The translations under genes were made by a program, and so were the position numbers. A DNA stretch of 64,000 nt. Origin: a virus (Duplodnaviria; Heunggongvirae; Uroviricota; Caudoviricetes). The stretch lies in IMG/VR virus record IMGVR_UViG_3300042400_000444. One strand, written 5' to 3'. How positions within the stretch are numbered: position 1 is the stretch's first letter; every line of letters begins with the position of its first letter. The notes under the pieces were generated by a model. The model saw nothing but the letters and a program-made list of their open reading frames with translations. It did not search any database and was not told the DNA's origin. Shown one piece after another: positions 1 through 64,000 of this stretch.

Positions 1-1
1 G

Positions 2-286
2 ATGATTCCGGTGGACGCTGAATCAGCTATTGCTCAAGGTATCATTGAGCCAGTAGAAGTAGAAATAGTTGATGCAGTTGACGAAGAACGTGATCCAGAA
101 TATGTAAACAGCCCACGTGAACAAACTGCTGGCATCGATGCAGCTATTCCGAGTGGCAATGATTTACATGCTACTAAACGTGCTTACAAAATTGCACAGC
201 CGGGTGATAATCCGATGGCAGTTGCTGAAACAAAAGATACTAGCTGGAGCAAATACACTAGCTTGTTAAAAGGATTATTAAAATGA
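2..286 (+). CDS. hypothetical protein, 5'-truncated at window edge
   Basis: ORF open to the window start; acidic composition; same strand as neighbouring genes. Confidence 0.35.
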   Translation: MIPVDAESAIAQGIIEPVEVEIVDAVDEERDPEYVNSPREQTAGIDAAIPSGNDLHATKRAYKIAQPGDNPMAVAETKDTSWSKYTSLLKGLLK

Positions 287-648
287 GTTCAGATTTATTA
301 AAAAAATATGCAATGATTGTTGAAAGTAGTAATTACTTCAACAATCCTACTGTACCAGCTGATGAACAACTTCCTGCACCGCCAGAAGAAGTTAATCTAC
401 AACTTAACGAAGAAGATGACAACTATCATCTCAATGAGTTATTAGATCAACTCGAAGAAGCATTGGAACAAGCTGGTAACATCTGTAGAGAACTTGAGCG
501 TTCTGAACAGTTAGGTAGAGTTGTTCGTGCATACACTCGCCCATGGTTACAAGCATGGATTAGTGATAGCCATCAAATGGGTTCAGTATATTCAATGCGT
601 GAAACATTAGTAGACAATGCTAGCGATGAAGAAGACGGCGAATACTAA
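283..648 (+). CDS. hypothetical acidic protein
   Basis: 121-aa ORF; its ATG overlaps the upstream stop (ATGA); D/E-rich. Confidence 0.4.
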   Translation: MSSDLLKKYAMIVESSNYFNNPTVPADEQLPAPPEEVNLQLNEEDDNYHLNELLDQLEEALEQAGNICRELERSEQLGRVVRAYTRPWLQAWISDSHQMGSVYSMRETLVDNASDEEDGEY

Positions 649-649
649 A

Positions 650-994
650 ATGAAAACATTACGTGAATATATCGAGCAACTGACTGAACGTAGTCAAGTT
701 GACCCAGAAACACAAAATATGCTAACTATTGCAAAGGCAAAATACCCACAGGCCCAAGGCGATGATCTTAGTGCATTGGCTACATTAGTACGTAGATCAA
801 ACAAACATAGTATGGCCGATATTAAAACACTTGGTGCAGAAAATGATGCAGAAGAAGCCGACATCGACCAATTAGAAATTGAAAACAATGGCGAAGATAT
901 GGCAATTGATGCAAACAGTCACAAACTCGATACACTTGATAACGAATTAACTCAATTGCGTAAACAAATAGCTACACTAACAGGTAGACACTAG
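650..994 (+). CDS. small protein with a T4 internal-protein-like N-terminal capsid-targeting sequence (MKTLREYIEQ)
   Basis: An in-frame ATG at 650 gives MKTLREYIEQL, which resembles the T4 IP capsid-targeting sequence MKTYQEFIAE. The six-frame ORF begins at 617. Confidence 0.4.
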   Translation: MKTLREYIEQLTERSQVDPETQNMLTIAKAKYPQAQGDDLSALATLVRRSNKHSMADIKTLGAENDAEEADIDQLEIENNGEDMAIDANSHKLDTLDNELTQLRKQIATLTGRH

Positions 995-1380
995 TGAAAA
1001 TTAATGAAATAATCACCGAAGGTTATGCTGGTGCAATACCCGATAATGCTAAAAACTCAAATACAGGTGAGTGGAAATTCCGTGACAAAGGTGGGTACGA
1101 TCGTACTTACAATTTAAATCGTGTAATGATGGCAGCTGCAATGTCAGATGGTTCTGGTAAACCAGTTGAAATGGACCAATCAAGTTGGGTCGAGAAGTTT
1201 AACCTTGCTCGCCCATATACAGAAGCAGAACACGGCATGATGAAATCTGCTATGAAAACAGTAGATAGCGAATACGAAGAAACTGAAAAAGATCATAAAA
1301 GTAAAGAAGATGATGATGTGCATAAAAACAGTTCAGTTCCGCACAATGCTGGTGCAAAGCGCAACAAGCCAAAGAACTAA
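994..1380 (+). CDS. internal-head-protein-like protein (N-terminus MKINEIITE)
   Basis: Shares the N-terminal MKINEI(I/L)xE with the ORFs at 55797 and 56250. Basic/acidic, low-complexity body. Confidence 0.45.
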   Translation: MKINEIITEGYAGAIPDNAKNSNTGEWKFRDKGGYDRTYNLNRVMMAAAMSDGSGKPVEMDQSSWVEKFNLARPYTEAEHGMMKSAMKTVDSEYEETEKDHKSKEDDDVHKNSSVPHNAGAKRNKPKN

Positions 1381-1562
1381 TGATCAAACAATATCGCATT
1401 AGAGCACAGGATTACACAGAGTCTTTAATACCTGATGCGATACTTGATGTAAACGACCCAGCATACACAATCGCAAGCGTAACAGATGTAAATCAACCGA
1501 TGACACTATCTAATTTTATAACAGCGCACAATATTAATACAACTCCATCACAAGATAAGTAA
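1380..1562 (+). CDS. hypothetical small protein
   Basis: 60-aa ORF; translationally coupled (ATGA overlap). Confidence 0.3.
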   Translation: MIKQYRIRAQDYTESLIPDAILDVNDPAYTIASVTDVNQPMTLSNFITAHNINTTPSQDK

Positions 1563-1566
1563 TAGT

Positions 1567-3129
1567 ATGGCTAAATCCTTAGAAGGCGTACTTGTAAAAC
1601 GTGCGCACCAAACAGAAACATTTACTGAAGAACAAATCCTAGAATTCGCGCGGTGCGCCGACCCTATTACGGGTCCACAGTATTTTATGAGCCATTACTT
1701 TTACATACAGCATCCTACTAAAGGTCGTATGCTGTACCAACCGTTTGATTACCAAACGCGACTTATTGATACATACCACAACTATCGCTTTAGTATTTCG
1801 TTAATGCCACGACAAACGGGTAAGTCAACATCTGCTGCAGGTTACTTGTTATGGTATGCAATGTTTGTGCCAGATAGCACTATTCTAATTGCCGCACACA
1901 AATACACAGGTTCACAAGAAATTATGGCACGTATACGTTATGCATATGAATTATGTCCTGATTTTATACGTGCCGGCGCAACAAGTTACAACAAAGGTAG
2001 TATAGACTTTGAAAATGGTAGTAGAATTAACTCATCGACTACAACAGAAAATACCGGACGGGGTATGTCTATATCATTACTATACTGTGATGAGTTTGCA
2101 TTTGTACGCAGTACAATCGGTAGAGAATTCTGGACTTCTATTAGTCCTACACTAGCAACAGGTGGTAAATGTATTATCACATCAACTCCAAACTCAGACG
2201 AAGACCAATTTGCTACCTTATGGAAAGGAGCCAACAAATGCATTGATGAATTTGGCAATGCCACTGAACTTGGAGTTAATGGGTTTAAATCATTCCGTAG
2301 CTTTTGGCGTGAACATCCAGAACGAGATGATAAATGGGCAAACGAACAACGTAGTCAATTAGGCGATGAACGATTCCGTCGTGAAATGGATTGTGAATTT
2401 ATCATTTGGGACGAAACATTAATTAATCCCGGGCATTTAATTGAAATGTCTGGTATTGACCCAATTGAGCGCCAAGGGCAAATACGTTGGTATAAAAAGC
2501 CAAGCCCAGCAAACACATATCTTGTTGCATTAGACCCAAGTTTAGGCACAGGTGGTGACCCCGCCGCAATACAAATATTTGAATTGCCTAGCTTTATACA
2601 GGTAGGCGAATGGCAACACAATCGCACACCAATACAGCAACAGATTGGTATACTTAGAGAAATCACACGTTACCTAGCAGAAACAGTGCCAGTGAACAAT
2701 ATATACTATAGTATGGAAAACAATACAATTGGTGAAGCGGCACTAATAACAGTAGCAGAAATGGGCGAAGAAAATATCAAAGGAACATTTTTAAATGAAC
2801 CTAAGAGTATGGGTTCTGGCAGACGCTATCGCAAAGGATTTAACACCACAAACAAAAGCAAAATATCAGCTTGTTCTAAATTAAAAAATCTAATTGAAAC
2901 TAAGCGTATGACTATTGCTAGTAAGAACTTAATATCAGAATTAAAAACATTTGTTGCCAGTGGCTCTAGTTTCGCTGCAAAACCTGGTGAAACAGATGAC
3001 TTAGTAATGAGCTTGGTATTAATAGTACGTATGGCAATGCTATTACAAACCTATGATGCAACACTTGATAACGCTATGCGTGATACACTTGATGACTTTA
3101 TAGAACCTATGCCATTCATACTTTTCTGA
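1567..3129 (+). CDS. terminase large subunit (T4 gp17-like)
   Basis: 520 aa. Walker A-like PRQTGKSTS; C-terminal DDLVMSLVL matches the T4 gp17 HDDLVMSLV region; overall gp17-like architecture. Confidence 0.85.
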   Translation: MAKSLEGVLVKRAHQTETFTEEQILEFARCADPITGPQYFMSHYFYIQHPTKGRMLYQPFDYQTRLIDTYHNYRFSISLMPRQTGKSTSAAGYLLWYAMFVPDSTILIAAHKYTGSQEIMARIRYAYELCPDFIRAGATSYNKGSIDFENGSRINSSTTTENTGRGMSISLLYCDEFAFVRSTIGREFWTSISPTLATGGKCIITSTPNSDEDQFATLWKGANKCIDEFGNATELGVNGFKSFRSFWREHPERDDKWANEQRSQLGDERFRREMDCEFIIWDETLINPGHLIEMSGIDPIERQGQIRWYKKPSPANTYLVALDPSLGTGGDPAAIQIFELPSFIQVGEWQHNRTPIQQQIGILREITRYLAETVPVNNIYYSMENNTIGEAALITVAEMGEENIKGTFLNEPKSMGSGRRYRKGFNTTNKSKISACSKLKNLIETKRMTIASKNLISELKTFVASGSSFAAKPGETDDLVMSLVLIVRMAMLLQTYDATLDNAMRDTLDDFIEPMPFILF

Positions 3130-3195
3130 TAAATAATAGTGTAGTTCGCGATACTGAAATATCCAACTACTCTAACGCCATGGGAGGCATCAGCA

Positions 3196-3843
3196 ATGTT
3201 ATTTATTAATAACAAATATACACGTATATATTATAGCATTATATCTAATGCGCAACTAAGAATATTATCAAAAGAAACATATACAGAAACGCATCATATT
3301 ATACCAAAAAGCATAGGTGGTAGCAATCTAATAGATAATTTGGCTATACTAACCGCAAGAGAGCATTTTGTGTGTCATTGGTTACTTACTAAAATGGTAC
3401 ACGGCAAGCATCAAGAGTTAATGATATATGCCTTGAGAATGATGAATTGTACAGGCAAAAAGCAACAGCGATATAAAACATTAATAACAAGTAGAGTTTA
3501 TGCAAAGTTAAAGGCGCAATTTTCTATAATACACAGTAATAGAATTATTACCGATGAAGTCAGACATAATATGTCGGTTGGTCAAACAGGCAAAAAACAC
3601 TCGGATGCAACTAAGGCAAAATTTTCTAAAAATAGAATTGGCACTACATGGTCTGAAGAATCAAGACAAAAAATGCGTGGCCGGGTTATATCCGAAGAAA
3701 CCCGGCAGAAGCTACGAGATCGAATAGTATCTGACAAACAACGTGCGCAAGTAAGCGCAACACATAAAGGTAAAATAGTATCGGAAGAAACAAAACAAAA
3801 GATGCGAGAAGCCTATCAACGACGTAAGCAGGACAAAAGCTAA
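3196..3843 (+). CDS. HNH homing endonuclease with NUMOD3 repeats
   Basis: HHIIPKSIGGSN...DNLAILTAREH is an HNH motif. C-terminus has repeated xSEETKQKMR NUMOD3-like units. Inserted between terminase and the downstream gene. AT-rich. Confidence 0.75.
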   Translation: MLFINNKYTRIYYSIISNAQLRILSKETYTETHHIIPKSIGGSNLIDNLAILTAREHFVCHWLLTKMVHGKHQELMIYALRMMNCTGKKQQRYKTLITSRVYAKLKAQFSIIHSNRIITDEVRHNMSVGQTGKKHSDATKAKFSKNRIGTTWSEESRQKMRGRVISEETRQKLRDRIVSDKQRAQVSATHKGKIVSEETKQKMREAYQRRKQDKS

Positions 3844-3865
3844 ATAACATATAAGAGAAATATAT

Positions 3866-6004
3866 ATGAGAGAAATATCAAAAATATCCGACGCACTATT
3901 TGAAAAGATCCGTGATCGTTTTGAAGATGTTAGTTTAGGCGACGAAAACGCTAAAGCAACACAAAAGCCAGAAGATGCACGTTTCTTCAACTTTGATTAT
4001 ACAGTTGATGGCAACAGTCACGGCAACATAACAATTAGTGTTATTGACGAAAATTCACTTAAAGTATACTTTAGTAAAAACATCAGCAGTGATTTAGATC
4101 AAGAAGAAAAAGCAAAATGGTATGGCTTCTTAAGAGAGCTGCGTGAGTTTGCTAAACGTAATCTATTGAGCTTTGAGCCACGTGATATTACACGTAGCAC
4201 ACTAAAACACCGTGACTTACAACAAGTAAGCAACTCAGACAGTACATACACTAAAGATGAAGTAATTGGCGAAAGCAGATTACACGGTACAAGTCGTAGC
4301 AGTTACGAGCAAGACGGCGATGTAAAGATTATTGTACGTCATAGCGATAAAGTAGACCCAGAACAACGTGGTGCACGTAGTCGTAAAATTAAAGCTCTAT
4401 TCATTGAAACAGCAGACGGCGCACGTATTAAACTCCCACACAACAACTTAAAATACGCACGTGCAATGGCACAACACGTATCACAAGGTGGTGAAGCTGG
4501 TGATGATTTCGGTCAACATATTACTAAGATAGCAGAAGAATGTGGTAAACTACGTCCGTTCAAATCAGCAATGATACGTAGAACATTTGAAGATGCTGAA
4601 ACACAATCAATGGCAGAAGCCGCATTTGAATATCACGGCTTGCTAAACAATACACTTAAAAAAATGGGTGGACGTAAAGGTTATGCTGCTTGTAAAGAAA
4701 GTTTTATAGCAGATGATGTTTTAATGGATGAATTTGATGTCGATGCATTGCGTGAACGCTTTGTTAAACGATCATTCAATGATAGAATGGAAGAAGCACT
4801 ACCACTTGTACAAAAGGCATATAATATGAAAAAATCTAATAACTTCGCACAACAATTTGAAAGCTGGGCTAACACAATAAGTGAAGGCACATGGGCTATA
4901 CCAGACACAGAAGAACAAGTTTCTGAATTGACTGACTTGCTAATGGAACCACTTCCAGTAGGAGTTGATGCAACTAATGCAACTAATGCATTATATAATT
5001 TAATCGGCGATGATGTATTGTTTGATCGATTGGGTGACTTAGCAGATGAAGATTCAGAAGCTGATGCACGTGATGTGGTTATGGACTGGGTTCAAGAAAA
5101 CATGCCAGACATTTATCAACAAATTATGTCAGTGATTGGCGACGAAGAACCAGCTGATCAAACTGTAGAGCCAGAACTGGATGAAGGTACTGCTGGTGCA
5201 GTAGTGGGCGGAGTAGCTGGCGCGGTACTAGGCAAATCTCCACAAGCTGCAGGAATGGGCGCAAACGCAGGCAGTGCAATACAAGATGCAATAGCTGAAA
5301 ACTACGATGATGAAGAAAACAATAGCACTGATGCAGTGCAAGCGTCGATTATTCGTCGCATTATAAACTCACATAGCGATTTACTATCACAATACGGACC
5401 AGAAGCAATTACAAATGCATCAAGAGATGTTGCAGAATGGGTAGGCAAAGTTGAAGAAATTGGTAGCAGTGATGTTAGCGCATGGGTTAAAGAAGTTATT
5501 AACATGTGTGGCCACAATGACGAAATAGAATTTGAACGTGACCGCGATGAACCAGATCAAGACGTTGGTAGCGATATGCAGTTTGATCAAGATAGAGATG
5601 AAGATTTACCACAATGGGCAGAATGGCCAACTAAGAACGGTGAAATGGATGAAAGCAAAATGTCTGACATGGACATTGACGTTAGTGAATTAACAGATCA
5701 AGAATTTTTAGAAAAATACAATCACACTAAACAACAAGCAATGGACGGCGATTGGGAAAATCACTACGAACCAGAAACAATGCCAGAGCCAACTGATGAA
5801 TCAATTGGTGATGATTACGTAAACAAAGATGAAAAAATGAAACGTATGGGCGCAAAGCCATTAAGCACATTAGACAAAGTTAAAATCATGCCAAGCCAAA
5901 TGAAAGCAATGGCTAAAGGTGACGACGAAGGCGACTTAACAGCATACAACAAACAATTCAATGAAGCAATTGCACAAATGCGCAAAATCGCAGGCATAAA
6001 ATAG
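3866..6004 (+). CDS. large acidic hypothetical protein (712 aa); possible head/scaffold-associated, function unassigned
   Basis: Long ORF with RBS GAGAAATATATATG. Very D/E-rich C-terminal half. Followed by a rho-independent terminator. Confidence 0.6.
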   Translation: MREISKISDALFEKIRDRFEDVSLGDENAKATQKPEDARFFNFDYTVDGNSHGNITISVIDENSLKVYFSKNISSDLDQEEKAKWYGFLRELREFAKRNLLSFEPRDITRSTLKHRDLQQVSNSDSTYTKDEVIGESRLHGTSRSSYEQDGDVKIIVRHSDKVDPEQRGARSRKIKALFIETADGARIKLPHNNLKYARAMAQHVSQGGEAGDDFGQHITKIAEECGKLRPFKSAMIRRTFEDAETQSMAEAAFEYHGLLNNTLKKMGGRKGYAACKESFIADDVLMDEFDVDALRERFVKRSFNDRMEEALPLVQKAYNMKKSNNFAQQFESWANTISEGTWAIPDTEEQVSELTDLLMEPLPVGVDATNATNALYNLIGDDVLFDRLGDLADEDSEADARDVVMDWVQENMPDIYQQIMSVIGDEEPADQTVEPELDEGTAGAVVGGVAGAVLGKSPQAAGMGANAGSAIQDAIAENYDDEENNSTDAVQASIIRRIINSHSDLLSQYGPEAITNASRDVAEWVGKVEEIGSSDVSAWVKEVINMCGHNDEIEFERDRDEPDQDVGSDMQFDQDRDEDLPQWAEWPTKNGEMDESKMSDMDIDVSELTDQEFLEKYNHTKQQAMDGDWENHYEPETMPEPTDESIGDDYVNKDEKMKRMGAKPLSTLDKVKIMPSQMKAMAKGDDEGDLTAYNKQFNEAIAQMRKIAGIK

Positions 6005-6021
6005 TAATAAGCAGTTTTACC

Positions 6022-6050
6022 AAAAGGGCACTTTTTAGTGCCTTTTTGTT
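6022..6050 (+). terminator. rho-independent terminator
   Basis: AAAAGGGCAC-TTTTTA-GTGCCTTTTTGTTT hairpin plus T-run. Confidence 0.7.
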
Positions 6051-6078
6051 TGACTCTGCTATCAATATAACGTATTAT
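6050..6078 (+). promoter_or_regulatory. sigma70-type promoter upstream of gene 32
   Basis: TTGACT-N17-TATTAT. Confidence 0.5.
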
Positions 6079-6164
6079 TATTGTATAGGTGATAAATACT
6101 ATTGTAGGTAGCGGGAAGTTACTTATATTAAGACCAACTTAAAACAACAGGAGTAATACATATC

Positions 6165-7235
6165 ATGGCAACATCATTAGCAGAAATCAGAGCAAAGTTA
6201 CAAGCGCAAGACACACGTAGTTCAGGTAAATCATCCACAGGCGGCGGCGACAACGCAATCTACGCACACTGGAATATTGACGAAGGTGCTACAGCACGTA
6301 TCCGTTTCTTACCAGATGCAGATCCAAAAAACACATTCTTCTGGGTTGAACGTAATATGATCAACTTAGAATTCGCTGGCATCAAAGGTCAGACAGACAG
6401 TAAAAAAACAACAGTACAAGTACCGTGTGTTGAGATGTGGGGTGAATCATGCCCAATCTTAGCAGAAGTGCGTACATGGTTCAAAGACGCTTCATTAGAA
6501 GAAATGGGTCGTAAGTACTGGAAAAAGAAATCATATCTATTCCAAGGGTTTGTACGTGAAAACCCATTGAAAGATGATAAGACACCAGAAAATCCAATTC
6601 GTCGTTTCATTATCAGTCCACAAATTTTCAACTTGGTTAAATCGGCATTGATGGACCCAGAGCTAGAAAACTTGCCAACTGACTATGCAGGTGGCTTAGA
6701 TTTCACTGCAACTAAAACATCTAAAGGCGGTTATGCTGACTATAGTACTTCAAAATGGTCACGTAAAGAATCTGCATTAACTGTAGATGAAGCTGAAGCA
6801 ATTGAGAAACATGGTTTATACAACCTTGCTGACTTCTTGCCTAAACGCCCAAACGAAGCAGAGCTTAAAATCATGAAGGAAATGTTCGAAGCATCAGTTG
6901 ACGGACAACCATATGATGAAGAAAAATGGGGTGCGTACTTTAAACCACGCGGTTCATACACTTCAAATGCTCCAGCAACTACTACATCAAATGATGTAGC
7001 TGCGCAACCAGCAGACCGTGCAGTTGTTTCTGAGCATGTTGAAAGCACTCCGGCACAAAGTTCTGGTCAAGGCTATGTAGCACCTAACAGTGGTGCAGTA
7101 GCAACAGACGTTCCATTTGAAGCAGATGAAGTAGCAGTTAGTGCTCCAACAGCACCGGTTACTACTCCAGCAAGCGGTGGACAACGTGCTGAAGACATTT
7201 TAGCAATGATTCGCAATCGTCAAAAGACAGCTTAG
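6165..7235 (+). CDS. 32: single-stranded DNA-binding protein (T4 gp32-like)
   Basis: N-terminal region with the IRFLP motif and overall similarity to gp32. RBS AACAGGAG. Confidence 0.75.
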   Translation: MATSLAEIRAKLQAQDTRSSGKSSTGGGDNAIYAHWNIDEGATARIRFLPDADPKNTFFWVERNMINLEFAGIKGQTDSKKTTVQVPCVEMWGESCPILAEVRTWFKDASLEEMGRKYWKKKSYLFQGFVRENPLKDDKTPENPIRRFIISPQIFNLVKSALMDPELENLPTDYAGGLDFTATKTSKGGYADYSTSKWSRKESALTVDEAEAIEKHGLYNLADFLPKRPNEAELKIMKEMFEASVDGQPYDEEKWGAYFKPRGSYTSNAPATTTSNDVAAQPADRAVVSEHVESTPAQSSGQGYVAPNSGAVATDVPFEADEVAVSAPTAPVTTPASGGQRAEDILAMIRNRQKTA

Positions 7236-7289
7236 TAGTTAATGTATAATGGGGGCGCAATGCCCCCAATTCGATTAAAGGATAATTCT

Positions 7290-8357
7290 ATGGCTAAGCC
7301 ATTCGACGTAAGTAAATTTAGAAAGACCTTGACTAAGTCTATCGACGGGTTAGGATTTGGGTTCAATGACCCAACAGATTGGATTAGTACAGGCAATTAT
7401 GCACTTAACTATCTAATCAGTAGTGATTTCAACAAAGGTATCCCATTGGGTAAAGTAACAGTATTCGCTGGTGAGTCTGGTGCAGGTAAATCATACATCT
7501 GTTCAGGCAACGTTATCAAAAATGCACAAGATCAAGGAATCTACGTAGTACTTGTAGATAGTGAAAACGCATTGGATGAAAACTGGCTTAAAGCACTTGG
7601 TGTAGATACAGATGAAAGCAAGTTACTTAAACTAAGCATGTGTATGATTGATGATGTTGCTAAAACAATTAGTGAATTCATGAAAGAATACAAAACTCTC
7701 CCAGAAGATGGCAGACCAAAAGTGTTATTTGTAGTTGACTCGCTTGGTATGTTATTAACTCCAACAGATGTAAACCAGTTCGAAGCAGGTGAAATGAAAG
7801 GTGATATGGGTCGTAAACCTAAAGCACTTACATCACTGGTACGTAACTGCGTAAACATGTTTGGTAGTTACAACGTAGGGTTAATTTGTACAAATCACAC
7901 ATACGCATCACAAGATATGTTTGACCCAGATGATAAAATCAGTGGTGGACAAGGTTTCATCTACGCAAGTTCAATTGTTGTTGCTATGCGCAAACTTAAA
8001 CTTAAAACAGATGCAGACGGCAACAAGACTACAACTGTCAACGGTATACGTGCGGCATGTAAGATTATGAAAACACGTTATGCTAAACCATTTGAGTCAG
8101 TGCAAGTCGAAATTCCATATGATACTGGTATGAGCCCGTACAGTGGATTAACTGACTTAGCTGAAAAAGCTGGTATGTTAGTCAAAGACGGCAACAGACT
8201 TAAATTCACTACAAGTGCAGGTGAAGAAATCAAACAATTCCGTAAAGCATGGGAACATAACGAAGATGGTTGCTTAGACAAAGTTATGAATGATTTCGGC
8301 AAGGTTGCAGTTACGCTAAGTATTGATACAACAACTGATGAAGAGGAAGAAGCATAA
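7290..8357 (+). CDS. uvsX: UvsX recombinase (RecA-like)
   Basis: Walker A GESGAGKS. VDSLG / ICTNHTY motifs as in T4 UvsX. The start is refined to the ATG at 7290, which has RBS AAGGATAA; the six-frame ORF begins at 7242. Confidence 0.8.
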   Translation: MAKPFDVSKFRKTLTKSIDGLGFGFNDPTDWISTGNYALNYLISSDFNKGIPLGKVTVFAGESGAGKSYICSGNVIKNAQDQGIYVVLVDSENALDENWLKALGVDTDESKLLKLSMCMIDDVAKTISEFMKEYKTLPEDGRPKVLFVVDSLGMLLTPTDVNQFEAGEMKGDMGRKPKALTSLVRNCVNMFGSYNVGLICTNHTYASQDMFDPDDKISGGQGFIYASSIVVAMRKLKLKTDADGNKTTTVNGIRAACKIMKTRYAKPFESVQVEIPYDTGMSPYSGLTDLAEKAGMLVKDGNRLKFTTSAGEEIKQFRKAWEHNEDGCLDKVMNDFGKVAVTLSIDTTTDEEEEA

Positions 8358-8588
8358 ATGAGCAATAATGTATTAGGCTTACCAGAAACCACAATATTAA
8401 GTATATCACCTGATGATATTTTGCTAGTTCGGGTTAATAGTATTTACAATGTACAGCAATTAGAAGAACTTGGTAAGAACGTTAAGAACTTATTACCAAA
8501 AAACAAGGTGATGATTGTACCCAACGACATTGAGTTTTTAGTGATACCAGCCCAAGCCGATCTTATTATGGCAGGAGTAAAGAAATGA
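8358..8588 (+). CDS. hypothetical protein
   Basis: 76-aa ORF, ATGA-coupled. Confidence 0.35.
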   Translation: MSNNVLGLPETTILSISPDDILLVRVNSIYNVQQLEELGKNVKNLLPKNKVMIVPNDIEFLVIPAQADLIMAGVKK

Positions 8589-8815
8589 GCATTGATGTAG
8601 AAATCTTAAGTGAAATGTGGCTTACAGTTAAAGAGTATGTATCACAAAAAGACAGACAAGCAGTAGCAGATCATGTTATTAATGTTGTAGCAGACCACAG
8701 CATTACAGAAGCAGATCTGAAGAAGTTTGGCGGTACTGATGCGTATCTGCGACGAGCAGTTGAAGAATACTTAGGCGAAGAAGCTGAACCCGAAAACGAC
8801 TACGACGACGAGTAA
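8585..8815 (+). CDS. hypothetical acidic protein
   Basis: 76-aa ORF, coupled. Confidence 0.35.
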   Translation: MSIDVEILSEMWLTVKEYVSQKDRQAVADHVINVVADHSITEADLKKFGGTDAYLRRAVEEYLGEEAEPENDYDDE

Positions 8816-8817
8816 TT

Positions 8818-10020
8818 GTGTCAACCGTTATTAACATTGTACCCGACAATTTATCAAACAGAGACTATTACTGTTCGATGAAGTTTCGTATGCTGAAAGT
8901 GGATATCGAATCGGGTACTACTTATAATTGTCATGCGGCAACTCCTCATAAAATTGATTTTAATTGGTTACGTGCTCATCCAGGACAATTATTTAATTCG
9001 GAAATTAATATAACTGAACGTCGTATGATGTTAGAAAATCAACGTAATGCTAGTTGTGAACAAAATTGTTGGCCTGCTGAGGATATAAGTGCAATCAGTC
9101 CTCGGCTTTTGCAAGAAGGCACTAAAAAAACTCATACTGAAATAATAGCATCTCCTGAAATTTTAGATTTAACTATAGGTTCTAATTGTAATTTATCATG
9201 TTCATATTGCTGTAAAGAATTTAGTAGTTCGTGGCGTAATGATATTTTACAAAATGGCGATTATTTATTAACTGATGATAATAAACGATACAGTGTGAAT
9301 TCGACAGACAGAATTCTAAACAAACTTAGTTATAATAAAATTCATAATAGTAAATCAATACAATACTTGTACAATGAAATAACTTTATGGAGTGCAGATC
9401 TTAAACAACTTGTAATTACCGGTGGTGAACCATTTCTAGATAATACTTTATTAGATATCATTGACTCAGCCAAGTCAATTCCGATAATAGAAATTTATAC
9501 AGGACTAGGAGTCAATCCTTCGAGGTTTGCTCGAATACTAAAACAATTATCATTATTTAAAAATATCATATTAATTATAAGTGCCGAGGGAATAATGCAA
9601 TTTTTGGAATTTAATCGGTATGGGATTGACTGGGAAGAATTTAAACAAAAAATAGTTCAACTTGAAAATTCTGGAATTGACTTTAAATTTCAATCTACTA
9701 TTACTAATTTAACATTATTTGGATTTGCTGACTTTTATAAATATTTTAATCAACACCGAATCGAATTAAATTTTGCTTATCAACCCAACATGATGGCACC
9801 GTATGTACTTGATCCGGCAAGTAAACAAATAATTTTAGATACACTCCAAAAAATATTGCCAGAATCGGAATTTAAAAAAATACAAATGTCGATTAATCAA
9901 ACTCCAACTAACTTGCAGAGAATTAATATAAAAGAATTTTTAACGGAATTTACAAGACGTAGACCGGATATCAGCACAGATATCTTTCCAAAGTCATTTA
10001 TAAATTGGATCAATGAATAA
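8818..10020 (+). CDS. radical SAM enzyme (paralogue A)
   Basis: CNLSCSYC is a CxxxCxxC motif. GGEPFL glycine-rich SAM motif. N-terminal C..K..CH motif shared with the ORF at 24302. GTG start immediately after the upstream stop. Confidence 0.8.
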   Translation: MSTVINIVPDNLSNRDYYCSMKFRMLKVDIESGTTYNCHAATPHKIDFNWLRAHPGQLFNSEINITERRMMLENQRNASCEQNCWPAEDISAISPRLLQEGTKKTHTEIIASPEILDLTIGSNCNLSCSYCCKEFSSSWRNDILQNGDYLLTDDNKRYSVNSTDRILNKLSYNKIHNSKSIQYLYNEITLWSADLKQLVITGGEPFLDNTLLDIIDSAKSIPIIEIYTGLGVNPSRFARILKQLSLFKNIILIISAEGIMQFLEFNRYGIDWEEFKQKIVQLENSGIDFKFQSTITNLTLFGFADFYKYFNQHRIELNFAYQPNMMAPYVLDPASKQIILDTLQKILPESEFKKIQMSINQTPTNLQRINIKEFLTEFTRRRPDISTDIFPKSFINWINE

Positions 10021-10475
10021 TGTGGTATAACAAAGTAGTACAAAATATTGGCACGTTACCTGACTTTATTGACTTCTATAGCAACGAATTGGATCAAGCA
10101 AAACGTGAAGTTAAGGTATACGGCAATATTGAAAAAGGGCTAGCATCATTGCCCGGAGTTACAGAGCAACGGTTCAATCAGTTACAGGAGATTGAAGCAG
10201 TATTGAACTTTCTCAACATCAAACTTCGCAAAATCCGCCAAGACCACTACAAAAAGTATCTCGAAAGCTACGCACGTGCGTTAACTTCTCGCGATGCTGA
10301 AAAGTATGTCGATGGTGAAAGCGAAGTAATTGATATGGAAACTATTATCAACGAAGTCGCACTATTGCGCAACAAGTGGCTTGGCATCATGAAAGGGCTA
10401 GAAGCAAAATCATACATGATCGGACATATTGTTAGACTGCGTACAGCAGGAATGGAAGATGCAACAGTCAATTAA
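10020..10475 (+). CDS. uvsY: UvsY-like recombination mediator
   Basis: 151 aa. The C-terminal NKWLGIMKGLEAKSYMIGHIVRLR resembles T4 UvsY LQYWGILLDFCSGALDAIKSRGFAIKHIQDMR. Confidence 0.45.
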   Translation: MWYNKVVQNIGTLPDFIDFYSNELDQAKREVKVYGNIEKGLASLPGVTEQRFNQLQEIEAVLNFLNIKLRKIRQDHYKKYLESYARALTSRDAEKYVDGESEVIDMETIINEVALLRNKWLGIMKGLEAKSYMIGHIVRLRTAGMEDATVN

Positions 10476-10725
10476 TCCAGTAGACGAATTATTAGAGCAA
10501 TGGGAAGAAATGAAATATTGTTCCTCTCATATTACTCCAACAGATGACATCGACATATTAGATTATATGCGTCGCAAAGGGCAACTTATGGCATATTCAC
10601 AAGAATTGCGCTATGCAAGGTTGCAGAATAATACAGAAGTTGAAGCAGAGTATACAACAAAATTTATAGAAGCATACACTAACTTCAGCAGAGACTTTAT
10701 TTTTAGGATTTTAAAAAATGGCTAG
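10429..10725 (+). CDS. hypothetical protein (start uncertain, possibly ATG at 10459)
   Basis: ORF overlaps the end of uvsY. Confidence 0.3.
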   Translation: MLDCVQQEWKMQQSINPVDELLEQWEEMKYCSSHITPTDDIDILDYMRRKGQLMAYSQELRYARLQNNTEVEAEYTTKFIEAYTNFSRDFIFRILKNG

Positions 10726-11614
10726 ACATGCACTTAGGGTATTAAATCAACTCAGAGAATACGATAGTTTTCTTGACAGTTTACACACAATTGTAGACAT
10801 GGGTTGCGGAACCGGCGAAGACATTACGTGGTGGGCAACATTAGAAACACGTGATGACCCACCAGTACCACACAATTATAATTGTTTTGCTGTTGATCGC
10901 GACCCTGCTAAACTAGATCAAGTGCCTGATCTTAAAAATATACACAAAACTAAACAAGATTTTAATACACGTTGCATACCCGTACAAGCTGATTTAATGT
11001 GGGCACATGATAGTTTACAGTATAGCACTAACCCAATCGAAACATTAAAAGTATGGAATGAGCAAATGAATGTTGATGCTATGCTAGTATTGAGCATACC
11101 GCAACATTCCGGAGTTGCAGACAATAGGTACTATAGTCGTACACATAGCGGATGTTTTCATAACTTTACTCCGACTAGTTTAATTTATATGCTTGCAGTA
11201 AATGGATTTGATTGTAAAGATGCATATATGCTTAAAGAATTTAATGATCCGTGGATTCATATTGCTGTATACAAATCAGATGTTGCACCGAAAGATGCAG
11301 ATACAACGTCGTGGCTTGATTTAATTGATAGTGGATTATTGAATCAGACTGTAATCAATTCAATTACTTCATATGGTTATTTGCGCCAAGAGGATATTTT
11401 ATATCCATGGTTAGATAAAGAGAACTATTTTATTGATTATGTAAGCCAACAGACAGTAATTCCTGCAGAAGCTGTACACAATGATGCTGGTGTAGTTAAT
11501 ACTAAAAAACAAGCCAAAAAATCTACAGTAAAGCAAGCGAAACCAACAAGGGTAGAAACTACAATAGCAAAACCGGTTGGTGTAATGCGTCCACCTAAGA
11601 AAAACTATGATTAA
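10718..11614 (+). CDS. class I SAM-dependent methyltransferase
   Basis: VDMGCGTGED motif I. Confidence 0.6.
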   Translation: MARHALRVLNQLREYDSFLDSLHTIVDMGCGTGEDITWWATLETRDDPPVPHNYNCFAVDRDPAKLDQVPDLKNIHKTKQDFNTRCIPVQADLMWAHDSLQYSTNPIETLKVWNEQMNVDAMLVLSIPQHSGVADNRYYSRTHSGCFHNFTPTSLIYMLAVNGFDCKDAYMLKEFNDPWIHIAVYKSDVAPKDADTTSWLDLIDSGLLNQTVINSITSYGYLRQEDILYPWLDKENYFIDYVSQQTVIPAEAVHNDAGVVNTKKQAKKSTVKQAKPTRVETTIAKPVGVMRPPKKNYD

Positions 11615-12371
11615 TAAAGTTGTACTTGTGACCGGCGGGTTTGACCCGCTTCATTCCGGGCATATAGAATATTTCAAAGCTGCTAAAGCACTTGGCAAGA
11701 TACTTGTTGTTGGTGTGAATAGTGATGCCTGGGTAGCTCGCAAGAAGGGCAGAGCATTTATGCCATCTACTGAACGTATTGCTATTATTGAAAACTTAAA
11801 GATGGTTGATCATTGCATATTGTTTAATGATAATGATAACACAGCCATTGAGGCAATTAATAACGTAAAACTAATGTACCCTAACAGTCAAATTATATTT
11901 GCCAACGGTGGCGACAGAACAGCTAATAATATTCCAGAAATGATAGTCAATGATATAGTATTTAAATTTGGCATCGGCGGCGGTAATAAGCTCAACAGTA
12001 GCAGTTGGATATTAGATGAGTGGAAAGCACCTAAAACTGACCGAGAATGGGGCTATTATCGTGTATTACATGACGTTCCGGGCCTAAAAGTGAAAGAATT
12101 AACCATTGATCCGGGCAAGCGCCTAAGTATGCAGAAACATTACAATAGATCTGAATTATGGTTTATTGCAGATGGTGAGGCAACGGTTAGTGAATATAGC
12201 ATTGTTTATCCAACTGCTCTACAAAATCCACATCTACCTAAACATTCGACCCATCGCATACCAGAAGAACAATGGCATCAACTTGCTAACCCATACGACA
12301 GACCCGTTCGCATAATTGAAATACAATATGGCGATATCTGTGTTGAGGATGACATAGAACGTAAAGCATAA
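11607..12371 (+). CDS. cytidylyltransferase-family nucleotidyltransferase fused to a cupin domain
   Basis: GGFDPLHSGH (HxGH nucleotidyltransferase motif, TagD/RfaE-II family). C-terminal cupin-like segment LSMQKHYNRSELWFIADGEA. Confidence 0.6.
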   Translation: MINKVVLVTGGFDPLHSGHIEYFKAAKALGKILVVGVNSDAWVARKKGRAFMPSTERIAIIENLKMVDHCILFNDNDNTAIEAINNVKLMYPNSQIIFANGGDRTANNIPEMIVNDIVFKFGIGGGNKLNSSSWILDEWKAPKTDREWGYYRVLHDVPGLKVKELTIDPGKRLSMQKHYNRSELWFIADGEATVSEYSIVYPTALQNPHLPKHSTHRIPEEQWHQLANPYDRPVRIIEIQYGDICVEDDIERKA

Positions 12372-12378
12372 ATACACT

Positions 12379-13680
12379 ATGCGCAAATTTATTGACCTTA
12401 TTAAACTAACCGAAGCAATGGCACAACCAACAGTAGACGAATTTGCGTCTATGAAAGCAATCATTGCAGGCAAAATTAAACAATTACCTGATGATGATGA
12501 AACTGCTAAAGCACTTCGCGAAATCGAAGACTTGCTTGCACACGTTGGTGGCGGTGGCACAGGTGGTAAGATTGGTATGATCAATGGCGAACTTGCTAAG
12601 ATTAGCGATCCAACAGTACAAGCCGCACAAAAAGAACTTGCACGTTACATTTTAAGTTTAGATATGACCCCAGCTCAACGTGATGAACTATTTAAACTAT
12701 GGCGCGAAGATAAACTTGTTGACCGTGCTAAACTATTAAGCAAAGGTAAGAAAACATTTGCTGACATTGTTAACAGTTATCACAGCAACCCAGCTATTAA
12801 AGAGCTTACGAATGATTTAATGCGCATAGCTGCATTAGGACAAGGCAAGGGTGAGTTTGCATTATGTGTACTAAGCAAAAGCATCAGCAAACCACCTAAG
12901 GGAGATTTGTTAGTTGATGGCCGCAAGATTGAAGTTAAGACAACAGATGGTGGTGCTGGCCGCTTTACTGACCAAGAAGTACGTCCAGGCAAAGGTTTCG
13001 AACAAGCCGCACGTGAACTAACTGACTTTGTTGTAAACAATGAAGAAACTCCGTTTGCACTTCCTGGAAGTGGATTAAGTCTTGCTTATGCGGCTAAGAT
13101 TGCAAGTCAAATGGCAGACACAGATAAATTTGTTACATTATGTAAAAACGTAATTAATATTATTTTTGATAGTAGTGACACCTCAGCAGTAAACAGAATC
13201 AGCGACGCAATTAAATCAGGTAACGCAGGTGCAGCATTACAAGAATATGCACAACTAAGTTTTAACTATTACATGAGTAAGAAAGACGACGAAGGTGTAT
13301 TATACATTAACGTAACTAAAGACCCGATATCAATGGTTTACTTTGTTGATGCAAGCGAACTAGCAGCAAGTGGTCTACGTCTACATGCCGGTACAGTATA
13401 CATTACAAGTGTTGATGATATACGTCTACCTTACCCGCAGATGGAGATTGTTGATACTACGTTTGGTGCTAATGCCGCAGCCGCAACAGCTAAAAAAGCC
13501 GCAACCGCAGAAAAGAAAGCTGCCAAGGCAACAGCAGATGCAATACGTAAACAAGTAGATGGAACCACTCCTACCACAGGGCTGACTCCTCCTGGTGCAG
13601 TATCTACTCCTGCTACGGTCATTGACCGTGCTACTCGTCCAGGTTCACAAATATCCGAACATAGGCGAGAAAGACGTTGA
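12379..13680 (+). CDS. hypothetical protein with possible PD-(D/E)xK-like motif and A/K/T-rich basic tail
   Basis: 433 aa. GDLLVDGRKIEVK is a D...ExK pattern. The C-terminal AAAATAKKAATAEKKAAKATA tract is histone-H1-like. Confidence 0.5.
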   Translation: MRKFIDLIKLTEAMAQPTVDEFASMKAIIAGKIKQLPDDDETAKALREIEDLLAHVGGGGTGGKIGMINGELAKISDPTVQAAQKELARYILSLDMTPAQRDELFKLWREDKLVDRAKLLSKGKKTFADIVNSYHSNPAIKELTNDLMRIAALGQGKGEFALCVLSKSISKPPKGDLLVDGRKIEVKTTDGGAGRFTDQEVRPGKGFEQAARELTDFVVNNEETPFALPGSGLSLAYAAKIASQMADTDKFVTLCKNVINIIFDSSDTSAVNRISDAIKSGNAGAALQEYAQLSFNYYMSKKDDEGVLYINVTKDPISMVYFVDASELAASGLRLHAGTVYITSVDDIRLPYPQMEIVDTTFGANAAAATAKKAATAEKKAAKATADAIRKQVDGTTPTTGLTPPGAVSTPATVIDRATRPGSQISEHRRERR

Positions 13681-13737
13681 CATTCAGGTAATTCCGTGTT
13701 ACAATAGTACTTTAAATAACAACTTAGGGTATATATT

Positions 13738-14007
13738 ATGGCAAACAAAATAGCGTCAGTTGAAAAATACAACATTGATAACTGTGATGCTGTATTTGGT
13801 GGTAATCGATTCCAATTAATTTTAGCCGCAGGTGTTCGAGCACATGAGATTGCAAAAGCTCGTGTAACTGCATCACGTAACGCAGGAACAATTGCAGATC
13901 AACCTAAGTATGCAAATCTTCCAGCAGTGCAAGCATTGCTTGATGTAGAAGCAGGTACCTGTGGTGTAGAATACTTAACTAAAGTCGGCAAGCAAATAAG
14001 ACAATAA
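13738..14007 (+). CDS. rpoZ: RNA polymerase omega subunit (RpoZ)-like protein
   Basis: NRFQLILAAGVRAHEIA matches the RpoZ core NRFDLVLVAARRARQ. 89 aa, typical RpoZ size. RBS present. Confidence 0.5.
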   Translation: MANKIASVEKYNIDNCDAVFGGNRFQLILAAGVRAHEIAKARVTASRNAGTIADQPKYANLPAVQALLDVEAGTCGVEYLTKVGKQIRQ

Positions 14008-14014
14008 TTTATCC

Positions 14015-14089
14015 GGGCCTGTAGCTTAATGGTAAAGCGGAGAACTCATAATTCTAGGAGTGCTAGTTCAATTCTAGCCAGGCCCACCA
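14015..14089 (+). tRNA. tRNA-Met/Ile2 (anticodon CAT)
   Basis: 7-bp acceptor GGGCCTG/CAGGCCC, D-arm GCTT..AAGC, anticodon loop CTCATAA, T-loop TTCAATT, encoded CCA. Confidence 0.75.
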
Positions 14090-14098
14090 AACAACACT

Positions 14099-14173
14099 AC
14101 CCCGGTGGTCCAAGGAATGGGCACCGTTCTTCTAAAGCGGCTTATATTGGTTTGAATCCAATCCGGGGTACCA
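14099..14173 (+). tRNA. tRNA-Arg (anticodon TCT)
   Basis: Acceptor ACCCCGG/CCGGGGT, anticodon loop CTTCTAA, T-arm ATTGG-TTTGAAT-CCAAT, CCA. Confidence 0.7.
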
Positions 14174-14196
14174 ATATTTAAATATAAGGAAATATA

Positions 14197-14397
14197 ATGT
14201 CAGATTTAAATGAATATGATTATGAACAAGCAATGGCAGAATTTTTAGCTAACGGTGGCGAAGTAAAACAAATCGCCCGTGGCGTACAAAGTGAAACAGC
14301 AACAACAAACTTCTGGGGTGCACCAAAGAAAAAAGCCGCAGTAGAAGCAGTAAGTGAACTGGGCGATACTGCTGGAATTGACATAAACGATGTTTAG
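14197..14397 (+). CDS. hypothetical small protein
   Basis: 66-aa ORF with RBS AAGGAAATATAATG. Confidence 0.35.
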   Translation: MSDLNEYDYEQAMAEFLANGGEVKQIARGVQSETATTNFWGAPKKKAAVEAVSELGDTAGIDINDV

Positions 14398-15124
14398 CTT
14401 TTTTAAAAAGAAACTAATATTGGTCGGCAGTCGTCATAACTTGTCGGATATCAGCGTAATTGCGACAATGAATAATTATAAGATTGTTGGAATATTAGAT
14501 AAACATTATTGGGGCAATACTCCGGAGATTTGTGGTATTCCTGTGATAGGGTCTGAAGAGGAATTACTAGTACCTAATAATAAATGGGCAAAGTGTAATT
14601 TCTTTCCAGCAAATTGGTGGGATGGTAAACAAGCACGTGGACAAGAGTTTGATGCAGATGCACTTAGACGAGACCGATTGGAGTTACTCGACAAGTCTGG
14701 AGTCAATGTAGTGAATTTAATATCGAAAGAAGTGCATTGGTTTCATAATAAATCAAATTTAGTAATGGGTAAGGGAATATTAATTTTAAGTAATTCTAGC
14801 ATAGGCGAGAATATAACTATAGGCGACTACAGTGTAATTGATTGGGACGTTCGAATAAACAATACTGAGATTGGCCGTAATAGTATTGTTGGTACAGGAA
14901 GTTTATTGGCGCATGTTAAGGTTGGTGATAATGTTCGTATAGGTGCTAGGTGTACATTGATACCTAGTAGAAAAAAAGACTTGCTCACGATAGGAAATAA
15001 TGCTATTATATATCTTGTTAGTTTAGTATTAGATGACGTTGCAGAGAATGGAATTTATACAATGCACGGTAAAACTAGACAAAGATTCAAAAAATCACCG
15101 GATATAACACCGGTTCAAAAATAA
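14390..15124 (+). CDS. hexapeptide-repeat (left-handed beta-helix) acetyltransferase, NeuD/PglD-like
   Basis: C-terminal [IV]G..x repeats (IGENITIGDYSVIDWDVRINNTEIGRNSIVG...VKVGDNVRIGARCTL). N-terminal Rossmann-like region. Confidence 0.6.
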   Translation: MFSFFKKKLILVGSRHNLSDISVIATMNNYKIVGILDKHYWGNTPEICGIPVIGSEEELLVPNNKWAKCNFFPANWWDGKQARGQEFDADALRRDRLELLDKSGVNVVNLISKEVHWFHNKSNLVMGKGILILSNSSIGENITIGDYSVIDWDVRINNTEIGRNSIVGTGSLLAHVKVGDNVRIGARCTLIPSRKKDLLTIGNNAIIYLVSLVLDDVAENGIYTMHGKTRQRFKKSPDITPVQK

Positions 15125-15149
15125 AAGATAAATAATTAGATAAAGTGCT

Positions 15150-15178
15150 TGACAAAGATATAAATAGAATATATAATA
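15150..15178 (+). promoter_or_regulatory. sigma70-type promoter
   Basis: TTGACA-N17-TATAAT (cttgacaaagatataaatagaatatataat). Confidence 0.5.
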
Positions 15179-15378
15179 GCAGCATAGTAAGAAATTAATT
15201 AAAGGATACGAACGCAAAATGTTTAAAACGTGTAATCAATTTAAGAAATCACCGGTGCAGATACTTGCCACGATGTCTTATTGGTCAGCGATTGAGACAT
15301 TAGGCAGTAATGATCGTACACCGCATAATGAGGGTTTAAGTTAACGTTTATTTTTATATCATAAATGAATTTTTACTT

Positions 15379-15411
15379 AAACCCTAGGATTAATACTTCT
15401 AGGGTTTTTTG
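15379..15411 (+). terminator. rho-independent terminator
   Basis: AAACCCTAGG...CTAGGGTTTTTTG. Confidence 0.65.
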
Positions 15412-15428
15412 CATTTAAGGAGCCGAAG

Positions 15429-15557
15429 ATGGATAAAAAACAAATTGTTCAGAAGCCGACTCCAGAACAAAGGATTGTGCAGTTAGAACAAAAATTAGAA
15501 AGGGTAACAAAACTATTAACAGAAAACGTTAATCTTTTAAAGAAACTTTCTAAGTAG
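15429..15557 (+). CDS. small ORF (42 aa)
   Basis: RBS AAGGAGCCGAAGATG. Lys/Glu-rich, helical-looking. Confidence 0.3.
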   Translation: MDKKQIVQKPTPEQRIVQLEQKLERVTKLLTENVNLLKKLSK

Positions 15558-15766
15558 CAGTACGTGGCATGCGAAACGAGCTCGCGGCACACACGTTAAA
15601 TAGGCAAAGGGGCGGACAAGTGGATGGCATGTTCTTATGTGAACAGAAAATACTTGTTATAATAAAGTACACTAATCGGCAACTAGGTCCCATGCAACGT
15701 GGACTATGTCTTAGGCGAGTAATTAGTGTACTTTATTATACGCATTCATATGAGTGCGTTAACAGT

Positions 15767-15849
15767 TTGTAGATAGTCCTGTTGGGCCAGGAGCCTAGTC
15801 ATGCTAGGTCAAGATCGCAACTTGTTGGGTTCGATTCCCAGTCTACAAT
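15767..15849 (+). tRNA. tRNA-like with apparent CAT anticodon and a long variable arm; no encoded CCA
   Basis: Perfect 7-bp acceptor TTGTAGA/TCTACAA. T-arm TTGGG-TTCGATT-CCCAG. Anticodon arm GCCTA-GTCATGC-TAGGT. 15-nt variable arm CAAG-ATCGCAA-CTTG. Confidence 0.45.
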
Positions 15850-15851
15850 TT

Positions 15852-15896
15852 AACAGGGCTCCTATCTATTGCCTACGGGGATAGCTTAGGAGTTAT
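15852..15896 (+). terminator. imperfect long hairpin followed by a T-rich tract (possible terminator or processing site)
   Basis: GCTCCTATCTAT...ATAGCTTAGGAG stem followed by TTATTTTATAA. Confidence 0.35.
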
Positions 15897-15903
15897 TTTA
15901 TAA

Positions 15904-15981
15904 CTCTCGTTCGCCTAGTCTGGTATGGCACTTGCTTTGGGAGCAAGAAGAACGTAGGTTCAAATCCTACACGAGAGACCA
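15904..15981 (+). tRNA. tRNA-Pro (anticodon TGG)
   Basis: Acceptor CTCTCGT/ACGAGAG, anticodon arm CTTGC-TTTGGGA-GCAAG, T-arm GTAGG-TTCAAAT-CCTAC, CCA. Confidence 0.7.
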
Positions 15982-16044
15982 ATTGTTACAACCGCTGATT
16001 TAAACTTAATTGCAGGCGGATAAAATGCTAAAGGAGGATTAATC

Positions 16045-16107
16045 ATGAACGAACATGATGTTGAGACATGGGGCTTTGGCTTCCCATCTTACGCAAGACA
16101 AAAATAG
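16045..16107 (+). CDS. 20-aa peptide ORF (MNEHDVETWGFGFPSYARQK) with a near-perfect Shine-Dalgarno sequence
   Basis: AAAGGAGG-N7-ATG. Convergent with, and 16 bp from, the 3' end of the class B radical-SAM gene. Confidence 0.3.
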   Translation: MNEHDVETWGFGFPSYARQK

Positions 16108-16122
16108 TACAGAGTAGTTAAG

Positions 16123-18192
16123 TTAACATGAACTAATAGGGATATATTTTTTCTCTTTAGCAGTTTGTTCTAATAGTAGTTTATTTTTTGCTCGGGTCTC
16201 GGAAGAGATAGTTTCGATACAGTTATCGACCCAGCCAGATTGACTTTCGGTAACAATAGTAGCATGAGTACTTTCTTTAGTCCAATAACCAGTACCGGCC
16301 CACTCAAAGTTAAAACTTTTAGTACCAGTCATCCATGGTTCGCCGGGGTGTACTAGTTTGTGTGTAAAGTTACCTGAGAATTTACCAGCATCGTCAATTT
16401 TAAATTGAATAGTATATGCGTGGTCGTCACAGGCTAACATAGATCCGAATTCTGCATGGTCTATTTGTTTATCGGCTGTTTGATTAAATTCAAACCCGCC
16501 TTTGATTAACCATACCATTCTAAGGAAATGCCATATTTCGTTAACGATGCTATTAGCAAATGGTCCTAAGTTAGTGTTAATGATATTAAAATTAAATTCT
16601 TCGTTATCTATAGTGTCAACTGCATATGATGGATTATTAAATTCTATATTATAAAAATTTAATAAATTTGGTCTGTAATGACCATTTATAATATAATCGC
16701 CGTGCTGTTTGCACAGCGTCAACCAGATATTAAGTAATTTTAATCTTATAAGTTTAGATGCTTTATTGTTAGACCAATCCAACGACCACCACCAACCTTC
16801 GTAACGATTATCGGTGGGGCTTACGTCGTAGCGTTGGCGGTTAAATCCGAAATCAGATTGGTCGTTATCGCCAAAGGTCATACCTGGAGATATAACTTGA
16901 ATATTATTTCGATTGTTCCATAGCAACGATAAACTATGTGCAGATGCAATGGCATCTTCATTAGGAAATCCAACAATCCAGTTAACTAGTACCATAATGT
17001 TAGCAGATCTACAATCTTTAAGATTATTGTTAATTTCGTCAAGTGTGATTTTTTTATTCATTAAGTCTAGTACTTTTTGACTACCACTTTCGACCCCAAA
17101 ACTTAGATGTTCGCAACCACTTTGTTGCAACTCAATGAAATAGTCAAGGTCCATACGTCCGTCGCATCGAGCATAACCCATCCATCGGATGTGTAATTGT
17201 TTTTCGATTACTCCTGATGCAAATGCACGTAGTTCTTTAAGATTGCCATTTACGAGGCTGTCGATGAACCATAACGTTTTTACACCGTATGTTTTTACTT
17301 GAAATTCAACTTCGTCTAACAGCGTATGTGCTTGCCTATCGCGAAATTTCCAGAACCAAGTTTCTGTACAAAAACTACATTGGGCAACACACCCCCTGCT
17401 TAGTTCTGCACTGACACCATTGGACGTTTTGTAAATAGATAAATCGTAATCTGTGTAATCGGGCATTGGCAACGTATCTAGATTAAGTCTGGTATTACTA
17501 TACGTTGCTCCTAGTTTAACAGGCATTTCAATGTTGTTTTCGATATTATCTAATATATCTAGGATAGCTTGTTCGCCTTCGCCAGTTACCCAATGGTCAA
17601 CTCCGTCCATTGGTACAAAATGTGGGTCGTGGCATGAGGGCCCACCGACAATAATTTTTATATTAGGTAATCGTTTTTTTAATTCGGCAATTACAAATTT
17701 AGTTGGTTCGATGTTTGTATCGTATAAGCTAAAGCCTACAACAGTTGGGGAACTATCGATAATTTGTGATATGTATTTGATTAGGTATGGGTGTAGTGTA
17801 GGATGGAGTTTTTCATAATAGTCCAACCCTAACCACCACCAGTATTTTGCAGAATCCCATGCATCATCTAAATTAACAGATTTTAACTCGCGATACAATT
17901 CTCCGTTAAAATCGAATATGCTAGTAGCATATCCAGCGGCACGGGTTACAGCACTTAACCTAGCTAAATTATATGGAGGAAAATAAACACCCCAGCACCC
18001 TAATAGGCAGAGAGTAAATTTAATTTTTCGGGTAGCTGTAGTGGTTTGTAAATTTTGAAAATTCCTGCGTTGCCGAGGCACAGCATCTTGATCTTGTTTG
18101 GTTAATAAATTTTCAGCAATCCAGGCGTGTTTATCGGGGATGTCGGGTTGAGTAGTCATACAAATATTTATAGTAATAAAAGAGGTTGACAA
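16123..18192 (-). CDS. B12-binding-domain (class B) radical SAM enzyme
   Basis: 689 aa. SRGCVAQCSFC is a CxxxCxxC motif. The preceding Rossmann-like VVGFSLYDT...IIVGGP is typical of the cobalamin-binding domain of class B rSAMs. The only large minus-strand gene in the window. Confidence 0.85.
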   Translation of the reverse strand: MSTSFITINICMTTQPDIPDKHAWIAENLLTKQDQDAVPRQRRNFQNLQTTTATRKIKFTLCLLGCWGVYFPPYNLARLSAVTRAAGYATSIFDFNGELYRELKSVNLDDAWDSAKYWWWLGLDYYEKLHPTLHPYLIKYISQIIDSSPTVVGFSLYDTNIEPTKFVIAELKKRLPNIKIIVGGPSCHDPHFVPMDGVDHWVTGEGEQAILDILDNIENNIEMPVKLGATYSNTRLNLDTLPMPDYTDYDLSIYKTSNGVSAELSRGCVAQCSFCTETWFWKFRDRQAHTLLDEVEFQVKTYGVKTLWFIDSLVNGNLKELRAFASGVIEKQLHIRWMGYARCDGRMDLDYFIELQQSGCEHLSFGVESGSQKVLDLMNKKITLDEINNNLKDCRSANIMVLVNWIVGFPNEDAIASAHSLSLLWNNRNNIQVISPGMTFGDNDQSDFGFNRQRYDVSPTDNRYEGWWWSLDWSNNKASKLIRLKLLNIWLTLCKQHGDYIINGHYRPNLLNFYNIEFNNPSYAVDTIDNEEFNFNIINTNLGPFANSIVNEIWHFLRMVWLIKGGFEFNQTADKQIDHAEFGSMLACDDHAYTIQFKIDDAGKFSGNFTHKLVHPGEPWMTGTKSFNFEWAGTGYWTKESTHATIVTESQSGWVDNCIETISSETRAKNKLLLEQTAKEKKYIPISSC

Positions 18193-18213
18193 ATAAATTA
18201 AAGAGTGTATAAT
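18186..18213 (+). promoter_or_regulatory. sigma70-type promoter driving the start of the tRNA island
   Basis: TTGACA-N16-TATAAT. Confidence 0.55.
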
Positions 18214-18264
18214 AGCATTTGAAGTTAAGTAATACGCTCTTTAACAGTTTAGAAGTAGTACAAT

Positions 18265-18339
18265 ATCGCTATAGTTTATCGGTTAGAACAACAGGTTTTC
18301 ATCCTGTCGGGCGGAGTTCGACTCTCCGTAGCGATACCA
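18265..18339 (+). tRNA. tRNA-Glu (anticodon TTC)
   Basis: Acceptor ATCGCTA/TAGCGAT, anticodon arm ACAGG-TTTTCAT-CCTGT, T-arm CGGAG-TTCGACT-CTCCG, CCA. Confidence 0.7.
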
Positions 18340-19020
18340 TATTAAAGCACATTGTGAAGCACTATGTAAATAGTATCACGAGGGCCATGTAGTGAGAAGG
18401 CAGTAGCCAAGTCTGGGAAGGCAACTTGTTCGGGATGGAGTCTATAGGTAGGAAGTCATGATCCTACTGGACCGAGTCAGCAAGTCATACGTAGGTTCAA
18501 ATCCTACCTGCTAACATAATGTTTCACAGTGTGCTTTAATATGGTAGTATCAGTTATATGTGAGTCATACACGGGACTGGCGTAAGAAACACATTGGGGC
18601 TCGGAACCCCTGCACATATAACACAATGACACAAAGGTAGTTGCAATCTACCCGGCGTGGTCGCAGACGTATACGGTCTTTTCCGTTCAATTCGGAGTGT
18701 TATTGGATATACCATATAAAAACACATTCTTCAAAGAATACAGGGTTCAATTCCCGGCCGTTGATCACGGAACTGCCAAGGTGGTGAGTGTGTTTCTATA
18801 TGGTAGTAATGGCAGAGGCAAGGATTAATTACCCATGCTGAGCGACCTGGAAGCGGGTGGACAAACGTGACTGTGGGCCACTAAGGTAGTCAACATTACT
18901 CGCCATATAAAAGCACACTTAATGCGTAGGCCACGCAGAGTCATGGATGATAGCATTGCCCCGTAAGGAGCAGTGTCGGTGGGTTCAATTCCCGCATAGT
19001 GTGTTTCTATATGGTTATAT
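18336..19020 (+). repeat. non-coding block with three nested pairs of ~25-bp inverted repeats flanking short tRNA-fragment-like segments
   Basis: Arm consensus ACCATAT(A/T)AAA(G/A)CACA / TGTGTTTCTATATGGT. Plus-sense arms at 18336, 18708, 18903; reverse arms at 18520, 18781, 18993. No ORF of 60 aa or more on either strand. Confidence 0.5.
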
Positions 19021-19106
19021 GCTGTCGCGGTGCAGTAGGAGAGGCACGCTGGTCTGTAAAATCAGTCCCACTGGGTGAATAGGTTCGATTCCTATAGGCA
19101 GCACCA
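19021..19106 (+). tRNA. tRNA-Tyr (anticodon GTA), type II
   Basis: Acceptor GCTGTCG/AGGCAGC (6/7 pairs). Anticodon arm CTGGT-CTGTAAA-ATCAG. Long variable arm TCCCACTGGGTGA. T-arm ATAGG-TTCGATT-CCTAT. CCA. Confidence 0.65.
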
Positions 19107-19466
19107 AGAATTTGCAGAGCGCGGTGCTAGTCTAGCCTCGAGGCATAATCCAAGTTAGTTGCAACTAGCAACAGATTGTGAAAACTAGACAACAAGGTTC
19201 GATTCCTTACTGCATCTTATTTTATGTCGCAGTTCCAGTTACACTAATCTCTCAGTTAAAAGCTGTTAGTGTGTAAAGGATACGAGAAAGTCAACTTCTT
19301 CTGGGTAGACTGTGACGCCAAACACGAGGAGTGTTCACCTCTATAAAAACGAGCCAATATTTTTACACTAAAGGAAAAACAGTTATGAAGGTAACTAAAC
19401 TTTAGTGTCGTCTTTAATCCCATGTATGATTAAGGATAGGCACGTTAAACATCTTTATACATATAT

Positions 19467-19541
19467 GGGGGTATAATTCAATGGCTAGAATATCCGGCTT
19501 TTACCCGGACTATCAGAGTTCAAATCTCTGTGCCCTCACCA
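19467..19541 (+). tRNA. tRNA-Lys (anticodon TTT)
   Basis: Acceptor GGGGGTA/TGCCCTC with G-U pairs, anticodon arm TCCGG-CTTTTAC-CCGGA, T-arm CAGAG-TTCAAAT-CTCTG, CCA. Confidence 0.7.
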
Positions 19542-19655
19542 TAAGAAAGTATATTACTGACGCCTCAGAGAAGAGTTCCGGTAGCTCAGTATCGATTAAT
19601 AACTAAGTCAGCAGTTGGGTTCGCTGAATGTAGTGTACTTCCTTATGGTATCAAT

Positions 19656-19732
19656 GGTGACCGTAGCTCAGTTGGTAGAGTCCAGGATTGTGATTCCTGT
19701 TGTCGTGGGTTCGAGCCCCATCGGTCACCCCA
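19656..19732 (+). tRNA. tRNA-His (anticodon GTG) with extra 5' G(-1)
   Basis: G+GTGACCG/CGGTCAC, D-arm GCTC-AGTTGGTA-GAGT, anticodon arm CAGGA-TTGTGAT-TCCTG, CCA. Confidence 0.75.
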
Positions 19733-19790
19733 AGTTTTAATATGGCTTCCGTCCGTAGAATACTGCTTGCAGTCGGCTCGGAAGTTCTTT

Positions 19791-19868
19791 GGCACTTTAG
19801 CATAGCTGGCTTAATGCGCTACCCTGTCACGGTAGAGATCACGGATTCGAATTCCGTAAGTGTCGCCA
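19791..19868 (+). tRNA. tRNA-Asp (anticodon GTC)
   Basis: Acceptor GGCACTT/AAGTGTC, anticodon arm CTACC-CTGTCAC-GGTAG, T-arm ACGGA-TTCGAAT-TCCGT, CCA. Confidence 0.75.
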
Positions 19869-19874
19869 ACTTAT

Positions 19875-19948
19875 TCCGGTGTAGTATAATGGCAGTGCGA
19901 CGGTCTCCAAAACCGTTAGTGGGGGTTCGATTCCCTCCACCGGAGCCA
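19875..19948 (+). tRNA. tRNA-Trp (anticodon CCA)
   Basis: Acceptor TCCGGTG/CACCGGA, anticodon arm ACGGT-CTCCAAA-ACCGT, T-loop TTCGATT, CCA. Confidence 0.7.
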
Positions 19949-19962
19949 GTTTCAAATAGTGG

Positions 19963-19991
19963 TTGACAGCAAATATCAAAAATGCTACACT
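19963..19991 (+). promoter_or_regulatory. sigma70-type promoter inside the tRNA island
   Basis: TTGACA-N17-TACACT. Confidence 0.5.
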
Positions 19992-20021
19992 ATATAGATA
20001 GTAACAAATAAGTAAATGGAA

Positions 20022-20074
20022 GAAAGCCGTAACAATATGTATTCGAGGTTAGGAGAGTACGGCAAACCGTCCAA
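20022..20074 (+). ncRNA. conserved 52-nt structured element, copy 1 (second copy at 23301)
   Basis: GAAAGCcGTAACAaTATGTATTCGAGGTTAGGAGAGTACgGCAAACCG. The GCCGTA/TACGGC stem covaries with GCTGTA/TACAGC in copy 2. Could alternatively encode a 14-15-aa peptide MYSRLGEY(G/S)KP. Confidence 0.4.
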
Positions 20075-20168
20075 GGGTAGCTGATGCCTGTGGTGCAACT
20101 CCACCGTTGAAATCAGTCATGATTCTGCACATGATAACAGGCCTGTATTTGGCCGCAGAACTTTTATC

Positions 20169-20242
20169 GCGGTGGTGGGCTAATTGGCAAGCCGTAGGGC
20201 TCATAACCCTGAGACGAGGTTCGAATCCTCCGACCGCAACCA
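20169..20242 (+). tRNA. tRNA with CAT anticodon (Met/Ile2 class), slightly non-canonical
   Basis: D-arm GGCT-AATTGGCA-AGCC, anticodon arm TAGGG-CTCATAA-CCCTG, T-loop TTCGAAT. Acceptor GCGGTGG/CGACCGC has one G-G mismatch. 3' ACCA. Confidence 0.5.
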
Positions 20243-20260
20243 AATACACAGGGGAATAAC

Positions 20261-20428
20261 ATGGCAATTAAAAAAGCAAACTCAATGACTACACGTACAG
20301 GCAAACCTAGACTAGGTCCACTGAATTTAACCCAACTAAATACATTGTTGGATAAAACTAGCAAAGGTAAAGATAAAGCAAAACTCCGTAATAGAATTGC
20401 TGTATTGGAATCACGCTTAGTTAAATAA
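20261..20428 (+). CDS. small basic protein (55 aa)
   Basis: RBS CAGGGGAATAACATG. K/R-rich. Confidence 0.35.
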   Translation: MAIKKANSMTTRTGKPRLGPLNLTQLNTLLDKTSKGKDKAKLRNRIAVLESRLVK

Positions 20429-20434
20429 GTTTTT

Positions 20435-20519
20435 GCCGGGTTGCGCCGAATGGGATGGCACCTGACTTGTAATCAGGCTTCGTAAGATAGAGAGTGTTCG
20501 ATTCACTCACCCGGCACCA
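20435..20519 (+). tRNA. type-II-architecture tRNA (long variable arm, 3-bp D-stem) with apparent TGT (Thr) anticodon
   Basis: Acceptor GCCGGGT/ACCCGGC perfect. Anticodon arm CCTGA-CTTGTAA-TCAGG. Variable arm CTTCGTAAGATAGA. T-arm GAGTG-TTCGATT-CACTC. CCA. 85 nt. Confidence 0.55.
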
Positions 20520-20524
20520 GTAAT

Positions 20525-20599
20525 GCCCAGTTAGCAGAGTGGTAATGCGCCTCACTTGTAATGAGGATATCGGCGGTTCGATTCCGTCACTGGGCACCA
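20525..20599 (+). tRNA. tRNA-Thr (anticodon TGT)
   Basis: Acceptor GCCCAGT/ACTGGGC, anticodon arm CCTCA-CTTGTAA-TGAGG, T-arm GGCGG-TTCGATT-CCGTC, CCA. Confidence 0.7.
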
Positions 20600-20607
20600 A
20601 GTATTAA

Positions 20608-20692
20608 GCCTCTTTGGTGGAATTGGTATACACGTTGGTCTTAGAAGCCAATGCTGAAAGGCTTGAGAGTTCGAGTCTCTCAGGGGGCACCA
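20608..20692 (+). tRNA. tRNA-Leu (anticodon TAG), type II
   Basis: Acceptor GCCTCTT/AGGGGGC (G-U pairs), anticodon loop CTTAGAA, long variable arm, T-arm GAGAG-TTCGAGT-CTCTC, CCA. Confidence 0.65.
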
Positions 20693-20749
20693 AAAAATTT
20701 TATAGAGTAAAGTCTGATCGGTAAATACCCGTACAACGGAGATAAATTT

Positions 20750-21493
20750 ATGTTTGAATGGTATTGGGCGTTTGTATTCGGGTATATAGTACATACTATA
20801 ACAGTAATTGTAGTTTCAATTTTCCTGCATCGAATGTATGCACATAAGCACTTGTTATCCACGCCGGCATTTGATACAATGAGTCGAATTTGGTTATGGA
20901 TGGTAGGCGCATATTGGCCTAAAATTGCAAGAATATTTGCAGCAGTGCATAGAAAGCACCATGCTATGCCGGACACACTAGATGATCCACATACACCATG
21001 GATATATTCATGCCGTGAATTATTATTTCCTACGACAGACAGGGAAAAAGGCAAAGCATATTACATGCCGCCTGAAGAAAGAGATAGTATTGCAGGTGAT
21101 GTACCGGCATTCGATGATAAGTTGGATATATTCTTAATGAAGTATCTACCATACAGTAAGATACCATTGGTATTAGTATTCTTAACGTTATTTTCATGGC
21201 AAGGTGCTATAATTGGGTTTGTGTGGTTAACTATATCTCGGTACAGCGGAAGATTACATAATTGCGTATCGCACAAATATGGATATAGATGGCAACCAGC
21301 AAAAACAGAAGGTGACCGTTCAGTAAACTGCTTACCGATTGGGTTAGTATTCGGCGGTGAGGAATTAGGAGCCAATCATCATGATTATCCAGATTTGGTT
21401 AACTTTGCAATTAAGTGGTACGAATTTGATACAGGGTGGTATGTTGTTAAAGTATTAGAATTTTTTAAATTAGTAAAAATTGTTAAATCTTAA
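20750..21493 (+). CDS. membrane fatty-acid desaturase (stearoyl-CoA desaturase-like), paralogue 1
   Basis: His boxes HRMYAH, HRKHH(AMPD), NHHDYP. Hydrophobic N-terminal segments. Confidence 0.65.
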   Translation: MFEWYWAFVFGYIVHTITVIVVSIFLHRMYAHKHLLSTPAFDTMSRIWLWMVGAYWPKIARIFAAVHRKHHAMPDTLDDPHTPWIYSCRELLFPTTDREKGKAYYMPPEERDSIAGDVPAFDDKLDIFLMKYLPYSKIPLVLVFLTLFSWQGAIIGFVWLTISRYSGRLHNCVSHKYGYRWQPAKTEGDRSVNCLPIGLVFGGEELGANHHDYPDLVNFAIKWYEFDTGWYVVKVLEFFKLVKIVKS

Positions 21494-21638
21494 AGAAAAA
21501 ATTGCGAGTATGGTGGAATTGGTATACACAGTAAATGGTTGGAAATACCAATGGGTCAGCAAATAAAGGTAAACCCAAAAGTGAAGAGCATAAGAAAAAG
21601 ATTGCTGAATCAATAAAACAAAAATATGCTACAAGAAA

Positions 21639-21723
21639 TGCTCCGATGGCGTAATTGGTAGCCGCAATGGACTTAAAATTCATTATCGAAAGGTGTCCCG
21701 GTTCGACTCCGGGTCGGAGCACC
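21639..21723 (+). tRNA. tRNA-Leu (anticodon TAA), type II
   Basis: Acceptor GCTCCGA/TCGGAGC, anticodon arm ATGGA-CTTAAAA-TTCAT, long variable arm, T-arm CCCGG-TTCGACT-CCGGG, CCA. Confidence 0.7.
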
Positions 21724-21823
21724 AGAGTTTAGTTGCACAGTAAAAACACGAGTGATGGTGTGCGGGTTCAAATCCCGGTGGGGAGGTAAAAGCTCCCGGC
21801 TGCACTCAGACTAACAGTTTTAA

Positions 21824-21897
21824 AGCGGGATTAGTTTAATGGCAAAACTGGAGTTTTCCAAACTTCTGTCATCAGTTCGATTCTGATATCCCGCTCC
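21824..21897 (+). tRNA. tRNA-Gly (anticodon TCC)
   Basis: Acceptor GCGGGAT/ATCCCGC, D-arm GTTT-AATGGCA-AAAC, anticodon loop TTTCCAA, T-arm ATCAG-TTCGATT-CTGAT, CCA. Confidence 0.75.
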
Positions 21898-22173
21898 AAA
21901 CACTAGCTTTACACTTTGCGCTTTATCGAAAGTGGGTAATTGGCAATACCATAGCGCCAGGGCACACACGATGGTCTAGACCATGCCACAAGTCCCATTG
22001 CCGGGAGCCTTGAAAGTATCGTGGGTTATTTGTTGTTATATCCAAAAGATAACAGCTGGACAGGGTAACTACTCAGTTCTGGGCTAGGTGGTGCTAGTAG
22101 CAGAACACTTTACACTACAGCAATGTAGACGAACAGTATATATTATAGATTTACAAATTAGATAAGAAGTAAA

Positions 22174-22249
22174 TGGGGGTGTAGCTCATTTGGGAGAGCG
22201 CCTGCTTTGCAAGCAGGATGTAGCAAGTTCGATCCTTGTCACCTCCACC
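22174..22249 (+). tRNA. tRNA-Ala (anticodon TGC)
   Basis: Acceptor GGGGGTG/CACCTCC with G3-U70, D-arm GCTC-ATTTGGGA-GAGC, anticodon arm CCTGC-TTTGCAA-GCAGG, CCA. Confidence 0.75.
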
Positions 22250-22255
22250 ATATTA

Positions 22256-22331
22256 TAGGAGATTAGCTCATTTGGTAGAGCAGTGCCCTTACAAGGCAAA
22301 GGCGACTGGATCGTAACCAGTATCTCCTACC
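22256..22331 (+). tRNA. tRNA-Val (anticodon TAC), unusual T-loop ATCGTAA
   Basis: Acceptor AGGAGAT/ATCTCCT, D-arm GCTC-ATTTGGTA-GAGC, anticodon loop CTTACAA, T-arm ACTGG-ATCGTAA-CCAGT, CCA. Confidence 0.6.
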
Positions 22332-22345
22332 AGTTTTAAGTTTTA

Positions 22346-22424
22346 TTCCGCAGAATCCGAGCTAGGCGCACGGACTTGACTGTTAATCAATGATTAGCTG
22401 GGTTCGAATCCCAGATGCGGAGCC
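22346..22424 (+). tRNA. tRNA-Asn (anticodon GTT)
   Basis: Acceptor TCCGCAG/ATGCGGA (6/7), D-stem TCCG/CGGA, anticodon loop CTGTTAA, T-arm CTGGG-TTCGAAT-CCCAG, CCA. Confidence 0.6.
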
Positions 22425-22482
22425 AATATTATTTGGTAGAGCAATAGACTGAGCTAAATAAACATATAACGGAGTTATTGAT

Positions 22483-23106
22483 ATGTTTACTTGTGTGTAT
22501 TGTTCTAAAGTATGTAAAAATGATAATAGTCATCGAAATCATGAAAGACAATGTCCTAAAAATCTTAACAGGATTTATAAAAATGGAATGACTGGTAAAA
22601 CGGCATGGAACAAAGGACTTACAGTTGCTACTGATGAACGAGTGGCTAAAAATGCTATAGCAATTAAAGCAAATGCTAAAGAAATTGGTAAATGTAAAGA
22701 TCCAGAGAAGGAAGTATTACGTAGACAAAAATTGTCAATCGCTGCAAAAAGAAGCGGATTTGGCGGATACAGAGAAAACGCAGGACGCAGTAAAAAATTT
22801 AGAGTGTTAGATTCTTACGGTAAAGAAACAGTTTTACAAAGCACATATGAATTAAAGTGTAGTGAAATATTAAATGAGTTGGGCATTGAATGGATTCGAC
22901 CCAAAGCATTAAAATATGATAATAAAAATTATTTTGCGGACTTTTACTTACCTAAGATAGATATGTATCTTGATCCTAAGAATAGTTATAAAGCAAGATT
23001 AGATTTAGAAAAAATAAACAAAGTTATAGAACAAAATAATGTTAAAGTTGTAATCTTATTAGAAGAACACCTAACATTAGAACATATTAAACAGCTCTGT
23101 AGTTAA
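22483..23106 (+). CDS. putative homing-endonuclease-like protein (zinc finger plus NUMOD-like segment)
   Basis: N-terminal CVYCSKVCKNDNSHRNHERQC zinc finger. GKTAWNKGLT is NUMOD3-like. AT-rich gene inside the tRNA island. Its 3' end overlaps the start of tRNA-Ile. Confidence 0.4.
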   Translation: MFTCVYCSKVCKNDNSHRNHERQCPKNLNRIYKNGMTGKTAWNKGLTVATDERVAKNAIAIKANAKEIGKCKDPEKEVLRRQKLSIAAKRSGFGGYRENAGRSKKFRVLDSYGKETVLQSTYELKCSEILNELGIEWIRPKALKYDNKNYFADFYLPKIDMYLDPKNSYKARLDLEKINKVIEQNNVKVVILLEEHLTLEHIKQLCS

Positions 23107-23166
23107 ATGGTATAACGGACGCTTGATAAGCGTTTATTACAAGTTCAATTCTTGTCAGAGCTACCA
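23093..23166 (+). tRNA. tRNA-Ile (anticodon GAT)
   Basis: Acceptor AGCTCTG/CAGAGCT, D-arm GTTA-AATGGTA-TAAC, anticodon arm GACGC-TTGATAA-GCGTT, T-arm ACAAG-TTCAATT-CTTGT, CCA. First 14 nt lie inside the upstream CDS. Confidence 0.7.
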
Positions 23167-23300
23167 AGTATTCCAACCGCATCACGTTTAGGGTGAAGTA
23201 GGGCGTGTTAACAAAACCCTGTAAGATCAAAAATACCTATCAAGGCAAGGAGGAATCACAGCGCAAGCTGAAGACGACTGCGGTGACTTGCTAAAAGGGA

Positions 23301-23353
23301 GAAAGCTGTAACATTATGTATTCGAGGTTAGGAGAGTACAGCAAACCGCCCAA
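23301..23353 (+). ncRNA. conserved 52-nt structured element, copy 2
   Basis: GAAAGCtGTAACAtTATGTATTCGAGGTTAGGAGAGTACaGCAAACCG. Compensatory C>T/G>A relative to copy 1 preserves the 6-bp stem. Confidence 0.4.
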
Positions 23354-23476
23354 CTCATAATACACCAGACCTCAACCTCGCAAGAGACAATTCTGGTTCC
23401 GCTGACGCGAAAAGAGGATGGGCTGCGCTCACGGGGTTTGTTAGGTTCCTGTCACATGAATACCTAACACTTATTT

Positions 23477-23564
23477 GGAGGATTGGCTGAGTGGTTTAAG
23501 GCAGCAGTCTTGAAAACTGTCGAGCTGAAAGGCTCCGTGAGTTCGAATCCCACATCCTCCGCCA
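23477..23564 (+). tRNA. tRNA-Ser (anticodon TGA), type II
   Basis: Acceptor GGAGGAT/ATCCTCC, anticodon arm GCAGT-CTTGAAA-ACTGT, variable arm CGAGC-TGAAAG-GCTCCG, CCA. Confidence 0.65.
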
Positions 23565-23569
23565 AATAC

Positions 23570-23598
23570 TTGACAACGTTCTAAAACGGTGTTATAAT
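23570..23598 (+). promoter_or_regulatory. sigma70-type promoter
   Basis: TTGACA-N17-TATAAT. Confidence 0.55.
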
Positions 23599-23618
23599 AG
23601 TTTTATAGTAAGAAATTA

Positions 23619-23712
23619 GGAGAGCTGGCCGAGTGGTCGAAGGCACTTCCCTGCTAAGGAAGCATACGGGCTTAACCCTGTATCGAGGGTTCGAATCTCA
23701 CCGCTTCCGCCA
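23619..23712 (+). tRNA. tRNA-Ser(GCT)-like with non-pairing acceptor stem (possible pseudogene)
   Basis: D-arm and anticodon arm CTTCC-CTGCTAA-GGAAG, long variable arm, T-loop TTCGAAT. The 5' end GGAGAGC does not pair with the 3' end CGCTTCC. Ends GCCA. Confidence 0.35.
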
Positions 23713-23730
23713 ATTTTATTAAGGACTGAT

Positions 23731-24147
23731 ATGTTGCGCACTGTGGTATTATCGTTGGCACTTTTGTTTACAATTACAGCACATGCTGAAGATTGGGCAG
23801 TAGTAACTGATTCGGGTGATGGAGTACGTTTAATTGCTGATGTTGAATCAGTAAAGGTTAAAGAATACAAAAAAGGTACTAAAAAAGGTACAGGTATATT
23901 TGTCAATATGCAATATGTAAACACCGACCTTATATTTGTATCTGCTATTGATGTTGAAGAATGCTTATTAAAGCAACGTGGCACATTAATTAATGCTTAC
24001 CCAAGCGGTGAATCCAATACATACTTTTGGGACATTAGCGGTGGCAAGATGTATGATGCACAAGGGCAATGGTTATGCGGTGCTGTATATGGCATACTTA
24101 AAAATAATAAAAAACAACCAAAACCTAAACCTAAAGTAACAATGTAA
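23731..24147 (+). CDS. secreted hypothetical protein (signal peptide)
   Basis: N-terminal MLRTVVLSLALLFTITAHA signal. 138 aa. KPKPK C-terminal tail. Confidence 0.45.
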   Translation: MLRTVVLSLALLFTITAHAEDWAVVTDSGDGVRLIADVESVKVKEYKKGTKKGTGIFVNMQYVNTDLIFVSAIDVEECLLKQRGTLINAYPSGESNTYFWDISGGKMYDAQGQWLCGAVYGILKNNKKQPKPKPKVTM

Positions 24148-24157
24148 TATAGCATTC

Positions 24158-24247
24158 GGAGAGTGGGCCGGACGGTAAGGCACCACCCTGCTAAGGTGTA
24201 CAACTCTTTAAACAGTTGACAGGGTTCGACTCCCTGACTCTCCGCCA
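24158..24247 (+). tRNA. tRNA-Ser (anticodon GCT), type II
   Basis: Acceptor GGAGAGT/ACTCTCC perfect, anticodon loop CTGCTAA, variable arm CAACT...AGTTG, T-arm AGGG-TTCGACT-CCCT, CCA. Confidence 0.7.
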
Positions 24248-24301
24248 TAAAATTGAGGATAACTAACCCTCAACTAAGTATGTATAATACACGAGAATTT
24301 A

Positions 24302-25642
24302 ATGAACGATAATAAAAAAATATGGCCTATTAAATCAGAGACATCGTGCTATTTAAAATGGTCATGGAGCACTATTTTCCTCACTAAAGGTACCACAGCC
24401 AGTTGTCATCGAACTGTACATTCAGATATTGATATTAATAATTTTAATAATTTTCATAATACTCCAAAAAAATTAGATGATCGAAAGCGTATGCTAGCTG
24501 GCAACTGGCCGGAAGAGAGCGAGTCTGATAAATTTGGAATTCCTGGATGTACTTATTGTAAAGATATAGAAGATCATGGTGGCACAAGTGATCGTACAGT
24601 GCAATTACGTCATCTCGAAGCAATGAGTGCAACACAAAATAATATATTGCCCGTAGAATTATTAACAGATCCAACAGCAACGGAAGTAACTCCTACAATA
24701 ATTGAAGTTTATTTTAATAATGTGTGCAACATGGCTTGTTTGTACTGCGGCCCTCATTTTAGTACTATGTGGGAAGAAGAAAATCGGAGATTTGGCATTA
24801 CAGAAGACGACGGTATATTAAATACACCGTTATGGAAACGTAATCCTACTCAATATAGTACGTTGCGTGATGGACTATTTACTTGGTTACGTGAACACGG
24901 AGATAAGATTTGGAACTTCGGTATGTTAGGTGGCGAACCTTTCTTCCAACAAGAATTTGACATGGTATTAGATCATTGGGAAAATTATCCTAATCCAAAT
25001 TTACTATTAACTATAGTTAGTAATTTAAAAATAGAACATACTCGATTTGTTGGTTACATTCAACGATTAAAACGTATGGTAGAAACTGGTAAGATTAAAA
25101 AATTAAATCTTAGTGCTAGTTTAGATTGTTGGGGACCCCCAGCAGAATATATTAGATGGGGATTAAATCTAATAGAGTGGGAGAAGAATTTTAATTATCT
25201 AGCACAAGCGGGGTTCGATGAATGGATTGTTTTGAATGTCAATATTACCATCACTCCATTAAGCATAAGGACATTGCCGGACTTGATTTATAAATTAAAC
25301 GAATTGGATAAACTTAGAGACCCAACACGTCATATTTGTATTAGTTTTATGCACGTTAATTCGCCGACACAACTAAACCCATTATGGTTTGGTGCTGGTG
25401 TATTTACAGAAGATATGATTAAGGTAGTGGATGCAATGCCGACAGGAACACAATACCAGCGTGATTATAAAGAATATATGCAAGGTATTGCTAACAGTAT
25501 AGAACAGACTCCACGAAATCCTGCCGCTATTCTTATGTTAGAAACATATCTAAATGAAATGGACCAGCGCAGGGGAACACATTGGCCAGAATTATTTCCG
25601 TGGCTAGTGAGACAATTTGAGTTAGCCCATTCGGAAATATAA
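24302..25642 (+). CDS. radical SAM enzyme (paralogue B)
   Basis: CNMACLYC is a CxxxCxxC motif. GGEPFF. N-terminal SCYLKW...ASCH motif shared with the ORF at 8818. 446 aa. Confidence 0.8.
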   Translation: MNDNKKIWPIKSETSCYLKWSWSTIFLTKGTTASCHRTVHSDIDINNFNNFHNTPKKLDDRKRMLAGNWPEESESDKFGIPGCTYCKDIEDHGGTSDRTVQLRHLEAMSATQNNILPVELLTDPTATEVTPTIIEVYFNNVCNMACLYCGPHFSTMWEEENRRFGITEDDGILNTPLWKRNPTQYSTLRDGLFTWLREHGDKIWNFGMLGGEPFFQQEFDMVLDHWENYPNPNLLLTIVSNLKIEHTRFVGYIQRLKRMVETGKIKKLNLSASLDCWGPPAEYIRWGLNLIEWEKNFNYLAQAGFDEWIVLNVNITITPLSIRTLPDLIYKLNELDKLRDPTRHICISFMHVNSPTQLNPLWFGAGVFTEDMIKVVDAMPTGTQYQRDYKEYMQGIANSIEQTPRNPAAILMLETYLNEMDQRRGTHWPELFPWLVRQFELAHSEI

Positions 25643-25672
25643 CACAATTCATTATTAAACACAGGAGCATTA

Positions 25673-25777
25673 TATGTTATTTCTAATCTTAAAAAGCGCA
25701 GTAGTTGTTGCAATAGCATTTTGCGCATTAATTCTAGAAGTATTCATATTAGTGTGGATCGCAAACAAACTAAAATA
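25673..25777 (+). CDS. 34-aa hydrophobic peptide (single predicted TM helix) directly downstream of radical SAM paralogue B
   Basis: RBS ACAGGAGCATTATATG. MLFLILKSAVVVAIAFCALILEVFILVWIANKLK. Confidence 0.3.
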
Positions 25778-25785
25778 GTTTAATT

Positions 25786-25876
25786 GCTCCTGTAGTTTAA
25801 CGGTAAAACAGCGGGCTTATACCCCGTAACAACAGATAATTGGCTGATCAAGGTTCGAATCCTACCACTTCCGCCA
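25786..25876 (+). tRNA. tRNA-like (apparent TAT anticodon, 21-nt variable region) with non-pairing acceptor ends
   Basis: D-arm GTTT-AACGGTA-AAAC, anticodon arm GCGGG-CTTATAC-CCCGT, T-loop TTCGAAT. The 3' tail CACTTCCGCCA has no complementary 5' strand. Confidence 0.3.
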
Positions 25877-26004
25877 AAACAACCGAGAACGCCTCTTAAC
25901 AATGCGCAACATCAAACGTGGATTTACACGTGACGCTATAGGACGCTATAGTCTACGGTCCTCCGGGAGGATAACTCCCAACTTATTCTAAAAGTATCAG
26001 TAAT

Positions 26005-26080
26005 ACCCTCTTCGCCAAGTTGGTAAGGCAACAGGTTTTGATCCTGTCATTCGGTGGTTCGAGTCCATCAGGGGGTGCCA
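26005..26080 (+). tRNA. tRNA-Gln (anticodon TTG)
   Basis: Acceptor ACCCTCT/AGGGGGT, anticodon arm ACAGG-TTTTGAT-CCTGT, T-arm GGTGG-TTCGAGT-CCATC, CCA. Confidence 0.65.
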
Positions 26081-26086
26081 AACAAT

Positions 26087-26163
26087 GTATGTGTGTAGCT
26101 GAATGGATAAGCTGCGGATTGCAACCCCGTATTATGCAGGTTCGACCCCTGTCACATACTCCA
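26087..26163 (+). tRNA. tRNA-Cys (anticodon GCA), probable
   Basis: Acceptor GTATGTG/CACATAC perfect, anticodon loop TTGCAAC, T-arm GCAGG-TTCGACC-CCTGT, CCA. Confidence 0.55.
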
Positions 26164-26173
26164 CTTTCAATAT

Positions 26174-26250
26174 AGAGATGTAGCATAGTGGCCTAATGCA
26201 CTTGCTTCATACGCAAGCTACCGTAGGTTCAAATCCTACCATCTCTACCA
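26174..26250 (+). tRNA. tRNA-Met (anticodon CAT)
   Basis: Acceptor AGAGATG/CATCTCT, D-arm GCAT-AGTGGCCTA-ATGC, anticodon arm CTTGC-TTCATAC-GCAAG, T-arm GTAGG-TTCAAAT-CCTAC, CCA. Confidence 0.75.
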
Positions 26251-26256
26251 AACAAT

Positions 26257-26326
26257 GCCCCCGCCGATGGACGGACTTTGGCCTTCGAAGCCGAAAGAAG
26301 CGGTTCGATACCGTTCGGGGGCTCCA
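26257..26326 (+). tRNA. tRNA-Arg (anticodon TCG) with reduced D-arm (70 nt)
   Basis: Acceptor GCCCCCG/CGGGGGC, anticodon arm TTGGC-CTTCGAA-GCCGA, T-arm AGCGG-TTCGATA-CCGTT, CCA. Confidence 0.5.
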
Positions 26327-26334
26327 ACAATTAT

Positions 26335-26458
26335 GTGCGGGTGCTGGAACAGGGATACAGCTCAGCGGCAGTTGAGGCAAAGGGTTCGAGTCCCTTGGAA
26401 GTTCGCAAGACTTTTAGTATGGTACTGTTGGAGGCTCGAGTCCTTCCTCGCACACCAA
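26335..26458 (+). tRNA. ~124-nt tRNA-like locus with a good acceptor stem and two T-arm-like motifs (candidate intron-containing or fused tRNA)
   Basis: Acceptor GTGCGGG/CTCGCAC pairs 7/7 with one G-U. 3' T-arm GGAGG-CTCGAGT-CCTTC. Internal AAGGG-TTCGAGT-CCCTT. CCA. Confidence 0.3.
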
Positions 26459-26463
26459 ATAAA

Positions 26464-26530
26464 ATGTTACTGCTCAGTAACATTTGCCGTCAAAACCGGC
26501 TAAATCAGTTCAAATGTTACTGAGCAGTAA
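26464..26530 (+). promoter_or_regulatory. two copies of an 18-20-bp dyad-symmetric site ATGTTACTG-NN-CAGTAACAT, centres ~50 bp apart
   Basis: 26464-26483 ATGTTACTGCTCAGTAACAT; 26514-26530 ATGTTACTGAGCAGTAA. Lies between a tRNA-like locus and tRNA-Gly. Confidence 0.4.
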
Positions 26531-26539
26531 GATTAAAAT

Positions 26540-26616
26540 GCGGGATTAGCTCAGCTTGGTAGAGCACGACGTTGCCAACGTCGTTGTCAGGAGTTCAAAT
26601 CTCCTATCCCGCTCCA
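26540..26616 (+). tRNA. tRNA-Gly (anticodon GCC)
   Basis: Acceptor GCGGGAT/ATCCCGC, D-arm GCTC-AGCTTGGTA-GAGC, anticodon arm CGACG-TTGCCAA-CGTCG, T-arm AGGAG-TTCAAAT-CTCCT, CCA. Confidence 0.8.
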
Positions 26617-26624
26617 AATTTCAA

Positions 26625-26653
26625 TTGACAAAATGTCAAAACGAATGTATAAT
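26625..26653 (+). promoter_or_regulatory. sigma70-type promoter
   Basis: TTGACA-N17-TATAAT. Confidence 0.55.
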
Positions 26654-26679
26654 ACACTTAATTAAAAAAGGAGGCTATT

Positions 26680-27078
26680 ATGTCTTACAACTATAAAGAA
26701 GTAGAATTTAACGAATTAAAAGGTAAAGTGTTGACAAGCGTAGTAGTCAACGAATACAACGATGAAATTGTGTTTAAAACTACAGACGGCGAAGTATATA
26801 CTTTGTATCACGCACAAGATTGTTGTGAGTCAGTAGAAATTGAATCTATCGTTGGTGACTTGTCTGACTTAGTTGGCGAAGAAATCTTACTGGCAGAAGA
26901 AGCACAAAACTTATTTGACTTGATTAAATCTGCAGGCGAAGTAGAAGAAGATGAATACGGTTCACACACATGGACATTTTATAAATTAGCAACTCGCAAA
27001 GGGTACGTTGACATCAGATGGTATGGTTCAAGCAACGGTTACTATTCAGAGGAAGTTTCTTTTAAAAGAGAGCAGTAA
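26680..27078 (+). CDS. hypothetical acidic protein
   Basis: RBS AAAGGAGGCTATTATG. 132 aa. Confidence 0.5.
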   Translation: MSYNYKEVEFNELKGKVLTSVVVNEYNDEIVFKTTDGEVYTLYHAQDCCESVEIESIVGDLSDLVGEEILLAEEAQNLFDLIKSAGEVEEDEYGSHTWTFYKLATRKGYVDIRWYGSSNGYYSEEVSFKREQ

Positions 27079-27079
27079 C

Positions 27080-27442
27080 ATGTCACACAGTGAATTAGAT
27101 TGGTTAGAATACAATGGGTGGGCAGGTCAGGATACTATTCCGCAACTTGCCCATGAAGCATTAGTACGATACTTTGTGCATGGCATGGAACCGGGTAGTT
27201 TTTTAACTGCTATGCTCGAGGGTGATTTGTTTACTGCGGCGTTTAAAGCAGACTTTGCAAACGCAGGAGCAATGGCAAAAATTGCTAAATGGATTGTACA
27301 TCATGCACCACACAATAGTTATGGTAATGCTGACATAGTTAAAAAATGGTGCAGTGACCCGACTATACGAGCAGACTTCGATAAGAAAGTGTTGTGGCAT
27401 TATTTACACACAGATGGAAAACCAAAAGTATATGACTTCTAA
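27080..27442 (+). CDS. hypothetical protein
   Basis: ATG at 27080 with RBS AAAGAGAGCAG. The six-frame ORF begins at 27008 and overlaps the upstream gene. Confidence 0.45.
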   Translation: MSHSELDWLEYNGWAGQDTIPQLAHEALVRYFVHGMEPGSFLTAMLEGDLFTAAFKADFANAGAMAKIAKWIVHHAPHNSYGNADIVKKWCSDPTIRADFDKKVLWHYLHTDGKPKVYDF

Positions 27443-27596
27443 ATTAAAACCGCAATGGATTAAAGATAAAGAAGCACTACAAACTATTAAGCCAGAAGAA
27501 CTTATCATTGTAGGAAAGATGGGAGTTGCTGGCGTAATAGATGGTAAACTTCCAAACGGTGAAGTGTACAATAGAAACATTAGAAAGAAACGATGA
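27354..27596 (+). CDS. hypothetical small protein (likely starts at internal ATG 27432)
   Basis: ORF overlapping the upstream gene. Basic C-terminus. Confidence 0.3.
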   Translation: MTRLYEQTSIRKCCGIIYTQMENQKYMTSKLKPQWIKDKEALQTIKPEELIIVGKMGVAGVIDGKLPNGEVYNRNIRKKR

Positions 27597-27835
27597 CATA
27601 CTATTGTGAGCTAAACAATGATGAGAATATAATACGCACAATGGGTGGACATAGAATAGTTGGGCGGTATGTAATAGTCGCCAGCCAATTCATTCCAACC
27701 GGGCTTACGTATAGTGCAAAAAACATTAATGATGGTATGCGATGGTACAAGCATCGAGAGAAAGCGAATTCGGACTTAACAGAAAATGAATGCAAAGCAC
27801 TAACTTTTCAAATATTAAAAAGTGAGACTTGGTGA
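27593..27835 (+). CDS. hypothetical protein
   Basis: 80-aa ORF, ATGA-coupled. Confidence 0.35.
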   Translation: MTYYCELNNDENIIRTMGGHRIVGRYVIVASQFIPTGLTYSAKNINDGMRWYKHREKANSDLTENECKALTFQILKSETW

Positions 27836-28218
27836 TGGAATTTACAATCGACCCAGAGTACTTAACAAGCGTAACTATTCATAAAGAGTGGAACACGTAT
27901 ACACACAATGGTCGCGTACCTACAGCAGAAGAACTTATTTTAATTATTCAAGGCAAGGGCGAGTGTTCGACTACAAGTTCAGAAGATCATCCAGAGTTTG
28001 CTAAGTTGCGCGAGCAGTTGGGTGCAGATGGATATATTCATATCCAGCGAGGTTGGTGGAATGGTGATGAGGTCTTAAAACCGTTTAAACTTAACGGAAG
28101 AAAATTTAAAGTAGGAGCACAGTTTAGCAGCGGTAGTGCAATGGGTACACACCTTGCTGTAAGAGCTAAACACCCCGAGTTATATAAGGATGAATACGAT
28201 GATGAAACCGTGGATTGA
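27829..28218 (+). CDS. hypothetical protein
   Basis: 129-aa ORF. Confidence 0.45.
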   Translation: MVMEFTIDPEYLTSVTIHKEWNTYTHNGRVPTAEELILIIQGKGECSTTSSEDHPEFAKLREQLGADGYIHIQRGWWNGDEVLKPFKLNGRKFKVGAQFSSGSAMGTHLAVRAKHPELYKDEYDDETVD

Positions 28219-28684
28219 AAACGTTAGTATGAAAGACATACAAGTAGGCGAGCACTTTGATGCTGGCACTAATTCTATGCTTATTCAAATTGTTGACCCT
28301 ATTACTCTTTTTCCAACACCAAAGCATACATTTAAAGAAGTGCATCAGTTTAAATTTTTAGATGCAGAAGACTCTGATGTTGCAGAGTACGGTGAAGAGC
28401 CATTGATTAGCGATCAGCAAGCAGAAGCAATTTTGCAGTTACTACAACGTGCGCTGGCCAACCATATGAACATTGTTGTACATTGTCACGCTGGTTTATG
28501 TCGTAGTGGTGCAGTAGTAGAGATTGGTGTTATGATGGGCTTTAGAGATACTGAAAAGTTTCGTAGTCCCAACTTACGGGTTAAACACAAATTAATGAAG
28601 TTGCTCGGGCTAATACACGACCCAGACGAGGAACATAACTGGCGTGATGATTATAGACATCACTTAACTAAAAGCAATATGTAA
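28190..28684 (+). CDS. protein tyrosine / dual-specificity phosphatase
   Basis: VHCHAGLCRSG is an HCx5R(S/T) P-loop signature. Confidence 0.65.
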   Translation: MNTMMKPWIENVSMKDIQVGEHFDAGTNSMLIQIVDPITLFPTPKHTFKEVHQFKFLDAEDSDVAEYGEEPLISDQQAEAILQLLQRALANHMNIVVHCHAGLCRSGAVVEIGVMMGFRDTEKFRSPNLRVKHKLMKLLGLIHDPDEEHNWRDDYRHHLTKSNM

Positions 28685-28695
28685 AGGAGTAGTAC

Positions 28696-28890
28696 ATGAT
28701 TAAGTTATCCCCAACGGGTAAAATATCCAAAAATGCTAACAAGGAACTTTGTTTAGATACTAAGTTTACTGTTAGCATTGATGTACGTGACGTAACGTAT
28801 GCTAACATTGATGAAAAGATTGCTGAGCTTATTGCAGAGGCACACAAAGTCAAACAAGTACTCGAACAAAACATAGTAACATCAAATTAA
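28696..28890 (+). CDS. hypothetical small protein
   Basis: RBS AAAGGAGTAGTACATG. Confidence 0.4.
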   Translation: MIKLSPTGKISKNANKELCLDTKFTVSIDVRDVTYANIDEKIAELIAEAHKVKQVLEQNIVTSN

Positions 28891-28898
28891 AAGAATAC

Positions 28899-28974
28899 GC
28901 AACCTTAGCTCATCTGGTAGAGCACCTGCTTGAAGCGCAGGGTGTGCTTGGTTCAAGTCCAAGAGGTTGCACCA
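28899..28974 (+). tRNA. tRNA-Phe (anticodon GAA)
   Basis: Acceptor GCAACCT/AGGTTGC, D-arm GCTC-ATCTGGTA-GAGC, anticodon arm CCTGC-TTGAAGC-GCAGG, T-arm CTTGG-TTCAAGT-CCAAG, CCA. Confidence 0.8.
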
Positions 28975-28990
28975 ACAATAAGTACTAGTA

Positions 28991-29020
28991 TAAAATAGGT
29001 TGACTTTTTTGTAAAGTGGC
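28991..29020 (+). promoter_or_regulatory. sigma70-type promoter (extended GGTTGACTTTTTTGTAAA family)
   Basis: GGTTGACTTTTTTGTAAAGTGGCTGTATAAT. Confidence 0.5.
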
Positions 29021-29057
29021 TGTATAATACGTATATACTAAACAAATGGAGTATGTA

Positions 29058-31481
29058 ATGAAAAAACTTTTATTAGTACTATCGCTAGTAACAGCCGTTA
29101 TTAGTCAACCGATTTATTCTGCACCACTAACCCCTGCACAAATAGCAATAGCGGCAGAAGAAGTTAGGGTTGCACAAGCGGCCGCAACAGCGGCGTGGAA
29201 TGCAAATTATGCGGCAATTTTAGCAGAAAATGCCCGACAAGTCCAACTTGTCTACGGCACACCGGCAGCAGTTGCTCCTGTAGCAGTTGCTCCAACCTTA
29301 ACTCCAGCACAGATTGCGGCAGAAGAAGTTAGAGTTGCGCAATCTGCTGCGGCTGCAAAGGCAGCGGCAAATTATGCGGCAATTTTAGCAGAAAATGCCC
29401 GACAGGTTGCACTAGTTTACGGCACACCAGTTGTTGCTCCGGTAGTTGTTGCTCCAAAAGTTGTTCCTGTAGTTGTTGCTCCGCTAAATTTTGTCGGACT
29501 ACCTATACTTCCACAATACGACACCCCAGAGCTTACAGCTAATAACATTTCGCCAGGCAAGACTAACGACAACGTGTTGAATGTAATTAACGCCGAGTAT
29601 GCTTGGTCACGTGGTTACACAGGTAACGGCAGTACCATTCTTATTATTGATAGTGGTATTAACGCGAATCATAAAGAATTTACTGGCAGTATTGGCTTTA
29701 CAAAAGACTTTATTAACAGCAAGTATGGCATAGTTGATGTACAAGGACACGGTACTGCGATGGCAGGTATTGCGGCCGCAAACTACGACGGGGTGGGTAT
29801 GGCAGGTGTTGCACCAGATGCAACATTAGCTATTGCTAAAGTAACAGACAACACAGCATTTAACTTTTCACAAGCTCGTAATGCGTTAAAGTGGGGAGAT
29901 AGTATTGGTGCAGTTGTGGCTAATATTAGTGCTAATACTACATATGATGCTACTTATATTAAAAATATGGTTAAGCTAAGTGATGGCAACTATACCAACA
30001 CTGACCCACGTTATATTGGCAAGTACTTTATGGATGAGGACCCTAAATTGTGGGCAAAATCATTAAGTCCTAATATGGTTATTGTTAATAGTGCAGGTAA
30101 TGGCGGATATGCTTATTCGTATCAGCCCGGTACACTTGCTACCGCAGTTGATGCAAATGGTAAGTTGATATTAGGTGGGCAAATGCTTATCGTTGGCTCT
30201 TGGGATACTGGTACTAACAACATTGCTAGCACCAGTAATAAAGCAGGTAGTATTTGTAAAATTGTAGTAAATGGTGTATGTGGAGATGCATACAAAGTAA
30301 GTGACTTCTTTATTATGGCACCGGGTAATGTATTTGCTCCAAGTAAAACAGGAACAGATGTTTATGCTATTAGTACCGGTACAAGTGAAGCGGCCGCAGT
30401 AGTGTCAGGTAGTGTAGCAATTATTCACCAAATGTGGCCACAAATGACAGCGGCTAACATAGTTAAGTTATTGCTAGTAACAGCAAACAAGGATTTGCCT
30501 AACTACAATGTAAACGTAATGGGACAAGGTTTGTTGGATTTAGAAAAAGCAACCCGTCCAGTTGGTGTACTTGGTATCCCAACAATTGGTCGCACAGGCG
30601 TTACTGCTACATTAGGTACATTTACAACTAGTACATCAGCTGGGTTATCTGCGCTGAATACTAAATTAAGTAGTGTGATGACACTTGATTCGTTTGGGCG
30701 TGATTACTATGTAGACATGTCACAAGCAAGTAATAACAAAACACCACGTGTTGCGTTTAATCCAATTACTAACGCAAGTTTTTACGAAGATTACAATCCG
30801 TACAATAAATTAACTTACTTTACAAACAACGGCAAGTTACAGTCGGGTGAATATGATATTAAGTTAAGTATGAACGAATATACTTCGCAAGCAATGGCTG
30901 AGATTGGTAAAACAACTAAGTTCGGCGATATGACTAAGATGCGTATAGGTTTTGGGTCATTAAATGAGCGTAACGCTTGGACTGGTAATAGTATTAGTGG
31001 TGCTTTGGGTACAGTTGATAGCAGTTACACGACATATACTAATATCGGTGGTGTACATAACTTGAATAAGAACGTTAGTGTATTTGGCACAATGTGGCTT
31101 GGTGTTACGCAAGCCAATCTACAACAAAGTGGCTTGATTACTAATGTAGGTGATACACAAAGTTATAGCTGGAACATTGGGTTAAATTACACTAAAGATA
31201 AGCATAGCGTTGGCACAACAGTTAGTCAGCCAATGACAGTATATAAAGGTACAGTTGATGTTGCTATCCCAGTTGGCTTAACTGCTAACGGCGCAGTGGC
31301 ATATGACCGTTCAACAGTAAGCATTACACCAAACGTAAATGAATATGACTTTGGTGCGTATTACAAATACAAAACAGCATCGTTAAACTTAATTGCTTAC
31401 GGTGAACATCAAATGAACTATCTAAATCAACAAGGTGTTACCAACAAACAAGTTGGATTGGGGATAGTAAAGAACTTTTAA
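29058..31481 (+). CDS. secreted subtilisin-like serine protease (S8) with N-terminal tandem repeats and C-terminal beta-barrel/autotransporter-like domain
   Basis: Signal peptide MKKLLLVLSLVTAVISQPIYSA. Two ~55-aa tandem repeats (LTPAQIA..AEEVRVAQ..ANYAAILAENARQV.LVYGTP). Catalytic triad motifs IIDSGI, HGTAMAG, GTSEAAAVVSG. The C-terminus has alternating beta-strand pattern ending ...GIVKNF. Start refined to ATG 29058 (ORF from 29046). Confidence 0.7.
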   Translation: MKKLLLVLSLVTAVISQPIYSAPLTPAQIAIAAEEVRVAQAAATAAWNANYAAILAENARQVQLVYGTPAAVAPVAVAPTLTPAQIAAEEVRVAQSAAAAKAAANYAAILAENARQVALVYGTPVVAPVVVAPKVVPVVVAPLNFVGLPILPQYDTPELTANNISPGKTNDNVLNVINAEYAWSRGYTGNGSTILIIDSGINANHKEFTGSIGFTKDFINSKYGIVDVQGHGTAMAGIAAANYDGVGMAGVAPDATLAIAKVTDNTAFNFSQARNALKWGDSIGAVVANISANTTYDATYIKNMVKLSDGNYTNTDPRYIGKYFMDEDPKLWAKSLSPNMVIVNSAGNGGYAYSYQPGTLATAVDANGKLILGGQMLIVGSWDTGTNNIASTSNKAGSICKIVVNGVCGDAYKVSDFFIMAPGNVFAPSKTGTDVYAISTGTSEAAAVVSGSVAIIHQMWPQMTAANIVKLLLVTANKDLPNYNVNVMGQGLLDLEKATRPVGVLGIPTIGRTGVTATLGTFTTSTSAGLSALNTKLSSVMTLDSFGRDYYVDMSQASNNKTPRVAFNPITNASFYEDYNPYNKLTYFTNNGKLQSGEYDIKLSMNEYTSQAMAEIGKTTKFGDMTKMRIGFGSLNERNAWTGNSISGALGTVDSSYTTYTNIGGVHNLNKNVSVFGTMWLGVTQANLQQSGLITNVGDTQSYSWNIGLNYTKDKHSVGTTVSQPMTVYKGTVDVAIPVGLTANGAVAYDRSTVSITPNVNEYDFGAYYKYKTASLNLIAYGEHQMNYLNQQGVTNKQVGLGIVKNF

Positions 31482-31492
31482 AAGGGCGAGAT

Positions 31493-31975
31493 ATGAAAAA
31501 ACTGAATTTCGATGAAGTACGTGATTTTATCAATGCACAAAGTGATGAAACTAAAATCTACATTGGCGGCGATAGTACACGCTTTCGTAAAAATGGTGTA
31601 TGGCATGCAGAATACACTATGGCAATTGTAGTACACATTGATGGAAAACACGGCTGTAAGATATTTGGTGAAAGCTCAACTGAAGTAGATTACGACCAAA
31701 AGCGCAACCGCCCAAGTATGCGTCTAATGAATGAAGTTTTCAAAATTAGTGAACTGTACTTAAAACTACACGAAGTATTAGAAGGGCGCGATGTTGCTGT
31801 ACACTTAGACATCAACCCAAACGAAGCACACGGTTCAAGCTGTGTAGTATCTCAAGCAATAGGTTACATTCGCGGTACTTGCAACGTTATCCCAATGGTT
31901 AAACCGCAAGCATGGGCTGCAAGTTACGCGGCAGATAGACTACATCACGTGCTTAAATCACAAAAAGCGGCATAA
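31493..31975 (+). CDS. hypothetical protein
   Basis: 160-aa ORF with RBS AAGGGCGAGATATG. Confidence 0.45.
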   Translation: MKKLNFDEVRDFINAQSDETKIYIGGDSTRFRKNGVWHAEYTMAIVVHIDGKHGCKIFGESSTEVDYDQKRNRPSMRLMNEVFKISELYLKLHEVLEGRDVAVHLDINPNEAHGSSCVVSQAIGYIRGTCNVIPMVKPQAWAASYAADRLHHVLKSQKAA

Positions 31976-32169
31976 AATAATCTGTCCTCTAATGTTAAAT
32001 AATACATTAAGGGACAGTATTATGATATTGTACGTAGTAACAATTAAAGAAAATGGCATAGTAACAAACAAATTCCAATACACTAGCGAATCAAAAGCAG
32101 ACAAGACAGTAGCCGACAGCAAGCTCAACGGATACGAAGTCATCAAAGAAACAATTCAAATTAACGATT

Positions 32170-32198
32170 GACAAAACAGTCGGCTGGTAGTATAATAA
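32170..32198 (+). promoter_or_regulatory. sigma70-type promoter
   Basis: TTGACA-N17-TATAAT (ttgacaaaacagtcggctggtagtataat). Confidence 0.5.
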
Positions 32199-32219
32199 TA
32201 CATTAATTAGGAGAGCGAC

Positions 32220-33116
32220 ATGCGTTTAGCAATAGCATCAGATATACATTTGGAGTTTGGTAGCATTGAATTAACCAATGACCAAAATGCTGACGTGCTA
32301 ATCTTAGCTGGCGATATTTGTGTTGCTCGTGACATTGAATTAGCAGACAAGAACATGTACAGCAATCGTAAACGTGCCGATCGTTATATTGAATTCTTTG
32401 CGCAAGTAAGCAAAGCATTTCCAAAAGTAATTTACGTAATGGGCAATCACGAACACTATGATGGTGACTTTAAGTATACTAAGGGTATTCTTCAACGTGC
32501 ATTGGCACACTTACCCAATGTACATATACTTGAAAAAGAAACATTGGAACTTGGTGACATTACATTCATTGGTGCTACTATTTGGACTGATATGAATGGC
32601 GGCGATCCACTTACACTGACAGGCATTAAAAATGCATTAAATGACTTTAGGTGTATTGATAACGGTCATAACATGGTGCAACGTAAAGTACCATTGTATG
32701 ATGACGGCATTGAATTTAATGCTGTGCGTACTGTTATTGGATACAAGTTCAAAGAAGAAGCTAGCAGGTTTACTCCAACCGACGCAATGGATGATCATAA
32801 GCAAGCTGTGGATTATATTAATCACGTTGTTGCCAATGATACCACGAAGAAATACGTAGTTGTGGGTCATCACGCACCAAGCATGCAAAGCTGTCATGAT
32901 AGATTTCGTGGCGACAGGATTATGAATGGTGGATTCTATACAGAGCTTGGCGACTTTATGGCTTATCGCCCACAGATTAAATTATGGGTACATGGTCACA
33001 CTCACGATCCGTATGATTATGTTATTGGTGAAACACGTGTTGTATGTAATCCACGCGGTTATATTGGATACGAAGCGCAAGCAACTGGCTTTGCATTGAA
33101 ATATGTTGATGTATGA
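32220..33116 (+). CDS. calcineurin-like metallophosphoesterase
   Basis: Motifs DIHLE, GDI, GNHE, GHHAP, GHTH. Confidence 0.65.
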   Translation: MRLAIASDIHLEFGSIELTNDQNADVLILAGDICVARDIELADKNMYSNRKRADRYIEFFAQVSKAFPKVIYVMGNHEHYDGDFKYTKGILQRALAHLPNVHILEKETLELGDITFIGATIWTDMNGGDPLTLTGIKNALNDFRCIDNGHNMVQRKVPLYDDGIEFNAVRTVIGYKFKEEASRFTPTDAMDDHKQAVDYINHVVANDTTKKYVVVGHHAPSMQSCHDRFRGDRIMNGGFYTELGDFMAYRPQIKLWVHGHTHDPYDYVIGETRVVCNPRGYIGYEAQATGFALKYVDV

Positions 33117-33331
33117 CATTAGACCAAGCAGAAGTTGGTGCAAGCGTTAAGGTATTAGCATTATCATTCGACGAGGAACTTTCTCGTCGAATTAATGCAC
33201 TCGGTATTAAAGTTGGCTCAACGCTAACTATTCTTCGGCAAGCAACATTCAATGGTCCAATTCACATTAGGGTAGGCACAACAGAATTAATGATGCGAGT
33301 TACACAAGCAAAGTTAATTGATGTTGCATAA
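33113..33331 (+). CDS. feoA: FeoA-like small protein
   Basis: LGIKVGSTLTILRQATFNGPIHIRVGTTELMMRVTQAKLIDV parallels E. coli FeoA [42 protein letters not shown]. Confidence 0.5.
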   Translation: MTLDQAEVGASVKVLALSFDEELSRRINALGIKVGSTLTILRQATFNGPIHIRVGTTELMMRVTQAKLIDVA

Positions 33332-33378
33332 AAACAACACCTTCGATATTTTTATATCAAAAAACAACAAAAAGGTTG

Positions 33379-33407
33379 ACACCACTGATAAATACATATA
33401 CACTATA
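33379..33407 (+). promoter_or_regulatory. sigma70-type promoter
   Basis: TTGACA-N17-TACACT. Confidence 0.45.
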
Positions 33408-33450
33408 CAAATACTATAAGTCATAGTGTATCAATTAAGGAGTATTATCA

Positions 33451-34035
33451 ATGAGTAAAATTTTATTAGCATTATTATTAGCAGTATCAGCAACACAAGC
33501 ATTTGCAGAAGATAACAAAAACTTTGTACATTTACAATATACATTCCGTGATACCGTAGCCAGCGACAGCCAAGATACAAATCGTCAAGGTGTAAACTTT
33601 ACAGTTGGTCGCAAGTTATCTGATAATTTAACTATCGATTTAGGTGAGCAATTTCGTACAGAAAAATTAAACAATAATGACGGAGTAAGCAGCACTAGAT
33701 TAGAATCTGGAGTTACTTACGCTTATGGTTTAACTAACGGTATTTCATTATATACTCGTGGCGGTTTGGGTTATAAATTTACCACTAACAGTGACTATTC
33801 TTATTACAGCATAGAACCTGGTGCTAAATTAGATTTGGCAAATGGATTTGTAGTTAGAGCTGGATACCGTTTCCGTGATAGCTTTAATAATTCATATAAT
33901 GAACAGACTGATACTGTGCGTTTAGGTGCAGATTATACTTTAGCAAAAAATCAAACTTTGACATTGGGCGTGGATCGTAGTTATGGCGCTAGCGAGTTTA
34001 TTGGTTACAACCTAGGTTATTTGGTTAAGTTCTAA
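33451..34035 (+). CDS. outer-membrane beta-barrel protein (OmpW/OmpA-like)
   Basis: Signal peptide MSKILLALLLAVSATQAFA. Alternating hydrophobic beta-strand pattern. C-terminal ...GYLVKF aromatic terminus. Confidence 0.55.
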   Translation: MSKILLALLLAVSATQAFAEDNKNFVHLQYTFRDTVASDSQDTNRQGVNFTVGRKLSDNLTIDLGEQFRTEKLNNNDGVSSTRLESGVTYAYGLTNGISLYTRGGLGYKFTTNSDYSYYSIEPGAKLDLANGFVVRAGYRFRDSFNNSYNEQTDTVRLGADYTLAKNQTLTLGVDRSYGASEFIGYNLGYLVKF

Positions 34036-34047
34036 TTTGAACTAATT

Positions 34048-34075
34048 AAAAAGGCACTTCGGTGCCTTTTTTGTT
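34048..34075 (+). terminator. rho-independent terminator
   Basis: AAAAAGGCACTTCGGTGCCTTTTTTGTT. Confidence 0.7.
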
Positions 34076-34102
34076 GACTACACTAATTAAAGGCTATATA
34101 AT
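34075..34102 (+). promoter_or_regulatory. sigma70-type promoter overlapping the terminator
   Basis: TTGACT-N16-TATAAT. Confidence 0.5.
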
Positions 34103-34108
34103 ATATAA

Positions 34109-34348
34109 ATGAACTATACACTTGAACAAATTATAGAACTAGCACAAGAAGTAGAAAGAACGGATGCTATTGATTGGGAAAACTTACCGTTGAATAAAGA
34201 CAGTATATATCAACTAGTAGGAAGTCAAGCATACGAACTATATAAGCAACACGCTGGCACAGAAGATGGCGAAGCAATTATAGTAGCAACAATCACTAAA
34301 CTGTTAGTAGAAAATTTTGTACTAAATCTCAAAGTTGAATCACGATAA
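34109..34348 (+). CDS. hypothetical small acidic protein
   Basis: 79-aa ORF downstream of a promoter. Confidence 0.4.
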   Translation: MNYTLEQIIELAQEVERTDAIDWENLPLNKDSIYQLVGSQAYELYKQHAGTEDGEAIIVATITKLLVENFVLNLKVESR

Positions 34349-34361
34349 GGAGTATTACAGC

Positions 34362-34574
34362 ATGGCTAAAACAAATGCAAGTTTTAAATTAGGTAAGATG
34401 GTTAAATTGACATTGTCTACAATCTTAGACAAAACAGAGCGCAGAAATTATCTGAATGCAATGGTAAGCGCACAGCAATCATTTATGGAAGCTAAGAACA
34501 AAAAGTTCTCTGAATTGCGCTCAACACCAGCTAATGGTGGACAAGCACGTCAGCCGCAACAACCAGCTAAGTAA
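34362..34574 (+). CDS. hypothetical small protein
   Basis: ATG at 34362 with RBS AAGGAGTATTACAGCATG. The ORF begins at 34335. Confidence 0.4.
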   Translation: MAKTNASFKLGKMVKLTLSTILDKTERRNYLNAMVSAQQSFMEAKNKKFSELRSTPANGGQARQPQQPAK

Positions 34575-34679
34575 TTTAATCAAAATAGGCAGATTTCTTG
34601 CCTATTCTCTTGACTACGGCTTCAAAATAGTGTTATAATAATAGAATAAGAGTTTATCTTAAATTAATGGAGTAACACA

Positions 34680-34835
34680 ATGTTTGAATCAATTGAGATT
34701 AGAAAAGTAGCAAATGGTTTTATTGTAATTTTAAATACAGAAGATGATGCTAAAGAGTTTGTATTTGACACAAGTCGTAAAGCAGTTAAGTTCATTCGTG
34801 AATACGTAGAAGGCAAAGTATCACAACCAGCGTAA
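34680..34835 (+). CDS. small ORF (51 aa)
   Basis: Downstream of promoter CTTGAC-N17-TATAAT at ~34609. RBS TGGAGTAACACAATG. Confidence 0.3.
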   Translation: MFESIEIRKVANGFIVILNTEDDAKEFVFDTSRKAVKFIREYVEGKVSQPA

Positions 34836-34869
34836 ATAAATATTGTATCAATTAACAAGGAACACTTCA

Positions 34870-35898
34870 ATGTCAAAAACCGTGCTGGTAACAGGTGGCG
34901 CAGGATTCATCGCACACCACGTTATCGAAAACTTACTTAAAAACACAGATTGGAATATCGTTAGCTTAGATCGTTTAGACTTTTCGGGTAACTTAAACCG
35001 ATTAGCTGATATGATGGAAGACTTTCCGTTAGAAACACGTAAACGTGTTAAGATTGTATTTCATGATTTACGTGCAGAAATTAATCCAATGGTAGCACGT
35101 GAGATTGGCGATGCAAACTTTGTATTACACTTGGCGGCAGGTTCGCATGTAGATCGCAGTATTGATTATCCAATGGAATTTGTAATGGATAACGTAGTCG
35201 GTACAGGTCACGCATTGCAATTTGCACGTACATTGCCTAACTTAGAACGCTTTATCTATTTCTCAACTGATGAAGTATTTGGTCCAGCACCGGCAGGAGT
35301 TAATTATAAAGAACGTGATAGATATAATTCAACTAATCCATATTCGGCAAGTAAAGCTGGCGGTGAAGAGCTAGCAGTTGCATTTGAAAACACATATGGC
35401 TTGCCAATTTACATTACCCATACTATGAATGTGTTTGGTGAAAGACAGCATCCTGAGAAGTTTATTCCTATGTGTATACGTAAAGTAAATGATGGTGACT
35501 CTATTACTATTCACAGCGATAGCACACGTACAATACCAGGCAGTCGTTATTACATACATGCCGCAGATGTTGCAGATGCAATGCACTTTTTATTAAACTT
35601 AGATCCTAGTAAGTTAACACGTGACTTTGGTGATGCAAAATGTCCTAAATTTAATTTAGTTGGTAAAGAAGAAATTGATAATTTAGCACTTGCTAAACTA
35701 ATTGCAGAAGCACAGGGTAAAGAGTTAAAATATGAAATGGTAGACTTCCACAGTGCTCGCCCAGGACACGACTTACGTTATGCATTGAGCGGCGACTATA
35801 TGCGTACACTTGGATGGGAACCGAAAGTTGTATTATCGGATCGTATCGGCGAAGTGGTGCAATGGACATTAGCTAATGAGAGATGGTTGAGATGCTAA
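34870..35898 (+). CDS. NAD-dependent sugar epimerase/dehydratase (dTDP-glucose 4,6-dehydratase-like)
   Basis: GGAGFIAHH Rossmann motif. YSASK catalytic YxxxK. Start refined to ATG 34870 (ORF from 34843). Confidence 0.7.
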   Translation: MSKTVLVTGGAGFIAHHVIENLLKNTDWNIVSLDRLDFSGNLNRLADMMEDFPLETRKRVKIVFHDLRAEINPMVAREIGDANFVLHLAAGSHVDRSIDYPMEFVMDNVVGTGHALQFARTLPNLERFIYFSTDEVFGPAPAGVNYKERDRYNSTNPYSASKAGGEELAVAFENTYGLPIYITHTMNVFGERQHPEKFIPMCIRKVNDGDSITIHSDSTRTIPGSRYYIHAADVADAMHFLLNLDPSKLTRDFGDAKCPKFNLVGKEEIDNLALAKLIAEAQGKELKYEMVDFHSARPGHDLRYALSGDYMRTLGWEPKVVLSDRIGEVVQWTLANERWLRC

Positions 35899-36638
35899 CT
35901 AAACACACTGTCTTAGTAACATCAGCAGTACATACTAACTATGGCATTTATGATGCTAAACAGCGCATACAACAAACGTTAGATACTGTTAAAAGCGCAA
36001 AGCAATATATACCGGGCTGTACTGTTATCTTAATCGACAATAGTACTACTGCAATTGCACAAGACGAGAGCAATGAACTGAATGAGTTAATTGACCTTGT
36101 TGATTATTACATTGATAACAGTGATGATAAAGACATACAACATTTCCATAATAATATTACTAATTACGATATTGGTAAGAATTCAATGGAGTGCATTGGT
36201 ATGTACAAAGCATTATCGTATATTGCTTCATCGGACATTGAAATGATGAATGCAATTGTAGATTCAACACGCATATTTAAACTTAGCGGCCGTTACCAAC
36301 TAACTGATAAGTTTGACATTACTAAGTTTGACAATGAAACAACAGTAGACAAATATGTGTTTAAGAAAGCACAACCAAGTTGGATTGCAACCGCAGACAC
36401 CGGAGTATCAACAATGTTACAGACTCGCCTGTGGTCGTTTACTCCGAGTTTGTATGTAGACACTATTCAACTATTTCAAAATATTCTTCAAAATATGTTT
36501 GCGACATTTAACATAGGAAAATATATTGATATTGAACATAGTATGGCTAAGTTCGTTCCACCTAGTAAACTAGTTGAACTTGATACGGTTGGCCTTCGAG
36601 GTAACATCGCACCAAACGGAATGGAAGTAATAGACTAA
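35883..36638 (+). CDS. hypothetical protein in sugar-modification cluster
   Basis: 251-aa ORF overlapping upstream stop. Confidence 0.45.
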   Translation: MVEMLTKHTVLVTSAVHTNYGIYDAKQRIQQTLDTVKSAKQYIPGCTVILIDNSTTAIAQDESNELNELIDLVDYYIDNSDDKDIQHFHNNITNYDIGKNSMECIGMYKALSYIASSDIEMMNAIVDSTRIFKLSGRYQLTDKFDITKFDNETTVDKYVFKKAQPSWIATADTGVSTMLQTRLWSFTPSLYVDTIQLFQNILQNMFATFNIGKYIDIEHSMAKFVPPSKLVELDTVGLRGNIAPNGMEVID

Positions 36639-37174
36639 TGTCACACCCACAACAATTATATTTTGTAAGTAGCATACGTGCAGTATTTCCTAAACAGTTT
36701 ACCAATAGTAAGATATTAGAAATTGGTAGTTTAAATATAAATGGTTCAGTACGCCAATTCTTTGATAACTGTGATTATACAGGCATAGATGTGGGCGCCG
36801 GCCGAGATGTCGATATTGTATGTGAAGGGCACGTGTATGATGCACCCGTGGAAACATTTGATACTGTTATATCATGCGAATGTTTTGAGCATAATCCGCA
36901 TTGGGCCGAAACATTTCTAAATATGATTAGACTATGTAAATCAGGCGGACTAATTGTAATGACCTGTGCTACCACTGGCAGAGCAGAGCACGGTACCACT
37001 CGTACTTCTCCTCTAGATAGTCCTTTGACTATTGGAAAAGGTTGGGAATATTATAAAAATCTAATCGAAGATGATTTCAATAATATTATTAATGCATCGG
37101 ACATATTTGCAAGTCATAACTATTCCGTAAATCCAGCATCACAAGATTTATATTTTTGGGGAATTAAGAAATAA
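36638..37174 (+). CDS. class I SAM-dependent methyltransferase
   Basis: ILEIGSLNINGS...GIDVGAG motif I/II region. ATGA-coupled. Confidence 0.55.
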   Translation: MSHPQQLYFVSSIRAVFPKQFTNSKILEIGSLNINGSVRQFFDNCDYTGIDVGAGRDVDIVCEGHVYDAPVETFDTVISCECFEHNPHWAETFLNMIRLCKSGGLIVMTCATTGRAEHGTTRTSPLDSPLTIGKGWEYYKNLIEDDFNNIINASDIFASHNYSVNPASQDLYFWGIKK

Positions 37175-37995
37175 TGAAAATATTTCAAATATATTACGAT
37201 CCTGCCCAAATACCATTATTGGATCCAGGATTCACTGCATATGACAATACATCAAACCTTCGCCCGGAATTGTGTGAATGGTATGTATGGGATAAGGAAC
37301 ATGAAAATATTGTCGCACAGGATTTGGACCATTGGGGATTTGTTAGCTGGCGATATAAAGAAAAGATGTTCCTGACTGGAAAGCAAACAACAGATTATAT
37401 TACAGCAAATCCCGGATACGATGTTTATTTGTTTAATCCTTTTCTAGTAAATGAAGCACTATTTGCAAATCCTTGGGAACAAGGAGATATCTACCATCCG
37501 AATCTAAGTCAAATAGCAGATTCGTTTATGGCTAAAAGTGGTTACAAAGACATTAACGTACGAGAGTTAGTAATAGACAGAAGACACACCGTTTTTGCTA
37601 CTTATGTGGTAGGAAATAGGGAGTTTTGGGATGGTTATATGGCATTTAGTCGCCGAATATTTACCGAAGCAGCAAGTGATGCTGAATTCCATAAACAAGT
37701 ATTTGCTCCGGGATCTGCTTTGTATGCGCATGATAAATCGTTGCCTATGTTTACATTTTTAAATGAACGATTAATATCGACTTATTTAGAATTATCCGGA
37801 CTATCGGTGCTAGCATATCATCACACTGATGAAACTATGCCAGCCAAGTATAAGCCTTATATTGCAGACATTGGTGCATTATCGGATTTAAAGGTATTAA
37901 TAAATGATTACGATAGTGAAGAATTGTATAATATATGGGATCATTATAGACTTGATCTACTTAAACGTATGCCGGGTATTTTAAATTTGTGGTAG
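37174..37995 (+). CDS. hypothetical protein in sugar-modification cluster
   Basis: 273-aa ORF, coupled to upstream gene. Confidence 0.45.
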   Translation: MKIFQIYYDPAQIPLLDPGFTAYDNTSNLRPELCEWYVWDKEHENIVAQDLDHWGFVSWRYKEKMFLTGKQTTDYITANPGYDVYLFNPFLVNEALFANPWEQGDIYHPNLSQIADSFMAKSGYKDINVRELVIDRRHTVFATYVVGNREFWDGYMAFSRRIFTEAASDAEFHKQVFAPGSALYAHDKSLPMFTFLNERLISTYLELSGLSVLAYHHTDETMPAKYKPYIADIGALSDLKVLINDYDSEELYNIWDHYRLDLLKRMPGILNLW

Positions 37996-38075
37996 TTATC
38001 CTATCCTGCATAAAGTAAAGTATATAGTAAACCACGGAAGAAATGGACTATATATAATACACAAGGAGGATTCTT

Positions 38076-38291
38076 ATGCGAAAGCCACAGGAAGCCACAT
38101 TGCAACAAGCAACGCCTGCACTAAGTTATTATTGTGCGGGAAGAAAGTGTAAGATAAGTACTACGTGCCACAGACACACAGCAAGTTTAGAAGTTGTAGA
38201 ACCCAGATGTAGTGATTATGATCTACTGATGATTCAAGAACAACCAGCTACTTGCAAATTTTTAACATTTCAAAGAAAGTCATCAACTTAG
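38076..38291 (+). CDS. hypothetical small Cys-containing protein
   Basis: Strong RBS ACAAGGAGGATTCTTATG. Confidence 0.4.
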   Translation: MRKPQEATLQQATPALSYYCAGRKCKISTTCHRHTASLEVVEPRCSDYDLLMIQEQPATCKFLTFQRKSST

Positions 38292-38339
38292 TAACACGTC
38301 TGTAAGAAATACGCAATAACTTAATAGGAGGTATCTACT

Positions 38340-38846
38340 ATGAGCAGTTTCATCTACTCAAAAATAGCATTCATGGCCATTATGTCATTAGTTATAATTA
38401 CTGCCAACGCAGAAGAAGTATCCGCATCAACGCAAAAACAATTAAATTGTTTAGCACAAAACATTTACCACGAAGCTGGAAGCGAAAGTTTCGACGGCAA
38501 AGTAGCAGTAGCTCAAGTAACAATTAATAGAGCTAACAGTGGTAATTTCCCATCAACTATATGCGGGGTTGTAAATCAAAAAACTCAAGTAGCAGATAAG
38601 ACTATATGTCAATTCTCATGGGTGTGTGACCCGTTAGCAAAAGGTCGTCGAATATATTCTAAAGCATGGCTGGATAGTCAAGAAATTGCACACAGCGTAT
38701 TACTTGATGGACTTAGATTAGAATCACTTGGCACTAAGGCATTGTACTTTCATAATGCTAAAGTGCGTCCGAAGTGGGGTCTTGCTAAAATAGATCGCAT
38801 TGGCGGACACACGTTTTACAGTGGAGACAAAGTCGCTGTAAGATAA
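38340..38846 (+). CDS. secreted cell-wall hydrolase, SleB/Hydrolase_2 family
   Basis: Signal peptide. LAQNIYHEAGSE, VAQVTINRAN, ICQFSW motifs. Confidence 0.55.
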   Translation: MSSFIYSKIAFMAIMSLVIITANAEEVSASTQKQLNCLAQNIYHEAGSESFDGKVAVAQVTINRANSGNFPSTICGVVNQKTQVADKTICQFSWVCDPLAKGRRIYSKAWLDSQEIAHSVLLDGLRLESLGTKALYFHNAKVRPKWGLAKIDRIGGHTFYSGDKVAVR

Positions 38847-38849
38847 CGC

Positions 38850-38878
38850 TTGACACCTTCACTAATTTCAGTTATACT
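38850..38878 (+). promoter_or_regulatory. sigma70-type promoter
   Basis: TTGACA-N17-TATACT. Confidence 0.45.
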
Positions 38879-38901
38879 ATGTTTTTAGTGAAAGGTTCTG
38901 T

Positions 38902-39387
38902 ATGAAAATAGGTTTTAGTTTTGGTCGGTGTCTTAAAGATTTAGTTAACGGTACAGTTAAACTTGAAGATGTTATGTGCATCATTGCACGTACACATATG
39001 ATTACGGAAGAACACGTTAAAAATGTAATTACTGAATATACCCATAGACGTGATTACTTAATGGGATTAGACCCAGCAGAATGTGAACGCATTGGACTTG
39101 AACTTTGGAAGTCCGGTAAAGTACTCGAGCCACGTGCTAACGGTATTAGTGCAAGCTCAGTGCCGCGTGATTACATTTGGATGGACTTATACCCAACAGA
39201 AGCAGACGTTACAAGTGATGGTGTTAAAGAAGCATGGGAAGCATATCGTCTTATGATTGCGCTTACTGAACAACTACCCGAACCAAATGAGCAAGTGTAT
39301 CAGCACAGTTCAAAGTTTGTAAGCGAAAATGAGCGTGGCACCTTTGATGATATTGACCCCGCTATACTTGCGGCATTAATTACATAA
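38902..39387 (+). CDS. hypothetical protein
   Basis: 161-aa ORF downstream of a promoter. Confidence 0.45.
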   Translation: MKIGFSFGRCLKDLVNGTVKLEDVMCIIARTHMITEEHVKNVITEYTHRRDYLMGLDPAECERIGLELWKSGKVLEPRANGISASSVPRDYIWMDLYPTEADVTSDGVKEAWEAYRLMIALTEQLPEPNEQVYQHSSKFVSENERGTFDDIDPAILAALIT

Positions 39388-39643
39388 TCAACTAAATATT
39401 TACATGGTGACAAAATTGCCATGTAAATTAACTAAGGGACACACAATGTCAACGACAACAGCACAATTAGCAAATGATGTATTGGCACTTGCTAAACATC
39501 AACTATCTGCGTACCAAAGAGAAACACTAACCCTTGTACCAACTGATACTAAGACCGAAGCTGAAATAGTTCGACGCTTAATCGAGTGCTCTGACTGCGA
39601 GTAAAAATAATTTACACAGTAGTAATTACTGATAATTAGATGT

Positions 39644-40378
39644 ATGTCATATAAAACTAAACATTTGCTATTAATTATAGTCAGCGCAATATTGGCGCTA
39701 ACCTTGCCGTTCTATATTCATATCGCATGGTATGCTCCGCTGATTATTTTTGCGATATGCAATTTAACTAAAGGAATCGGAAGTGAAGTTGGTGCTCATC
39801 GATTATGGACACATAAAAGTTTTAAGACAAGTCCGTTATATGAACGCATAATAATATTATTAAACACATTATCTGGCGAAGGTAGTATTGTTGCGTTTGT
39901 TGGAATTCATCGTGCGCACCATGCACATTCTGATACAGCTCGAGACCCGCACAATCCTCATACTAATTTTTGGGGCACTATATTTTATCAACACAATATC
40001 GAATCGTTTAGCCCACGTTCCATTGTTGATGTAATACGCGATCCATTGTTGGCATTTCAACACCGTCATTATTTTAGAATACAGGCAGTTATCTTAATAA
40101 CGCTTGCATTGATTTCTCCGCTTGCACTTTGGTATTATGCAGTTAATGTGTGGATGACCCTTTGGATTAATTTTTTAGTTAATGTAGTTTGTCATATGTA
40201 CGGGCCAGCAGATAACAAAATGCCGGATACTAGTACAAATAATTTTTGGGCTGGCTTCTTTTTACTTGGCGCGAACCTACATAATAATCATCATGCTCGT
40301 CCGAGCGAATATGATAATGCCTGGGGCAACTATAAGTTTGATATATGGGGCAATATCATCAGACTAATCAAAAGTTAA
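39644..40378 (+). CDS. acyl-CoA/acyl-lipid delta-9-type fatty-acid desaturase, paralogue 2
   Basis: Canonical SCD His boxes HRLWTH, HRAHHAHSD, HNNHH. Hydrophobic TM segments. Confidence 0.7.
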   Translation: MSYKTKHLLLIIVSAILALTLPFYIHIAWYAPLIIFAICNLTKGIGSEVGAHRLWTHKSFKTSPLYERIIILLNTLSGEGSIVAFVGIHRAHHAHSDTARDPHNPHTNFWGTIFYQHNIESFSPRSIVDVIRDPLLAFQHRHYFRIQAVILITLALISPLALWYYAVNVWMTLWINFLVNVVCHMYGPADNKMPDTSTNNFWAGFFLLGANLHNNHHARPSEYDNAWGNYKFDIWGNIIRLIKS

Positions 40379-40385
40379 ATAACGG

Positions 40386-40414
40386 TTGACTTTTTGGTAA
40401 AGTGACTGTATAAT
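40386..40414 (+). promoter_or_regulatory. sigma70-type promoter (extended GGTTGACTTTTTGGTAAA family)
   Basis: GGTTGACTTTTTGGTAAAGTGACTGTATAAT. Confidence 0.55.
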
Positions 40415-40446
40415 GCTATACATACACTAACAACAAGGAGCAACAA

Positions 40447-40734
40447 ATGAAAAACTTAGCACTGTACATCGATCAGAAAAATGCTTGGGCTTCTATTTTT
40501 GGCAACCCAACTTTTGATATCAATAACTTATCAGAACGTGATTGTCAAAACCTGTATGATAGTTTAGATAATGATTTATCCCCAGAGAACTTAACCTGCG
40601 ACGGTGAAATGAGCGGTGCAAACATTCGCGGCCGCGCACGTTTATTGAACTCAGCGGCAAAAGAGTTAGTCACAATTATTCGTGCTAACAACTATACAAT
40701 TCCATACTCAGACTTCCGCGAACTTAAATTTTAG
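40447..40734 (+). CDS. hypothetical protein
   Basis: RBS AACAAGGAGCAACAAATG. 95 aa. Confidence 0.45.
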   Translation: MKNLALYIDQKNAWASIFGNPTFDINNLSERDCQNLYDSLDNDLSPENLTCDGEMSGANIRGRARLLNSAAKELVTIIRANNYTIPYSDFRELKF

Positions 40735-40820
40735 TTGACTTTGATTCAAAAGGCATATATACTTGTGTTAGTAACGAAATAGAAGTAGTTACTAATAAAC
40801 ACACACACAGGAGTAATATT

Positions 40821-41081
40821 ATGTCATTTGAAACACCAGAAGTAAAATTTAACAAAAACGGTTACGAAATTCGTACCAACATCTTAGATATGGCCAAAGG
40901 ACTTGTTAGCGAAGAATTCCACGCTAAGTTCGCCGGTTGGGAAATGTCAGCAGAACGCGATGAGAAAACTGGTCAAGTTGTTACCAAAGTAGCAATGCCA
41001 GAATTTCCAGGACTTGATAAAGTTTTAGAAACTGCTGAAAAGATGTATGCGTTTGTGAATCAAGGCAACACTCGTAAGTAA
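40821..41081 (+). CDS. hypothetical protein
   Basis: RBS CACAGGAGTAATATTATG. 86 aa. Confidence 0.45.
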   Translation: MSFETPEVKFNKNGYEIRTNILDMAKGLVSEEFHAKFAGWEMSAERDEKTGQVVTKVAMPEFPGLDKVLETAEKMYAFVNQGNTRK

Positions 41082-41094
41082 TTTATTACTAACG

Positions 41095-41120
41095 AAAAGG
41101 CTCTTCGGAGCCTTTTATTG
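41095..41120 (+). terminator. rho-independent terminator
   Basis: AAAAGGCTCTTCGGAGCCTTTTATTG. Confidence 0.65.
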
Positions 41121-41194
41121 TGACTAAATTTCGGTTGACTTTTTGGTAAAAGAGCGTATAATAGCACTTATACACTAAAGCAACGGAGAACAAG

Positions 41195-41626
41195 ATGGCT
41201 TACACATTTGATGAAAACTTAGTTAGCGATTTGCACAAAGATGCACGTGGTTCACGTCCAAGTGAATCATTTTACGAAATTTGGAACAGTGGTTCTGACT
41301 TTGATAAACAGTGTATATGGAACAATCTGCTTACACAACTTGATGTTGCTATCGATGAAGAACAAACTCGTGAACAATCGGCAATTGCTAGCTTTGAAAA
41401 GCATATTGCTTCGTTAGAGTCAATTAGCAACTCACGTGAACAATCTATTAGATGGATTGTTGAAGGCTTAGGTCTTACTGAATCAGACAAACTATATGGT
41501 AGTGATTACATTTGCTACAAATTGGGTCTACCATACAGTTACGCTACGCAATTTGATCTAGCATTTGTTCGTAATGATGCAGACATATATGCGGATTTAG
41601 ATGCTATTGCATACGGTCAGAAATAG
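41195..41626 (+). CDS. hypothetical protein
   Basis: RBS AACGGAGAACAAGATG. 143 aa. Preceded by a GGTTGAC-type promoter. Confidence 0.45.
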   Translation: MAYTFDENLVSDLHKDARGSRPSESFYEIWNSGSDFDKQCIWNNLLTQLDVAIDEEQTREQSAIASFEKHIASLESISNSREQSIRWIVEGLGLTESDKLYGSDYICYKLGLPYSYATQFDLAFVRNDADIYADLDAIAYGQK

Positions 41627-41689
41627 GTTGACATTTTGGTAAAATGACTGTATAATGTTATACATACACTAACAACACAGGAGTAACAA

Positions 41690-41941
41690 ATGAGTAAAAA
41701 TGATGCAGTACGCGAATTTATTAAAGCAGTGGTGGTGTTCCGCAAAGCACAAGGTCAGACGGTTATCCCACGCAAGGTAATTTTTGAAGCATTGAACCGT
41801 GAAGATCCCCGTGACGAATATGGTAGTGGCCCTATAGGTGCCGACCTTACTGTAGAATTGATGGAAAGCATTGCTACAGAGTTGGGCGGCATTTATACCA
41901 AAGATGCCAATGGTCGTAATGCACGATTTGAATTTGTTTAA
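41690..41941 (+). CDS. hypothetical protein
   Basis: RBS ACAGGAGTAACAAATG. 83 aa. Preceded by a GGTTGAC-type promoter. Confidence 0.45.
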   Translation: MSKNDAVREFIKAVVVFRKAQGQTVIPRKVIFEALNREDPRDEYGSGPIGADLTVELMESIATELGGIYTKDANGRNARFEFV

Positions 41942-42063
41942 AAGTAGTTGACAACAAGTCAATTTGGTGTTATAATGTTTGTGTAGTATAAGTAGTAACT
42001 TTTATATCCTGGCTTACTTAACCATATTGGTCATATAGCCGCAAAATTTAGGAGAAATATGTA

Positions 42064-42489
42064 ATGACAATTAAAAACGTTTTAAACGCAAATAAACTAC
42101 ACATTAAGTGGAAAAATGAAGGTACTAAAAAGGTACTTAAATTTAATAAAGCCAATGGCACAAATTGGATACATGATGCAGGTTTGGTAGGAGACATCAT
42201 CGATGACCTTTCTATAGAAGACCAACAAAGTCTTCTTTCGGCATCATCAATAAACCTGCTTAAAGAAGAAGTGCATTCGATTAAAAAAGATTCCGACTCG
42301 GATGCAACTTCTTATTCTTCTGTATATACATACGTAGGTAATATCTTAGGGAAGAAATTTGGTGATGACGCTGTTAGTCTAGATAATAAGTTAGGGTTTC
42401 GGGCTATTAAAAATTCTAGAGAGATCAAAGATTATGCCAGAGATTTAATGAAAATCACTGTTGATCGATTAGTTCTCAAAGGTCGTTAA
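42064..42489 (+). CDS. hypothetical protein
   Basis: RBS TAGGAGAAATATGTAATG. 141 aa. Confidence 0.4.
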   Translation: MTIKNVLNANKLHIKWKNEGTKKVLKFNKANGTNWIHDAGLVGDIIDDLSIEDQQSLLSASSINLLKEEVHSIKKDSDSDATSYSSVYTYVGNILGKKFGDDAVSLDNKLGFRAIKNSREIKDYARDLMKITVDRLVLKGR

Positions 42490-42589
42490 AATCAACATAC
42501 CGGTTGACAAACCAAAAAAATGACTGTATAATAGCTACATAATAAGAAAACAGATAACTGTTTCAATTATAACCAATAAGGAGCATTAA

Positions 42590-43612
42590 ATGACTGGTTT
42601 TGTTAAAATTAAAAGTGGTACTTACAGAAACGCTAAAGTGGAAAACGAAGTATTTCCGTTAGTAAAACATTATACTGTTGGTGCTAAAGGCGGTTTCCTT
42701 ACTGTTGATGGTACAGGACAGTTTGGTAAAGATAAAGTACGTGTGTTAGTAGATAACGTTACAGACTTTGAGTTTGTACACGCTGATGAATACACAGGTG
42801 TTGTAAACAAAGCAGAACGTGCAGTTGTTTCAACTGTAACAGATGAACAACGTATTTCTGAAATTGCAGAACGTTTTGAAATCTTAGATGAAATGACTAA
42901 AGCAACATTGAACGGTGACATCCGTGCAATGATTGTAAGTGGCCCTCCGGGTGTTGGTAAGTCTTTTACAGTTGAACGTGAACTTGAGCGTTCTGCACTG
43001 TTTGATCAAATTAGTGGACGTCGTGTAAAAAGTACTATTGTTAAAGGTAGTGCAACAGCTATTGGCTTATACAAAACATTGTATGAGTTTAGTGATAGCA
43101 ACTGCGTAATTGTATTTGATGACTGTGATAGCATCTTGTTTGATGACGTGTGTTTGAACTTGCTTAAAGGTGCGTTGGACAGTGGTAAAAATCGTAAGAT
43201 TAGCTGGTTAGCTGAAAGCCGTGCATTAAAAAATGAAGGCATTCCCAATAGCTTTACATTTCACGGTAGTGTAATTTTTATTACAAACTTGAAATTTGAT
43301 CAAGTACGTAGTCAAAAGATGAAAGATCACTTGGAAGCATTGCAATCACGTTGTCACTACTTAGATTTGACACTTGACACAATGCGTGATAAGATTTTGC
43401 GTATTAAGCAAATTGCTGATACTGGTGTATTGTTTGCAGACTACGATTTTGAACAATGCGCACAAGATGAGATTATTGACTTCTTGAACGTAAACAAAAA
43501 CAAAATGCGTGAAATGAGTTTGCGTATGGCAATTAAAGTAGCAGAGCTACGTAAGAGCTTTCCACTTAAATGGCAGGCACTTGCTTCAACAACTTGTATG
43601 AAAGCTAACTAG
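42590..43612 (+). CDS. AAA+ ATPase, clamp-loader (gp44/RFC)-like
   Basis: Walker A SGPPGVGKS. Walker B VIVFDDCD. LQSRC sensor motif typical of clamp-loader subunits. ~100-aa N-terminal extension. Confidence 0.55.
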   Translation: MTGFVKIKSGTYRNAKVENEVFPLVKHYTVGAKGGFLTVDGTGQFGKDKVRVLVDNVTDFEFVHADEYTGVVNKAERAVVSTVTDEQRISEIAERFEILDEMTKATLNGDIRAMIVSGPPGVGKSFTVERELERSALFDQISGRRVKSTIVKGSATAIGLYKTLYEFSDSNCVIVFDDCDSILFDDVCLNLLKGALDSGKNRKISWLAESRALKNEGIPNSFTFHGSVIFITNLKFDQVRSQKMKDHLEALQSRCHYLDLTLDTMRDKILRIKQIADTGVLFADYDFEQCAQDEIIDFLNVNKNKMREMSLRMAIKVAELRKSFPLKWQALASTTCMKAN

Positions 43613-43620
43613 GAGGCAGT

Positions 43621-43800
43621 ATGAGATTTTTAATAATCCCATTTATAGTATTTTTAATCAGTTTTGTTGTGTTGCGAACCAGCAACCGTTGGAGCACAAA
43701 AACTAACTGGAAACGTATCGGTCTGGAATTAGGAGTAAGTGCATTGGCATTTCTTTTAGCAACAGGCATCATTACAACAATCGTAGTATTTTTTGATTAA
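43621..43800 (+). CDS. small membrane protein (59 aa, two predicted TM helices)
   Basis: Strong RBS CTAGGAGGCAGTATG. Hydrophobic. Confidence 0.45.
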   Translation: MRFLIIPFIVFLISFVVLRTSNRWSTKTNWKRIGLELGVSALAFLLATGIITTIVVFFD

Positions 43801-43809
43801 GGAAACAAA

Positions 43810-44598
43810 GTGAAAAAAATTATCTTAGCATTAGTAGCAGTTGGTATCGTTAGTTCATTTGGTTGCACACGTGTTGAAACTGGACACGTGGGTATTCGAA
43901 CATCGTTCAATGGTGAGATTGAACCAACCGAACTTGGTGTAGGTTTCCACCAAACATTAATTGGTTCTGTGCATACATACGTGGCCAATGAAATCACTTG
44001 GAAGATTGATAACCTAACACCCCAAACCAAAGACCGTAGTCAGTTAGAAGACTTGGACTTAGCATACACGTATTCTATTAACCCATCATCAATTGGTGAC
44101 TTGGTTGTTAAGTACAAAGGTCGAGATGCCGAAGCTCCAAATGGCGAGCGTTATCCATTAGCATTGTATGTAGAAAACGTAGTTAAAACTGCAACTACAG
44201 ATGTTATCAGTAAGTATGATGCTTTAGAAGCAAATGAAAAGCGTGAAGAAATTCGTAATGCAATTCGTAAGCAAGCAGAAGCTATGTTTAAAGAAGATGG
44301 CTTAGCAGAGGCAGTAAACATTCACCAAGTGTTTGTAAAGAACTTACAACTAAGCAAAGCAATTATGGCTAGTGCTAACGCTGTGATTATTTCACAAAAC
44401 GAATTAAAGACTAAAGGGTATGAAGTTGATACTGCACGTAAAGAAGCCGAACGTTTAACCTTTTTATCAAATAACAAAAGTAACATTGACTACATGAACG
44501 CTAAGTCATTGAGCGACATTGCAGAAGGTGTTAAGACTGGTAAGGTGAATACAATTGTTGTTCCATTCGACTTTAAAGGTATTGTGAACGTAAAGTAG
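43810..44598 (+). CDS. SPFH/band-7 (prohibitin/stomatin-like) domain lipoprotein
   Basis: Lipobox-like signal ...IVSSFGC. ETGHVGIRTSFNGEI start of SPFH domain. Coiled-coil C-terminal region. Confidence 0.55.
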   Translation: MKKIILALVAVGIVSSFGCTRVETGHVGIRTSFNGEIEPTELGVGFHQTLIGSVHTYVANEITWKIDNLTPQTKDRSQLEDLDLAYTYSINPSSIGDLVVKYKGRDAEAPNGERYPLALYVENVVKTATTDVISKYDALEANEKREEIRNAIRKQAEAMFKEDGLAEAVNIHQVFVKNLQLSKAIMASANAVIISQNELKTKGYEVDTARKEAERLTFLSNNKSNIDYMNAKSLSDIAEGVKTGKVNTIVVPFDFKGIVNVK

Positions 44599-44657
44599 TA
44601 AATAGTTTTACGTTACACCGCTCAGTCATGCTCCTGGTGTAACGTCCTCGAAGCTCA

Positions 44658-45050
44658 ATGTTTAACTACATTGAGCTTTTTTTTGATAACGATAAATATC
44701 TTTATACAGGAATTATCGAAATGACAACAGAATTTTTTAGAAAGTTTGCAGATTTAATCACAGAAGCCGAAGTGCCTGTTGTTAATCCTGCCGTAAAAAA
44801 AGCCGCAATAAAAATAGAGCGCGGAGTTGGTCGTATTTCTAGCATAGGAAATGATGATGGTTACGAATGGTTGGCAGGATGGAACACGCCAATTGGAGTA
44901 GCATACAACGCATATTGGGAGACTGACGCATGTGATGACATGGATTTCTCCGATTACTTAATACAAACTGTAGACCATACTACTATATTAGAATATGGTG
45001 CAGATGTTGCGAGCTGGGTTAACGACGCTAAATTTGATATTGATTTTTAA
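44658..45050 (+). CDS. hypothetical protein
   Basis: 130-aa ORF. Confidence 0.4.
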   Translation: MFNYIELFFDNDKYLYTGIIEMTTEFFRKFADLITEAEVPVVNPAVKKAAIKIERGVGRISSIGNDDGYEWLAGWNTPIGVAYNAYWETDACDDMDFSDYLIQTVDHTTILEYGADVASWVNDAKFDIDF

Positions 45051-45071
45051 GTAAGCAATTAGTTTACTAAT

Positions 45072-45098
45072 AAGGCACTTTTTAGTGCCTTTTTTTTT
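45072..45098 (+). terminator. rho-independent terminator
   Basis: AAGGCACTTTTTAGTGCCTTTTTTTTT. Confidence 0.7.
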
Positions 45099-45136
45099 AG
45101 GTTGATTTACTTAAAATATTCACGTATACTAATACT

Positions 45137-46261
45137 ATGACAATTGCATATACATTCGTTGAAGACTATTTAGAATTACTTGGGGGACACGACCCCAATA
45201 CATCTACAATTAGTAATCCCTTTGCTGTTCCTACTATAAGTCTTGCACGTTACGACACTACAATAGTAGAGAGCATGAGCGCACATACTTATTGGGGCGG
45301 TGCGCTAACAGACAAGCAAGCAGACCTTGCTGTACGTCTTGTGCTTAAATATCGCAAGCAATTTGCTAAACATAGCATTGATATAACGCCTATTGAAAAT
45401 CCACGTTATCGCAAGCCAGTGCGCATTATAAACAGAGCCAAACAAATTTGGTTAGATGATGAACGTATTGGTGTACGCTTTCCATATGACCTACCGATGA
45501 TTAAAGCAACACAAGAAGCAAGGAACATAAGTCAAGGTAGTATGAAGTACGACCAAGAAGAAAAGGTTTGGTATTTGGCAATTACTGAATGTAATGTAAA
45601 TTGGGCAGTGACTTGGGGCGAATTAAATCAATTTGAAATCGACCCACTTGTACAAAACTTGTTTAATTTGATTATGGAGTGTGAAGCAATACCATACGAA
45701 ATCAAATTAATACGCAACGAAACATGCTTTGAAATTACTAACGCTTCTGATAGTTTAATCGAATACATTAACACTAAGTTGGGTGGCTTCGGGTTTGATA
45801 ACGTAGTTGCACTAATTGACAATTCTGGTGTGCTTGGATACACATATGATGATATGCTAATACGTCCTGCACTATTAGATATATTTGGTTCTAAACGTGA
45901 TATACATTTACCAATGATGGAAGATGCATTATCGATGTTATTTGCGTATGCAGAAGTAACCAATCGTTATCCAATATGCATATATGACCCAGCAATGACA
46001 TCTGTTAATATAGACTTGAGTATGTTCAAAGATGATGAAGTTGTCCGTTTTAACTACAGTGGTAAAACAAAGACTTGTGATTACAATATAGATCATGTTA
46101 AAGTAGTATATGCAAATAAGATTCCAACAACTTGGGATTATCCTGTGCCTTTACTTATTTCGATGGTTGAAATGATGTATGGTGGTAAACGTATGGAATG
46201 GCTTAACAGAGCAGAAAAGATTGCGTACTGCACGACTACTAAATTAAGAGAAACTGATTAA
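45137..46261 (+). CDS. hypothetical protein (374 aa)
   Basis: Long ORF, ATGA-coupled to uvsW. Confidence 0.5.
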   Translation: MTIAYTFVEDYLELLGGHDPNTSTISNPFAVPTISLARYDTTIVESMSAHTYWGGALTDKQADLAVRLVLKYRKQFAKHSIDITPIENPRYRKPVRIINRAKQIWLDDERIGVRFPYDLPMIKATQEARNISQGSMKYDQEEKVWYLAITECNVNWAVTWGELNQFEIDPLVQNLFNLIMECEAIPYEIKLIRNETCFEITNASDSLIEYINTKLGGFGFDNVVALIDNSGVLGYTYDDMLIRPALLDIFGSKRDIHLPMMEDALSMLFAYAEVTNRYPICIYDPAMTSVNIDLSMFKDDEVVRFNYSGKTKTCDYNIDHVKVVYANKIPTTWDYPVPLLISMVEMMYGGKRMEWLNRAEKIAYCTTTKLRETD

Positions 46262-47718
46262 TGGCAACCTGTAAAATTATAATTAAAGATGAAGTGAACT
46301 GTAAGTTAGAAGGTCTTGAACTTACTGAGCGCAAGTATCTAGCCAACAAATTTAAGTTTGAAATCCCAGGCGCACGTTATCTACCAAGTGTACGTCTTGG
46401 TCGCTGGGATGGCAAGGTAGCATACTTTCAATTAGGTGGCAGTACCTACACTAATTTGCTTGCTGAAATGTTACCCTACATTGACGAACGTGGCTATAAC
46501 ATTGAATTAGAAGACCTCCGTGACTATCGTACACAGTTTGATTTTACACAGGTAACAGAAGCTACATTTGCACATAAAGTGTGGCCTAAAAAACACCCTA
46601 TTGAAGGACAGCCCGTTGTCTTACGAGATTATCAAATTGAGATCATTAACAAGTTTCTTGAGAACCCACAATGCTTACAAGAAATTGCAACAGGCGCAGG
46701 TAAGACATTAATTACTGCGGCATTAAGTTATAGCTGTGAACCTTATGGACGCACTGTGGTAATTGTACCAAACAAAAGCCTGGTAACACAAACAGAAGCA
46801 GACTATATTAACCTGGGCCTAGATGTGGGTGTTTACTTTGGTGACCGTAAAGAGTTCGGACATACACATACTATCTGTACTTGGCAAAGTCTAAACATCC
46901 TGCTTAAAAATACCAAAGCACACGAAGCAGACGTTACCATAATGGAATTTTTAGAAGGTGTTGTTTGTGTAATGGTCGATGAAGTACACATGGCTAAAGC
47001 AGATGCACTTAAAACATTACTTACTACTGTAATGGCACACATTCCGATCCGGTGGGGATTAACAGGCACAATACCTAAAGAAATGTACGAATTTATGGCT
47101 CTAAAGTGTTCGTTGGGTGAGGTATTGGGACGTTTAAGCGCCAGTGAATTGCAAGACCAGGGTGTACTTGCTAACTGTCATGTAAACGTTGTGCAACTAG
47201 TTGACCATGTTGAATACAAAGATTATCAAAGCGAGTTAAAATATCTATTAGAGACTGATGCACGTATCAATTACATAAGTAAAATGATAGAGCGTATTAG
47301 ATTAACGGGCAATACACTTGTATTGGTTGATAGAATTGCTCCAGGCAAAGCATTGGTTGACTTAGTTAAAGATGCTGTGTTTGTATCAGGAGGAACAAAA
47401 GCAAATGACAGAAAAGACAGTTATGATGAGTTTGCAACCAGTGATAACTTTGTTGCTGTTGCTACCTATGGTGTTGCTGCTGTTGGCATCAATATTCCTC
47501 GTGTTTTTAACCTTGTGCTTATTGAGCCTGGTAAATCTTTTGTTAGGGTCATCCAAAGTATCGGGCGTGGCATTCGAAAAGCGGAAGACAAAGACTTTGT
47601 ACAGATCTGGGACGTAACATCAACTTGTAAGTTTGCTAAACGACATCTTACAGTTAGAAAGAAATTCTATACAGAAGCAAACTATCCTTATGCGGTAGAA
47701 AAAACGGAGTGGAAATAA
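46261..47718 (+). CDS. uvsW: UvsW-like SF2 DNA helicase
   Basis: N-terminal (K/R)xGxWDG(K/R) region as in T4 UvsW. Helicase motifs ATGAGKT (I), MVDEVH (II), TGT (III). C-terminal RecA-like domain 2. Confidence 0.7.
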   Translation: MATCKIIIKDEVNCKLEGLELTERKYLANKFKFEIPGARYLPSVRLGRWDGKVAYFQLGGSTYTNLLAEMLPYIDERGYNIELEDLRDYRTQFDFTQVTEATFAHKVWPKKHPIEGQPVVLRDYQIEIINKFLENPQCLQEIATGAGKTLITAALSYSCEPYGRTVVIVPNKSLVTQTEADYINLGLDVGVYFGDRKEFGHTHTICTWQSLNILLKNTKAHEADVTIMEFLEGVVCVMVDEVHMAKADALKTLLTTVMAHIPIRWGLTGTIPKEMYEFMALKCSLGEVLGRLSASELQDQGVLANCHVNVVQLVDHVEYKDYQSELKYLLETDARINYISKMIERIRLTGNTLVLVDRIAPGKALVDLVKDAVFVSGGTKANDRKDSYDEFATSDNFVAVATYGVAAVGINIPRVFNLVLIEPGKSFVRVIQSIGRGIRKAEDKDFVQIWDVTSTCKFAKRHLTVRKKFYTEANYPYAVEKTEWK

Positions 47719-47721
47719 CAA

Positions 47722-48312
47722 ATGGAAAGCAACAATTCCGCTGAAATTATTTGCAAAACTATTGTTGAACAGTTAACTGAATTCATTACAGGAAAAATTT
47801 TAGAAATTGGTCCACTTGACGGTCGATTTACTGAGCAATTTTTACAATATACTAATAATATTTCTGTAGTTGAATATGATAGCGGTTTATGCAATGTACT
47901 TAGAGAAAAGTTTTTAGGTAATATTACAATCTACGAAGAAGATGCACATTTGTTCCTAAGCCGGACTAATACACATTATGATACTGTGGTTTTGTTTGGT
48001 TTTTTATATCATTCGCATGCGCCATTGGCAATAGTCGAAGATATGGTTAATAACATTTCTCCAAAATATATATTGTTAGAAACATGGGATATGAATTGCC
48101 CTGTGGCCATCAAAGAAGAGCTTATTAATATTACAGGATGGCGCTGGGCACATAAAAAACATTGTGGATTAAGCATAACAATAAATGACTTTTATTATGA
48201 AAAAGCATTAGATATTTTGGGATATAGGCTAATTAAAAAATTTCGGTCCGAGGATCTAATAGAATGTGCATCCTTTAAAAAAGGCGGAATTTATATGGTA
48301 TTTGAAAAATAA
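47722..48312 (+). CDS. KsgA/Erm-like SAM-dependent methyltransferase (putative)
   Basis: GKILEIGPLDGRFT resembles rRNA adenine dimethylase motif I (VLEIGPGxGxLT). Confidence 0.4.
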   Translation: MESNNSAEIICKTIVEQLTEFITGKILEIGPLDGRFTEQFLQYTNNISVVEYDSGLCNVLREKFLGNITIYEEDAHLFLSRTNTHYDTVVLFGFLYHSHAPLAIVEDMVNNISPKYILLETWDMNCPVAIKEELINITGWRWAHKKHCGLSITINDFYYEKALDILGYRLIKKFRSEDLIECASFKKGGIYMVFEK

Positions 48313-48539
48313 TTAAAGAGAATATATGCACATACTAATTTTAGAAAAAACGGAGTGGAAATGAAAAAATTAATAGTCAAATTGATAAACCCAAGGTTTA
48401 CTTTGCTAATAAAACACAGTATAATATAGAGTGTATTGCAACATCTATTTTAAATTTTGATGAATTTCCGCTTCATAAAGAAGTTCTTCAAATGTTTAAT
48501 AACTTAGACATTGCGCATTACCATAATTAAAGAGAACAC

Positions 48540-49040
48540 ATGCATATACTAACCTTAGAAAACACAGCGTACGAAATGAATGAAATTCCAGATGAAGTGG
48601 AGGATTTACGCTTTGCTATTTTAGATAACAGTGACCCAAAGAATCCAGATTACTTCTTTATTCCACTTATCTTTTTAGAATCATTTAATAGCCCTGCACT
48701 TGTATTGAACATTGGCGGCAACATGGTAAAGATGCCAGTTGATTGGCAAGTACTAATCGGTGAACCCGACATCGGTGATTTGGAAGTTATACCATTAACA
48801 AGTATTAACGATCGTGGCTTTAGTGTATTTGGATTTAATCCATTATCCAGCTTTAAGCCGGAGTTCTTTAAGATTGAGATTGTGGACATTTATCAAGATG
48901 TTAAATGGTATTTTCCTAAACTCAAGCCAGGACAGATGCTTGCAGTACCAATTGAATCAGGTGAAGCACCACTATGCGCATACTTTGTTAAGGACATTTC
49001 AAGACAAAGTGAAATTGTAGACTACTCAAAGATTTGGTAA
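48540..49040 (+). CDS. hypothetical protein
   Basis: 166-aa ORF. Confidence 0.45.
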   Translation: MHILTLENTAYEMNEIPDEVEDLRFAILDNSDPKNPDYFFIPLIFLESFNSPALVLNIGGNMVKMPVDWQVLIGEPDIGDLEVIPLTSINDRGFSVFGFNPLSSFKPEFFKIEIVDIYQDVKWYFPKLKPGQMLAVPIESGEAPLCAYFVKDISRQSEIVDYSKIW

Positions 49041-49213
49041 TATGATACATAAGAGAGCATGGCGGCTATGGGCTAAAGCACTCGGTGAAAAAGCCGGAAC
49101 AACAGATAGCGAAGCAGATAGAGTTGCACTGATACGCACTATAATTGTAATAACATACCTGCTAACTAATTTTACTATTATTGCAGGTGTATTGCGACAT
49201 TGGAATGGATAAT

Positions 49214-49483
49214 ATGACAACTAAACTTAATCCTAGTGTAATAACAGATGATATGATGTACGAAGGCACGGACTTATCGGGTGCGGTTGTGCCAACTGCT
49301 GAAATTGATGCATGGGCATTAGATAACAAGCGTCAGATACTTAAACATCATGAAGAAATGATGGAACGAGCTATGTGGGAAAAGATTCGCCAAACAGCTA
49401 AAACAAATATTGCTTTACAAGCCGCCCTTGATCATGTTATAATGATATATAAGTTAAGCAAGGAATATAAAGATGGCATTTAA
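49214..49483 (+). CDS. hypothetical protein
   Basis: In-frame ATG within ORF 49181-49483. Confidence 0.35.
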   Translation: MTTKLNPSVITDDMMYEGTDLSGAVVPTAEIDAWALDNKRQILKHHEEMMERAMWEKIRQTAKTNIALQAALDHVIMIYKLSKEYKDGI

Positions 49484-49712
49484 CGCTAAACAATTTAAAG
49501 TAAAGAAGAAACGTGCAGTAGACCCAAATGCGCCACCCCGCCCTAACCTACTTTCGCATGAAAAGCGCATGAAAGAATCGCAAGCGGCATTTGAAGAACT
49601 GTATCGTAAAGTACATCAACAAGATGAATTTATTGCAAGTTTAAAAACAAAGTTACAATTCTTAGAGAACACAGTGAATTACATGGCAAACAAACTAAGA
49701 GGCGGCAAGTGA
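49473..49712 (+). CDS. hypothetical coiled-coil protein
   Basis: 79-aa ORF, coupled. Confidence 0.4.
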   Translation: MAFNAKQFKVKKKRAVDPNAPPRPNLLSHEKRMKESQAAFEELYRKVHQQDEFIASLKTKLQFLENTVNYMANKLRGGK

Positions 49713-50173
49713 GTTCAAGTTTACAAATCAATGATGAAATGGCAGCATATGATCGCAAAGATCGTGCTTACTACGATAACTTTACAGCAGAAGATTTGAA
49801 GAAGTTTAGCACATACTTGATGTTACGTTATGGTGCAAGTGTTACAGGGTCTGCTGATTTACAAGCATACTATGTTATGGCAGTAAATGAACGGGTAAAC
49901 AAAAACTTCTTTGACTTAAACAAACATCCAAAGTTACAATGGTTAATGTGTACAACTGTAAGCCCGGGTATGGGTAGACAAAGTCATTATTGGCAAGGTA
50001 CTAAGAAGAAAGAAGGCAATAGCAAAGCACAAAAGTTTCTCGCTAAACTATATCCAAACATGCGCCAAGATGAACTTGATGTACTTGTTGCAATCAATGA
50101 TACTAAAAGTCTTAAACTGCTCGGACAGAAAATGGGCATGGATGACAAGACCATTAAGAAAGAGCTAGAATGA
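49709..50173 (+). CDS. hypothetical protein; weak resemblance to T4 gp62 clamp-loader small subunit
   Basis: SKAQKFLAKLYP versus gp62 VLIIKLLAKRYQ. Low-confidence recall. Confidence 0.35.
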   Translation: MSSSLQINDEMAAYDRKDRAYYDNFTAEDLKKFSTYLMLRYGASVTGSADLQAYYVMAVNERVNKNFFDLNKHPKLQWLMCTTVSPGMGRQSHYWQGTKKKEGNSKAQKFLAKLYPNMRQDELDVLVAINDTKSLKLLGQKMGMDDKTIKKELE

Positions 50174-50880
50174 GTACATTATTAATCAATGGTTGTAGTT
50201 ATGCATGTTCGTGGGGTGCCGAACTCCCGGTAGAATTGGGAAATAAATTAGGATTTGACAAAACAGTTAACATAGGACACGGTGGCGGCAGCAATTCTAG
50301 AACCTTTCGAACTACTATGGAATATATATTAGGAAACGATTCTGTTGAGTTTGTAATTTTAATGTTAACATTTTGGGGCAGGGATGAAGGAGCATGGGCG
50401 AAATCAATCCCGATTGAGGGGCCGTGGATATCGCACGGTTCAGCACTGCATACACATGACATAAATGCTAACAATAGAACTATGGATGTGCCCATTGATT
50501 GGGTAACACAGTATTTGGAGTTAAAAACATTAATCGGGTTTAATGGCGTACATTGCTGTGATACATTGATAACAGATTTGTTATGTTTAATAGGGTGGCT
50601 AAAGTCTAGAAATATTAAATATTGTATATTTGGTGCATGTGATATGGAATATAGTCAAGACTCCTTATCTCCGATTAAAAAAAGAGAATTATTAACTGAC
50701 CCTGGTGTGATTAATATATTCGAATGGAGTAGTAATAAATTTTTATACGAAAACGGCGCAGAATGTGATGATCAAGATGCGAAACTGCCTTATCCGTATA
50801 TTCGTCACTATAAGCCGGCTGGCTACAGCGTACTAAATGATTTTTTATATAATTATATTACAGATAATAAATTACTATGA
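50170..50880 (+). CDS. hypothetical protein
   Basis: 236-aa ORF, coupled. Confidence 0.45.
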   Translation: MSTLLINGCSYACSWGAELPVELGNKLGFDKTVNIGHGGGSNSRTFRTTMEYILGNDSVEFVILMLTFWGRDEGAWAKSIPIEGPWISHGSALHTHDINANNRTMDVPIDWVTQYLELKTLIGFNGVHCCDTLITDLLCLIGWLKSRNIKYCIFGACDMEYSQDSLSPIKKRELLTDPGVINIFEWSSNKFLYENGAECDDQDAKLPYPYIRHYKPAGYSVLNDFLYNYITDNKLL

Positions 50881-51620
50881 TTGATGAAATCGTATCGGCT
50901 TGGAATGAAGGTAAAACTAACATAGAAGCTACACCAACATATACTTGTAAGTATTGCTCGAAGGAATTTCGTAAAGAAAGTACTCTGGCTGCGCATCTGT
51001 GTGAACCCAAACGTCGTTGGCAACAAGAAAAAGAAGTTGGGGTGCAGTTCGGCTTACAAGCATATCTACGTTTCTTTGAGCTAACGCAAGGTTCGGCTAA
51101 ACTAAAGAGCTATGCTGACTTTGTTACAAGTCCATACTACACAGCGTTTGTTAAGTTCGGCAGGCATATTATTGGTATACGTGCAGTAAACCCAAAAGCA
51201 TTTATTGAATATGTAATTAAACAGAACAAGAAGATTGACAACTGGACACATGAAGTAATATACTTAGAATACTTGCATCAATACATGCGCAAAGAAGCAG
51301 TACAAGATGCACTTGAACGAGCACTAACGGAGATGCAGAATTATGTGGATGAAAATACGGAATTATTTCCAAACGGGTTTACAGACTATTTTAGATTGGC
51401 TAACGCAAACCGTGTTTGTCATCACATCGCTAATGGTCGTATTAGTCCTTGGATTGTGTTTAACTGTGATTCGGGTATTGCATTCTTGGATACATTGGGC
51501 GAAGAGCAAATTACACAAATAATCACAATGATTGACCCGGAGTATTGGCAACGTAAGTTTAAGGATTACTTGGCTGATACTGAATGGACTAAACAAATAT
51601 TGAAAGATGCTGGGCTATGA
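50877..51620 (+). CDS. C2H2-zinc-finger-containing hypothetical protein
   Basis: CKYCSKEFRKESTLAAHLC. Confidence 0.45.
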   Translation: MIDEIVSAWNEGKTNIEATPTYTCKYCSKEFRKESTLAAHLCEPKRRWQQEKEVGVQFGLQAYLRFFELTQGSAKLKSYADFVTSPYYTAFVKFGRHIIGIRAVNPKAFIEYVIKQNKKIDNWTHEVIYLEYLHQYMRKEAVQDALERALTEMQNYVDENTELFPNGFTDYFRLANANRVCHHIANGRISPWIVFNCDSGIAFLDTLGEEQITQIITMIDPEYWQRKFKDYLADTEWTKQILKDAGL

Positions 51621-52198
51621 CCATTAAGTTTAAAAGTGACATTGATATTGATTTTGCCGACAGAGAACAAGTTATTGACTTGCTTAATGTAACACAGGCA
51701 AGTATTCTGCGTGATGGTAAGATGGTTAAGCACAATACTGGGGTGTATGCAACCGACATCCCACAAGACCCATTCACAGCGCAAGCAAGTTTAGATTATG
51801 ATGTTGCCGAAGATAGAGGTTATGTTAAGCTGGACTTTCTTAATGTAAACTTATATAAGCAAGTACGTAATGAAGAACATCTAATTGAACTTATGCGTGA
51901 ACCAGACTGGGCTAAACTATACGACCCAGATTTCTGTGCGCAATTGATGCATGTAAATGCACATTATGACTTACTGCTACAAATGCCCGAAGCAGTAAAC
52001 ACTATTCCGCGACTAGCAATGTTCCTTGCTATTATACGTCCTGCAAAGCGACACTTGGTTGGTAAAACTTGGAAAGAAGTTGCTGAAACTGTGTGGGATA
52101 AACCTGCTGATGATACTTATTACTTCAAACGTAGTCACTCATGTGCTTACGCAAATCTAGTTGTCGTTAATATGAACTTACTGGATACGTCTAACTAA
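51617..52198 (+). CDS. hypothetical protein
   Basis: 193-aa ORF, coupled. Confidence 0.45.
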   Translation: MTIKFKSDIDIDFADREQVIDLLNVTQASILRDGKMVKHNTGVYATDIPQDPFTAQASLDYDVAEDRGYVKLDFLNVNLYKQVRNEEHLIELMREPDWAKLYDPDFCAQLMHVNAHYDLLLQMPEAVNTIPRLAMFLAIIRPAKRHLVGKTWKEVAETVWDKPADDTYYFKRSHSCAYANLVVVNMNLLDTSN

Positions 52199-52597
52199 CG
52201 TAATACTTCTGCGCTTACTGCGCTTTGCTGCAATCTCTCTTAAACTTACGTACGGTCCATGTTGTATTACGACATCTTTGCTGTTAAACGTTTTTAAACA
52301 AACTCTAAACTCTACCCAATCCTGCTTTAAAAATACGTTAATAGGTATAAGTCTATTACTCTCCCACCACCACTGATCTGCCATTGCTAAAAACACTGTT
52401 TTCTGTTCTATAGTACGTAATGCCGCAAAGTCGTATATAGTGGTGATAAATTCATCTGCATTTTGAACAATGCCAATATAATCATTTCCGCCATACGTTA
52501 TGAACGATAAGAAGGGATATTGATCGAGTAAAATCTTGTGACTGTCTTCCATGTGATTCCGTATAAATATGTGATAAGGGATAAAACACAGTGCCAC
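52178..52597 (-). CDS. hypothetical protein on minus strand
   Basis: 139-aa ORF with balanced composition. The + strand has no competing ORF across 52198-52590. Confidence 0.4.
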   Translation of the reverse strand: MALCFIPYHIFIRNHMEDSHKILLDQYPFLSFITYGGNDYIGIVQNADEFITTIYDFAALRTIEQKTVFLAMADQWWWESNRLIPINVFLKQDWVEFRVCLKTFNSKDVVIQHGPYVSLREIAAKRSKRRSITLVRRIQ

Positions 52598-53028
52598 TCA
52601 TCACAAGTTATTTATATGAAAATATTATAGAGGTTCAAGTTCTAGACAATGATCCCACAATTAAAACAAGGAATAGAATCGTGTATAGCAGACCAGTGAA
52701 AGTTTATAAGAATATTGACAATATTATCACAATTCAATTCAGAAACAATGACCAAAAGCCTGCTAATATTACTAGTAGAGATTTTACCTTTGCTCTGACA
52801 GACGGCAATGTAACAGTATGGTCGACTACTGCTAATATCACTAGTATAACTACTTCGGTTGGTACGGTTACATTGGACCAAGCAAACGTTGCGAACCTAA
52901 CACAAGAATACTACAATTACACAGTAAGCTATACTGGAACAGCAGTAGGTAACTTAACACTACCTGCATACACTGATGACAATTGGGGTGCGGCTGGACA
53001 AATGCAAGTTATCTCAAACGTTTATTAA
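52591..53028 (+). CDS. hypothetical protein (possible Ig-like beta-sandwich; GTG start)
   Basis: 145-aa ORF rich in T/N/V. Start uncertain. Confidence 0.3.
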   Translation: MPLITSYLYENIIEVQVLDNDPTIKTRNRIVYSRPVKVYKNIDNIITIQFRNNDQKPANITSRDFTFALTDGNVTVWSTTANITSITTSVGTVTLDQANVANLTQEYYNYTVSYTGTAVGNLTLPAYTDDNWGAAGQMQVISNVY

Positions 53029-53038
53029 TCAAAATACT

Positions 53039-53067
53039 TGACTCGTAGTAACAACTAGCATATAATA
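53039..53067 (+). promoter_or_regulatory. sigma70-type promoter
   Basis: TTGACT-N17-TATAAT. Confidence 0.5.
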
Positions 53068-53073
53068 TAGTAT

Positions 53074-54105
53074 ATGCTGAATATAATCTCTAATTTTGTT
53101 AAAACAATTCTGCCCGCAAAGCGCAAAACAACGCCAAGCGGCTGGACAAGTTTCAACGGAGTATGTTGTCCACATAACGGTGAATCAGCAGATACCCGTG
53201 GCCGTGGTGGCTTAACAGCCAACGCAGATGGTAGTGTTAGCTATCACTGTTTCAATTGTGGTTTCAAAGCCAGCTACCAACCAGGCAGACACTTAACATT
53301 TAAATTCCGTAAACTACTTGGTTGGCTTGGTGCTAACGATGGTGATGTTAAACGTCTAGTAATCGAAGCAATCCGCATTAAAGATTTAGTAGCGCCAGAA
53401 CAGGTAAAAGAACCAGAAGAAAAGATTGAGTTTAAAGTTCGTGACTTACCCAAAGATGCTTTAAGTTTCCAGCAGCTACTTACACATCACATATTAGATG
53501 ACTTTAATAATGTTCCCACACTGCTAAATTCAGCAGTTGACTATATTAAACAGCGTAAAGTTGATCATACCAAATATGATTTCTTGTGGACTGATAGTAC
53601 AGAACACAGTCTACATCAACGTGTAATCATTCCAATTATTTGGGAAGGTAAACCCATTGGTTATACCAGCCGTGCATTTACTGATGGGGTTAAACCAAAG
53701 TATTACAGTCACTATGAACCCAACGTTGTATTCAACACTAACAATCAACAACGTGATTGGAAGTTTGTTATTGTTTGTGAAGGCCCATTCGATGCTATGG
53801 CAATTGATGGTGTAGCAGTATTAGGTAATGAAGTAGCAGAAGTACAAGCAGATATTATTGATGCACTTGGTCGCGAAGTTATTGTTGTTGCTGATGCAGA
53901 CAAAAGCGGTGCTAAACTTGTCGATGCGGCAATAAAGTATGGGTGGAGTGTAAGTTTTCCGGTATGGCAGGAAGATGCTGACTGCAAAGACATTAGCGAT
54001 GCAGTAGTTAAGTACGGCAAACTGTTTGTGCTTAAAAGCATTATTGATGCTAAAGAAACAAGTAAATTAAAAATTGAGCTATTAAGAAAAAGGCTATATA
54101 ATTAA
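53074..54105 (+). CDS. DNA primase (T4 gp61-like)
   Basis: Zn-ribbon CCPHNGESADTRGRGG...YHCFNCGF. TOPRIM-like VIVCEGPFDAMAI...VVADADKSG. Confidence 0.7.
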   Translation: MLNIISNFVKTILPAKRKTTPSGWTSFNGVCCPHNGESADTRGRGGLTANADGSVSYHCFNCGFKASYQPGRHLTFKFRKLLGWLGANDGDVKRLVIEAIRIKDLVAPEQVKEPEEKIEFKVRDLPKDALSFQQLLTHHILDDFNNVPTLLNSAVDYIKQRKVDHTKYDFLWTDSTEHSLHQRVIIPIIWEGKPIGYTSRAFTDGVKPKYYSHYEPNVVFNTNNQQRDWKFVIVCEGPFDAMAIDGVAVLGNEVAEVQADIIDALGREVIVVADADKSGAKLVDAAIKYGWSVSFPVWQEDADCKDISDAVVKYGKLFVLKSIIDAKETSKLKIELLRKRLYN

Positions 54106-54108
54106 CAT

Positions 54109-55515
54109 ATGAGCAAAGAATATTCAGCAGACCTACAACGTTTATTTTTAGAAATGATGTTACAAGACCCGCAAAGTTATGTGCGAGTACAAAACATCTA
54201 CAATCCCGAAAACTTTGATAGAAGTTTACGTGAAGCTGCTAAATTTATTAAACAACACAGTGACGAATACAGAACACTTCCTACCATTGATCAAGTGCAG
54301 GCAGTAACTACAGTCACACTTAAACACGTGCCCGACCTAACTGAAGATCACTATAGCTGGTTTATGACAGAGTTCGAGGGCTTTACTAAACGTAACGAAC
54401 TTGAACGTGCAATTCTTGCGGCGGCAGATATGTTAGAGAAGGGCGAGTATGATCCTGTAGAAAAACTTATTAAAGACGCTGTACAAATAAGTTTAACTAA
54501 AGACATGGGTATAGAATACTTTGAAGACCCACGTACTCGAATCGACAAATATTTCAACAGTGGCGGCCAAGTAAGCACAGGCTGGCCACAAATGGATAAG
54601 ATATTGTACGGTGGCTTTAGTCGCGGTGAACTTAACATCTTTGCAGGCGGATCTGGTTCGGGTAAATCATTGGTTATGATGAACATTGCACTTAGCTGGT
54701 TGCAAGCTGGGCTAAGTGGTGTGTATGTAACATTGGAACTTAGTGAAGAACTATGTAGTCTGCGTACAGATGCTATGCTTACTGGTATGAGTACAAAAGA
54801 CATTAGAAAAGATATTGATACAACAGAACTTAAAGTTAAGATGGTGGGTAAGAAATCTGGACAATATCGTGTTAAGGGCTTTCCAGCACAAAGTAACGTA
54901 AACGACATACGCAGTTACTTAAAAGAAGTGCAGATACAAACAGGTATTAAAATTGACTTTGTTATGGTGGATTACTTAGACTTAGTAATGCCAGTGTCGA
55001 TTAAAGTTAACCCAAATGATCAGTTTATTAAAGACAAGTACGTAGCAGAAGAATTGCGCAACTTAGCAAAAGAGCTTAATGTATTACTTGTAACAGCATC
55101 GCAGTTAAATCGTAGTGCAGTTGAAGAAATTGAGTTTGATCATAGTCATATTGCGGGTGGTATTAGTAAGATTAATACAGCAGATAACGTGTTTGGTATC
55201 TTTACAAGCAGAGCAATGAAAGAACGTGGTCGCTATCAGTTACAATGTATGAAGTCACGTAGCTCAACTGGTGTAGGACATAAAGTAGACTTGGAATACA
55301 ATATCGAAACAATGCGCATTACAGACCCTGGTGAAGATATGGCAGGTGATGGCAATGGTGCAAGTCGTAATATCAACAATGTGCTAAACAACATTAAACC
55401 AAACTCAACAGTTAATAAAGAAACTGGTGAAATTACAGACCATCCAAAAATCAATGCAACTGTAGATAGTAGCAAACTTAAAAGTATGCTTGCTGGTCTA
55501 AAGAATTCGGATTAA
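54109..55515 (+). CDS. DnaB-family replicative helicase (T4 gp41-like)
   Basis: Walker A GGSGSGKS. DnaB-like H2-H4 motifs (VDYLDL, ASQLNRS). Confidence 0.8.
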   Translation: MSKEYSADLQRLFLEMMLQDPQSYVRVQNIYNPENFDRSLREAAKFIKQHSDEYRTLPTIDQVQAVTTVTLKHVPDLTEDHYSWFMTEFEGFTKRNELERAILAAADMLEKGEYDPVEKLIKDAVQISLTKDMGIEYFEDPRTRIDKYFNSGGQVSTGWPQMDKILYGGFSRGELNIFAGGSGSGKSLVMMNIALSWLQAGLSGVYVTLELSEELCSLRTDAMLTGMSTKDIRKDIDTTELKVKMVGKKSGQYRVKGFPAQSNVNDIRSYLKEVQIQTGIKIDFVMVDYLDLVMPVSIKVNPNDQFIKDKYVAEELRNLAKELNVLLVTASQLNRSAVEEIEFDHSHIAGGISKINTADNVFGIFTSRAMKERGRYQLQCMKSRSSTGVGHKVDLEYNIETMRITDPGEDMAGDGNGASRNINNVLNNIKPNSTVNKETGEITDHPKINATVDSSKLKSMLAGLKNSD

Positions 55516-55558
55516 CTTATTCTTAATTACTAATAAATAATACAAATGGAGTAAGATC

Positions 55559-55807
55559 TTGCAAAAGCGCACCCGTAGTATCCTTACTGAACTCGATGAG
55601 CTATTACAGCACAAGGATAAAGCAAATCTGATTGAAAGCAGAGCCAATAACATCATTAATGGTGCTATTAATCTCATTAATCACATCCGTGAAAGCTACG
55701 ATGCAGAAGCCGCCGGTGAGTTAGAACGACGTTTACTCAATGCAATTAAAGGACAAGACCCTGCAAAATTTGCACGGGGCATACGGAAACTGAAAGATGA
55801 AGATTAA
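55559..55807 (+). CDS. hypothetical small protein (TTG start)
   Basis: RBS GGAGTAAGATCTTG. Confidence 0.3.
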   Translation: MQKRTRSILTELDELLQHKDKANLIESRANNIINGAINLINHIRESYDAEAAGELERRLLNAIKGQDPAKFARGIRKLKDED

Positions 55808-56237
55808 TGAAATATTAGCTGAAGCAGAGATTGACGATTTAATAGCACAATCTACCGCCCCTGAAGTTAAAAAACCCGGAATAGTCGATAGATTTAATGC
55901 ATCAGCACAACGCGGCGCAGCTAGTGTTGCTAATCGTAAAGCAAATCCTGGATTAATCGGTGGAGCACTCAATGGTGTTGCAAATGGTATTGGTGCTGTA
56001 TCAAATACTATAGCAAATACTACTAAAGGTATCCCGACTAGCTATGCTACTGCATTACCAAACACAGCGCAAGATGCTGCCCCAACTGCATCTTTCTCTG
56101 GCACAAGTGGAGAACCAGTGGTTGCAGCTCAGAATGCAGCATATTTAAGAACACTTGCAAAAAACAAAGTAGCGACTACCGGAACAGACTCGCCAGAAGT
56201 AAATGCTGTAATTAAATCAGCCGGCTTATTAAAATAA
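55797..56237 (+). CDS. internal-head-protein-like protein (N-terminus MKINEILAE)
   Basis: Shared capsid-targeting-sequence-like N-terminus. Ala/Gly/Asn-rich low-complexity body. Confidence 0.45.
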   Translation: MKINEILAEAEIDDLIAQSTAPEVKKPGIVDRFNASAQRGAASVANRKANPGLIGGALNGVANGIGAVSNTIANTTKGIPTSYATALPNTAQDAAPTASFSGTSGEPVVAAQNAAYLRTLAKNKVATTGTDSPEVNAVIKSAGLLK

Positions 56238-56249
56238 TAGAGAACATAT

Positions 56250-56900
56250 ATGAAGATTAATGAAATATTAACAGAAAATACTGTAGACGAAGGCTTTGTT
56301 GATTCGCTTAAAAATTTAGGGCAAAATTTTACTAGTGGGCTCAAAGGTGGTGCTAAAATGGGCACACGAAATGCACAGGGAAAATTTACTAAAGCTGGTG
56401 TAATTGCAACTGCGGCTAACAAAATAGGTAAAGGAGTAGCTGCAATACCTAAACTTCCACAAGCGGTCGCCGCGGCAAAAACAGGATACCAAGCATCACA
56501 AACATCGAGACAACAAGCAGAGCAAACTAAAAAAGTTGCCACTGGTGCACTACAAAAATGGGTTGCGATTGATAAAAATATTAAATTATCGGGTCAGCAA
56601 TCTCAGCCTGCGCAAGCAGTACAATGGTTTACTACATTTACTGGTGTGGCGCCAACTACTACACCCGTTAATACATCTCTTAACACAATGTCTCAATGGG
56701 TGAATACAGAGGTTTCTAATTTTATGGCAAAACGAGCATTAGGGCCAGCCGCCACACCGGCACCGACAGCAAAAGTTGCAAAACCAAAACCTGTAAAACC
56801 AACAGCATTACCGACAATAGGTGGCATCGGACCAACTGATCCTAGATATGCTGCACTTGCCGCTAAAACTAGTACCGCACCAGCAACACCAACAGTTTAA
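56250..56900 (+). CDS. internal-head-protein-like protein (N-terminus MKINEILTE)
   Basis: Shared capsid-targeting-sequence-like N-terminus. A/K/T/P-rich C-terminus. Confidence 0.45.
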   Translation: MKINEILTENTVDEGFVDSLKNLGQNFTSGLKGGAKMGTRNAQGKFTKAGVIATAANKIGKGVAAIPKLPQAVAAAKTGYQASQTSRQQAEQTKKVATGALQKWVAIDKNIKLSGQQSQPAQAVQWFTTFTGVAPTTTPVNTSLNTMSQWVNTEVSNFMAKRALGPAATPAPTAKVAKPKPVKPTALPTIGGIGPTDPRYAALAAKTSTAPATPTV

Positions 56901-56913
56901 GTATGGACATTAA

Positions 56914-58167
56914 ATGAAGTTATTTGAAATAAAGAAACAAACACCGCAATGGTTACTTGCTGAAGCAACAGTTGCTGCACCAAAAATTCATATAGAACAC
57001 TTAGAAGATTTAATCTTTAATAGTGGCTATGTGGGTGCGCAAGCGGCATTAAACTACGTAGAAAGTTTACGTGCTATGTTAGCAGAAGGCACAGGTACAA
57101 CTACACAGCTCACAGTTAAATGGGATGGCGCTCCTGCAATTATCTGTGGTATTGACCCGAGTGATAGTAAGTTTTTTATTGGTACTAAATCAGTATTTGC
57201 TAAAGGTGAGCCAAAACGTTGTAAAACACCAAAAGACATTGACAAATGGTACAGCGCACAACCAGAGCTTGCTACTAAATTACTTTCAGCATTAAAACAT
57301 CTCCCAAAACTTGGCATCGGTGGCGTTATACAAGGCGACTTAATGTTTACAGAAGGCGATGTAAGCACTGTATCTATTAATGATGAAGATTGTTATGTGT
57401 TTACCCCAAACACAATTACGTATGCAGTACCAGTTGATAGCAACTTAGGTAAACGTATTGCGAAAGCTAGTCTTGGTATTATATTCCACACTAGCTACGA
57501 AGGCACTTCACTAGAGGCAATGACAGCAAACTACGGAGTAAACGTAGGTAGCTTGCATCAAACGTCAGCGGTATGGTTTGATGATGCAACATATAAAGAC
57601 TTCACAGGCATTGCAAGTTTAACGCCGACTGAAAACGCAAGCATACAAAAACAAATTGCATCAACAACAGCAACAATAGAGAAGATTGGGCAAGCTCGCT
57701 TTGACATCATATTAAACAATAAAGACTTTGCACGTAGCATTAAACCATTCATAAATCAAATGGTAAGACAAGGCGAACAAGTGGGCGAACCATTGCAATT
57801 CTTACAAAAGTTTGTTGACTATTACAATGCTGAACTAATGAAAGACATTGAGAATTTATCGGGCGGTATTGCAGGACGTGCGGCACAAGCTCGCTTGGTA
57901 AAGATTAAAGAAAAAGAACAATGGGTAGCAGACAATGCAAATAACTTGCTGATTATACTTGCTACATACAAACGTATTATCGAACTTAAACATGCGTTGA
58001 TGCGTAAACTACAACAAGTAGACAGCATTGGTACATTTCAGAAAACAAATGACGGTTACAAAGTAACTGCTCCAGAAGGCTTTGTTGCAATAGGACACGA
58101 TGGCGGTGCAATTAAGCTAGTCGATAGACTTGAATTTACACGTACAAACGCATTGCGCCGTAGTTAA
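56914..58167 (+). CDS. RNA ligase 1 (T4 RnlA)-like nucleotidyltransferase carrying an N-terminal capsid-targeting-sequence-like motif MKLFEI
   Basis: Motif I VKWDGAPAI (KxDG). EGFVAIGHDGGAIKLVDRLEF parallels T4 Rnl1 EGYVAVMKDGSHFKIKSDW (motifs IV/V). Confidence 0.5.
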   Translation: MKLFEIKKQTPQWLLAEATVAAPKIHIEHLEDLIFNSGYVGAQAALNYVESLRAMLAEGTGTTTQLTVKWDGAPAIICGIDPSDSKFFIGTKSVFAKGEPKRCKTPKDIDKWYSAQPELATKLLSALKHLPKLGIGGVIQGDLMFTEGDVSTVSINDEDCYVFTPNTITYAVPVDSNLGKRIAKASLGIIFHTSYEGTSLEAMTANYGVNVGSLHQTSAVWFDDATYKDFTGIASLTPTENASIQKQIASTTATIEKIGQARFDIILNNKDFARSIKPFINQMVRQGEQVGEPLQFLQKFVDYYNAELMKDIENLSGGIAGRAAQARLVKIKEKEQWVADNANNLLIILATYKRIIELKHALMRKLQQVDSIGTFQKTNDGYKVTAPEGFVAIGHDGGAIKLVDRLEFTRTNALRRS

Positions 58168-58256
58168 AAATAAACACATTACAGTATGGAATTTTGCGCA
58201 GATGATAAATAAATGTATGCGCTTAAACACGCAAACTTAAAATTAGGAGAAATATT

Positions 58257-58565
58257 ATGACTACACCAGCTCGCGTTAACGGTGGTGCTTTACCAGTAGT
58301 AACAACAGGTCGTTCATTACAAATGTTCACTGTTGGTTTAACAGGCGTTCATACAGGTTATTCAGCAGTTGATAGTGACTTTGAAAAACTAGTACGTGCT
58401 ATCGAAACAATCGGTACTGTTGAAATCTTAGGTACACCAGCAGGAGATGCATTCCGTGTTGCTATCTCAGGTACACAAGTTACAGCAACTTCAGGTACAG
58501 CTTCATTACAAGGTATCTGTAATGCAGCAGTTGCAACTACTACAGTTGCAGACTACACATTCTAA
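58257..58565 (+). CDS. hypothetical protein, probably highly expressed (strong RBS, own terminator)
   Basis: RBS TTAGGAGAAATATTATG. Followed by a terminator. Confidence 0.5.
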   Translation: MTTPARVNGGALPVVTTGRSLQMFTVGLTGVHTGYSAVDSDFEKLVRAIETIGTVEILGTPAGDAFRVAISGTQVTATSGTASLQGICNAAVATTTVADYTF

Positions 58566-58592
58566 TATAAAACATTAAAATGTAAACTAAAA

Positions 58593-58620
58593 TGGCAGTT
58601 AAAAAACTGCCATTTTTTTA
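58593..58620 (+). terminator. rho-independent terminator
   Basis: TGGCAGTTAAAAAACTGCCATTTTTTT. Confidence 0.75.
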
Positions 58621-58637
58621 CGACTATAAATATTGCT

Positions 58638-59060
58638 ATGGAAGCATTATATCAGTATCGAGCATATACACTAATAGATATAACCGAAACTAAAGTACTG
58701 ACGCAATCAATAGAACAACAGAAGCAACGCAATCAACAGCGTAACTGGGAAACAATATATCAGTTATTAAGTTTGCGAGCACAGTTACTAGAATTTACTT
58801 ATCTGTCTGTTATAACTGCTGATGTTGCAGAGTATGCGTTTGGTGTTAACTATGTGGGCACACATAACATTTGGTCGTTTGACTTTGCAGTTGACCGCGA
58901 CGATGTGTATGCGTTTAATCACGATAAGTTTGGGGTAATTAAAGATGACTTCAAAATTACCCCTATCATTCTCGGGCTAGACGAAACAGCAACACCACCA
59001 CTGCCACTGTTCTACGCAAGTGGTGTGAATAATAATATCTACTTTAAAACACGTACTTAA
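58638..59060 (+). CDS. hypothetical protein
   Basis: 140-aa ORF. Confidence 0.4.
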   Translation: MEALYQYRAYTLIDITETKVLTQSIEQQKQRNQQRNWETIYQLLSLRAQLLEFTYLSVITADVAEYAFGVNYVGTHNIWSFDFAVDRDDVYAFNHDKFGVIKDDFKITPIILGLDETATPPLPLFYASGVNNNIYFKTRT

Positions 59061-59176
59061 CAATATCTCAATATAACTAAATATTAGTTAGATGCAACAA
59101 CAATAATCATGGCACATATTAAGGCATAACCTAGGCTCAACGAATACGCATCGCTACTATATAAAAGAGAGCGATA

Positions 59177-59443
59177 ATGGCAAGTAAACCTACAGAAATC
59201 GAGAAGCAAAATTTAGAAGCACACGTCGAACTATGCGCCGTAAGGTATGGTAGCTTGGAAACTAAACTAAACAACGTAGAACAGAGAATGGATAAACTCG
59301 AAATCCATCTGATCGACATTAAAAACAGTCTGACTGACAAAATCTCAGGTGGCGACAAACAAACCATCAGCATCTTCACAACTATGATGGGCGTTGTACT
59401 AGCAGGTCTTATTGGCTTTATCTCTCATTCACTATTTAAATAA
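59177..59443 (+). CDS. hypothetical protein with C-terminal TM helix
   Basis: Coiled-coil N-terminus. Hydrophobic C-terminal IFTTMMGVVLAGLIGFISHSLF. Confidence 0.4.
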   Translation: MASKPTEIEKQNLEAHVELCAVRYGSLETKLNNVEQRMDKLEIHLIDIKNSLTDKISGGDKQTISIFTTMMGVVLAGLIGFISHSLFK

Positions 59444-59489
59444 AACTCCTTAACGTTATCCTGTAATAAATACTTTATAGGATAACATC

Positions 59490-59699
59490 ATGAAAATTGT
59501 TGAACTCACAAACAAACTATTACTAACAATCACAAACGAAGAACATGAACTACTAGAACAGTTCACAGGCGATACTAGTATTGCTAAAAGTCAATTAGAC
59601 GAACGCGAACAAATGATCGCAAATCAACTCACAGTCAAAGATGTACTGTTAAGAACAAATGAAGCCGGAAAAATCTATTACAAAAAACGTATTGACTGA
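59490..59699 (+). CDS. hypothetical small protein
   Basis: 69-aa ORF. Confidence 0.35.
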   Translation: MKIVELTNKLLLTITNEEHELLEQFTGDTSIAKSQLDEREQMIANQLTVKDVLLRTNEAGKIYYKKRID

Positions 59700-60150
59700 A
59701 ATTGACATTGAAAAAATACGTCGATTTACAGAGGCTGAACTTGCTAAACACAGTAAAGGTCCGCTTCCATTCTGCTATCAACTTGGAGCAGATACATTAA
59801 TAGTTGGCAAGTATAAGATAGTAAAAATTACAGACAAAAACTGGCGCATAACTAAAGATAATGAACAAGTATTTGACTTCTTTAATAGAAAAGATGCTAT
59901 ATTTTACTGCATTGCGCTACATAAGCACAAATACGAATTAGCTCAAGAAGTACGCATTAATGATAACTTAATTGGCATACTTGAATTTGATGCTATACTG
60001 TACAGATATCGTTATAAGCAAGCACAAGAGAACAATGATGATTGGAAGATTACATTATATTCTAATAAATACACTGAAACTATGTTACGAATTGAAGAAT
60101 CGAAGAAACAATTAAAGAAGTCTATCGTTTTGATAAATAATATTAAATAA
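59659..60150 (+). CDS. hypothetical protein
   Basis: 163-aa ORF overlapping upstream. Confidence 0.35.
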   Translation: MKPEKSITKNVLTEIDIEKIRRFTEAELAKHSKGPLPFCYQLGADTLIVGKYKIVKITDKNWRITKDNEQVFDFFNRKDAIFYCIALHKHKYELAQEVRINDNLIGILEFDAILYRYRYKQAQENNDDWKITLYSNKYTETMLRIEESKKQLKKSIVLINNIK

Positions 60151-60172
60151 TTGCATTCAGGAAGAACTAAAC

Positions 60173-60865
60173 ATGAAACTATCAGAAATGTCATCAACGT
60201 CAGCAAAAAGACTTAACAAGGTATTGGAAAGTCGCTTCGGCTTTGCTATTGATTATGATACATTGTCTATCTCTAAAGCACAACGCTTAGGTGAAACAAT
60301 ATCATTAAACTTAAACAAAATCCGTCATAGTGCGGATTTTCACAGAGCAGAAACAAATCCACGTTACATGGAGTTGTTAACTGTACAAGAAGGCTTAAAC
60401 ACTTGGCTTACTGAACAACATCAACAACTTAACGAAGGTGAAGTTGGCAATGCAGAAGTATTATTAGCTGCTAAAGATATGGTTGATAGTGTACAAGATA
60501 CAATTGAGAAAGTTGGCAAAATGCAAAACGAACAACTTCCACAATTACTTGACAGTATCCGTGACCAAATTGGTTCAGAACAAGCTGATGCATTTAAAGC
60601 GGCAGTTGGTGGTACACTAGACCAATTAATGCAAAACTTACAACAAGCACGTGAAGGCGTTGACTCTGGTGTACGTGTATTAAGTGGCGAAGCAGTTGAT
60701 CAACCAATGGCTATGCCAGGTGATGCAATGGGTGGTGCTCCTGATTTAAGTGGACTTCCTCCTCCAGCAAGCGACTTTGATGCAGAAGAAGGTGGTGCAG
60801 ATGGCTTCGCAGCAACTGATGCAGCTGTAGGCGGAACTGAAACATTGGGTAGAGAATTGCGTTAA
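60173..60865 (+). CDS. acidic, helix-rich hypothetical protein (scaffold-like composition)
   Basis: RBS AGGAAGAACTAAACATG. Q/E/D/A-rich. G/A/D-rich tail. Confidence 0.45.
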   Translation: MKLSEMSSTSAKRLNKVLESRFGFAIDYDTLSISKAQRLGETISLNLNKIRHSADFHRAETNPRYMELLTVQEGLNTWLTEQHQQLNEGEVGNAEVLLAAKDMVDSVQDTIEKVGKMQNEQLPQLLDSIRDQIGSEQADAFKAAVGGTLDQLMQNLQQAREGVDSGVRVLSGEAVDQPMAMPGDAMGGAPDLSGLPPPASDFDAEEGGADGFAATDAAVGGTETLGRELR

Positions 60866-61257
60866 TGCGTTTACGCGAATTCGCAGGTGAAAACAATAGT
60901 GCTCCAGAGTCTAACTTAGTTACTGCTCTGGAGTTATTACGTCACCGTTCACAAGACAAATCAACACCAGCAACAATTAGTACTAAAAGTCTTATTAATC
61001 TAGTATTAAACACAGACAACACATTCAGCTACGATGCTTTGGTTGATGCAAACGAAAATAATCCAGCAGTAAAAAATCTTATTAAAAGTTTTAACAAAGA
61101 CCAAGTTATCCTTGCTCCATTAACGGGCGAAGATGAAGATTCAACTACAACTAACACAGATGGCGCTACCCAAAATACATTCCAAGCACCGGTAGACGAT
61201 GTTAGTTCAATGGCAGCACGTGCCGCTAAATCACGTGGCGCACCAATAGCACAATAA
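60865..61257 (+). CDS. hypothetical protein
   Basis: ATGA-coupled. 130 aa. Confidence 0.4.
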   Translation: MRLREFAGENNSAPESNLVTALELLRHRSQDKSTPATISTKSLINLVLNTDNTFSYDALVDANENNPAVKNLIKSFNKDQVILAPLTGEDEDSTTTNTDGATQNTFQAPVDDVSSMAARAAKSRGAPIAQ

Positions 61258-61276
61258 CCAAATAATCAAAAATCAT

Positions 61277-61310
61277 TGACTTTATACTATAAATAGTGTA
61301 GTATTGTAAT
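61277..61310 (+). promoter_or_regulatory. sigma70-type promoter upstream of iscU
   Basis: TTGACT-N17/18-TAGTAT. Confidence 0.4.
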
Positions 61311-61329
61311 ATACTATTGGAGGTATTAT

Positions 61330-61715
61330 ATGAGCTATTCAGCAGCGGTCTTGGACCATTATGAAAATCCAAGAAATGTAGGATCTTTAGATAAGGAGAA
61401 TGCGCAAGTTGGGACCGGAATCGTCGGTGCCCCAGCTTGCGGATGACAGGTGACGTCATGAAGTTACAAATTCAAGTCGAAGATGGTATTATAATCGATG
61501 CAAAGTTTAAAACATACGGATGTGGGTCAGCAATTGCTAGTTCTAGCCTAGTAACAGAATTGCTTAAAGGTATGACATTAGATGAAGCATACACAATTAA
61601 AAACTCAGCAATAGCAGAAGAACTTGCATTACCCCCAGTTAAGATACATTGTAGTGTATTAGCAGAAGATGCTATTAAAGCGGCTATTGCAGATTATAGG
61701 AATAAACAAGGATAA
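61330..61715 (+). pseudogene. iscU: iscU (Fe-S cluster scaffold) interrupted by an 8-nt insertion causing a frameshift inside the GAPACGD motif
   Basis: Frame 1 reads MSYSAAVLDHYENPRNVGSLDKENAQVGTGIVGAPACG-stop. The other frame continues DVMKLQIQVEDGIIIDAKFKTYGCGSAIASSSLVTE...LPPVKIHCSVLAEDAIKAAIADY, near-identical to E. coli IscU. RBS GGAGGTATTATATG. Confidence 0.6.
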
Positions 61716-61861
61716 GAAATGGCTTGCCCATTACACAATACAGAATATCAACAATATTGTTGTTTACATGATAAACATCAAGAGGATAATACATTTGAAC
61801 AATGCGAATATCAACAGGCATGTAGCTATCTTATTAACAATCAACAAGGGGTCGAAATAGA

Positions 61862-62017
61862 ATGGAAGAGGAAATCGAAAGCCCGTGCGTCGGCGCATGC
61901 GGATTATTTGATGGAGTTTGCCGCGGTTGTGGTAGAACAACAGACGAAGTAGTAGAATGGTACAATTTTACAAACGAACAAAAACAAGCAGTATTAGATA
62001 GGATATTCAATGATTAG
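61862..62017 (+). CDS. small Cys-rich ORF with a DUF1289-like motif (putative Fe-S protein)
   Basis: MEEEIESPCVGACGLFDGVCRGCGRTTDEVVEWYNFTNEQKQAVLDRIFND fits C.G.C...C.GC.RT..E...W. Stop overlaps the iscA start. Alternative overlapping ORF 61719-61952 not excluded. Confidence 0.35.
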   Translation: MEEEIESPCVGACGLFDGVCRGCGRTTDEVVEWYNFTNEQKQAVLDRIFND

Positions 62018-62333
62018 TTTAACTGAACTTGCTGCAGAGAAGATTAAGAAAAGCATTACTGCTCGCGGAGCAAACACGCTGGGTATTAAGATTGGCATCA
62101 AAACTGCTGGCTGTAGTGGTATGAGTTATGTTCTTGAGTTTGTTGATCAACTAACCGCAGATGATATTGAATATAAATGTCATGATGTTAGTATTTTTAC
62201 AACACCAAAAGACTTGGTGTATGTTGATGGCCTAAAAATGGATTGGAAACGTGAAGGGCTTAATGAGGGATTTGAATTTATTAATCCAAATGCTACCGGC
62301 GAATGTGGCTGTGGTGAAAGTTTTACAGTTTAG
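62010..62333 (+). CDS. iscA: A-type Fe-S carrier (IscA/ErpA/HesB family)
   Basis: GCSGMSY ... NPNATGECGCGESF with the three conserved Cys. Confidence 0.7.
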   Translation: MISLTELAAEKIKKSITARGANTLGIKIGIKTAGCSGMSYVLEFVDQLTADDIEYKCHDVSIFTTPKDLVYVDGLKMDWKREGLNEGFEFINPNATGECGCGESFTV

Positions 62334-62334
62334 T

Positions 62335-62364
62335 TGACCTTTGCTTTTTAATCCTGTACAATAA
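62335..62364 (+). promoter_or_regulatory. sigma70-type promoter
   Basis: TTGACC-N18-TACAAT. Confidence 0.4.
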
Positions 62365-62368
62365 TAAT

Positions 62369-63052
62369 ATGCTTATACAAAAATACGACTATACACCCAT
62401 CAATCGCCAGAGCGTGGATGGAAAAAGACTTTACAGTTTACCAGATGGTAGTAAAGTTCCTTCAGTAACAACAATTCTCGACAAGACAAAGTCCGCTGAA
62501 AGTAAAGCGGCACTTGATAACTGGCGAAAAAGTGTTGGCGAGAAAAAAGCTCAAGAGATTACTACAGAAGCCGCCAATCGCGGAACACGTATGCACAAAT
62601 GGTTAGAAGATTATGTGCAAAACAATCGTGTTATGGGCGAGCCTGGCACTAATCCTTACAGTATACAAAGTCACAAGATGGCGCAGACAATTGTAGAACA
62701 GGGCTTAGTACATGTAGACGAGGTATGGGGCATTGAAGTGCCGTTATATGTATCCGGACTGTATGCCGGTACAACTGACGCTTGTGGTGTACATAAAGGT
62801 AAACCAGCTATTTTAGACTACAAACAGACCAATAAACCGAAGAAAACAGAGTGGGTTCAGGACTATTTCCTCCAGTTATGTGCTTATGGACTAGCACACA
62901 ACGAAACACACGGAACTGACATTAAACAAGGTGTTATTCTAATGTGCAGTCAAGACTTCCAGTATCAGACATGGACAGTCGAAGGCGAGGAATGGGATAT
63001 GTGGACAGAAAAATGGTTGAAAAGAGTGGAACAGTATTATAATCTCAGCTAA
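62369..63052 (+). CDS. hypothetical protein, possible PD-(D/E)xK-family nuclease
   Basis: GTTDACGVHKGKPAILDYKQT is a D...(D/E)xK-like pattern. 227 aa. Confidence 0.4.
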   Translation: MLIQKYDYTPINRQSVDGKRLYSLPDGSKVPSVTTILDKTKSAESKAALDNWRKSVGEKKAQEITTEAANRGTRMHKWLEDYVQNNRVMGEPGTNPYSIQSHKMAQTIVEQGLVHVDEVWGIEVPLYVSGLYAGTTDACGVHKGKPAILDYKQTNKPKKTEWVQDYFLQLCAYGLAHNETHGTDIKQGVILMCSQDFQYQTWTVEGEEWDMWTEKWLKRVEQYYNLS

Positions 63053-63079
63053 ATATAAAATATAGACGAGGTTACTAAA

Positions 63080-63646
63080 ATGGCTGTAGTACAAATTTCA
63101 AAAATACAAATCCGTAGAGGATTACAAGAAGATTTACCACAATTAGCATCGGCTGAGTTGGGCTGGTCAATTGATGAACGTAGATTATTCATTGGCAACG
63201 GTACATTAGCAGAAGGTGCTCCTACTACCGGCCGTACAGAAATTCTCACTGCACAATCTATATTCTCAGAATTGGCAGCTATTACAGTACTGCAAGGTAA
63301 TGTTGCTAATATAGAAGCCGATGTTACTACTATACATTCTGATATCGCAAGTTTACAAGCAAACGGAGCGGTCGGTTCAACAACACTGTATGATGATGTA
63401 ACTTCTGGTAATATTGGAATGGTTGCCTCACCGACTATAATGTCGTATGCTATTACTAGAAACAATGAACGTCGAGTCGGCACACTTAGCGGTGCAAATT
63501 TTGGATCAACTACAGTAACCGATGATGATTATACAGAAACTGCTGATGTTGGAGTGACGTTTGAATTTACAGGTAATATGTTTCAATATACAACAACAAG
63601 CACAGGATATGATGCAGAATTAAAGTTCTTCTTAACTATATTTTGA
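63080..63646 (+). CDS. hypothetical protein
   Basis: RBS CGAGGTTACTAAAATG. 188 aa. T/S/G-rich. Confidence 0.45.
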   Translation: MAVVQISKIQIRRGLQEDLPQLASAELGWSIDERRLFIGNGTLAEGAPTTGRTEILTAQSIFSELAAITVLQGNVANIEADVTTIHSDIASLQANGAVGSTTLYDDVTSGNIGMVASPTIMSYAITRNNERRVGTLSGANFGSTTVTDDDYTETADVGVTFEFTGNMFQYTTTSTGYDAELKFFLTIF

Positions 63647-63780
63647 TTAATCAATCTGCTTGTAATAAGATGAAATACAGTATATACTATATATTTACTG
63701 CAACCAAATAAAATAGTTAAATACAACACAACAATCAACAATACAAATTTAGAGCAGTACTAAATTAAGAGGTTATCAAA

Positions 63781-64000
63781 TTGAGTATCATTCAAGTAAT
63801 AAAACGTAGCGGTAGTCGCACCCCGTTAGCAGTAGATAAATGGCAAGCCCAGATTACAAAAGTATGTGCTGGAATTGCAGATGTAAGTCAGTCAATGATT
63901 GAAATCAAAGCACAACCACACTTTTACGATGGCATTAGTACACGAGAGATTGATGAAATTACACTCCGTGCTATCGTAGATCTAATAGACGTAGAACACA
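63781..64000 (+). CDS. nrdA: ribonucleotide reductase class Ia alpha subunit (NrdA), 3'-truncated at window edge; TTG start
   Basis: LSIIQVIKRSGSRTPLAVDKWQAQ...HFYDGISTREIDEITLRAIVDLI matches the NrdA N-terminal ATP-cone. RBS TAAGAGGTTATCAAATTG. Confidence 0.65.
   Translation, partial: MSIIQVIKRSGSRTPLAVDKWQAQITKVCAGIADVSQSMIEIKAQPHFYDGISTREIDEITLRAIVDLIDVEH

What the first reader, a model, noticed from the sequence alone, without database searches (positions are those of the whole stretch)
650..58167. Family of proteins sharing a T4 internal-protein-like capsid-targeting sequence, including an RNA-ligase-like enzyme
Five ORFs begin MK(T/I/L)(L/N/F)(R/E)E(Y/I)(I/L)..(E/Q): 650 (MKTLREYIEQ), 994 (MKINEIITE), 55797 (MKINEILAE), 56250 (MKINEILTE), 56914 (MKLFEIKKQ). 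T4 IPI-III share MKTYQEFIAE, which targets them into proheads and is removed by gp21 after (L/I)-x-E; each ORF here has an (I/L)-x-E within the first 9 residues. Three are low-complexity IP-like proteins. The fifth is a 417-aa protein with RNA-ligase motifs (KWDG; EGFVAI...K). An encapsidated, co-injected RNA ligase could pre-empt host anticodon-nuclease defences (as Rnl1 repairs PrrC damage), given the phage's heavy investment in tRNAs.
Basis: partly seen in the sequence, partly recalled or inferred. Interest (0 to 1): 0.65.

Follow-up and report, generated by a model that had tools for sequence, protein, structure and literature searches.

The report
Capsid-targeting tags on phage cargo proteins
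A giant T4-related phage puts the same short N-terminal 'address label' on at least five, probably eight, otherwise unrelated proteins, one of them an enzyme with an RNA-ligase fold; the label most likely marks them for packing into the capsid and delivery into the host.

Summary
All five ORFs exist, and three more (59490, 60173, 60865) start the same way: 8 of 87 ORFs against 0.085 expected.

The 9-mer MKINEI[ILM][TA]E matched 119 or more viral contigs. Of 123 matches, 121 sit at an ORF start, on at least 26 unrelated cargo families, with free synonymous codon use. Selection therefore acts on the peptide.

The tag resembles the T4 gp24 propeptide (MAKINELLRE) and the internal-protein capsid-targeting sequence. 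It ends in (I/L)-x-E, the T4 gp21 cleavage motif.

Every nearest cultured relative encodes a gp21 homologue. In PA5oct the small protein after the portal starts MKINDIITE and was detected in virions.

Across DUF6267, 101 of 123 representatives carry a tag, often T4-like (MKSFKQFLTE). In 93 of those, hydrophobic-x-E lies just before the core.

Packaging, cleavage and ligase activity remain inferred. The anticodon-nuclease role is untested.

The parts
650..994 (+). 114-aa acidic protein. Its N-terminus, MKTLREYIEQLTE, is the closest in the window to the T4 IP targeting sequence MKTYQEFIAE. Alternative ATG at 617.
994..1380 (+). 128-aa protein with a GTG start and the tag MKINEIITE. It belongs to a widespread tagged family with a 'Y..NRVMMAAAM.DG' / 'YRFG.ALAG' core.
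   Evidence: (orthologues in L024 and L080)
55559..55807 (+). 82-aa untagged conserved protein (phrog_11854, 'virion structural protein') that opens the module downstream of the DnaB helicase. TTG start.
55797..56237 (+). 146-aa basic, Ala-rich, internal-protein-like cargo with the tag MKINEILAE.
   Evidence: (L061, L072, L085, L086)
56250..56900 (+). 216-aa basic (pI 10.3), Ala/Thr/Lys-rich, internal-protein-like cargo with the tag MKINEILTE.
   Evidence: (L018, L026, L029, L046)
56914..58167 (+). 417-aa DUF6267 protein with a ligase-type nucleotidyltransferase fold and a helical insertion at residues 238-370.
56914..56964 (+). N-terminal tag of the DUF6267 protein, residues 1-17 (MKLFEIKKQTPQWLLAE). 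L3, E5 and L15 are invariant and E17 nearly so. An indel-rich linker follows. The tag is disordered in the model.
57118..57129 (+). KWDG (K69-G72), the candidate motif I with the nucleotidyl-accepting lysine. K69, D71 and G72 are conserved in at least 90% of 115 diverse homologues.
58075..58116 (+). EGFVAI...K401, the candidate motifs IV and V. E388, G389 and V391 are at least 90% conserved; K401 is invariant.
   Evidence: aligned locally to PA5oct gp256 EGYVIR..VKIVDK
59490..59699 (+). 69-aa ORF starting MKIVELTNK. Possible tagged protein and the weakest case. Conserved in relatives.
60173..60865 (+). 230-aa acidic protein starting MKLSEMSST. Homologue of PA5oct gp247, which was detected in virions by ESI-MS/MS.
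   Evidence: tblastn E 5e-12
60865..61257 (+). 130-aa protein starting MRLREFAGE. It occupies the same position as PA5oct gp246 (VKIKDILVE, MS-detected).

Best explanation
The shared N-terminus is this phage lineage's version of the T4 capsid-targeting propeptide.

Proposed mechanism:
1. A 9-17-residue tag of the form M-(K/R)-hydrophobic-x-E-hydrophobic-hydrophobic-x-E (MKINEI[IL][TA]E in three ORFs) binds the scaffolding core while the prohead assembles. Whatever is fused behind it is enclosed.
2. A T4 gp21-type prohead protease then cuts after the Glu that has Ile/Leu at P3. This frees the mature cargo inside the head.
3. The cargo leaves with the DNA at infection.

Cargo in this window:
- two basic Ala-rich internal-protein-like proteins (55797, 56250)
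- a 128-aa protein of a widespread tagged family (994)
- an acidic 114-aa protein (650)
- probably the proteins at 60173 and 60865
- a 417-aa DUF6267 enzyme (56914) whose fold and conserved Lys/Asp/Gly, Glu/Gly and Lys residues place it in the covalent nucleotidyltransferase (ligase) superfamily, nearest to RNA ligases

What is shown: the tag's position, modularity, peptide-level conservation and cleavage-type ending; DUF6267 membership; the ligase-type fold; gp21 homologues and virion detection of tagged proteins in relatives.

What is inferred: binding to the core, cleavage, presence in this phage's virion, ejection, and any ligase activity or substrate.
For: In the window: 8 of 87 ORFs carry the tag against 0.085 expected. 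The motif is found only at ORF starts.

In IMG/VR:
- MKINEI[ILM][TA]E matches 119 or more loci. Of 123 matches, 121 lie within 44 codons of an upstream stop and 107 have no upstream ATG.
- Cargo falls into at least 26 unrelated clusters, and every tag codon varies synonymously. The residue after Glu9 is A, G, S, D or N in 69 of 83 cases.

T4 precedent:
- gp24 starts MAKINELLRE. gp24 and the internal proteins carry 10-20-aa propeptides (CTS) removed by gp21 (PMC5694885).
- In the IPIII CTS, targeting depends on residues 4 and 7, and processing on residues 8 and 10 (PMC9026906).

Protease:
- PA5oct gp331 is 38% identical to T4 gp21 (E 9e-24).
- Homologues occur in Phosso, Vibrio 2.275.O, Atu_ph07, XaC1 and CBB.

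Head modules:
- The small protein after the portal starts MKINDIITE in PA5oct (ESI-MS/MS detected), MKLVELFEA in Vibrio 2.275.O and MRYNEFSKE in Phosso.
- Most of the 23 small post-portal proteins recovered from metagenomic head modules start the same way; a few start differently, probably from the mechanical start-codon choice.
- A T4-like contig with a gp20 portal carries an MKINEILTE protein.

Conserved module: the module downstream of DnaB is conserved in PA5oct, where most members were MS-detected.

DUF6267:
- Pfam E 1.9e-105.
- AlphaFold pLDDT 91.8, with residues 1-22 disordered.
- Conserved K69/D71/G72, E388/G389 and K401.
- 101 of 123 family representatives are tagged. In 93 of the 101, hydrophobic-x-E ends within 8 residues of the core, against 29 +/- 4 in shuffles.
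- A divergent DUF6267 member carries the exact tag MKINEILTE (L063).

T4-like cyanophages: the MS-detected virion cytidylyltransferase of S-CREM2 starts MKNFSSFLTE.
Against: - No virion or N-terminal data exist for this phage, and its head module and protease lie outside the window.
- The tag uses aliphatic Ile where T4 IPIII has Tyr4 and Phe7.
- The DUF6267 tag (MKLFEIKKQ...LLAE) differs from the MKINEI tag.
- 22 of 123 DUF6267 representatives are untagged, including S-CRM01 g132.
- The syntenic KIDG protein of PA5oct (gp256) was not MS-detected, and it is not demonstrably DUF6267.
- The DUF6267 gene sits next to replication genes (DnaB / gp41) in many phages.
- The PA5oct and S-CREM2 virion proteomes also contain obvious non-structural enzymes, so MS presence is not specific.
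Confidence: 0.65

Rival explanations
1. The DUF6267 protein is a cytoplasmic, replication- or repair-associated nucleotidyltransferase that is not packaged. Its N-terminal extension only resembles the tag.
For: - It lies directly downstream of the DnaB / gp41 helicase in this window, PA5oct, Phosso, Syn9, Melnitz and S-CRM01.
- 22 of 123 representatives have no extension.
- The syntenic PA5oct KIDG protein was not detected by MS.
- No ORF of DUF6267 size near the replication genes appears in the part of the S-CREM2 virion proteome table that I read. I did not locate a DUF6267 homologue in that genome.
Against: - 93 of 101 tagged members keep hydrophobic-x-E right at the tag/core boundary, against 29 +/- 4 in shuffles.
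- Many tags are canonical T4-type (MKSFKQFLTE), and one member has the exact MKINEILTE.
- The tag is disordered and separated from the core by an indel-rich linker.
- Its immediate neighbours here are tagged proteins, and in PA5oct they are virion proteins.
Confidence: 0.2
2. The tag marks prohead-core or scaffold components that are degraded and expelled during maturation. The proteins are assembly factors, not delivered cargo.
For: - The same kind of N-terminus sits on the small gp67-position core proteins.
- ORFs 650 and 60173 are acidic and helical, like scaffold proteins.
- In T4, gp67, gp68 and gp22 are cut into fragments (PMC5694885).
Against: - Cargo includes a 400-aa enzyme fold with conserved catalytic-type residues.
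- Cargo also includes Cys-rich and basic proteins typical of internal or ejected proteins.
- PA5oct homologues (gp333, gp247) and same-position counterparts (gp246) are found in mature virions.
Confidence: 0.15
3. The shared N-terminus is a by-product of translation-start optimisation (A/T-rich early codons, Lys at position 2) or of recent duplication. It is not a functional peptide signal.
For: - The codons are A/T-rich.
- ORFs 55797 and 56250 are adjacent and could be duplicates.
Against: - Every tag codon varies synonymously while the amino acids are kept.
- Conservation stops abruptly after Glu9, and the next residue is small.
- At least 26 unrelated cargo clusters carry the tag.
- The pattern is about 100-fold enriched at N-termini relative to internal positions.
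- The same peptide is a known cleaved propeptide in T4 gp24.
Confidence: 0.04

Closest known systems
T4 capsid targeting sequence of internal proteins IPI/IPII/IPIII (MKTYQEFIAE) and the N-terminal propeptide of gp24 (MAKINELLRE), removed by the gp21 prohead protease
   Same: - Short N-terminal peptide on unrelated proteins.
- Hydrophobic positions followed by (I/L)-x-E.
- Small residue after the Glu.
- Hypervariable cargo behind a conserved tag.
- gp21-family protease in the clade.
- The window tag matches the gp24 propeptide at K-I-N-E-(L/I)-L-x-E.
   Different: - The consensus is one residue shorter than the IP tag, and aliphatic (Ile) where IPIII has Tyr4 and Phe7.
- It is used by a distant jumbo-phage lineage and by many environmental T4-like phages.
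- The cargo shows no sequence similarity to T4 IPs.
- Cleavage and targeting are not demonstrated.
T4 Alt (ADP-ribosyltransferase), an enzyme packaged through a gp21-cleaved propeptide and injected
   Same: An enzyme, not a structural protein, predicted to be carried in the head behind a removable N-terminal peptide.
   Different: The fold and chemistry differ: here a ligase-type nucleotidyltransferase. Injection and activity have not been shown.
ATP-dependent RNA ligases (T4 Rnl1, T4 Rnl2, Naegleria NgrRnl, fungal Trl1, T. brucei REL1)
   Same: - KxDG motif, EG motif and a conserved C-terminal Lys.
   Different: - No Pfam ligase model is matched.
- Motif III reads QGD, not GE.
- A helical domain of about 130 residues is inserted between motifs IIIa and IV.
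- There is no OB or other known C-terminal specificity domain.
- Activity and substrate are unknown.
Inner-body / ejection proteins of phiKZ-like giant phages (phiKZ, 201phi2-1, SPN3US), processed at (S/A/G)-x-E
   Same: Many head-internal proteins with N-terminal propeptides, cut after Glu by a gp21-related protease.
   Different: Those propeptides are often longer than 100 residues and do not share a 9-mer. P3 is small (S/A/G) in those phages and Ile/Leu here.
Virion-associated cytidylyltransferases and kinases of T4-like cyanophages (S-CREM2 gp154, S-CRM01 g130)
   Same: - They carry T4-type tags (MKNFSSFLTE, MISFDQFLSE).
- They lie next to, or are fused with, DUF6267 in related phages.
- They were detected in purified virions.
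   Different: They belong to different enzyme families. The passages I read of the S-CREM2 paper do not connect virion presence with an N-terminal tag. The window's own cytidylyltransferase-like protein (11607-12371) is untagged.

Membership tests
T4-type capsid targeting sequence / gp21-removed N-terminal propeptide | Short (about 10-20 aa) peptide at the extreme N-terminus | tested here: met
   Tags start at Met1 in all eight window ORFs. 121 of 123 metagenomic matches are at ORF starts.
T4-type capsid targeting sequence / gp21-removed N-terminal propeptide | Processing determinants: Glu at P1 and Ile/Leu at P3 at the end of the tag | tested here: met
   I/L7-x-E9 in the three MKINEI ORFs; L4-R5-E6 and L11-T12-E13 in ORF 650; L3-F4-E5 and L15-A16-E17 in the DUF6267 protein. 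The residue after the Glu is small in 69 of 83 cases.
T4-type capsid targeting sequence / gp21-removed N-terminal propeptide | Targeting determinants at the positions of IPIII Tyr4 and Phe7 | tested here: inconclusive
   The equivalent positions are hydrophobic but aliphatic (Ile3/Ile6) in MKINEI tags. ORF 650 has Leu4/Tyr7. Cyanophage-type DUF6267 tags have Phe4 and Phe/Tyr7.
T4-type capsid targeting sequence / gp21-removed N-terminal propeptide | The same tag on unrelated cargo (modularity) | tested here: met
   At least 26 blastp clusters among 82 cargo sequences. Window cargo has no mutual or database similarity beyond the tag.
T4-type capsid targeting sequence / gp21-removed N-terminal propeptide | The phage encodes a gp21-family prohead protease | tested here: inconclusive
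   The head module lies outside the window. All nearest isolates encode a homologue: PA5oct gp331 is 38% identical to T4 gp21, and Phosso, Vibrio 2.275.O, Atu_ph07 and XaC1 have one too.
T4-type capsid targeting sequence / gp21-removed N-terminal propeptide | Protein present in the virion with the tag removed | not testable with these tools
   Indirect only. PA5oct gp333 (MKINDIITE), gp247 and gp246, and S-CREM2 gp154 (MKNFSSFLTE), were MS-detected. Their N-termini were not mapped.
T4 internal proteins IPI/IPII/IPIII (homology of the mature part) | Sequence similarity beyond the tag | tested here: not met
   No Pfam or PHROG family matches ORFs 55797, 56250 or 994. They are IP-like only in size, charge and composition.
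Pfam DUF6267 (PF19782) | Full-length match above the gathering score | tested here: met
   353.8 bits against a cut-off of 27, E 1.9e-105, residues 26-412. 2497 representatives at E <= 1e-3.
ATP-dependent RNA ligase (Rnl1 PF09511 / Rnl2-type PF09414) | Match to the family profile at the curated threshold | tested here: not met
   No hit for the window protein. 3 of 115 homologues give weak PF09511 hits, best E 6e-4. The profile search against PDB sequences found nothing.
ATP-dependent RNA ligase (Rnl1 PF09511 / Rnl2-type PF09414) | Motif I KxDG with the nucleotidyl-accepting lysine | tested here: met
   K69-W-D71-G72; K, D and G are conserved in at least 90% of 115 homologues sharing 31-54% identity.
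ATP-dependent RNA ligase (Rnl1 PF09511 / Rnl2-type PF09414) | Motifs III, IIIa, IV and V in order | tested here: inconclusive
   Candidates are QGD140-142, F163/Y170, EG388-389 and K401 (invariant). The assignment is by eye, with a 130-residue helical insertion before motif IV. No residue-level superposition was available.
ATP-dependent RNA ligase (Rnl1 PF09511 / Rnl2-type PF09414) | Adenylyltransferase-domain fold | tested here: met
   [not shown]
ATP-dependent RNA ligase (Rnl1 PF09511 / Rnl2-type PF09414) | Covalent enzyme-AMP formation and strand joining | not testable with these tools
   Needs biochemistry.

The most novel reading that the evidence does not exclude
DUF6267 is an encapsidated, co-injected nucleic-acid ligase. 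It is present in thousands of T4-like cyanophage, pelagiphage and jumbo-phage lineages, and is often paired or fused with a tagged HxGH nucleotidyltransferase. On this reading it acts in the first seconds of infection, before any phage gene is expressed, for example by resealing tRNA or other RNA cut by host defence nucleases, or by sealing or protecting the incoming genome. More generally, the M-x-hydrophobic-x-E-hydrophobic-hydrophobic-x-E tag would be a sequence-readable label that predicts the whole injected-protein repertoire of T4-related phages directly from metagenomes.
Probability: 0.2. Interest if true: 0.8.

Novelty: new variant of a known kind. Interest (0 to 1): 0.62.

Why it matters
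Proteins injected with phage DNA act before any phage gene is expressed. They are prime candidates for countering host defence, as T4 IPI* and Alt do. They are normally found only by proteomics of cultured phages.

If this tag works as in T4, packaged cargo could be read directly from sequence in uncultured T4-related and jumbo phages. The sample here already shows dozens of unrelated cargo families.

The analysis also gives a first functional handle on DUF6267: a ligase-type fold, probable packaging, and a link to HxGH nucleotidyltransferases. This large family (about 2,500 clusters at 50% identity) is common in marine cyanophages. I found no paper mentioning it.

It may also explain why 'non-structural' enzymes keep appearing in cyanophage virion proteomes. 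The two cases I checked carry a T4-type tag.

Tried and rejected
- AlphaFold with a shallow alignment (35 sequences, 70-94% identity) gave pLDDT 69. The motif regions were unresolved and its Foldseek search was meaningless. It was replaced by a 115-sequence alignment of 50%-cluster representatives.
- Foldseek of the good model against PDB found nothing significant; T4 Rnl1 appeared only at E about 1.
- phmmer of the 417-aa protein against PDB hit the GroEL apical domain (E 3e-6). The hit disappeared with the family profile, so I treat it as chance.
- hhalign of the family profile against single sequences gave only local, non-significant matches at the motif regions. Targets were T4 Rnl2, PA5oct gp256 and Phosso 446.
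- A local HMM search does not place PA5oct gp256 or Phosso 446 in DUF6267. Their homology stays unproven despite synteny and KxDG / EGxV..K.VDK motifs.
- The T4 late-promoter consensus TATAAATA is not enriched in the window: 7 matches against 9.1 expected.
- I first took the PA5oct RefSeq 'head maturation protease' gp212 for the prohead protease. It looks ClpP-like by eye and shows no similarity to T4 gp21. The true homologue is gp331.
- Literature searches for DUF6267, MKINEI and Syn9 gp183 found nothing relevant. The S-CRM01 paper was not held.
- I looked for other RNA-repair genes among the larger window ORFs and found none.
Full report
**What the window is.** The 64-kb window comes from a large myovirus distantly related to T4.
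- It carries a large terminase subunit (1567-3129), gp32-like SSB, UvsX and UvsY, a DnaB-type helicase (54109-55515) and 27 tRNA genes between 14 and 29 kb.
- Its UvsX is 63-68% identical to those of the jumbo phages Phosso, Vibrio phage 2.275.O, XbC2, Atu_ph07, CBB and GAP32.
- No phage in the reference collection is close at the DNA level.
- Metagenomes hold many near relatives, on contigs of 310-340 kb.

**The observation.** All five ORFs exist as described.
- ORF 994 uses a GTG start.
- ORF 650 has an alternative in-frame ATG at 617, and gene callers on identical contigs chose either start.
- Listing every ORF start showed three further members: 59490 (MKIVELTNK), 60173 (MKLSEMSST) and 60865 (MRLREFAGE).
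- A six-frame scan finds the motif only at these starts, plus one spurious minus-strand hit.
- Eight of 87 plus-strand ORFs match a relaxed pattern at the N-terminus. The internal frequency of the same pattern predicts 0.085 (P about 6e-14; the pattern was defined post hoc).
- The members cluster in two places, just upstream of the terminase and just downstream of DnaB.
- A 10-kb flank recovered upstream of the window holds tail genes with ordinary N-termini and one more tagged ORF, MKNFLQHLTE.

- Of 123 matches, 121 lie within 44 codons of an upstream in-frame stop and 107 have no upstream ATG. They are ORF starts.
- The sequences behind the tag fall into at least 26 unrelated clusters: Ala/Gly/Lys-rich proteins, Cys-rich proteins, a large 'YRFG.ALAG' family that includes ORF 994, and enzymes.
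- Every tag codon varies synonymously (AAA/AAG, ATT/ATC/ATA, AAT/AAC, GAA/GAG). Conservation ends at Glu9, and the next residue is A, G, S, D or N in 69 of 83 distinct cases.
- This rules out an RNA or DNA element and a simple codon-bias effect.

**Relation to T4.**
- The T4 record gives gp24 the N-terminus MAKINELLRE. It matches the window tag at K-I-N-E-(L/I)-L-x-E.
- gp24 and the internal proteins carry 10-20-residue N-terminal propeptides, called capsid targeting sequences, that gp21 removes (PMC5694885).
- In IPIII, targeting depends on residues 4 and 7, and processing on residues 8 and 10 (PMC9026906).
- The IP tag MKTYQEFIAE is quoted in bioRxiv 10.1101/2021.01.19.427310.
- ORF 650 (MKTLREYIEQLTE) and the upstream MKNFLQHLTE follow the IP pattern.
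- The MKINEI tags are one residue shorter and aliphatic at the two targeting positions. They keep Ile/Leu at P3 and Glu at P1.

**Protease and virion evidence from relatives.**
- PA5oct has the T4 head-gene order: portal, 73-aa protein, acidic protein, protease, scaffold, major capsid protein.
- Its protease gp331 is 38% identical to T4 gp21 (E 9e-24).
- Homologues occur in all isolates nearest to the window.
- The 73-aa protein after the portal, gp333, starts MKINDIITE and is annotated as detected by ESI-MS/MS.
- The same-position proteins of Vibrio 2.275.O, Phosso and a T4-like metagenomic contig start MKLVELFEA, MRYNEFSKE and MILRELFYF.
- Most of the 23 small post-portal proteins recovered from 80 metagenomic head modules start the same way. 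A few start differently, probably because the ORF listing picks the first start codon.
- The module downstream of DnaB is syntenic in PA5oct, where most members were MS-detected. ORF 60173 is homologous to one of them, gp247.
- Caveat: the PA5oct proteome also lists ribonucleotide reductase, thymidylate synthase and similar enzymes. Detection there is not specific.

**The 417-aa protein.**
- It is a full-length member of Pfam DUF6267 (E 1.9e-105) and of phrog_455. It matches no ligase family.
- The family is large: 2497 representatives at 50% clustering.
- Among cultured phages it occurs almost only in T4-like cyanophages, pelagiphages and Methylophilales phages, plus a few jumbo phages.
- With 115 diverse homologues, AlphaFold gave pLDDT 91.8 and pTM 0.88. 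Only residues 1-22 were disordered.
- K69, D71 and G72 are conserved in at least 90% of homologues, as are E388 and G389. K401 is invariant.
- Three of 115 relatives give weak PF09511 (Rnl1) hits.
- Foldseek and a profile search of PDB sequences found nothing.
- I conclude that it belongs to the covalent nucleotidyltransferase superfamily, nearest to RNA ligases. It is not a member of a described RNA-ligase family, and its substrate is unknown.

**Is the enzyme tagged?**
- In 35 close homologues the first 17 residues (MKLFEIKKQTPxWLL[TAV]E) are conserved. An indel-rich linker follows, then the core HLEHLED.
- Of 123 family representatives, 22 start directly at the core (M[AS]KN[TL]H...) and 101 carry 12-44 extra residues.
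- 43 of the extensions are T4-type (for example MKSFKQFLTE, with Phe4, Phe7, Leu8 and Glu10). 23 are of the M[KR]-hydrophobic-x-[ED]-hydrophobic type seen in this window.
- 93 of the 101 have hydrophobic-x-E ending within 8 residues of the core, against 29 +/- 4 after shuffling.
- A divergent DUF6267 member (E 4e-15 to the family profile) carries the exact tag MKINEILTE.
- This is the pattern expected of a removable, lineage-specific targeting peptide.

**Counter-evidence.**
- Some members are untagged, including S-CRM01 g132.
- The gene keeps company with DnaB / gp41 in many phages.
- The syntenic PA5oct KIDG protein was not MS-detected and cannot be shown to be DUF6267.

**A partner enzyme.**
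- In Melnitz, four consecutive genes carry T4-type tags. They include DUF6267 and a 650-aa HxGH (CTP_transf_like) protein.
- In Syn9 the next gene after DUF6267 is a tagged 'cytidyltransferase' (MKKFSAFLSE).
- Several representatives are fusions of CTP_transf_like and DUF6267.
- In S-CREM2 the cytidylyltransferase gp154 was found in CsCl-purified virions (PMC10665884). It starts MKNFSSFLTE.
- The S-CRM01 kinase g130, reported in virions according to the same paper, starts MISFDQFLSE.
- These cases tie the tag to virion presence of enzymes. In the passages I read, the S-CREM2 authors do not mention a tag.

**Verdict.**
- The capsid-targeting interpretation is the best explanation (about 0.65). 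Packaging, cleavage and ejection are inferred, not shown.
- The enzyme is ligase-like in fold, not in family.
- The proposed defence against anticodon nucleases is untested.
- The kind of system is known from T4. New here are the tag variant, its breadth across uncultured T4-related and jumbo phages, and a conserved ligase-fold enzyme as probable cargo.

Noticed in passing
window 14015-28974: 27 tRNA genes on the plus strand, covering nearly all amino acids. They are interleaved with a B12-binding radical SAM gene on the minus strand (16123-18192) and a fatty-acid desaturase-like gene (20750-21493).
   Followed up: partly
L127 (Syn9 gp183-185), L128 (Melnitz 15-18), P0148, P0229, P0251, P0252, P0257: DUF6267 is repeatedly adjacent to, or fused with, HxGH cytidylyltransferase-like (PF01467) domains. 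These partners also carry T4-type N-terminal tags, which suggests a co-packaged enzyme pair of unknown chemistry.
   Followed up: partly
L140 (S-CREM2 gp154), L139 (S-CRM01 g130, g131): Enzymes reported in cyanophage virion proteomes (a cytidylyltransferase and a Ser/Thr kinase) start with MKNFSSFLTE and MISFDQFLSE. These are T4-type capsid-targeting tags. The passages I read of the paper reporting the proteome do not mention them.
   Followed up: yes
L129 (T4 gp24, 9324-10607): The T4 gp24 N-terminus MAKINELLRE is almost the same peptide as the window tag MKINEI[IL][TA]E.
   Followed up: yes
L137 7373-7978 (about 2.3 kb upstream of the window start): A 201-aa ORF starts MKNFLQHLTE. The same phage therefore uses both the aromatic T4-type tag and the MKINEI-type tag.
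   Followed up: partly
window 3196-3843: A homing endonuclease gene (phrog_655) lies between the terminase and a 712-aa virion structural protein (3866-6004, phrog_13484).
   Followed up: no
window 61437-61715 and 62010-62333: These are probable NifU-like and IscA/HesB-like Fe-S cluster assembly genes. The call rests on the Pfam families of the syntenic genes in L004 (PF01592, PF01521), not on a scan of the window ORFs.
   Followed up: no
L132 26750-27421 and L133 23080-23712 (PA5oct): RefSeq annotates two 'head maturation proteases' in PA5oct. gp212 shows no similarity to T4 gp21 and looks ClpP-like by eye; it sits among ClpX, ClpA and ClpS genes. gp331 is the T4 gp21 homologue.
   Followed up: yes
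window 56914-58167 (residues 182-341): A single-sequence search of PDB gave an unexpected hit to the GroEL apical region (E 3e-6). It vanished when the family profile was used, so it is probably chance.
   Followed up: yes
L002 7119-8459 (PA5oct gp256), L003 6025-7260 (Phosso 446): The syntenic position after the IP-like genes holds proteins of 411-446 aa with KIDG/KLDG and EG(Y/V)V...K(I/V)VDK motifs. HMM searches cannot link them to DUF6267. They may be a second, very divergent ligase-like family at the same locus.
   Followed up: partly
window 11607-12371: An untagged bifunctional-looking protein combines a cytidylyltransferase-like domain with a mannose-6-phosphate isomerase cupin domain. 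It lies in a block with radical SAM and methyltransferase genes, possibly for sugar-nucleotide or DNA modification chemistry.
   Followed up: no

What the first reader, a model, noticed from the sequence alone, without database searches (positions are those of the whole stretch)
8818..25642. Two paralogous radical-SAM enzymes with a shared N-terminal Cys/His motif, one followed by a 34-aa membrane peptide
ORFs 8818-10020 and 24302-25642 both carry CxxxCxxC (CNLSCSYC / CNMACLYC) and GGEPF(L/F). Upstream they share a conserved C-x2-K-[FW]-x(10-14)-G-T-T-x2-C-H segment (YYCSMKF...GTTYNCH versus SCYLKW...GTTASCH), suggesting an extra metal site. Neither has a SPASM-type Cys-rich C-terminus. Paralogue B is immediately followed (31 bp) by a well-initiated 34-aa hydrophobic peptide ORF (25673-25777). 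Family and substrate (nucleic acid, sugar nucleotide, peptide) cannot be assigned from sequence, and duplicated radical-SAMs of this type are not a standard T4-like feature.
Basis: partly seen in the sequence, partly recalled or inferred. Interest (0 to 1): 0.7.

Follow-up and report, generated by a model that had tools for sequence, protein, structure and literature searches.

The report
Phage radical-SAM enzymes with N-terminal twitch
Two distantly related iron-sulfur "radical SAM" enzymes in a giant-phage genome belong to a catalogued but never-studied family that has multiplied greatly in uncultured large phages and probably tailors sugars; the small peptide gene next to one of them appears unrelated.

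Summary

The family has about 2,900 50%-identity clusters at E<=1e-30. It is strongly expanded in uncultured jumbo and T4-like phages, with up to 8 copies per 21 kb.

A is inserted into a conserved SSB-UvsX-c2-[rSAM]-UvsY block. In 24 of 90 related loci a B-type enzyme fills that slot. The 34-aa ORF occurs only in contigs identical to the window, and the closest relative has a tRNA in its place.

Neighbouring genes are a nucleotidyltransferase-cupin, methyltransferases and acetyltransferases. Relatives add carbamoyltransferase, UDP-sugar dehydrogenase and glycosyltransferases, including a natural GT-rSAM fusion and bacterial glycan loci. Together these point to sugar or glycan tailoring, but that assignment is inferred. 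Verdict: new members of a known, uncharacterised family.

The parts
8818..10020 (+). Radical SAM paralogue A (400 aa), the A-type member of the N-terminal-twitch family. It is inserted between the small acidic core protein c2 and UvsY.
   Evidence: ORF and translation. NF033640 171.7 bits against a cutoff of 170. Pfam Radical_SAM 30.8 bits against 29.5. AF2 mean pLDDT 88. 666 homologues.
8818..9147 (+). N-terminal SPASM/twitch-like domain of A (about residues 1-110) with Cys19, Cys38, Cys80 and Cys84.
   Evidence: C38, C80 and C84 are invariant and C19 is at least 90% conserved in 42 homologues. hhalign to N-termini of phage paralogues whose members hit Pfam SPASM: probability 95.6%, E 1.2e-8. 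The AF2 model has a beta-hairpin (25-29, 34-36) between C19 and C38.
9187..9210 (+). CxxxCxxC radical-SAM cluster motif of A (C124, C128, C131). C132 is also nearly invariant.
24302..25642 (+). Radical SAM paralogue B (446 aa), the B-type member of the same family. It lies inside the tRNA gene array.
   Evidence: ORF and translation. NF033640 198.7 bits against a cutoff of 170. AF2 mean pLDDT 86.9. 1034 homologues. tRNAs on both sides.
24302..24676 (+). N-terminal SPASM/twitch-like domain of B (about residues 1-125) with Cys16, Cys35, Cys83 and Cys86.
   Evidence: All four Cys are invariant in 43 homologues. hhalign to the N-termini of SPASM-positive paralogues: 94.6%, E 6.8e-8. hhalign to the N-terminus of A: 97.1%, E 6.3e-11. 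Beta-hairpin 22-26/31-33 between C16 and C35; helix starting at C83.
24725..24748 (+). CxxxCxxC radical-SAM cluster motif of B (C142, C146, C149).
25674..25778 (+). 34-aa hydrophobic ORF after B. It may be a real small membrane protein, but there is no evidence that it belongs with B.
   Evidence: Translation and GGAG 5 nt upstream. Called as a gene by JGI on an identical contig. Found only in identical contigs L003 and L004 and in no other locus. Absent in the 75%-identical relative L006, where tRNA-Trp starts 5 bp after B. 4 of 252 short ATG-ORFs in the window are equally hydrophobic.
7242..8357 (+). UvsX/RecA-like recombinase, the upstream border of the conserved block that holds A.
   Evidence: Pfam RecA 63 bits. 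63-68% identical to UvsX of GAP32/CBB/Atu_ph07/Phosso-type jumbo phages.
8585..8815 (+). Small acidic protein c2 (76 aa) immediately upstream of A. It is a core gene, not an rSAM partner.
   Evidence: Present in 84 loci. Also lies between UvsX and UvsY in phage Phosso, which has no rSAM (hmmsearch E 6.5e-14).
10020..10475 (+). UvsY-like recombination mediator immediately downstream of A (its start overlaps the stop of A).
   Evidence: phrog_231 E 5.4e-15. 87 loci. Phosso homologue E 2.6e-56.
10718..11614 (+). SAM-dependent methyltransferase. Candidate member of the sugar-tailoring gene set (inferred).
   Evidence: Pfam Methyltransf_23/31/12, all three below Pfam's curated cutoffs. Cluster c16 occurs in 16 of 51 loci downstream of the slot rSAM.
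11607..12371 (+). Fusion of a cytidylyl/adenylyltransferase-like domain (RfaE domain II-like) and a mannose-6-P-isomerase-type cupin. Candidate sugar-phosphate activating enzyme (inferred).
   Evidence: Pfam CTP_transf_like 51.9 bits and MannoseP_isomer 74.5 bits. TIGR02199 rfaE_dom_II E 1.8e-22, below its cutoff. Cluster c7 occurs in 37 of 51 loci downstream of the slot rSAM.
14390..15124 (+). NeuD/PglB/VioB-type hexapeptide sugar N-acetyltransferase-like protein (inferred to belong to the same sugar gene set).
   Evidence: Pfam Hexapep. TIGR03570 E 4.4e-18, below its cutoff.

Best explanation
A and B are two deeply diverged paralogues of the 'N-terminal twitch' radical-SAM family (NCBIfam NF033640), carried by an uncultured jumbo phage of the Rak2/GAP32/Atu_ph07-like supergroup.

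Each protein has three parts:
- an N-terminal domain of about 110-125 residues, homologous to SPASM/twitch, whose four conserved Cys should ligate an auxiliary [4Fe-4S] cluster;
- a (beta/alpha)6 radical-SAM core, whose CxxxCxxC cluster cleaves SAM to the 5'-deoxyadenosyl radical;
- a family-specific C-terminal helical domain ending in a conserved D-R-R-R...F-P...W motif.

Inferred mechanism: the 5'-dA radical abstracts an H atom from a substrate held between the core and the N-terminal domain. The auxiliary cluster then anchors the substrate or takes the electron from the substrate radical. The net result would be an oxidation, epimerisation, decarboxylation, dehydration or crosslink, as in BtrN, BlsE, AprD4 and anSME.

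The most likely substrate class is a sugar, nucleotide-sugar or glycan intermediate made by accessory genes of the phage. These are the nucleotidyltransferase-cupin, methyltransferases, a NeuD-type acetyltransferase and a dehydratase/epimerase. Relatives add carbamoyltransferase, UDP-sugar dehydrogenase and glycosyltransferases.

A occupies an insertion slot in the conserved SSB-UvsX-c2-[ ]-UvsY block. B is a second copy that in this lineage landed in the tRNA array. The 34-aa ORF is a lineage-specific neighbour, not a partner.

Shown: family membership, paralogy, conserved Cys sets, fold and genomic distribution. Inferred: cluster binding, chemistry and substrate. My probabilities are about 0.9 for the family and two-cluster architecture and about 0.4 for a sugar or glycan substrate.
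For: Family and architecture
- NF033640 scores are 171.7 (A) and 198.7 (B) against a cutoff of 170, over nearly the full model.
- A against B gives E 9e-18.
- The four N-terminal Cys and the three core Cys are conserved in 42-43 homologues each, and across three subfamilies.
- Pfam SPASM (PF13186) matches residues 6-81, N-terminal to the Radical_SAM match, in four phage paralogues of the same BLAST cluster. The N-termini of A and B align to such paralogue N-termini at 95.6% and 94.6% hhalign probability.
- AF2 models are confident: pLDDT 87-88, with a beta-hairpin between Cys1 and Cys2 and six core strands.

Distribution
- There are 1034 and 666 metagenomic homologues, many on contigs of about 340 kb.
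- 363 family members occur in 172 loci. Of these, 350 have at least 4 Cys before the CxxxCxxC motif. Up to 8 copies occur per 21 kb.
- 2,912 representatives of 50%-identity clusters match at E<=1e-30.

The slot
- UvsX-c2-rSAM-UvsY is found in 90 loci, 66 with an A-type and 24 with a B-type enzyme.
- The cultured relatives Vibrio phage 2.275.O and Phosso have UvsX-(c2)-UvsY with no rSAM.

Sugar link
- The nucleotidyltransferase-cupin lies within 5 genes downstream in 37 of 51 loci. Methyltransferase occurs in 16 of 51, and a GT8-like cluster (weak Pfam hit) in 20 of 51.
- Carbamoyltransferase sits directly upstream of many B-type genes, and lies three genes downstream of the RsoM2USA homologue.
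- The natural fusion P0415 combines Glyco_transf_7C with an N_Twi rSAM and is flanked by another GT and a UDPG/GDP-Man dehydrogenase.
- On a 1.87-Mb, presumably bacterial, contig the family member sits next to UDPG dehydrogenase, GT2, AsnB and GT1.
- The Bacteriovorax copy is translationally coupled to a GT1.
- The marine phage locus L176 has an rSAM array next to a UDPG dehydrogenase.
Against: - No member of the family has been characterised. No paper was found, and there is no sequence-detectable relative in the PDB. The chemistry is therefore extrapolated from other SPASM/twitch enzymes.
- A and B do not themselves reach Pfam's SPASM threshold.
- The immediate neighbours of A (c2, UvsY) are recombination genes. 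The sugar genes lie beyond UvsY, so the linkage is by proximity only.
- B has no sugar gene nearby in this window.
- Other fusions in the family point elsewhere: a subtilisin-like domain, a GNAT-like domain and repeated ECExH motifs (judged by eye).
- The Bacteriovorax locus also has an M16 peptidase, a SPASM rSAM and an ABC exporter, a set that would also fit a peptide product.
- UDPG dehydrogenase occurs in only 2 of the loci fetched up to that point.
- Most recurrent neighbour families have no annotation at all.
Confidence: 0.45

Rival explanations
1. The enzymes modify a protein or peptide, either a RiPP-like product or a post-translational modification of a phage or host protein, as most SPASM/twitch radical-SAM enzymes do. 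The substrate is encoded elsewhere, not by the 34-aa ORF.
For: - Some family members are fused to a subtilisin-like domain, or to 5-6 repeats of an ECExH[ST]xx[FY] motif that could be an in-cis substrate (by eye).
- The Bacteriovorax locus carries an M16 peptidase, a SPASM rSAM and an ABC exporter.
- The window encodes a large S8 subtilase at 29046-31481.
- L176 places an rSAM array after tail-fibre genes.
Against: - No Pfam or NCBIfam hit to a peptide-recognition (RRE/PqqD) domain was seen in A or B.
- No conserved small ORF accompanies the genes in about 170 loci. The only conserved small neighbour, c2, is also present in a phage without the rSAM.
- The GT fusion and the sugar-gene neighbourhoods fit a glycan better.
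Confidence: 0.2
2. B is the maturase of the adjacent 34-aa hydrophobic peptide, forming a two-gene RiPP or membrane-peptide cassette.
For: The ORF starts 31 nt after B and has a GGAG Shine-Dalgarno sequence 5 nt upstream. JGI's gene caller called it on an identical contig. It contains one Cys. No terminator-like site lies between B and the ORF.
Against: - tblastn finds the peptide only in contigs identical to the window and in none of the other loci.
- The 75%-identical orthologue in syntenic L006 is followed 5 bp later by tRNA-Trp.
- The 66%-identical orthologue in L005 overlaps the next rSAM gene.
- The peptide is a plain transmembrane-like helix with no leader/core layout.
- Four equally hydrophobic short ORFs occur in the window, in various frames.
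Confidence: 0.03
3. The enzymes act on nucleic acid. B would modify the phage tRNAs among which it lies. A, and the B-type copies found in recombination-gene slots, would modify or repair DNA.
For: - B sits within a 27-tRNA array, 55 nt after tRNA-Ser.
- The orthologues in L006/L012 and a 42-43% identical lineage (L048, L057, L060) are also 5-42 nt from tRNAs.
- A-type or B-type copies lie between UvsX and UvsY in 90 loci, and between or next to the gp47-like and gp46-like (Mre11/Rad50-type) genes in 8 loci.
- JGI labels A a wyosine (TYW1-type) synthetase.
Against: - Only 10 of 92 B-type and 0 of 87 A-type genes are within 2 kb of a tRNA.
- The 66%-identical orthologue in L005 lies in a locus with no tRNA genes at all.
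- The UvsX-c2-UvsY block exists intact without the rSAM in cultured relatives, so the slot looks like an insertion site rather than an operon.
- No nucleic-acid-binding domain was detected.
- The cellular homologues examined lie next to glycosyltransferase and sugar genes.
Confidence: 0.12
4. They are ordinary housekeeping radical-SAM enzymes with a known phage distribution (NrdG, QueE, MoaA or viperin-like).
For: There are weak partial HMM matches: NrdG2 E 5.9e-6, MoaA E 3.5e-6, prokaryotic viperin E 8e-6, and PHROG 'QueE-like' E 0.0056.
Against: - All these scores are far below the curated cutoffs: 25.8 against 131, 26.2 against 284, 25.2 against 180, and 14.6 against 260. They also cover only the generic core.
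- The proteins are 400-446 aa with extra N- and C-terminal domains.
Confidence: 0.01

Closest known systems
NCBIfam NF033640 (N_Twi_rSAM, 'twitch domain-containing radical SAM protein')
   Same: Both proteins pass the curated cutoff over nearly the whole model. They share the architecture of an N-terminal Cys domain, a CxxxCxxC core and a C-terminal helical domain. Homologues found through a relative carry this product name in NCBI annotations of Bacteriovorax genomes.
   Different: The family is only a sequence model with a generic name. No function, structure or publication was found. A is borderline (171.7 against 170) and represents a phage-specific subfamily only about 21% identical to B.
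Canonical SPASM/twitch radical-SAM enzymes (BtrN, anSME, SkfB, MoaA, BlsE, PqqE)
Sugar- and nucleoside-tailoring radical-SAM enzymes (BlsE decarboxylase, BtrN dehydrogenase, AprD4 dehydratase, DesII)
Radical-SAM gene sets in T4-like environmental viral genomes (Nishimura et al. 2017, PMC5332604)
   Same: That paper reports a 183-kb T4-like marine viral genome with 12 radical-SAM genes. This is the same kind of multi-copy phenomenon seen here in relatives of the window.
   Different: The paper treats them only as Fe-S-related auxiliary genes. It does not define the family, the domain order or the contexts. I could not check whether those 12 genes are N_Twi members.

Membership tests
Radical SAM superfamily | CxxxCxxC motif ligating the SAM-binding [4Fe-4S] cluster | tested here: met
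   A has C124/C128/C131 and B has C142/C146/C149. These are invariant in the family alignments.
Radical SAM superfamily | Match to the Pfam PF04055 model at the gathering score | tested here: inconclusive
   A scores 30.8 bits against a cutoff of 29.5 (met). B scores 17.9 bits, E 0.0038 (below the cutoff).
Radical SAM superfamily | Partial (beta/alpha)6 TIM-barrel core and GGE SAM-binding motif | tested here: met
Radical SAM superfamily | Reductive cleavage of SAM to 5'-deoxyadenosine | not testable with these tools
   Needs anaerobic biochemistry.
NCBIfam NF033640 N_Twi_rSAM | Whole-protein HMM score at or above the curated cutoff (170 bits) with near full-length coverage | tested here: met
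   A scores 171.7 bits (residues 17-373 on model positions 3-374 of 398). B scores 198.7 bits (12-435 on 1-394).
NCBIfam NF033640 N_Twi_rSAM | Twitch/SPASM-like four-Cys domain located N-terminal to the radical-SAM core | tested here: met
   The four Cys are conserved. hhalign of the A and B N-termini to paralogue N-termini that hit PF13186 SPASM at residues 6-81 gives 95.6% and 94.6%. The beta-hairpin between Cys1 and Cys2 appears in the AF2 models. Caveat: A and B themselves give no PF13186 hit, even at E<=10.
NCBIfam NF033640 N_Twi_rSAM | Auxiliary Fe-S cluster actually bound by the N-terminal Cys | not testable with these tools
Needs iron/sulfide analysis, EPR or Mossbauer spectroscopy.
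Canonical SPASM/twitch subfamily (C-terminal auxiliary domain) | Cys-rich SPASM or twitch domain C-terminal to the core | tested here: not met
   A has no Cys after residue 132. B has only C276 and C346, which are not conserved. There is no C-terminal PF13186 match.
NrdG / PFL-activase, QueE, MoaA, prokaryotic viperin | Equivalog HMM score above the curated cutoff | tested here: not met
   NrdG2 25.8 against 131.15. QueE 14.6 against 260.1. MoaA 26.2 against 284.05. Viperin 25.2 against 180.
RiPP maturase with cognate precursor | Conserved precursor-peptide gene next to the maturase across relatives | tested here: not met
   The 34-aa ORF occurs only in identical contigs and is replaced by a tRNA in L006. 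No other conserved small ORF is specific to the rSAM.
RiPP maturase with cognate precursor | Peptide-recognition (RRE/PqqD-like) domain | tested here: inconclusive
   No such Pfam or NCBIfam hit was found in A or B. Divergent RREs are often missed by HMMs, and no structural test was made.

The most novel reading that the evidence does not exclude
The N-terminal-twitch radical-SAM enzymes are a phage-expanded toolbox. With up to 8 paralogues in a row, flanked by carbamoyl-, methyl-, acetyl- and glycosyl-transferases, they would carry out a series of radical tailoring steps on an unusual sugar. That sugar would end up on the virion, on the host envelope or on phage DNA. This would be new radical carbohydrate chemistry from an enzyme family with a permuted SPASM/twitch architecture that nobody has studied. 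The interchange of A-type and B-type enzymes in the same genomic slot would then reflect diversification of the product under host-defence or receptor pressure.
Probability: 0.2. Interest if true: 0.8.

Novelty: new member of a known kind. Interest (0 to 1): 0.45.

Why it matters
The family is large: about 2,900 clusters at 50% identity match at E<=1e-30. It is curated by name in NCBIfam, yet it has no characterised member, no structure and no literature that I could find. It is also the only radical-SAM group I know of in which the SPASM/twitch auxiliary domain precedes the core.

Its strong amplification in uncultured jumbo and T4-like phages, together with its neighbours, gives enzymologists a concrete and tractable target set. 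Ralstonia phage RsoM2USA is a cultivable carrier. For phage biologists it hints that large aquatic phages invest heavily in radical (Fe-S, SAM-dependent) tailoring chemistry, probably of glycans.

For this window specifically, the result is more ordinary. It holds two members of that family, with no special link to the neighbouring peptide ORF.

Tried and rejected
1. Peptide-partner idea. tblastn of the 34-aa peptide against all loci then held found it only in identical contigs. Rejected.

2. c2 (76 aa, upstream of A) and the 150-aa downstream protein as rSAM partners. The latter is UvsY, and both occur in phage Phosso without any rSAM. Rejected.

3. The 207-aa ORF at 22483-23106 as the counterpart of the 207/208-aa protein that precedes B in L005 and L006. 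There is no similarity beyond the coincidence of length.

4. Sequence and profile searches of the PDB found nothing.

6. The AlphaFold-database fold library was not available.

7. The scan of bacterial genomes returned a single short MAG contig, because the patterns used were too specific. The plasmid collection gave no match.

8. My first hhalign test of the N-terminal domain against 'C-terminal Cys-rich' tails was invalid, because that set was heterogeneous. I replaced it with the Pfam coordinate test and a second hhalign.

9. Profiles of the unannotated neighbour clusters c6 and c3 against the PDB gave nothing for c6 and only a weak WbbB-like hit (E 0.04) for c3.

10. Promoter and terminator scans gave counts equal to shuffled controls.

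11. Literature searches for the family name, or for an N-terminal SPASM/twitch domain, found no relevant paper.

12. I could not retrieve the 192,793-bp source contig with its precomputed annotations.

Full report
**Observation.** A is 8818-10020 (+, GTG start, 400 aa) and B is 24302-25642 (+, 446 aa).
- Both carry CxxxCxxC (CNLSCSYC and CNMACLYC) and GGEPF.
- Both carry the shared N-terminal C-x2-K-[FW]...G-T-T-x2-C-H segment.
- A and B align over almost their whole length, with 21% identity and E 9e-18. Their N-terminal domains alone give hhalign probability 97% (E 6e-11). The resemblance is therefore homology, not chance.
- The His of 'CH' is not invariant family-wide.
- A has no Cys after residue 132. 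B has only two, and neither is conserved. There is therefore no C-terminal SPASM domain.
It has a 31-nt gap after B and GGAG 5 nt upstream of the ATG.
- The GTG start of A is supported by the conserved residues upstream of Met25. Public gene calls from Met25 remove Cys19.

**Family.** Both proteins pass the curated cutoff (170 bits) of NCBIfam NF033640, 'twitch domain-containing radical SAM protein' (N_Twi_rSAM). A scores 171.7 and B 198.7, over nearly the full model.
- Housekeeping families are excluded: NrdG2 25.8 against 131, QueE 14.6 against 260, MoaA 26.2 against 284, viperin 25.2 against 180.
- Pfam sees only the generic Radical_SAM domain, and for B even that is below threshold.
- The name 'N-terminal twitch' is borne out by a direct test. 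In four phage paralogues from the same BLAST cluster as A and B, Pfam's SPASM model (PF13186) matches residues 6-81, ahead of the Radical_SAM match.
- The N-termini of A and B align to N-termini of such paralogues with 95.6% and 94.6% probability, Cys for Cys.
- AlphaFold models are confident (pLDDT 88 and 87). They show the expected Cys, beta-hairpin, Cys, helix, CxxC-helix layout, then six core strands and a C-terminal helical bundle.
- No solved structure is detectable by sequence, even with a profile.
- I found no paper on the family or on an N-terminal SPASM/twitch arrangement.

**The phage.** The window holds TerL, an HNH endonuclease, a gp32-like SSB, UvsX, UvsY, UvsW, primase and a DnaB-type helicase. 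It also holds 27 tRNA genes between 14015 and 28974.
- Its UvsX is 63-68% identical to those of the GAP32, CBB, Atu_ph07, Phosso and Vibrio 2.275.O jumbo phages.
- No deposited phage is close at the DNA level.
- The proteins occur on a 192,793-bp metagenomic contig.

**Distribution.** Among about 50,700 deposited phage records, only Ralstonia jumbo phage RsoM2USA has homologues. It has two, both annotated as hypothetical.
- In metagenomes the picture is the opposite. There are 1034 and 666 homologues, many on contigs of about 340 kb.
- I fetched 160 IMG/VR loci and clustered all ORFs. One BLAST cluster holds 363 family members in 172 loci.
- Of those 363, 350 have at least four Cys before the CxxxCxxC motif.
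- Loci of 21 kb carry up to 8 copies, with a mean of 3.6 for loci of at least 20 kb.
- A profile of three subfamilies finds 2,912 50%-identity cluster representatives at E<=1e-30. These include tandem double and triple fusions.
- A 2017 paper had already noted a 183-kb T4-like marine viral genome with 12 radical-SAM genes, without analysing them (PMC5332604).
- The window itself has only A and B from this family. It also has an unrelated B12-binding radical-SAM enzyme at 16123-18192.

**Context of A.** A lies in a tightly packed + strand run: SSB, UvsX, a 76-aa ORF, c2 (76 aa), A, UvsY, methyltransferase, nucleotidyltransferase-cupin, and a 433-aa unknown protein.
- The protein after A is a UvsY-like mediator (phrog_231, E 5e-15).
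- The arrangement UvsX-c2-[rSAM]-UvsY recurs in 90 loci.
- Cultured relatives have the block without the rSAM. Vibrio phage 2.275.O has UvsX-UvsY, and Phosso has UvsX-c2-UvsY. The rSAM is therefore an insertion into a core block, and c2 and UvsY are not its partners.
- In 24 of the 90 loci the slot holds a B-type enzyme, 41-44% identical to B and scoring only about 60-80 bits against A. In the other 66 it holds an A-type enzyme. The two subfamilies replace each other at one position.
- Beyond UvsY, relatives carry the nucleotidyltransferase-cupin (37 of 51 loci), multi-copy c3 proteins (33 of 51; weak similarity to the beta-Kdo transferase WbbB, E 0.04), a GT8-like cluster (20 of 51) and a methyltransferase (16 of 51).
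- In the window the same region adds a NeuD/PglB-type acetyltransferase at 14390-15124. Further on there is a GDP-mannose-dehydratase-type enzyme at 34843-35898.

**Context of B and the peptide.** B sits 55 nt after a tRNA-Ser gene. After the 34-aa ORF comes a tRNA-like element that ARAGORN missed (Rfam 32.8 bits, 25791-25867).
- The syntenic relative L006 (75% identity) also has B inside its tRNA array, but tRNA-Trp starts 5 bp after the stop codon and there is no peptide ORF.
- In L005 (66% identity) B lies in a locus without tRNA genes and is followed by three more family members.
- The peptide has no homologue outside contigs identical to the window.
- Equally hydrophobic short ORFs occur four times in the window.
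- Only 10 of 92 B-type genes and 0 of 87 A-type genes lie within 2 kb of a tRNA.
- I conclude that the peptide is not a partner. The tRNA location is a lineage-specific landing site, although a tRNA-related role is not excluded.
- Other B-type genes sit directly after a NodU/TobZ-type carbamoyltransferase in at least 15 loci. The same enzyme lies three genes downstream of one RsoM2USA copy. B-type genes also occur between or next to gp47-like and gp46-like genes.

**Cellular members and fusions.** Homologues of a Bacteriovoracaceae MAG protein include proteins that NCBI names 'twitch domain-containing radical SAM protein' in Bacteriovorax.
- On a 49-kb contig holding the Bacteriovorax copy, the gene follows a SPASM rSAM and overlaps a GT1 glycosyltransferase. 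An ABC exporter, a GT4 and an M16 peptidase are nearby.
- On a 1.87-Mb contig it precedes UDP-glucose/GDP-mannose dehydrogenase, GT2, AsnB and GT1.
- On a third contig it lies near an ABC exporter, an epimerase/dehydratase fusion and a methyltransferase.
- An abundant marine phage has an array of these enzymes after tail-fibre genes and next to a UDPG dehydrogenase.
- One representative, P0415, is a natural fusion of a Glyco_transf_7C glycosyltransferase domain with an N_Twi rSAM. It is flanked by another GT and a UDPG dehydrogenase.
- Other fusions point elsewhere: a subtilisin-like domain, a GNAT-like domain, and repeats of ECExH[ST]xx[FY] (judged by eye).

**Interpretation.**
- Shown: A and B are diverged paralogues of a catalogued, uncharacterised radical-SAM family. 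The family has a permuted (N-terminal) SPASM/twitch-like four-Cys domain and is greatly expanded in uncultured large phages.
- Inferred: each protein binds two [4Fe-4S] clusters. The SAM-derived radical abstracts an H atom, and the auxiliary cluster anchors the substrate or oxidises the substrate radical, as in BtrN, BlsE, AprD4 and anSME.
- The substrate is not known. The recurring sugar-nucleotide, carbamoyl-, methyl-, acetyl- and glycosyl-transferase neighbours, the GT fusion and the glycosyltransferase- and sugar-gene-rich neighbourhoods of the cellular copies make a sugar or glycan the best single guess, at about 0.4.
- A protein or peptide substrate (about 0.2) and a nucleic-acid substrate (about 0.12) remain open.
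- The peptide-cassette reading (about 0.03) and the housekeeping reading (about 0.01) are essentially excluded.

**Verdict.** The 'extra metal site' is supported and sharpened. 'No family assignable' and the peptide link are not supported. The proteins are new members of a known but unstudied kind. Interest is moderate: this window is an ordinary instance, but the family behind it is a large, unexplored and experimentally approachable group of phage enzymes.

Noticed in passing
window 16123-18192 (-): A third, unrelated radical-SAM gene of 689 aa with a B12-binding domain plus a radical-SAM core. Its best NCBIfam matches (lipid B12-rSAM, RiPP C-methyltransferase, PhpK) are all far below their cutoffs. 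A 56%-identical homologue lies in the syntenic locus L006, in the opposite orientation relative to B.
   Followed up: partly
window 25791-25867 and 18400-18511 (+): Two tRNA-like elements that ARAGORN did not call but that Rfam's tRNA model scores just above its gathering score (32.8 and 29.8 bits against 29). The first starts a few bases after the 34-aa ORF and appears to have a TAT anticodon loop and an insertion. The relative L006 has a 91-nt tRNA-Ile(tat).
   Followed up: partly
window 14015-28974: An array of 27 tRNA genes, all on the + strand, interspersed with accessory ORFs: the B12-rSAM, a desaturase-like protein, a zinc-finger 207-aa ORF, B and a dual-specificity-phosphatase-like protein. 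The syntenic relative L006 also has 27 tRNAs in a different order.
   Followed up: partly
window 20750-21493 and 39644-40378 (+): Two fatty-acid-desaturase-like ORFs (Pfam FA_desaturase; DesA-family NCBIfam score 146 against a cutoff of 400). This is unusual cargo for a phage. The window also carries an outer-membrane beta-barrel protein (33451-34035), an SPFH/Band 7 protein (43810-44598) and an S8 subtilase (29046-31481).
   Followed up: no
window 8585-8815 (+): A small acidic 76-aa protein (cluster c2) is conserved between UvsX and UvsY in 84 loci, and also in Sinorhizobium phage Phosso. It is an unannotated core gene of the recombination block in this jumbo-phage group.
   Followed up: partly
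window 3196-3843 (+): An HNH plus NUMOD3 homing-endonuclease-like ORF lies between the large terminase gene and the following 712-aa ORF.
   Followed up: no
window 8818-10020; public gene calls P0121 and P0506: Public annotations start A at internal codons, giving 376 and 380 aa. At least the 376-aa call loses the conserved Cys19. JGI names the protein a wyosine (TYW1) synthetase, which neither the HMM nor the fold results support.
   Followed up: yes
P0407, P0399, P0376, P0433 (family representatives): Some family members carry N-terminal extensions. Two have 5-6 repeats of an ECExH[ST]xx[FY][VI] motif, one has a subtilisin-like domain and one a GNAT-like domain (all judged by eye). The repeat fusions could be in-cis substrates and deserve a proper look.
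   Followed up: no
L005, L015, L018, L020-L041 (IMG/VR and JGI loci): Radical-SAM 'islands' occur in phage genomes of about 300-350 kb. They hold 5-8 family paralogues within 21 kb, interleaved with a carbamoyltransferase and with unannotated multi-copy clusters (c6 at about 380 aa, c13, c20). DNA polymerase B or an aminotransferase/amidoligase is sometimes nearby.
   Followed up: partly
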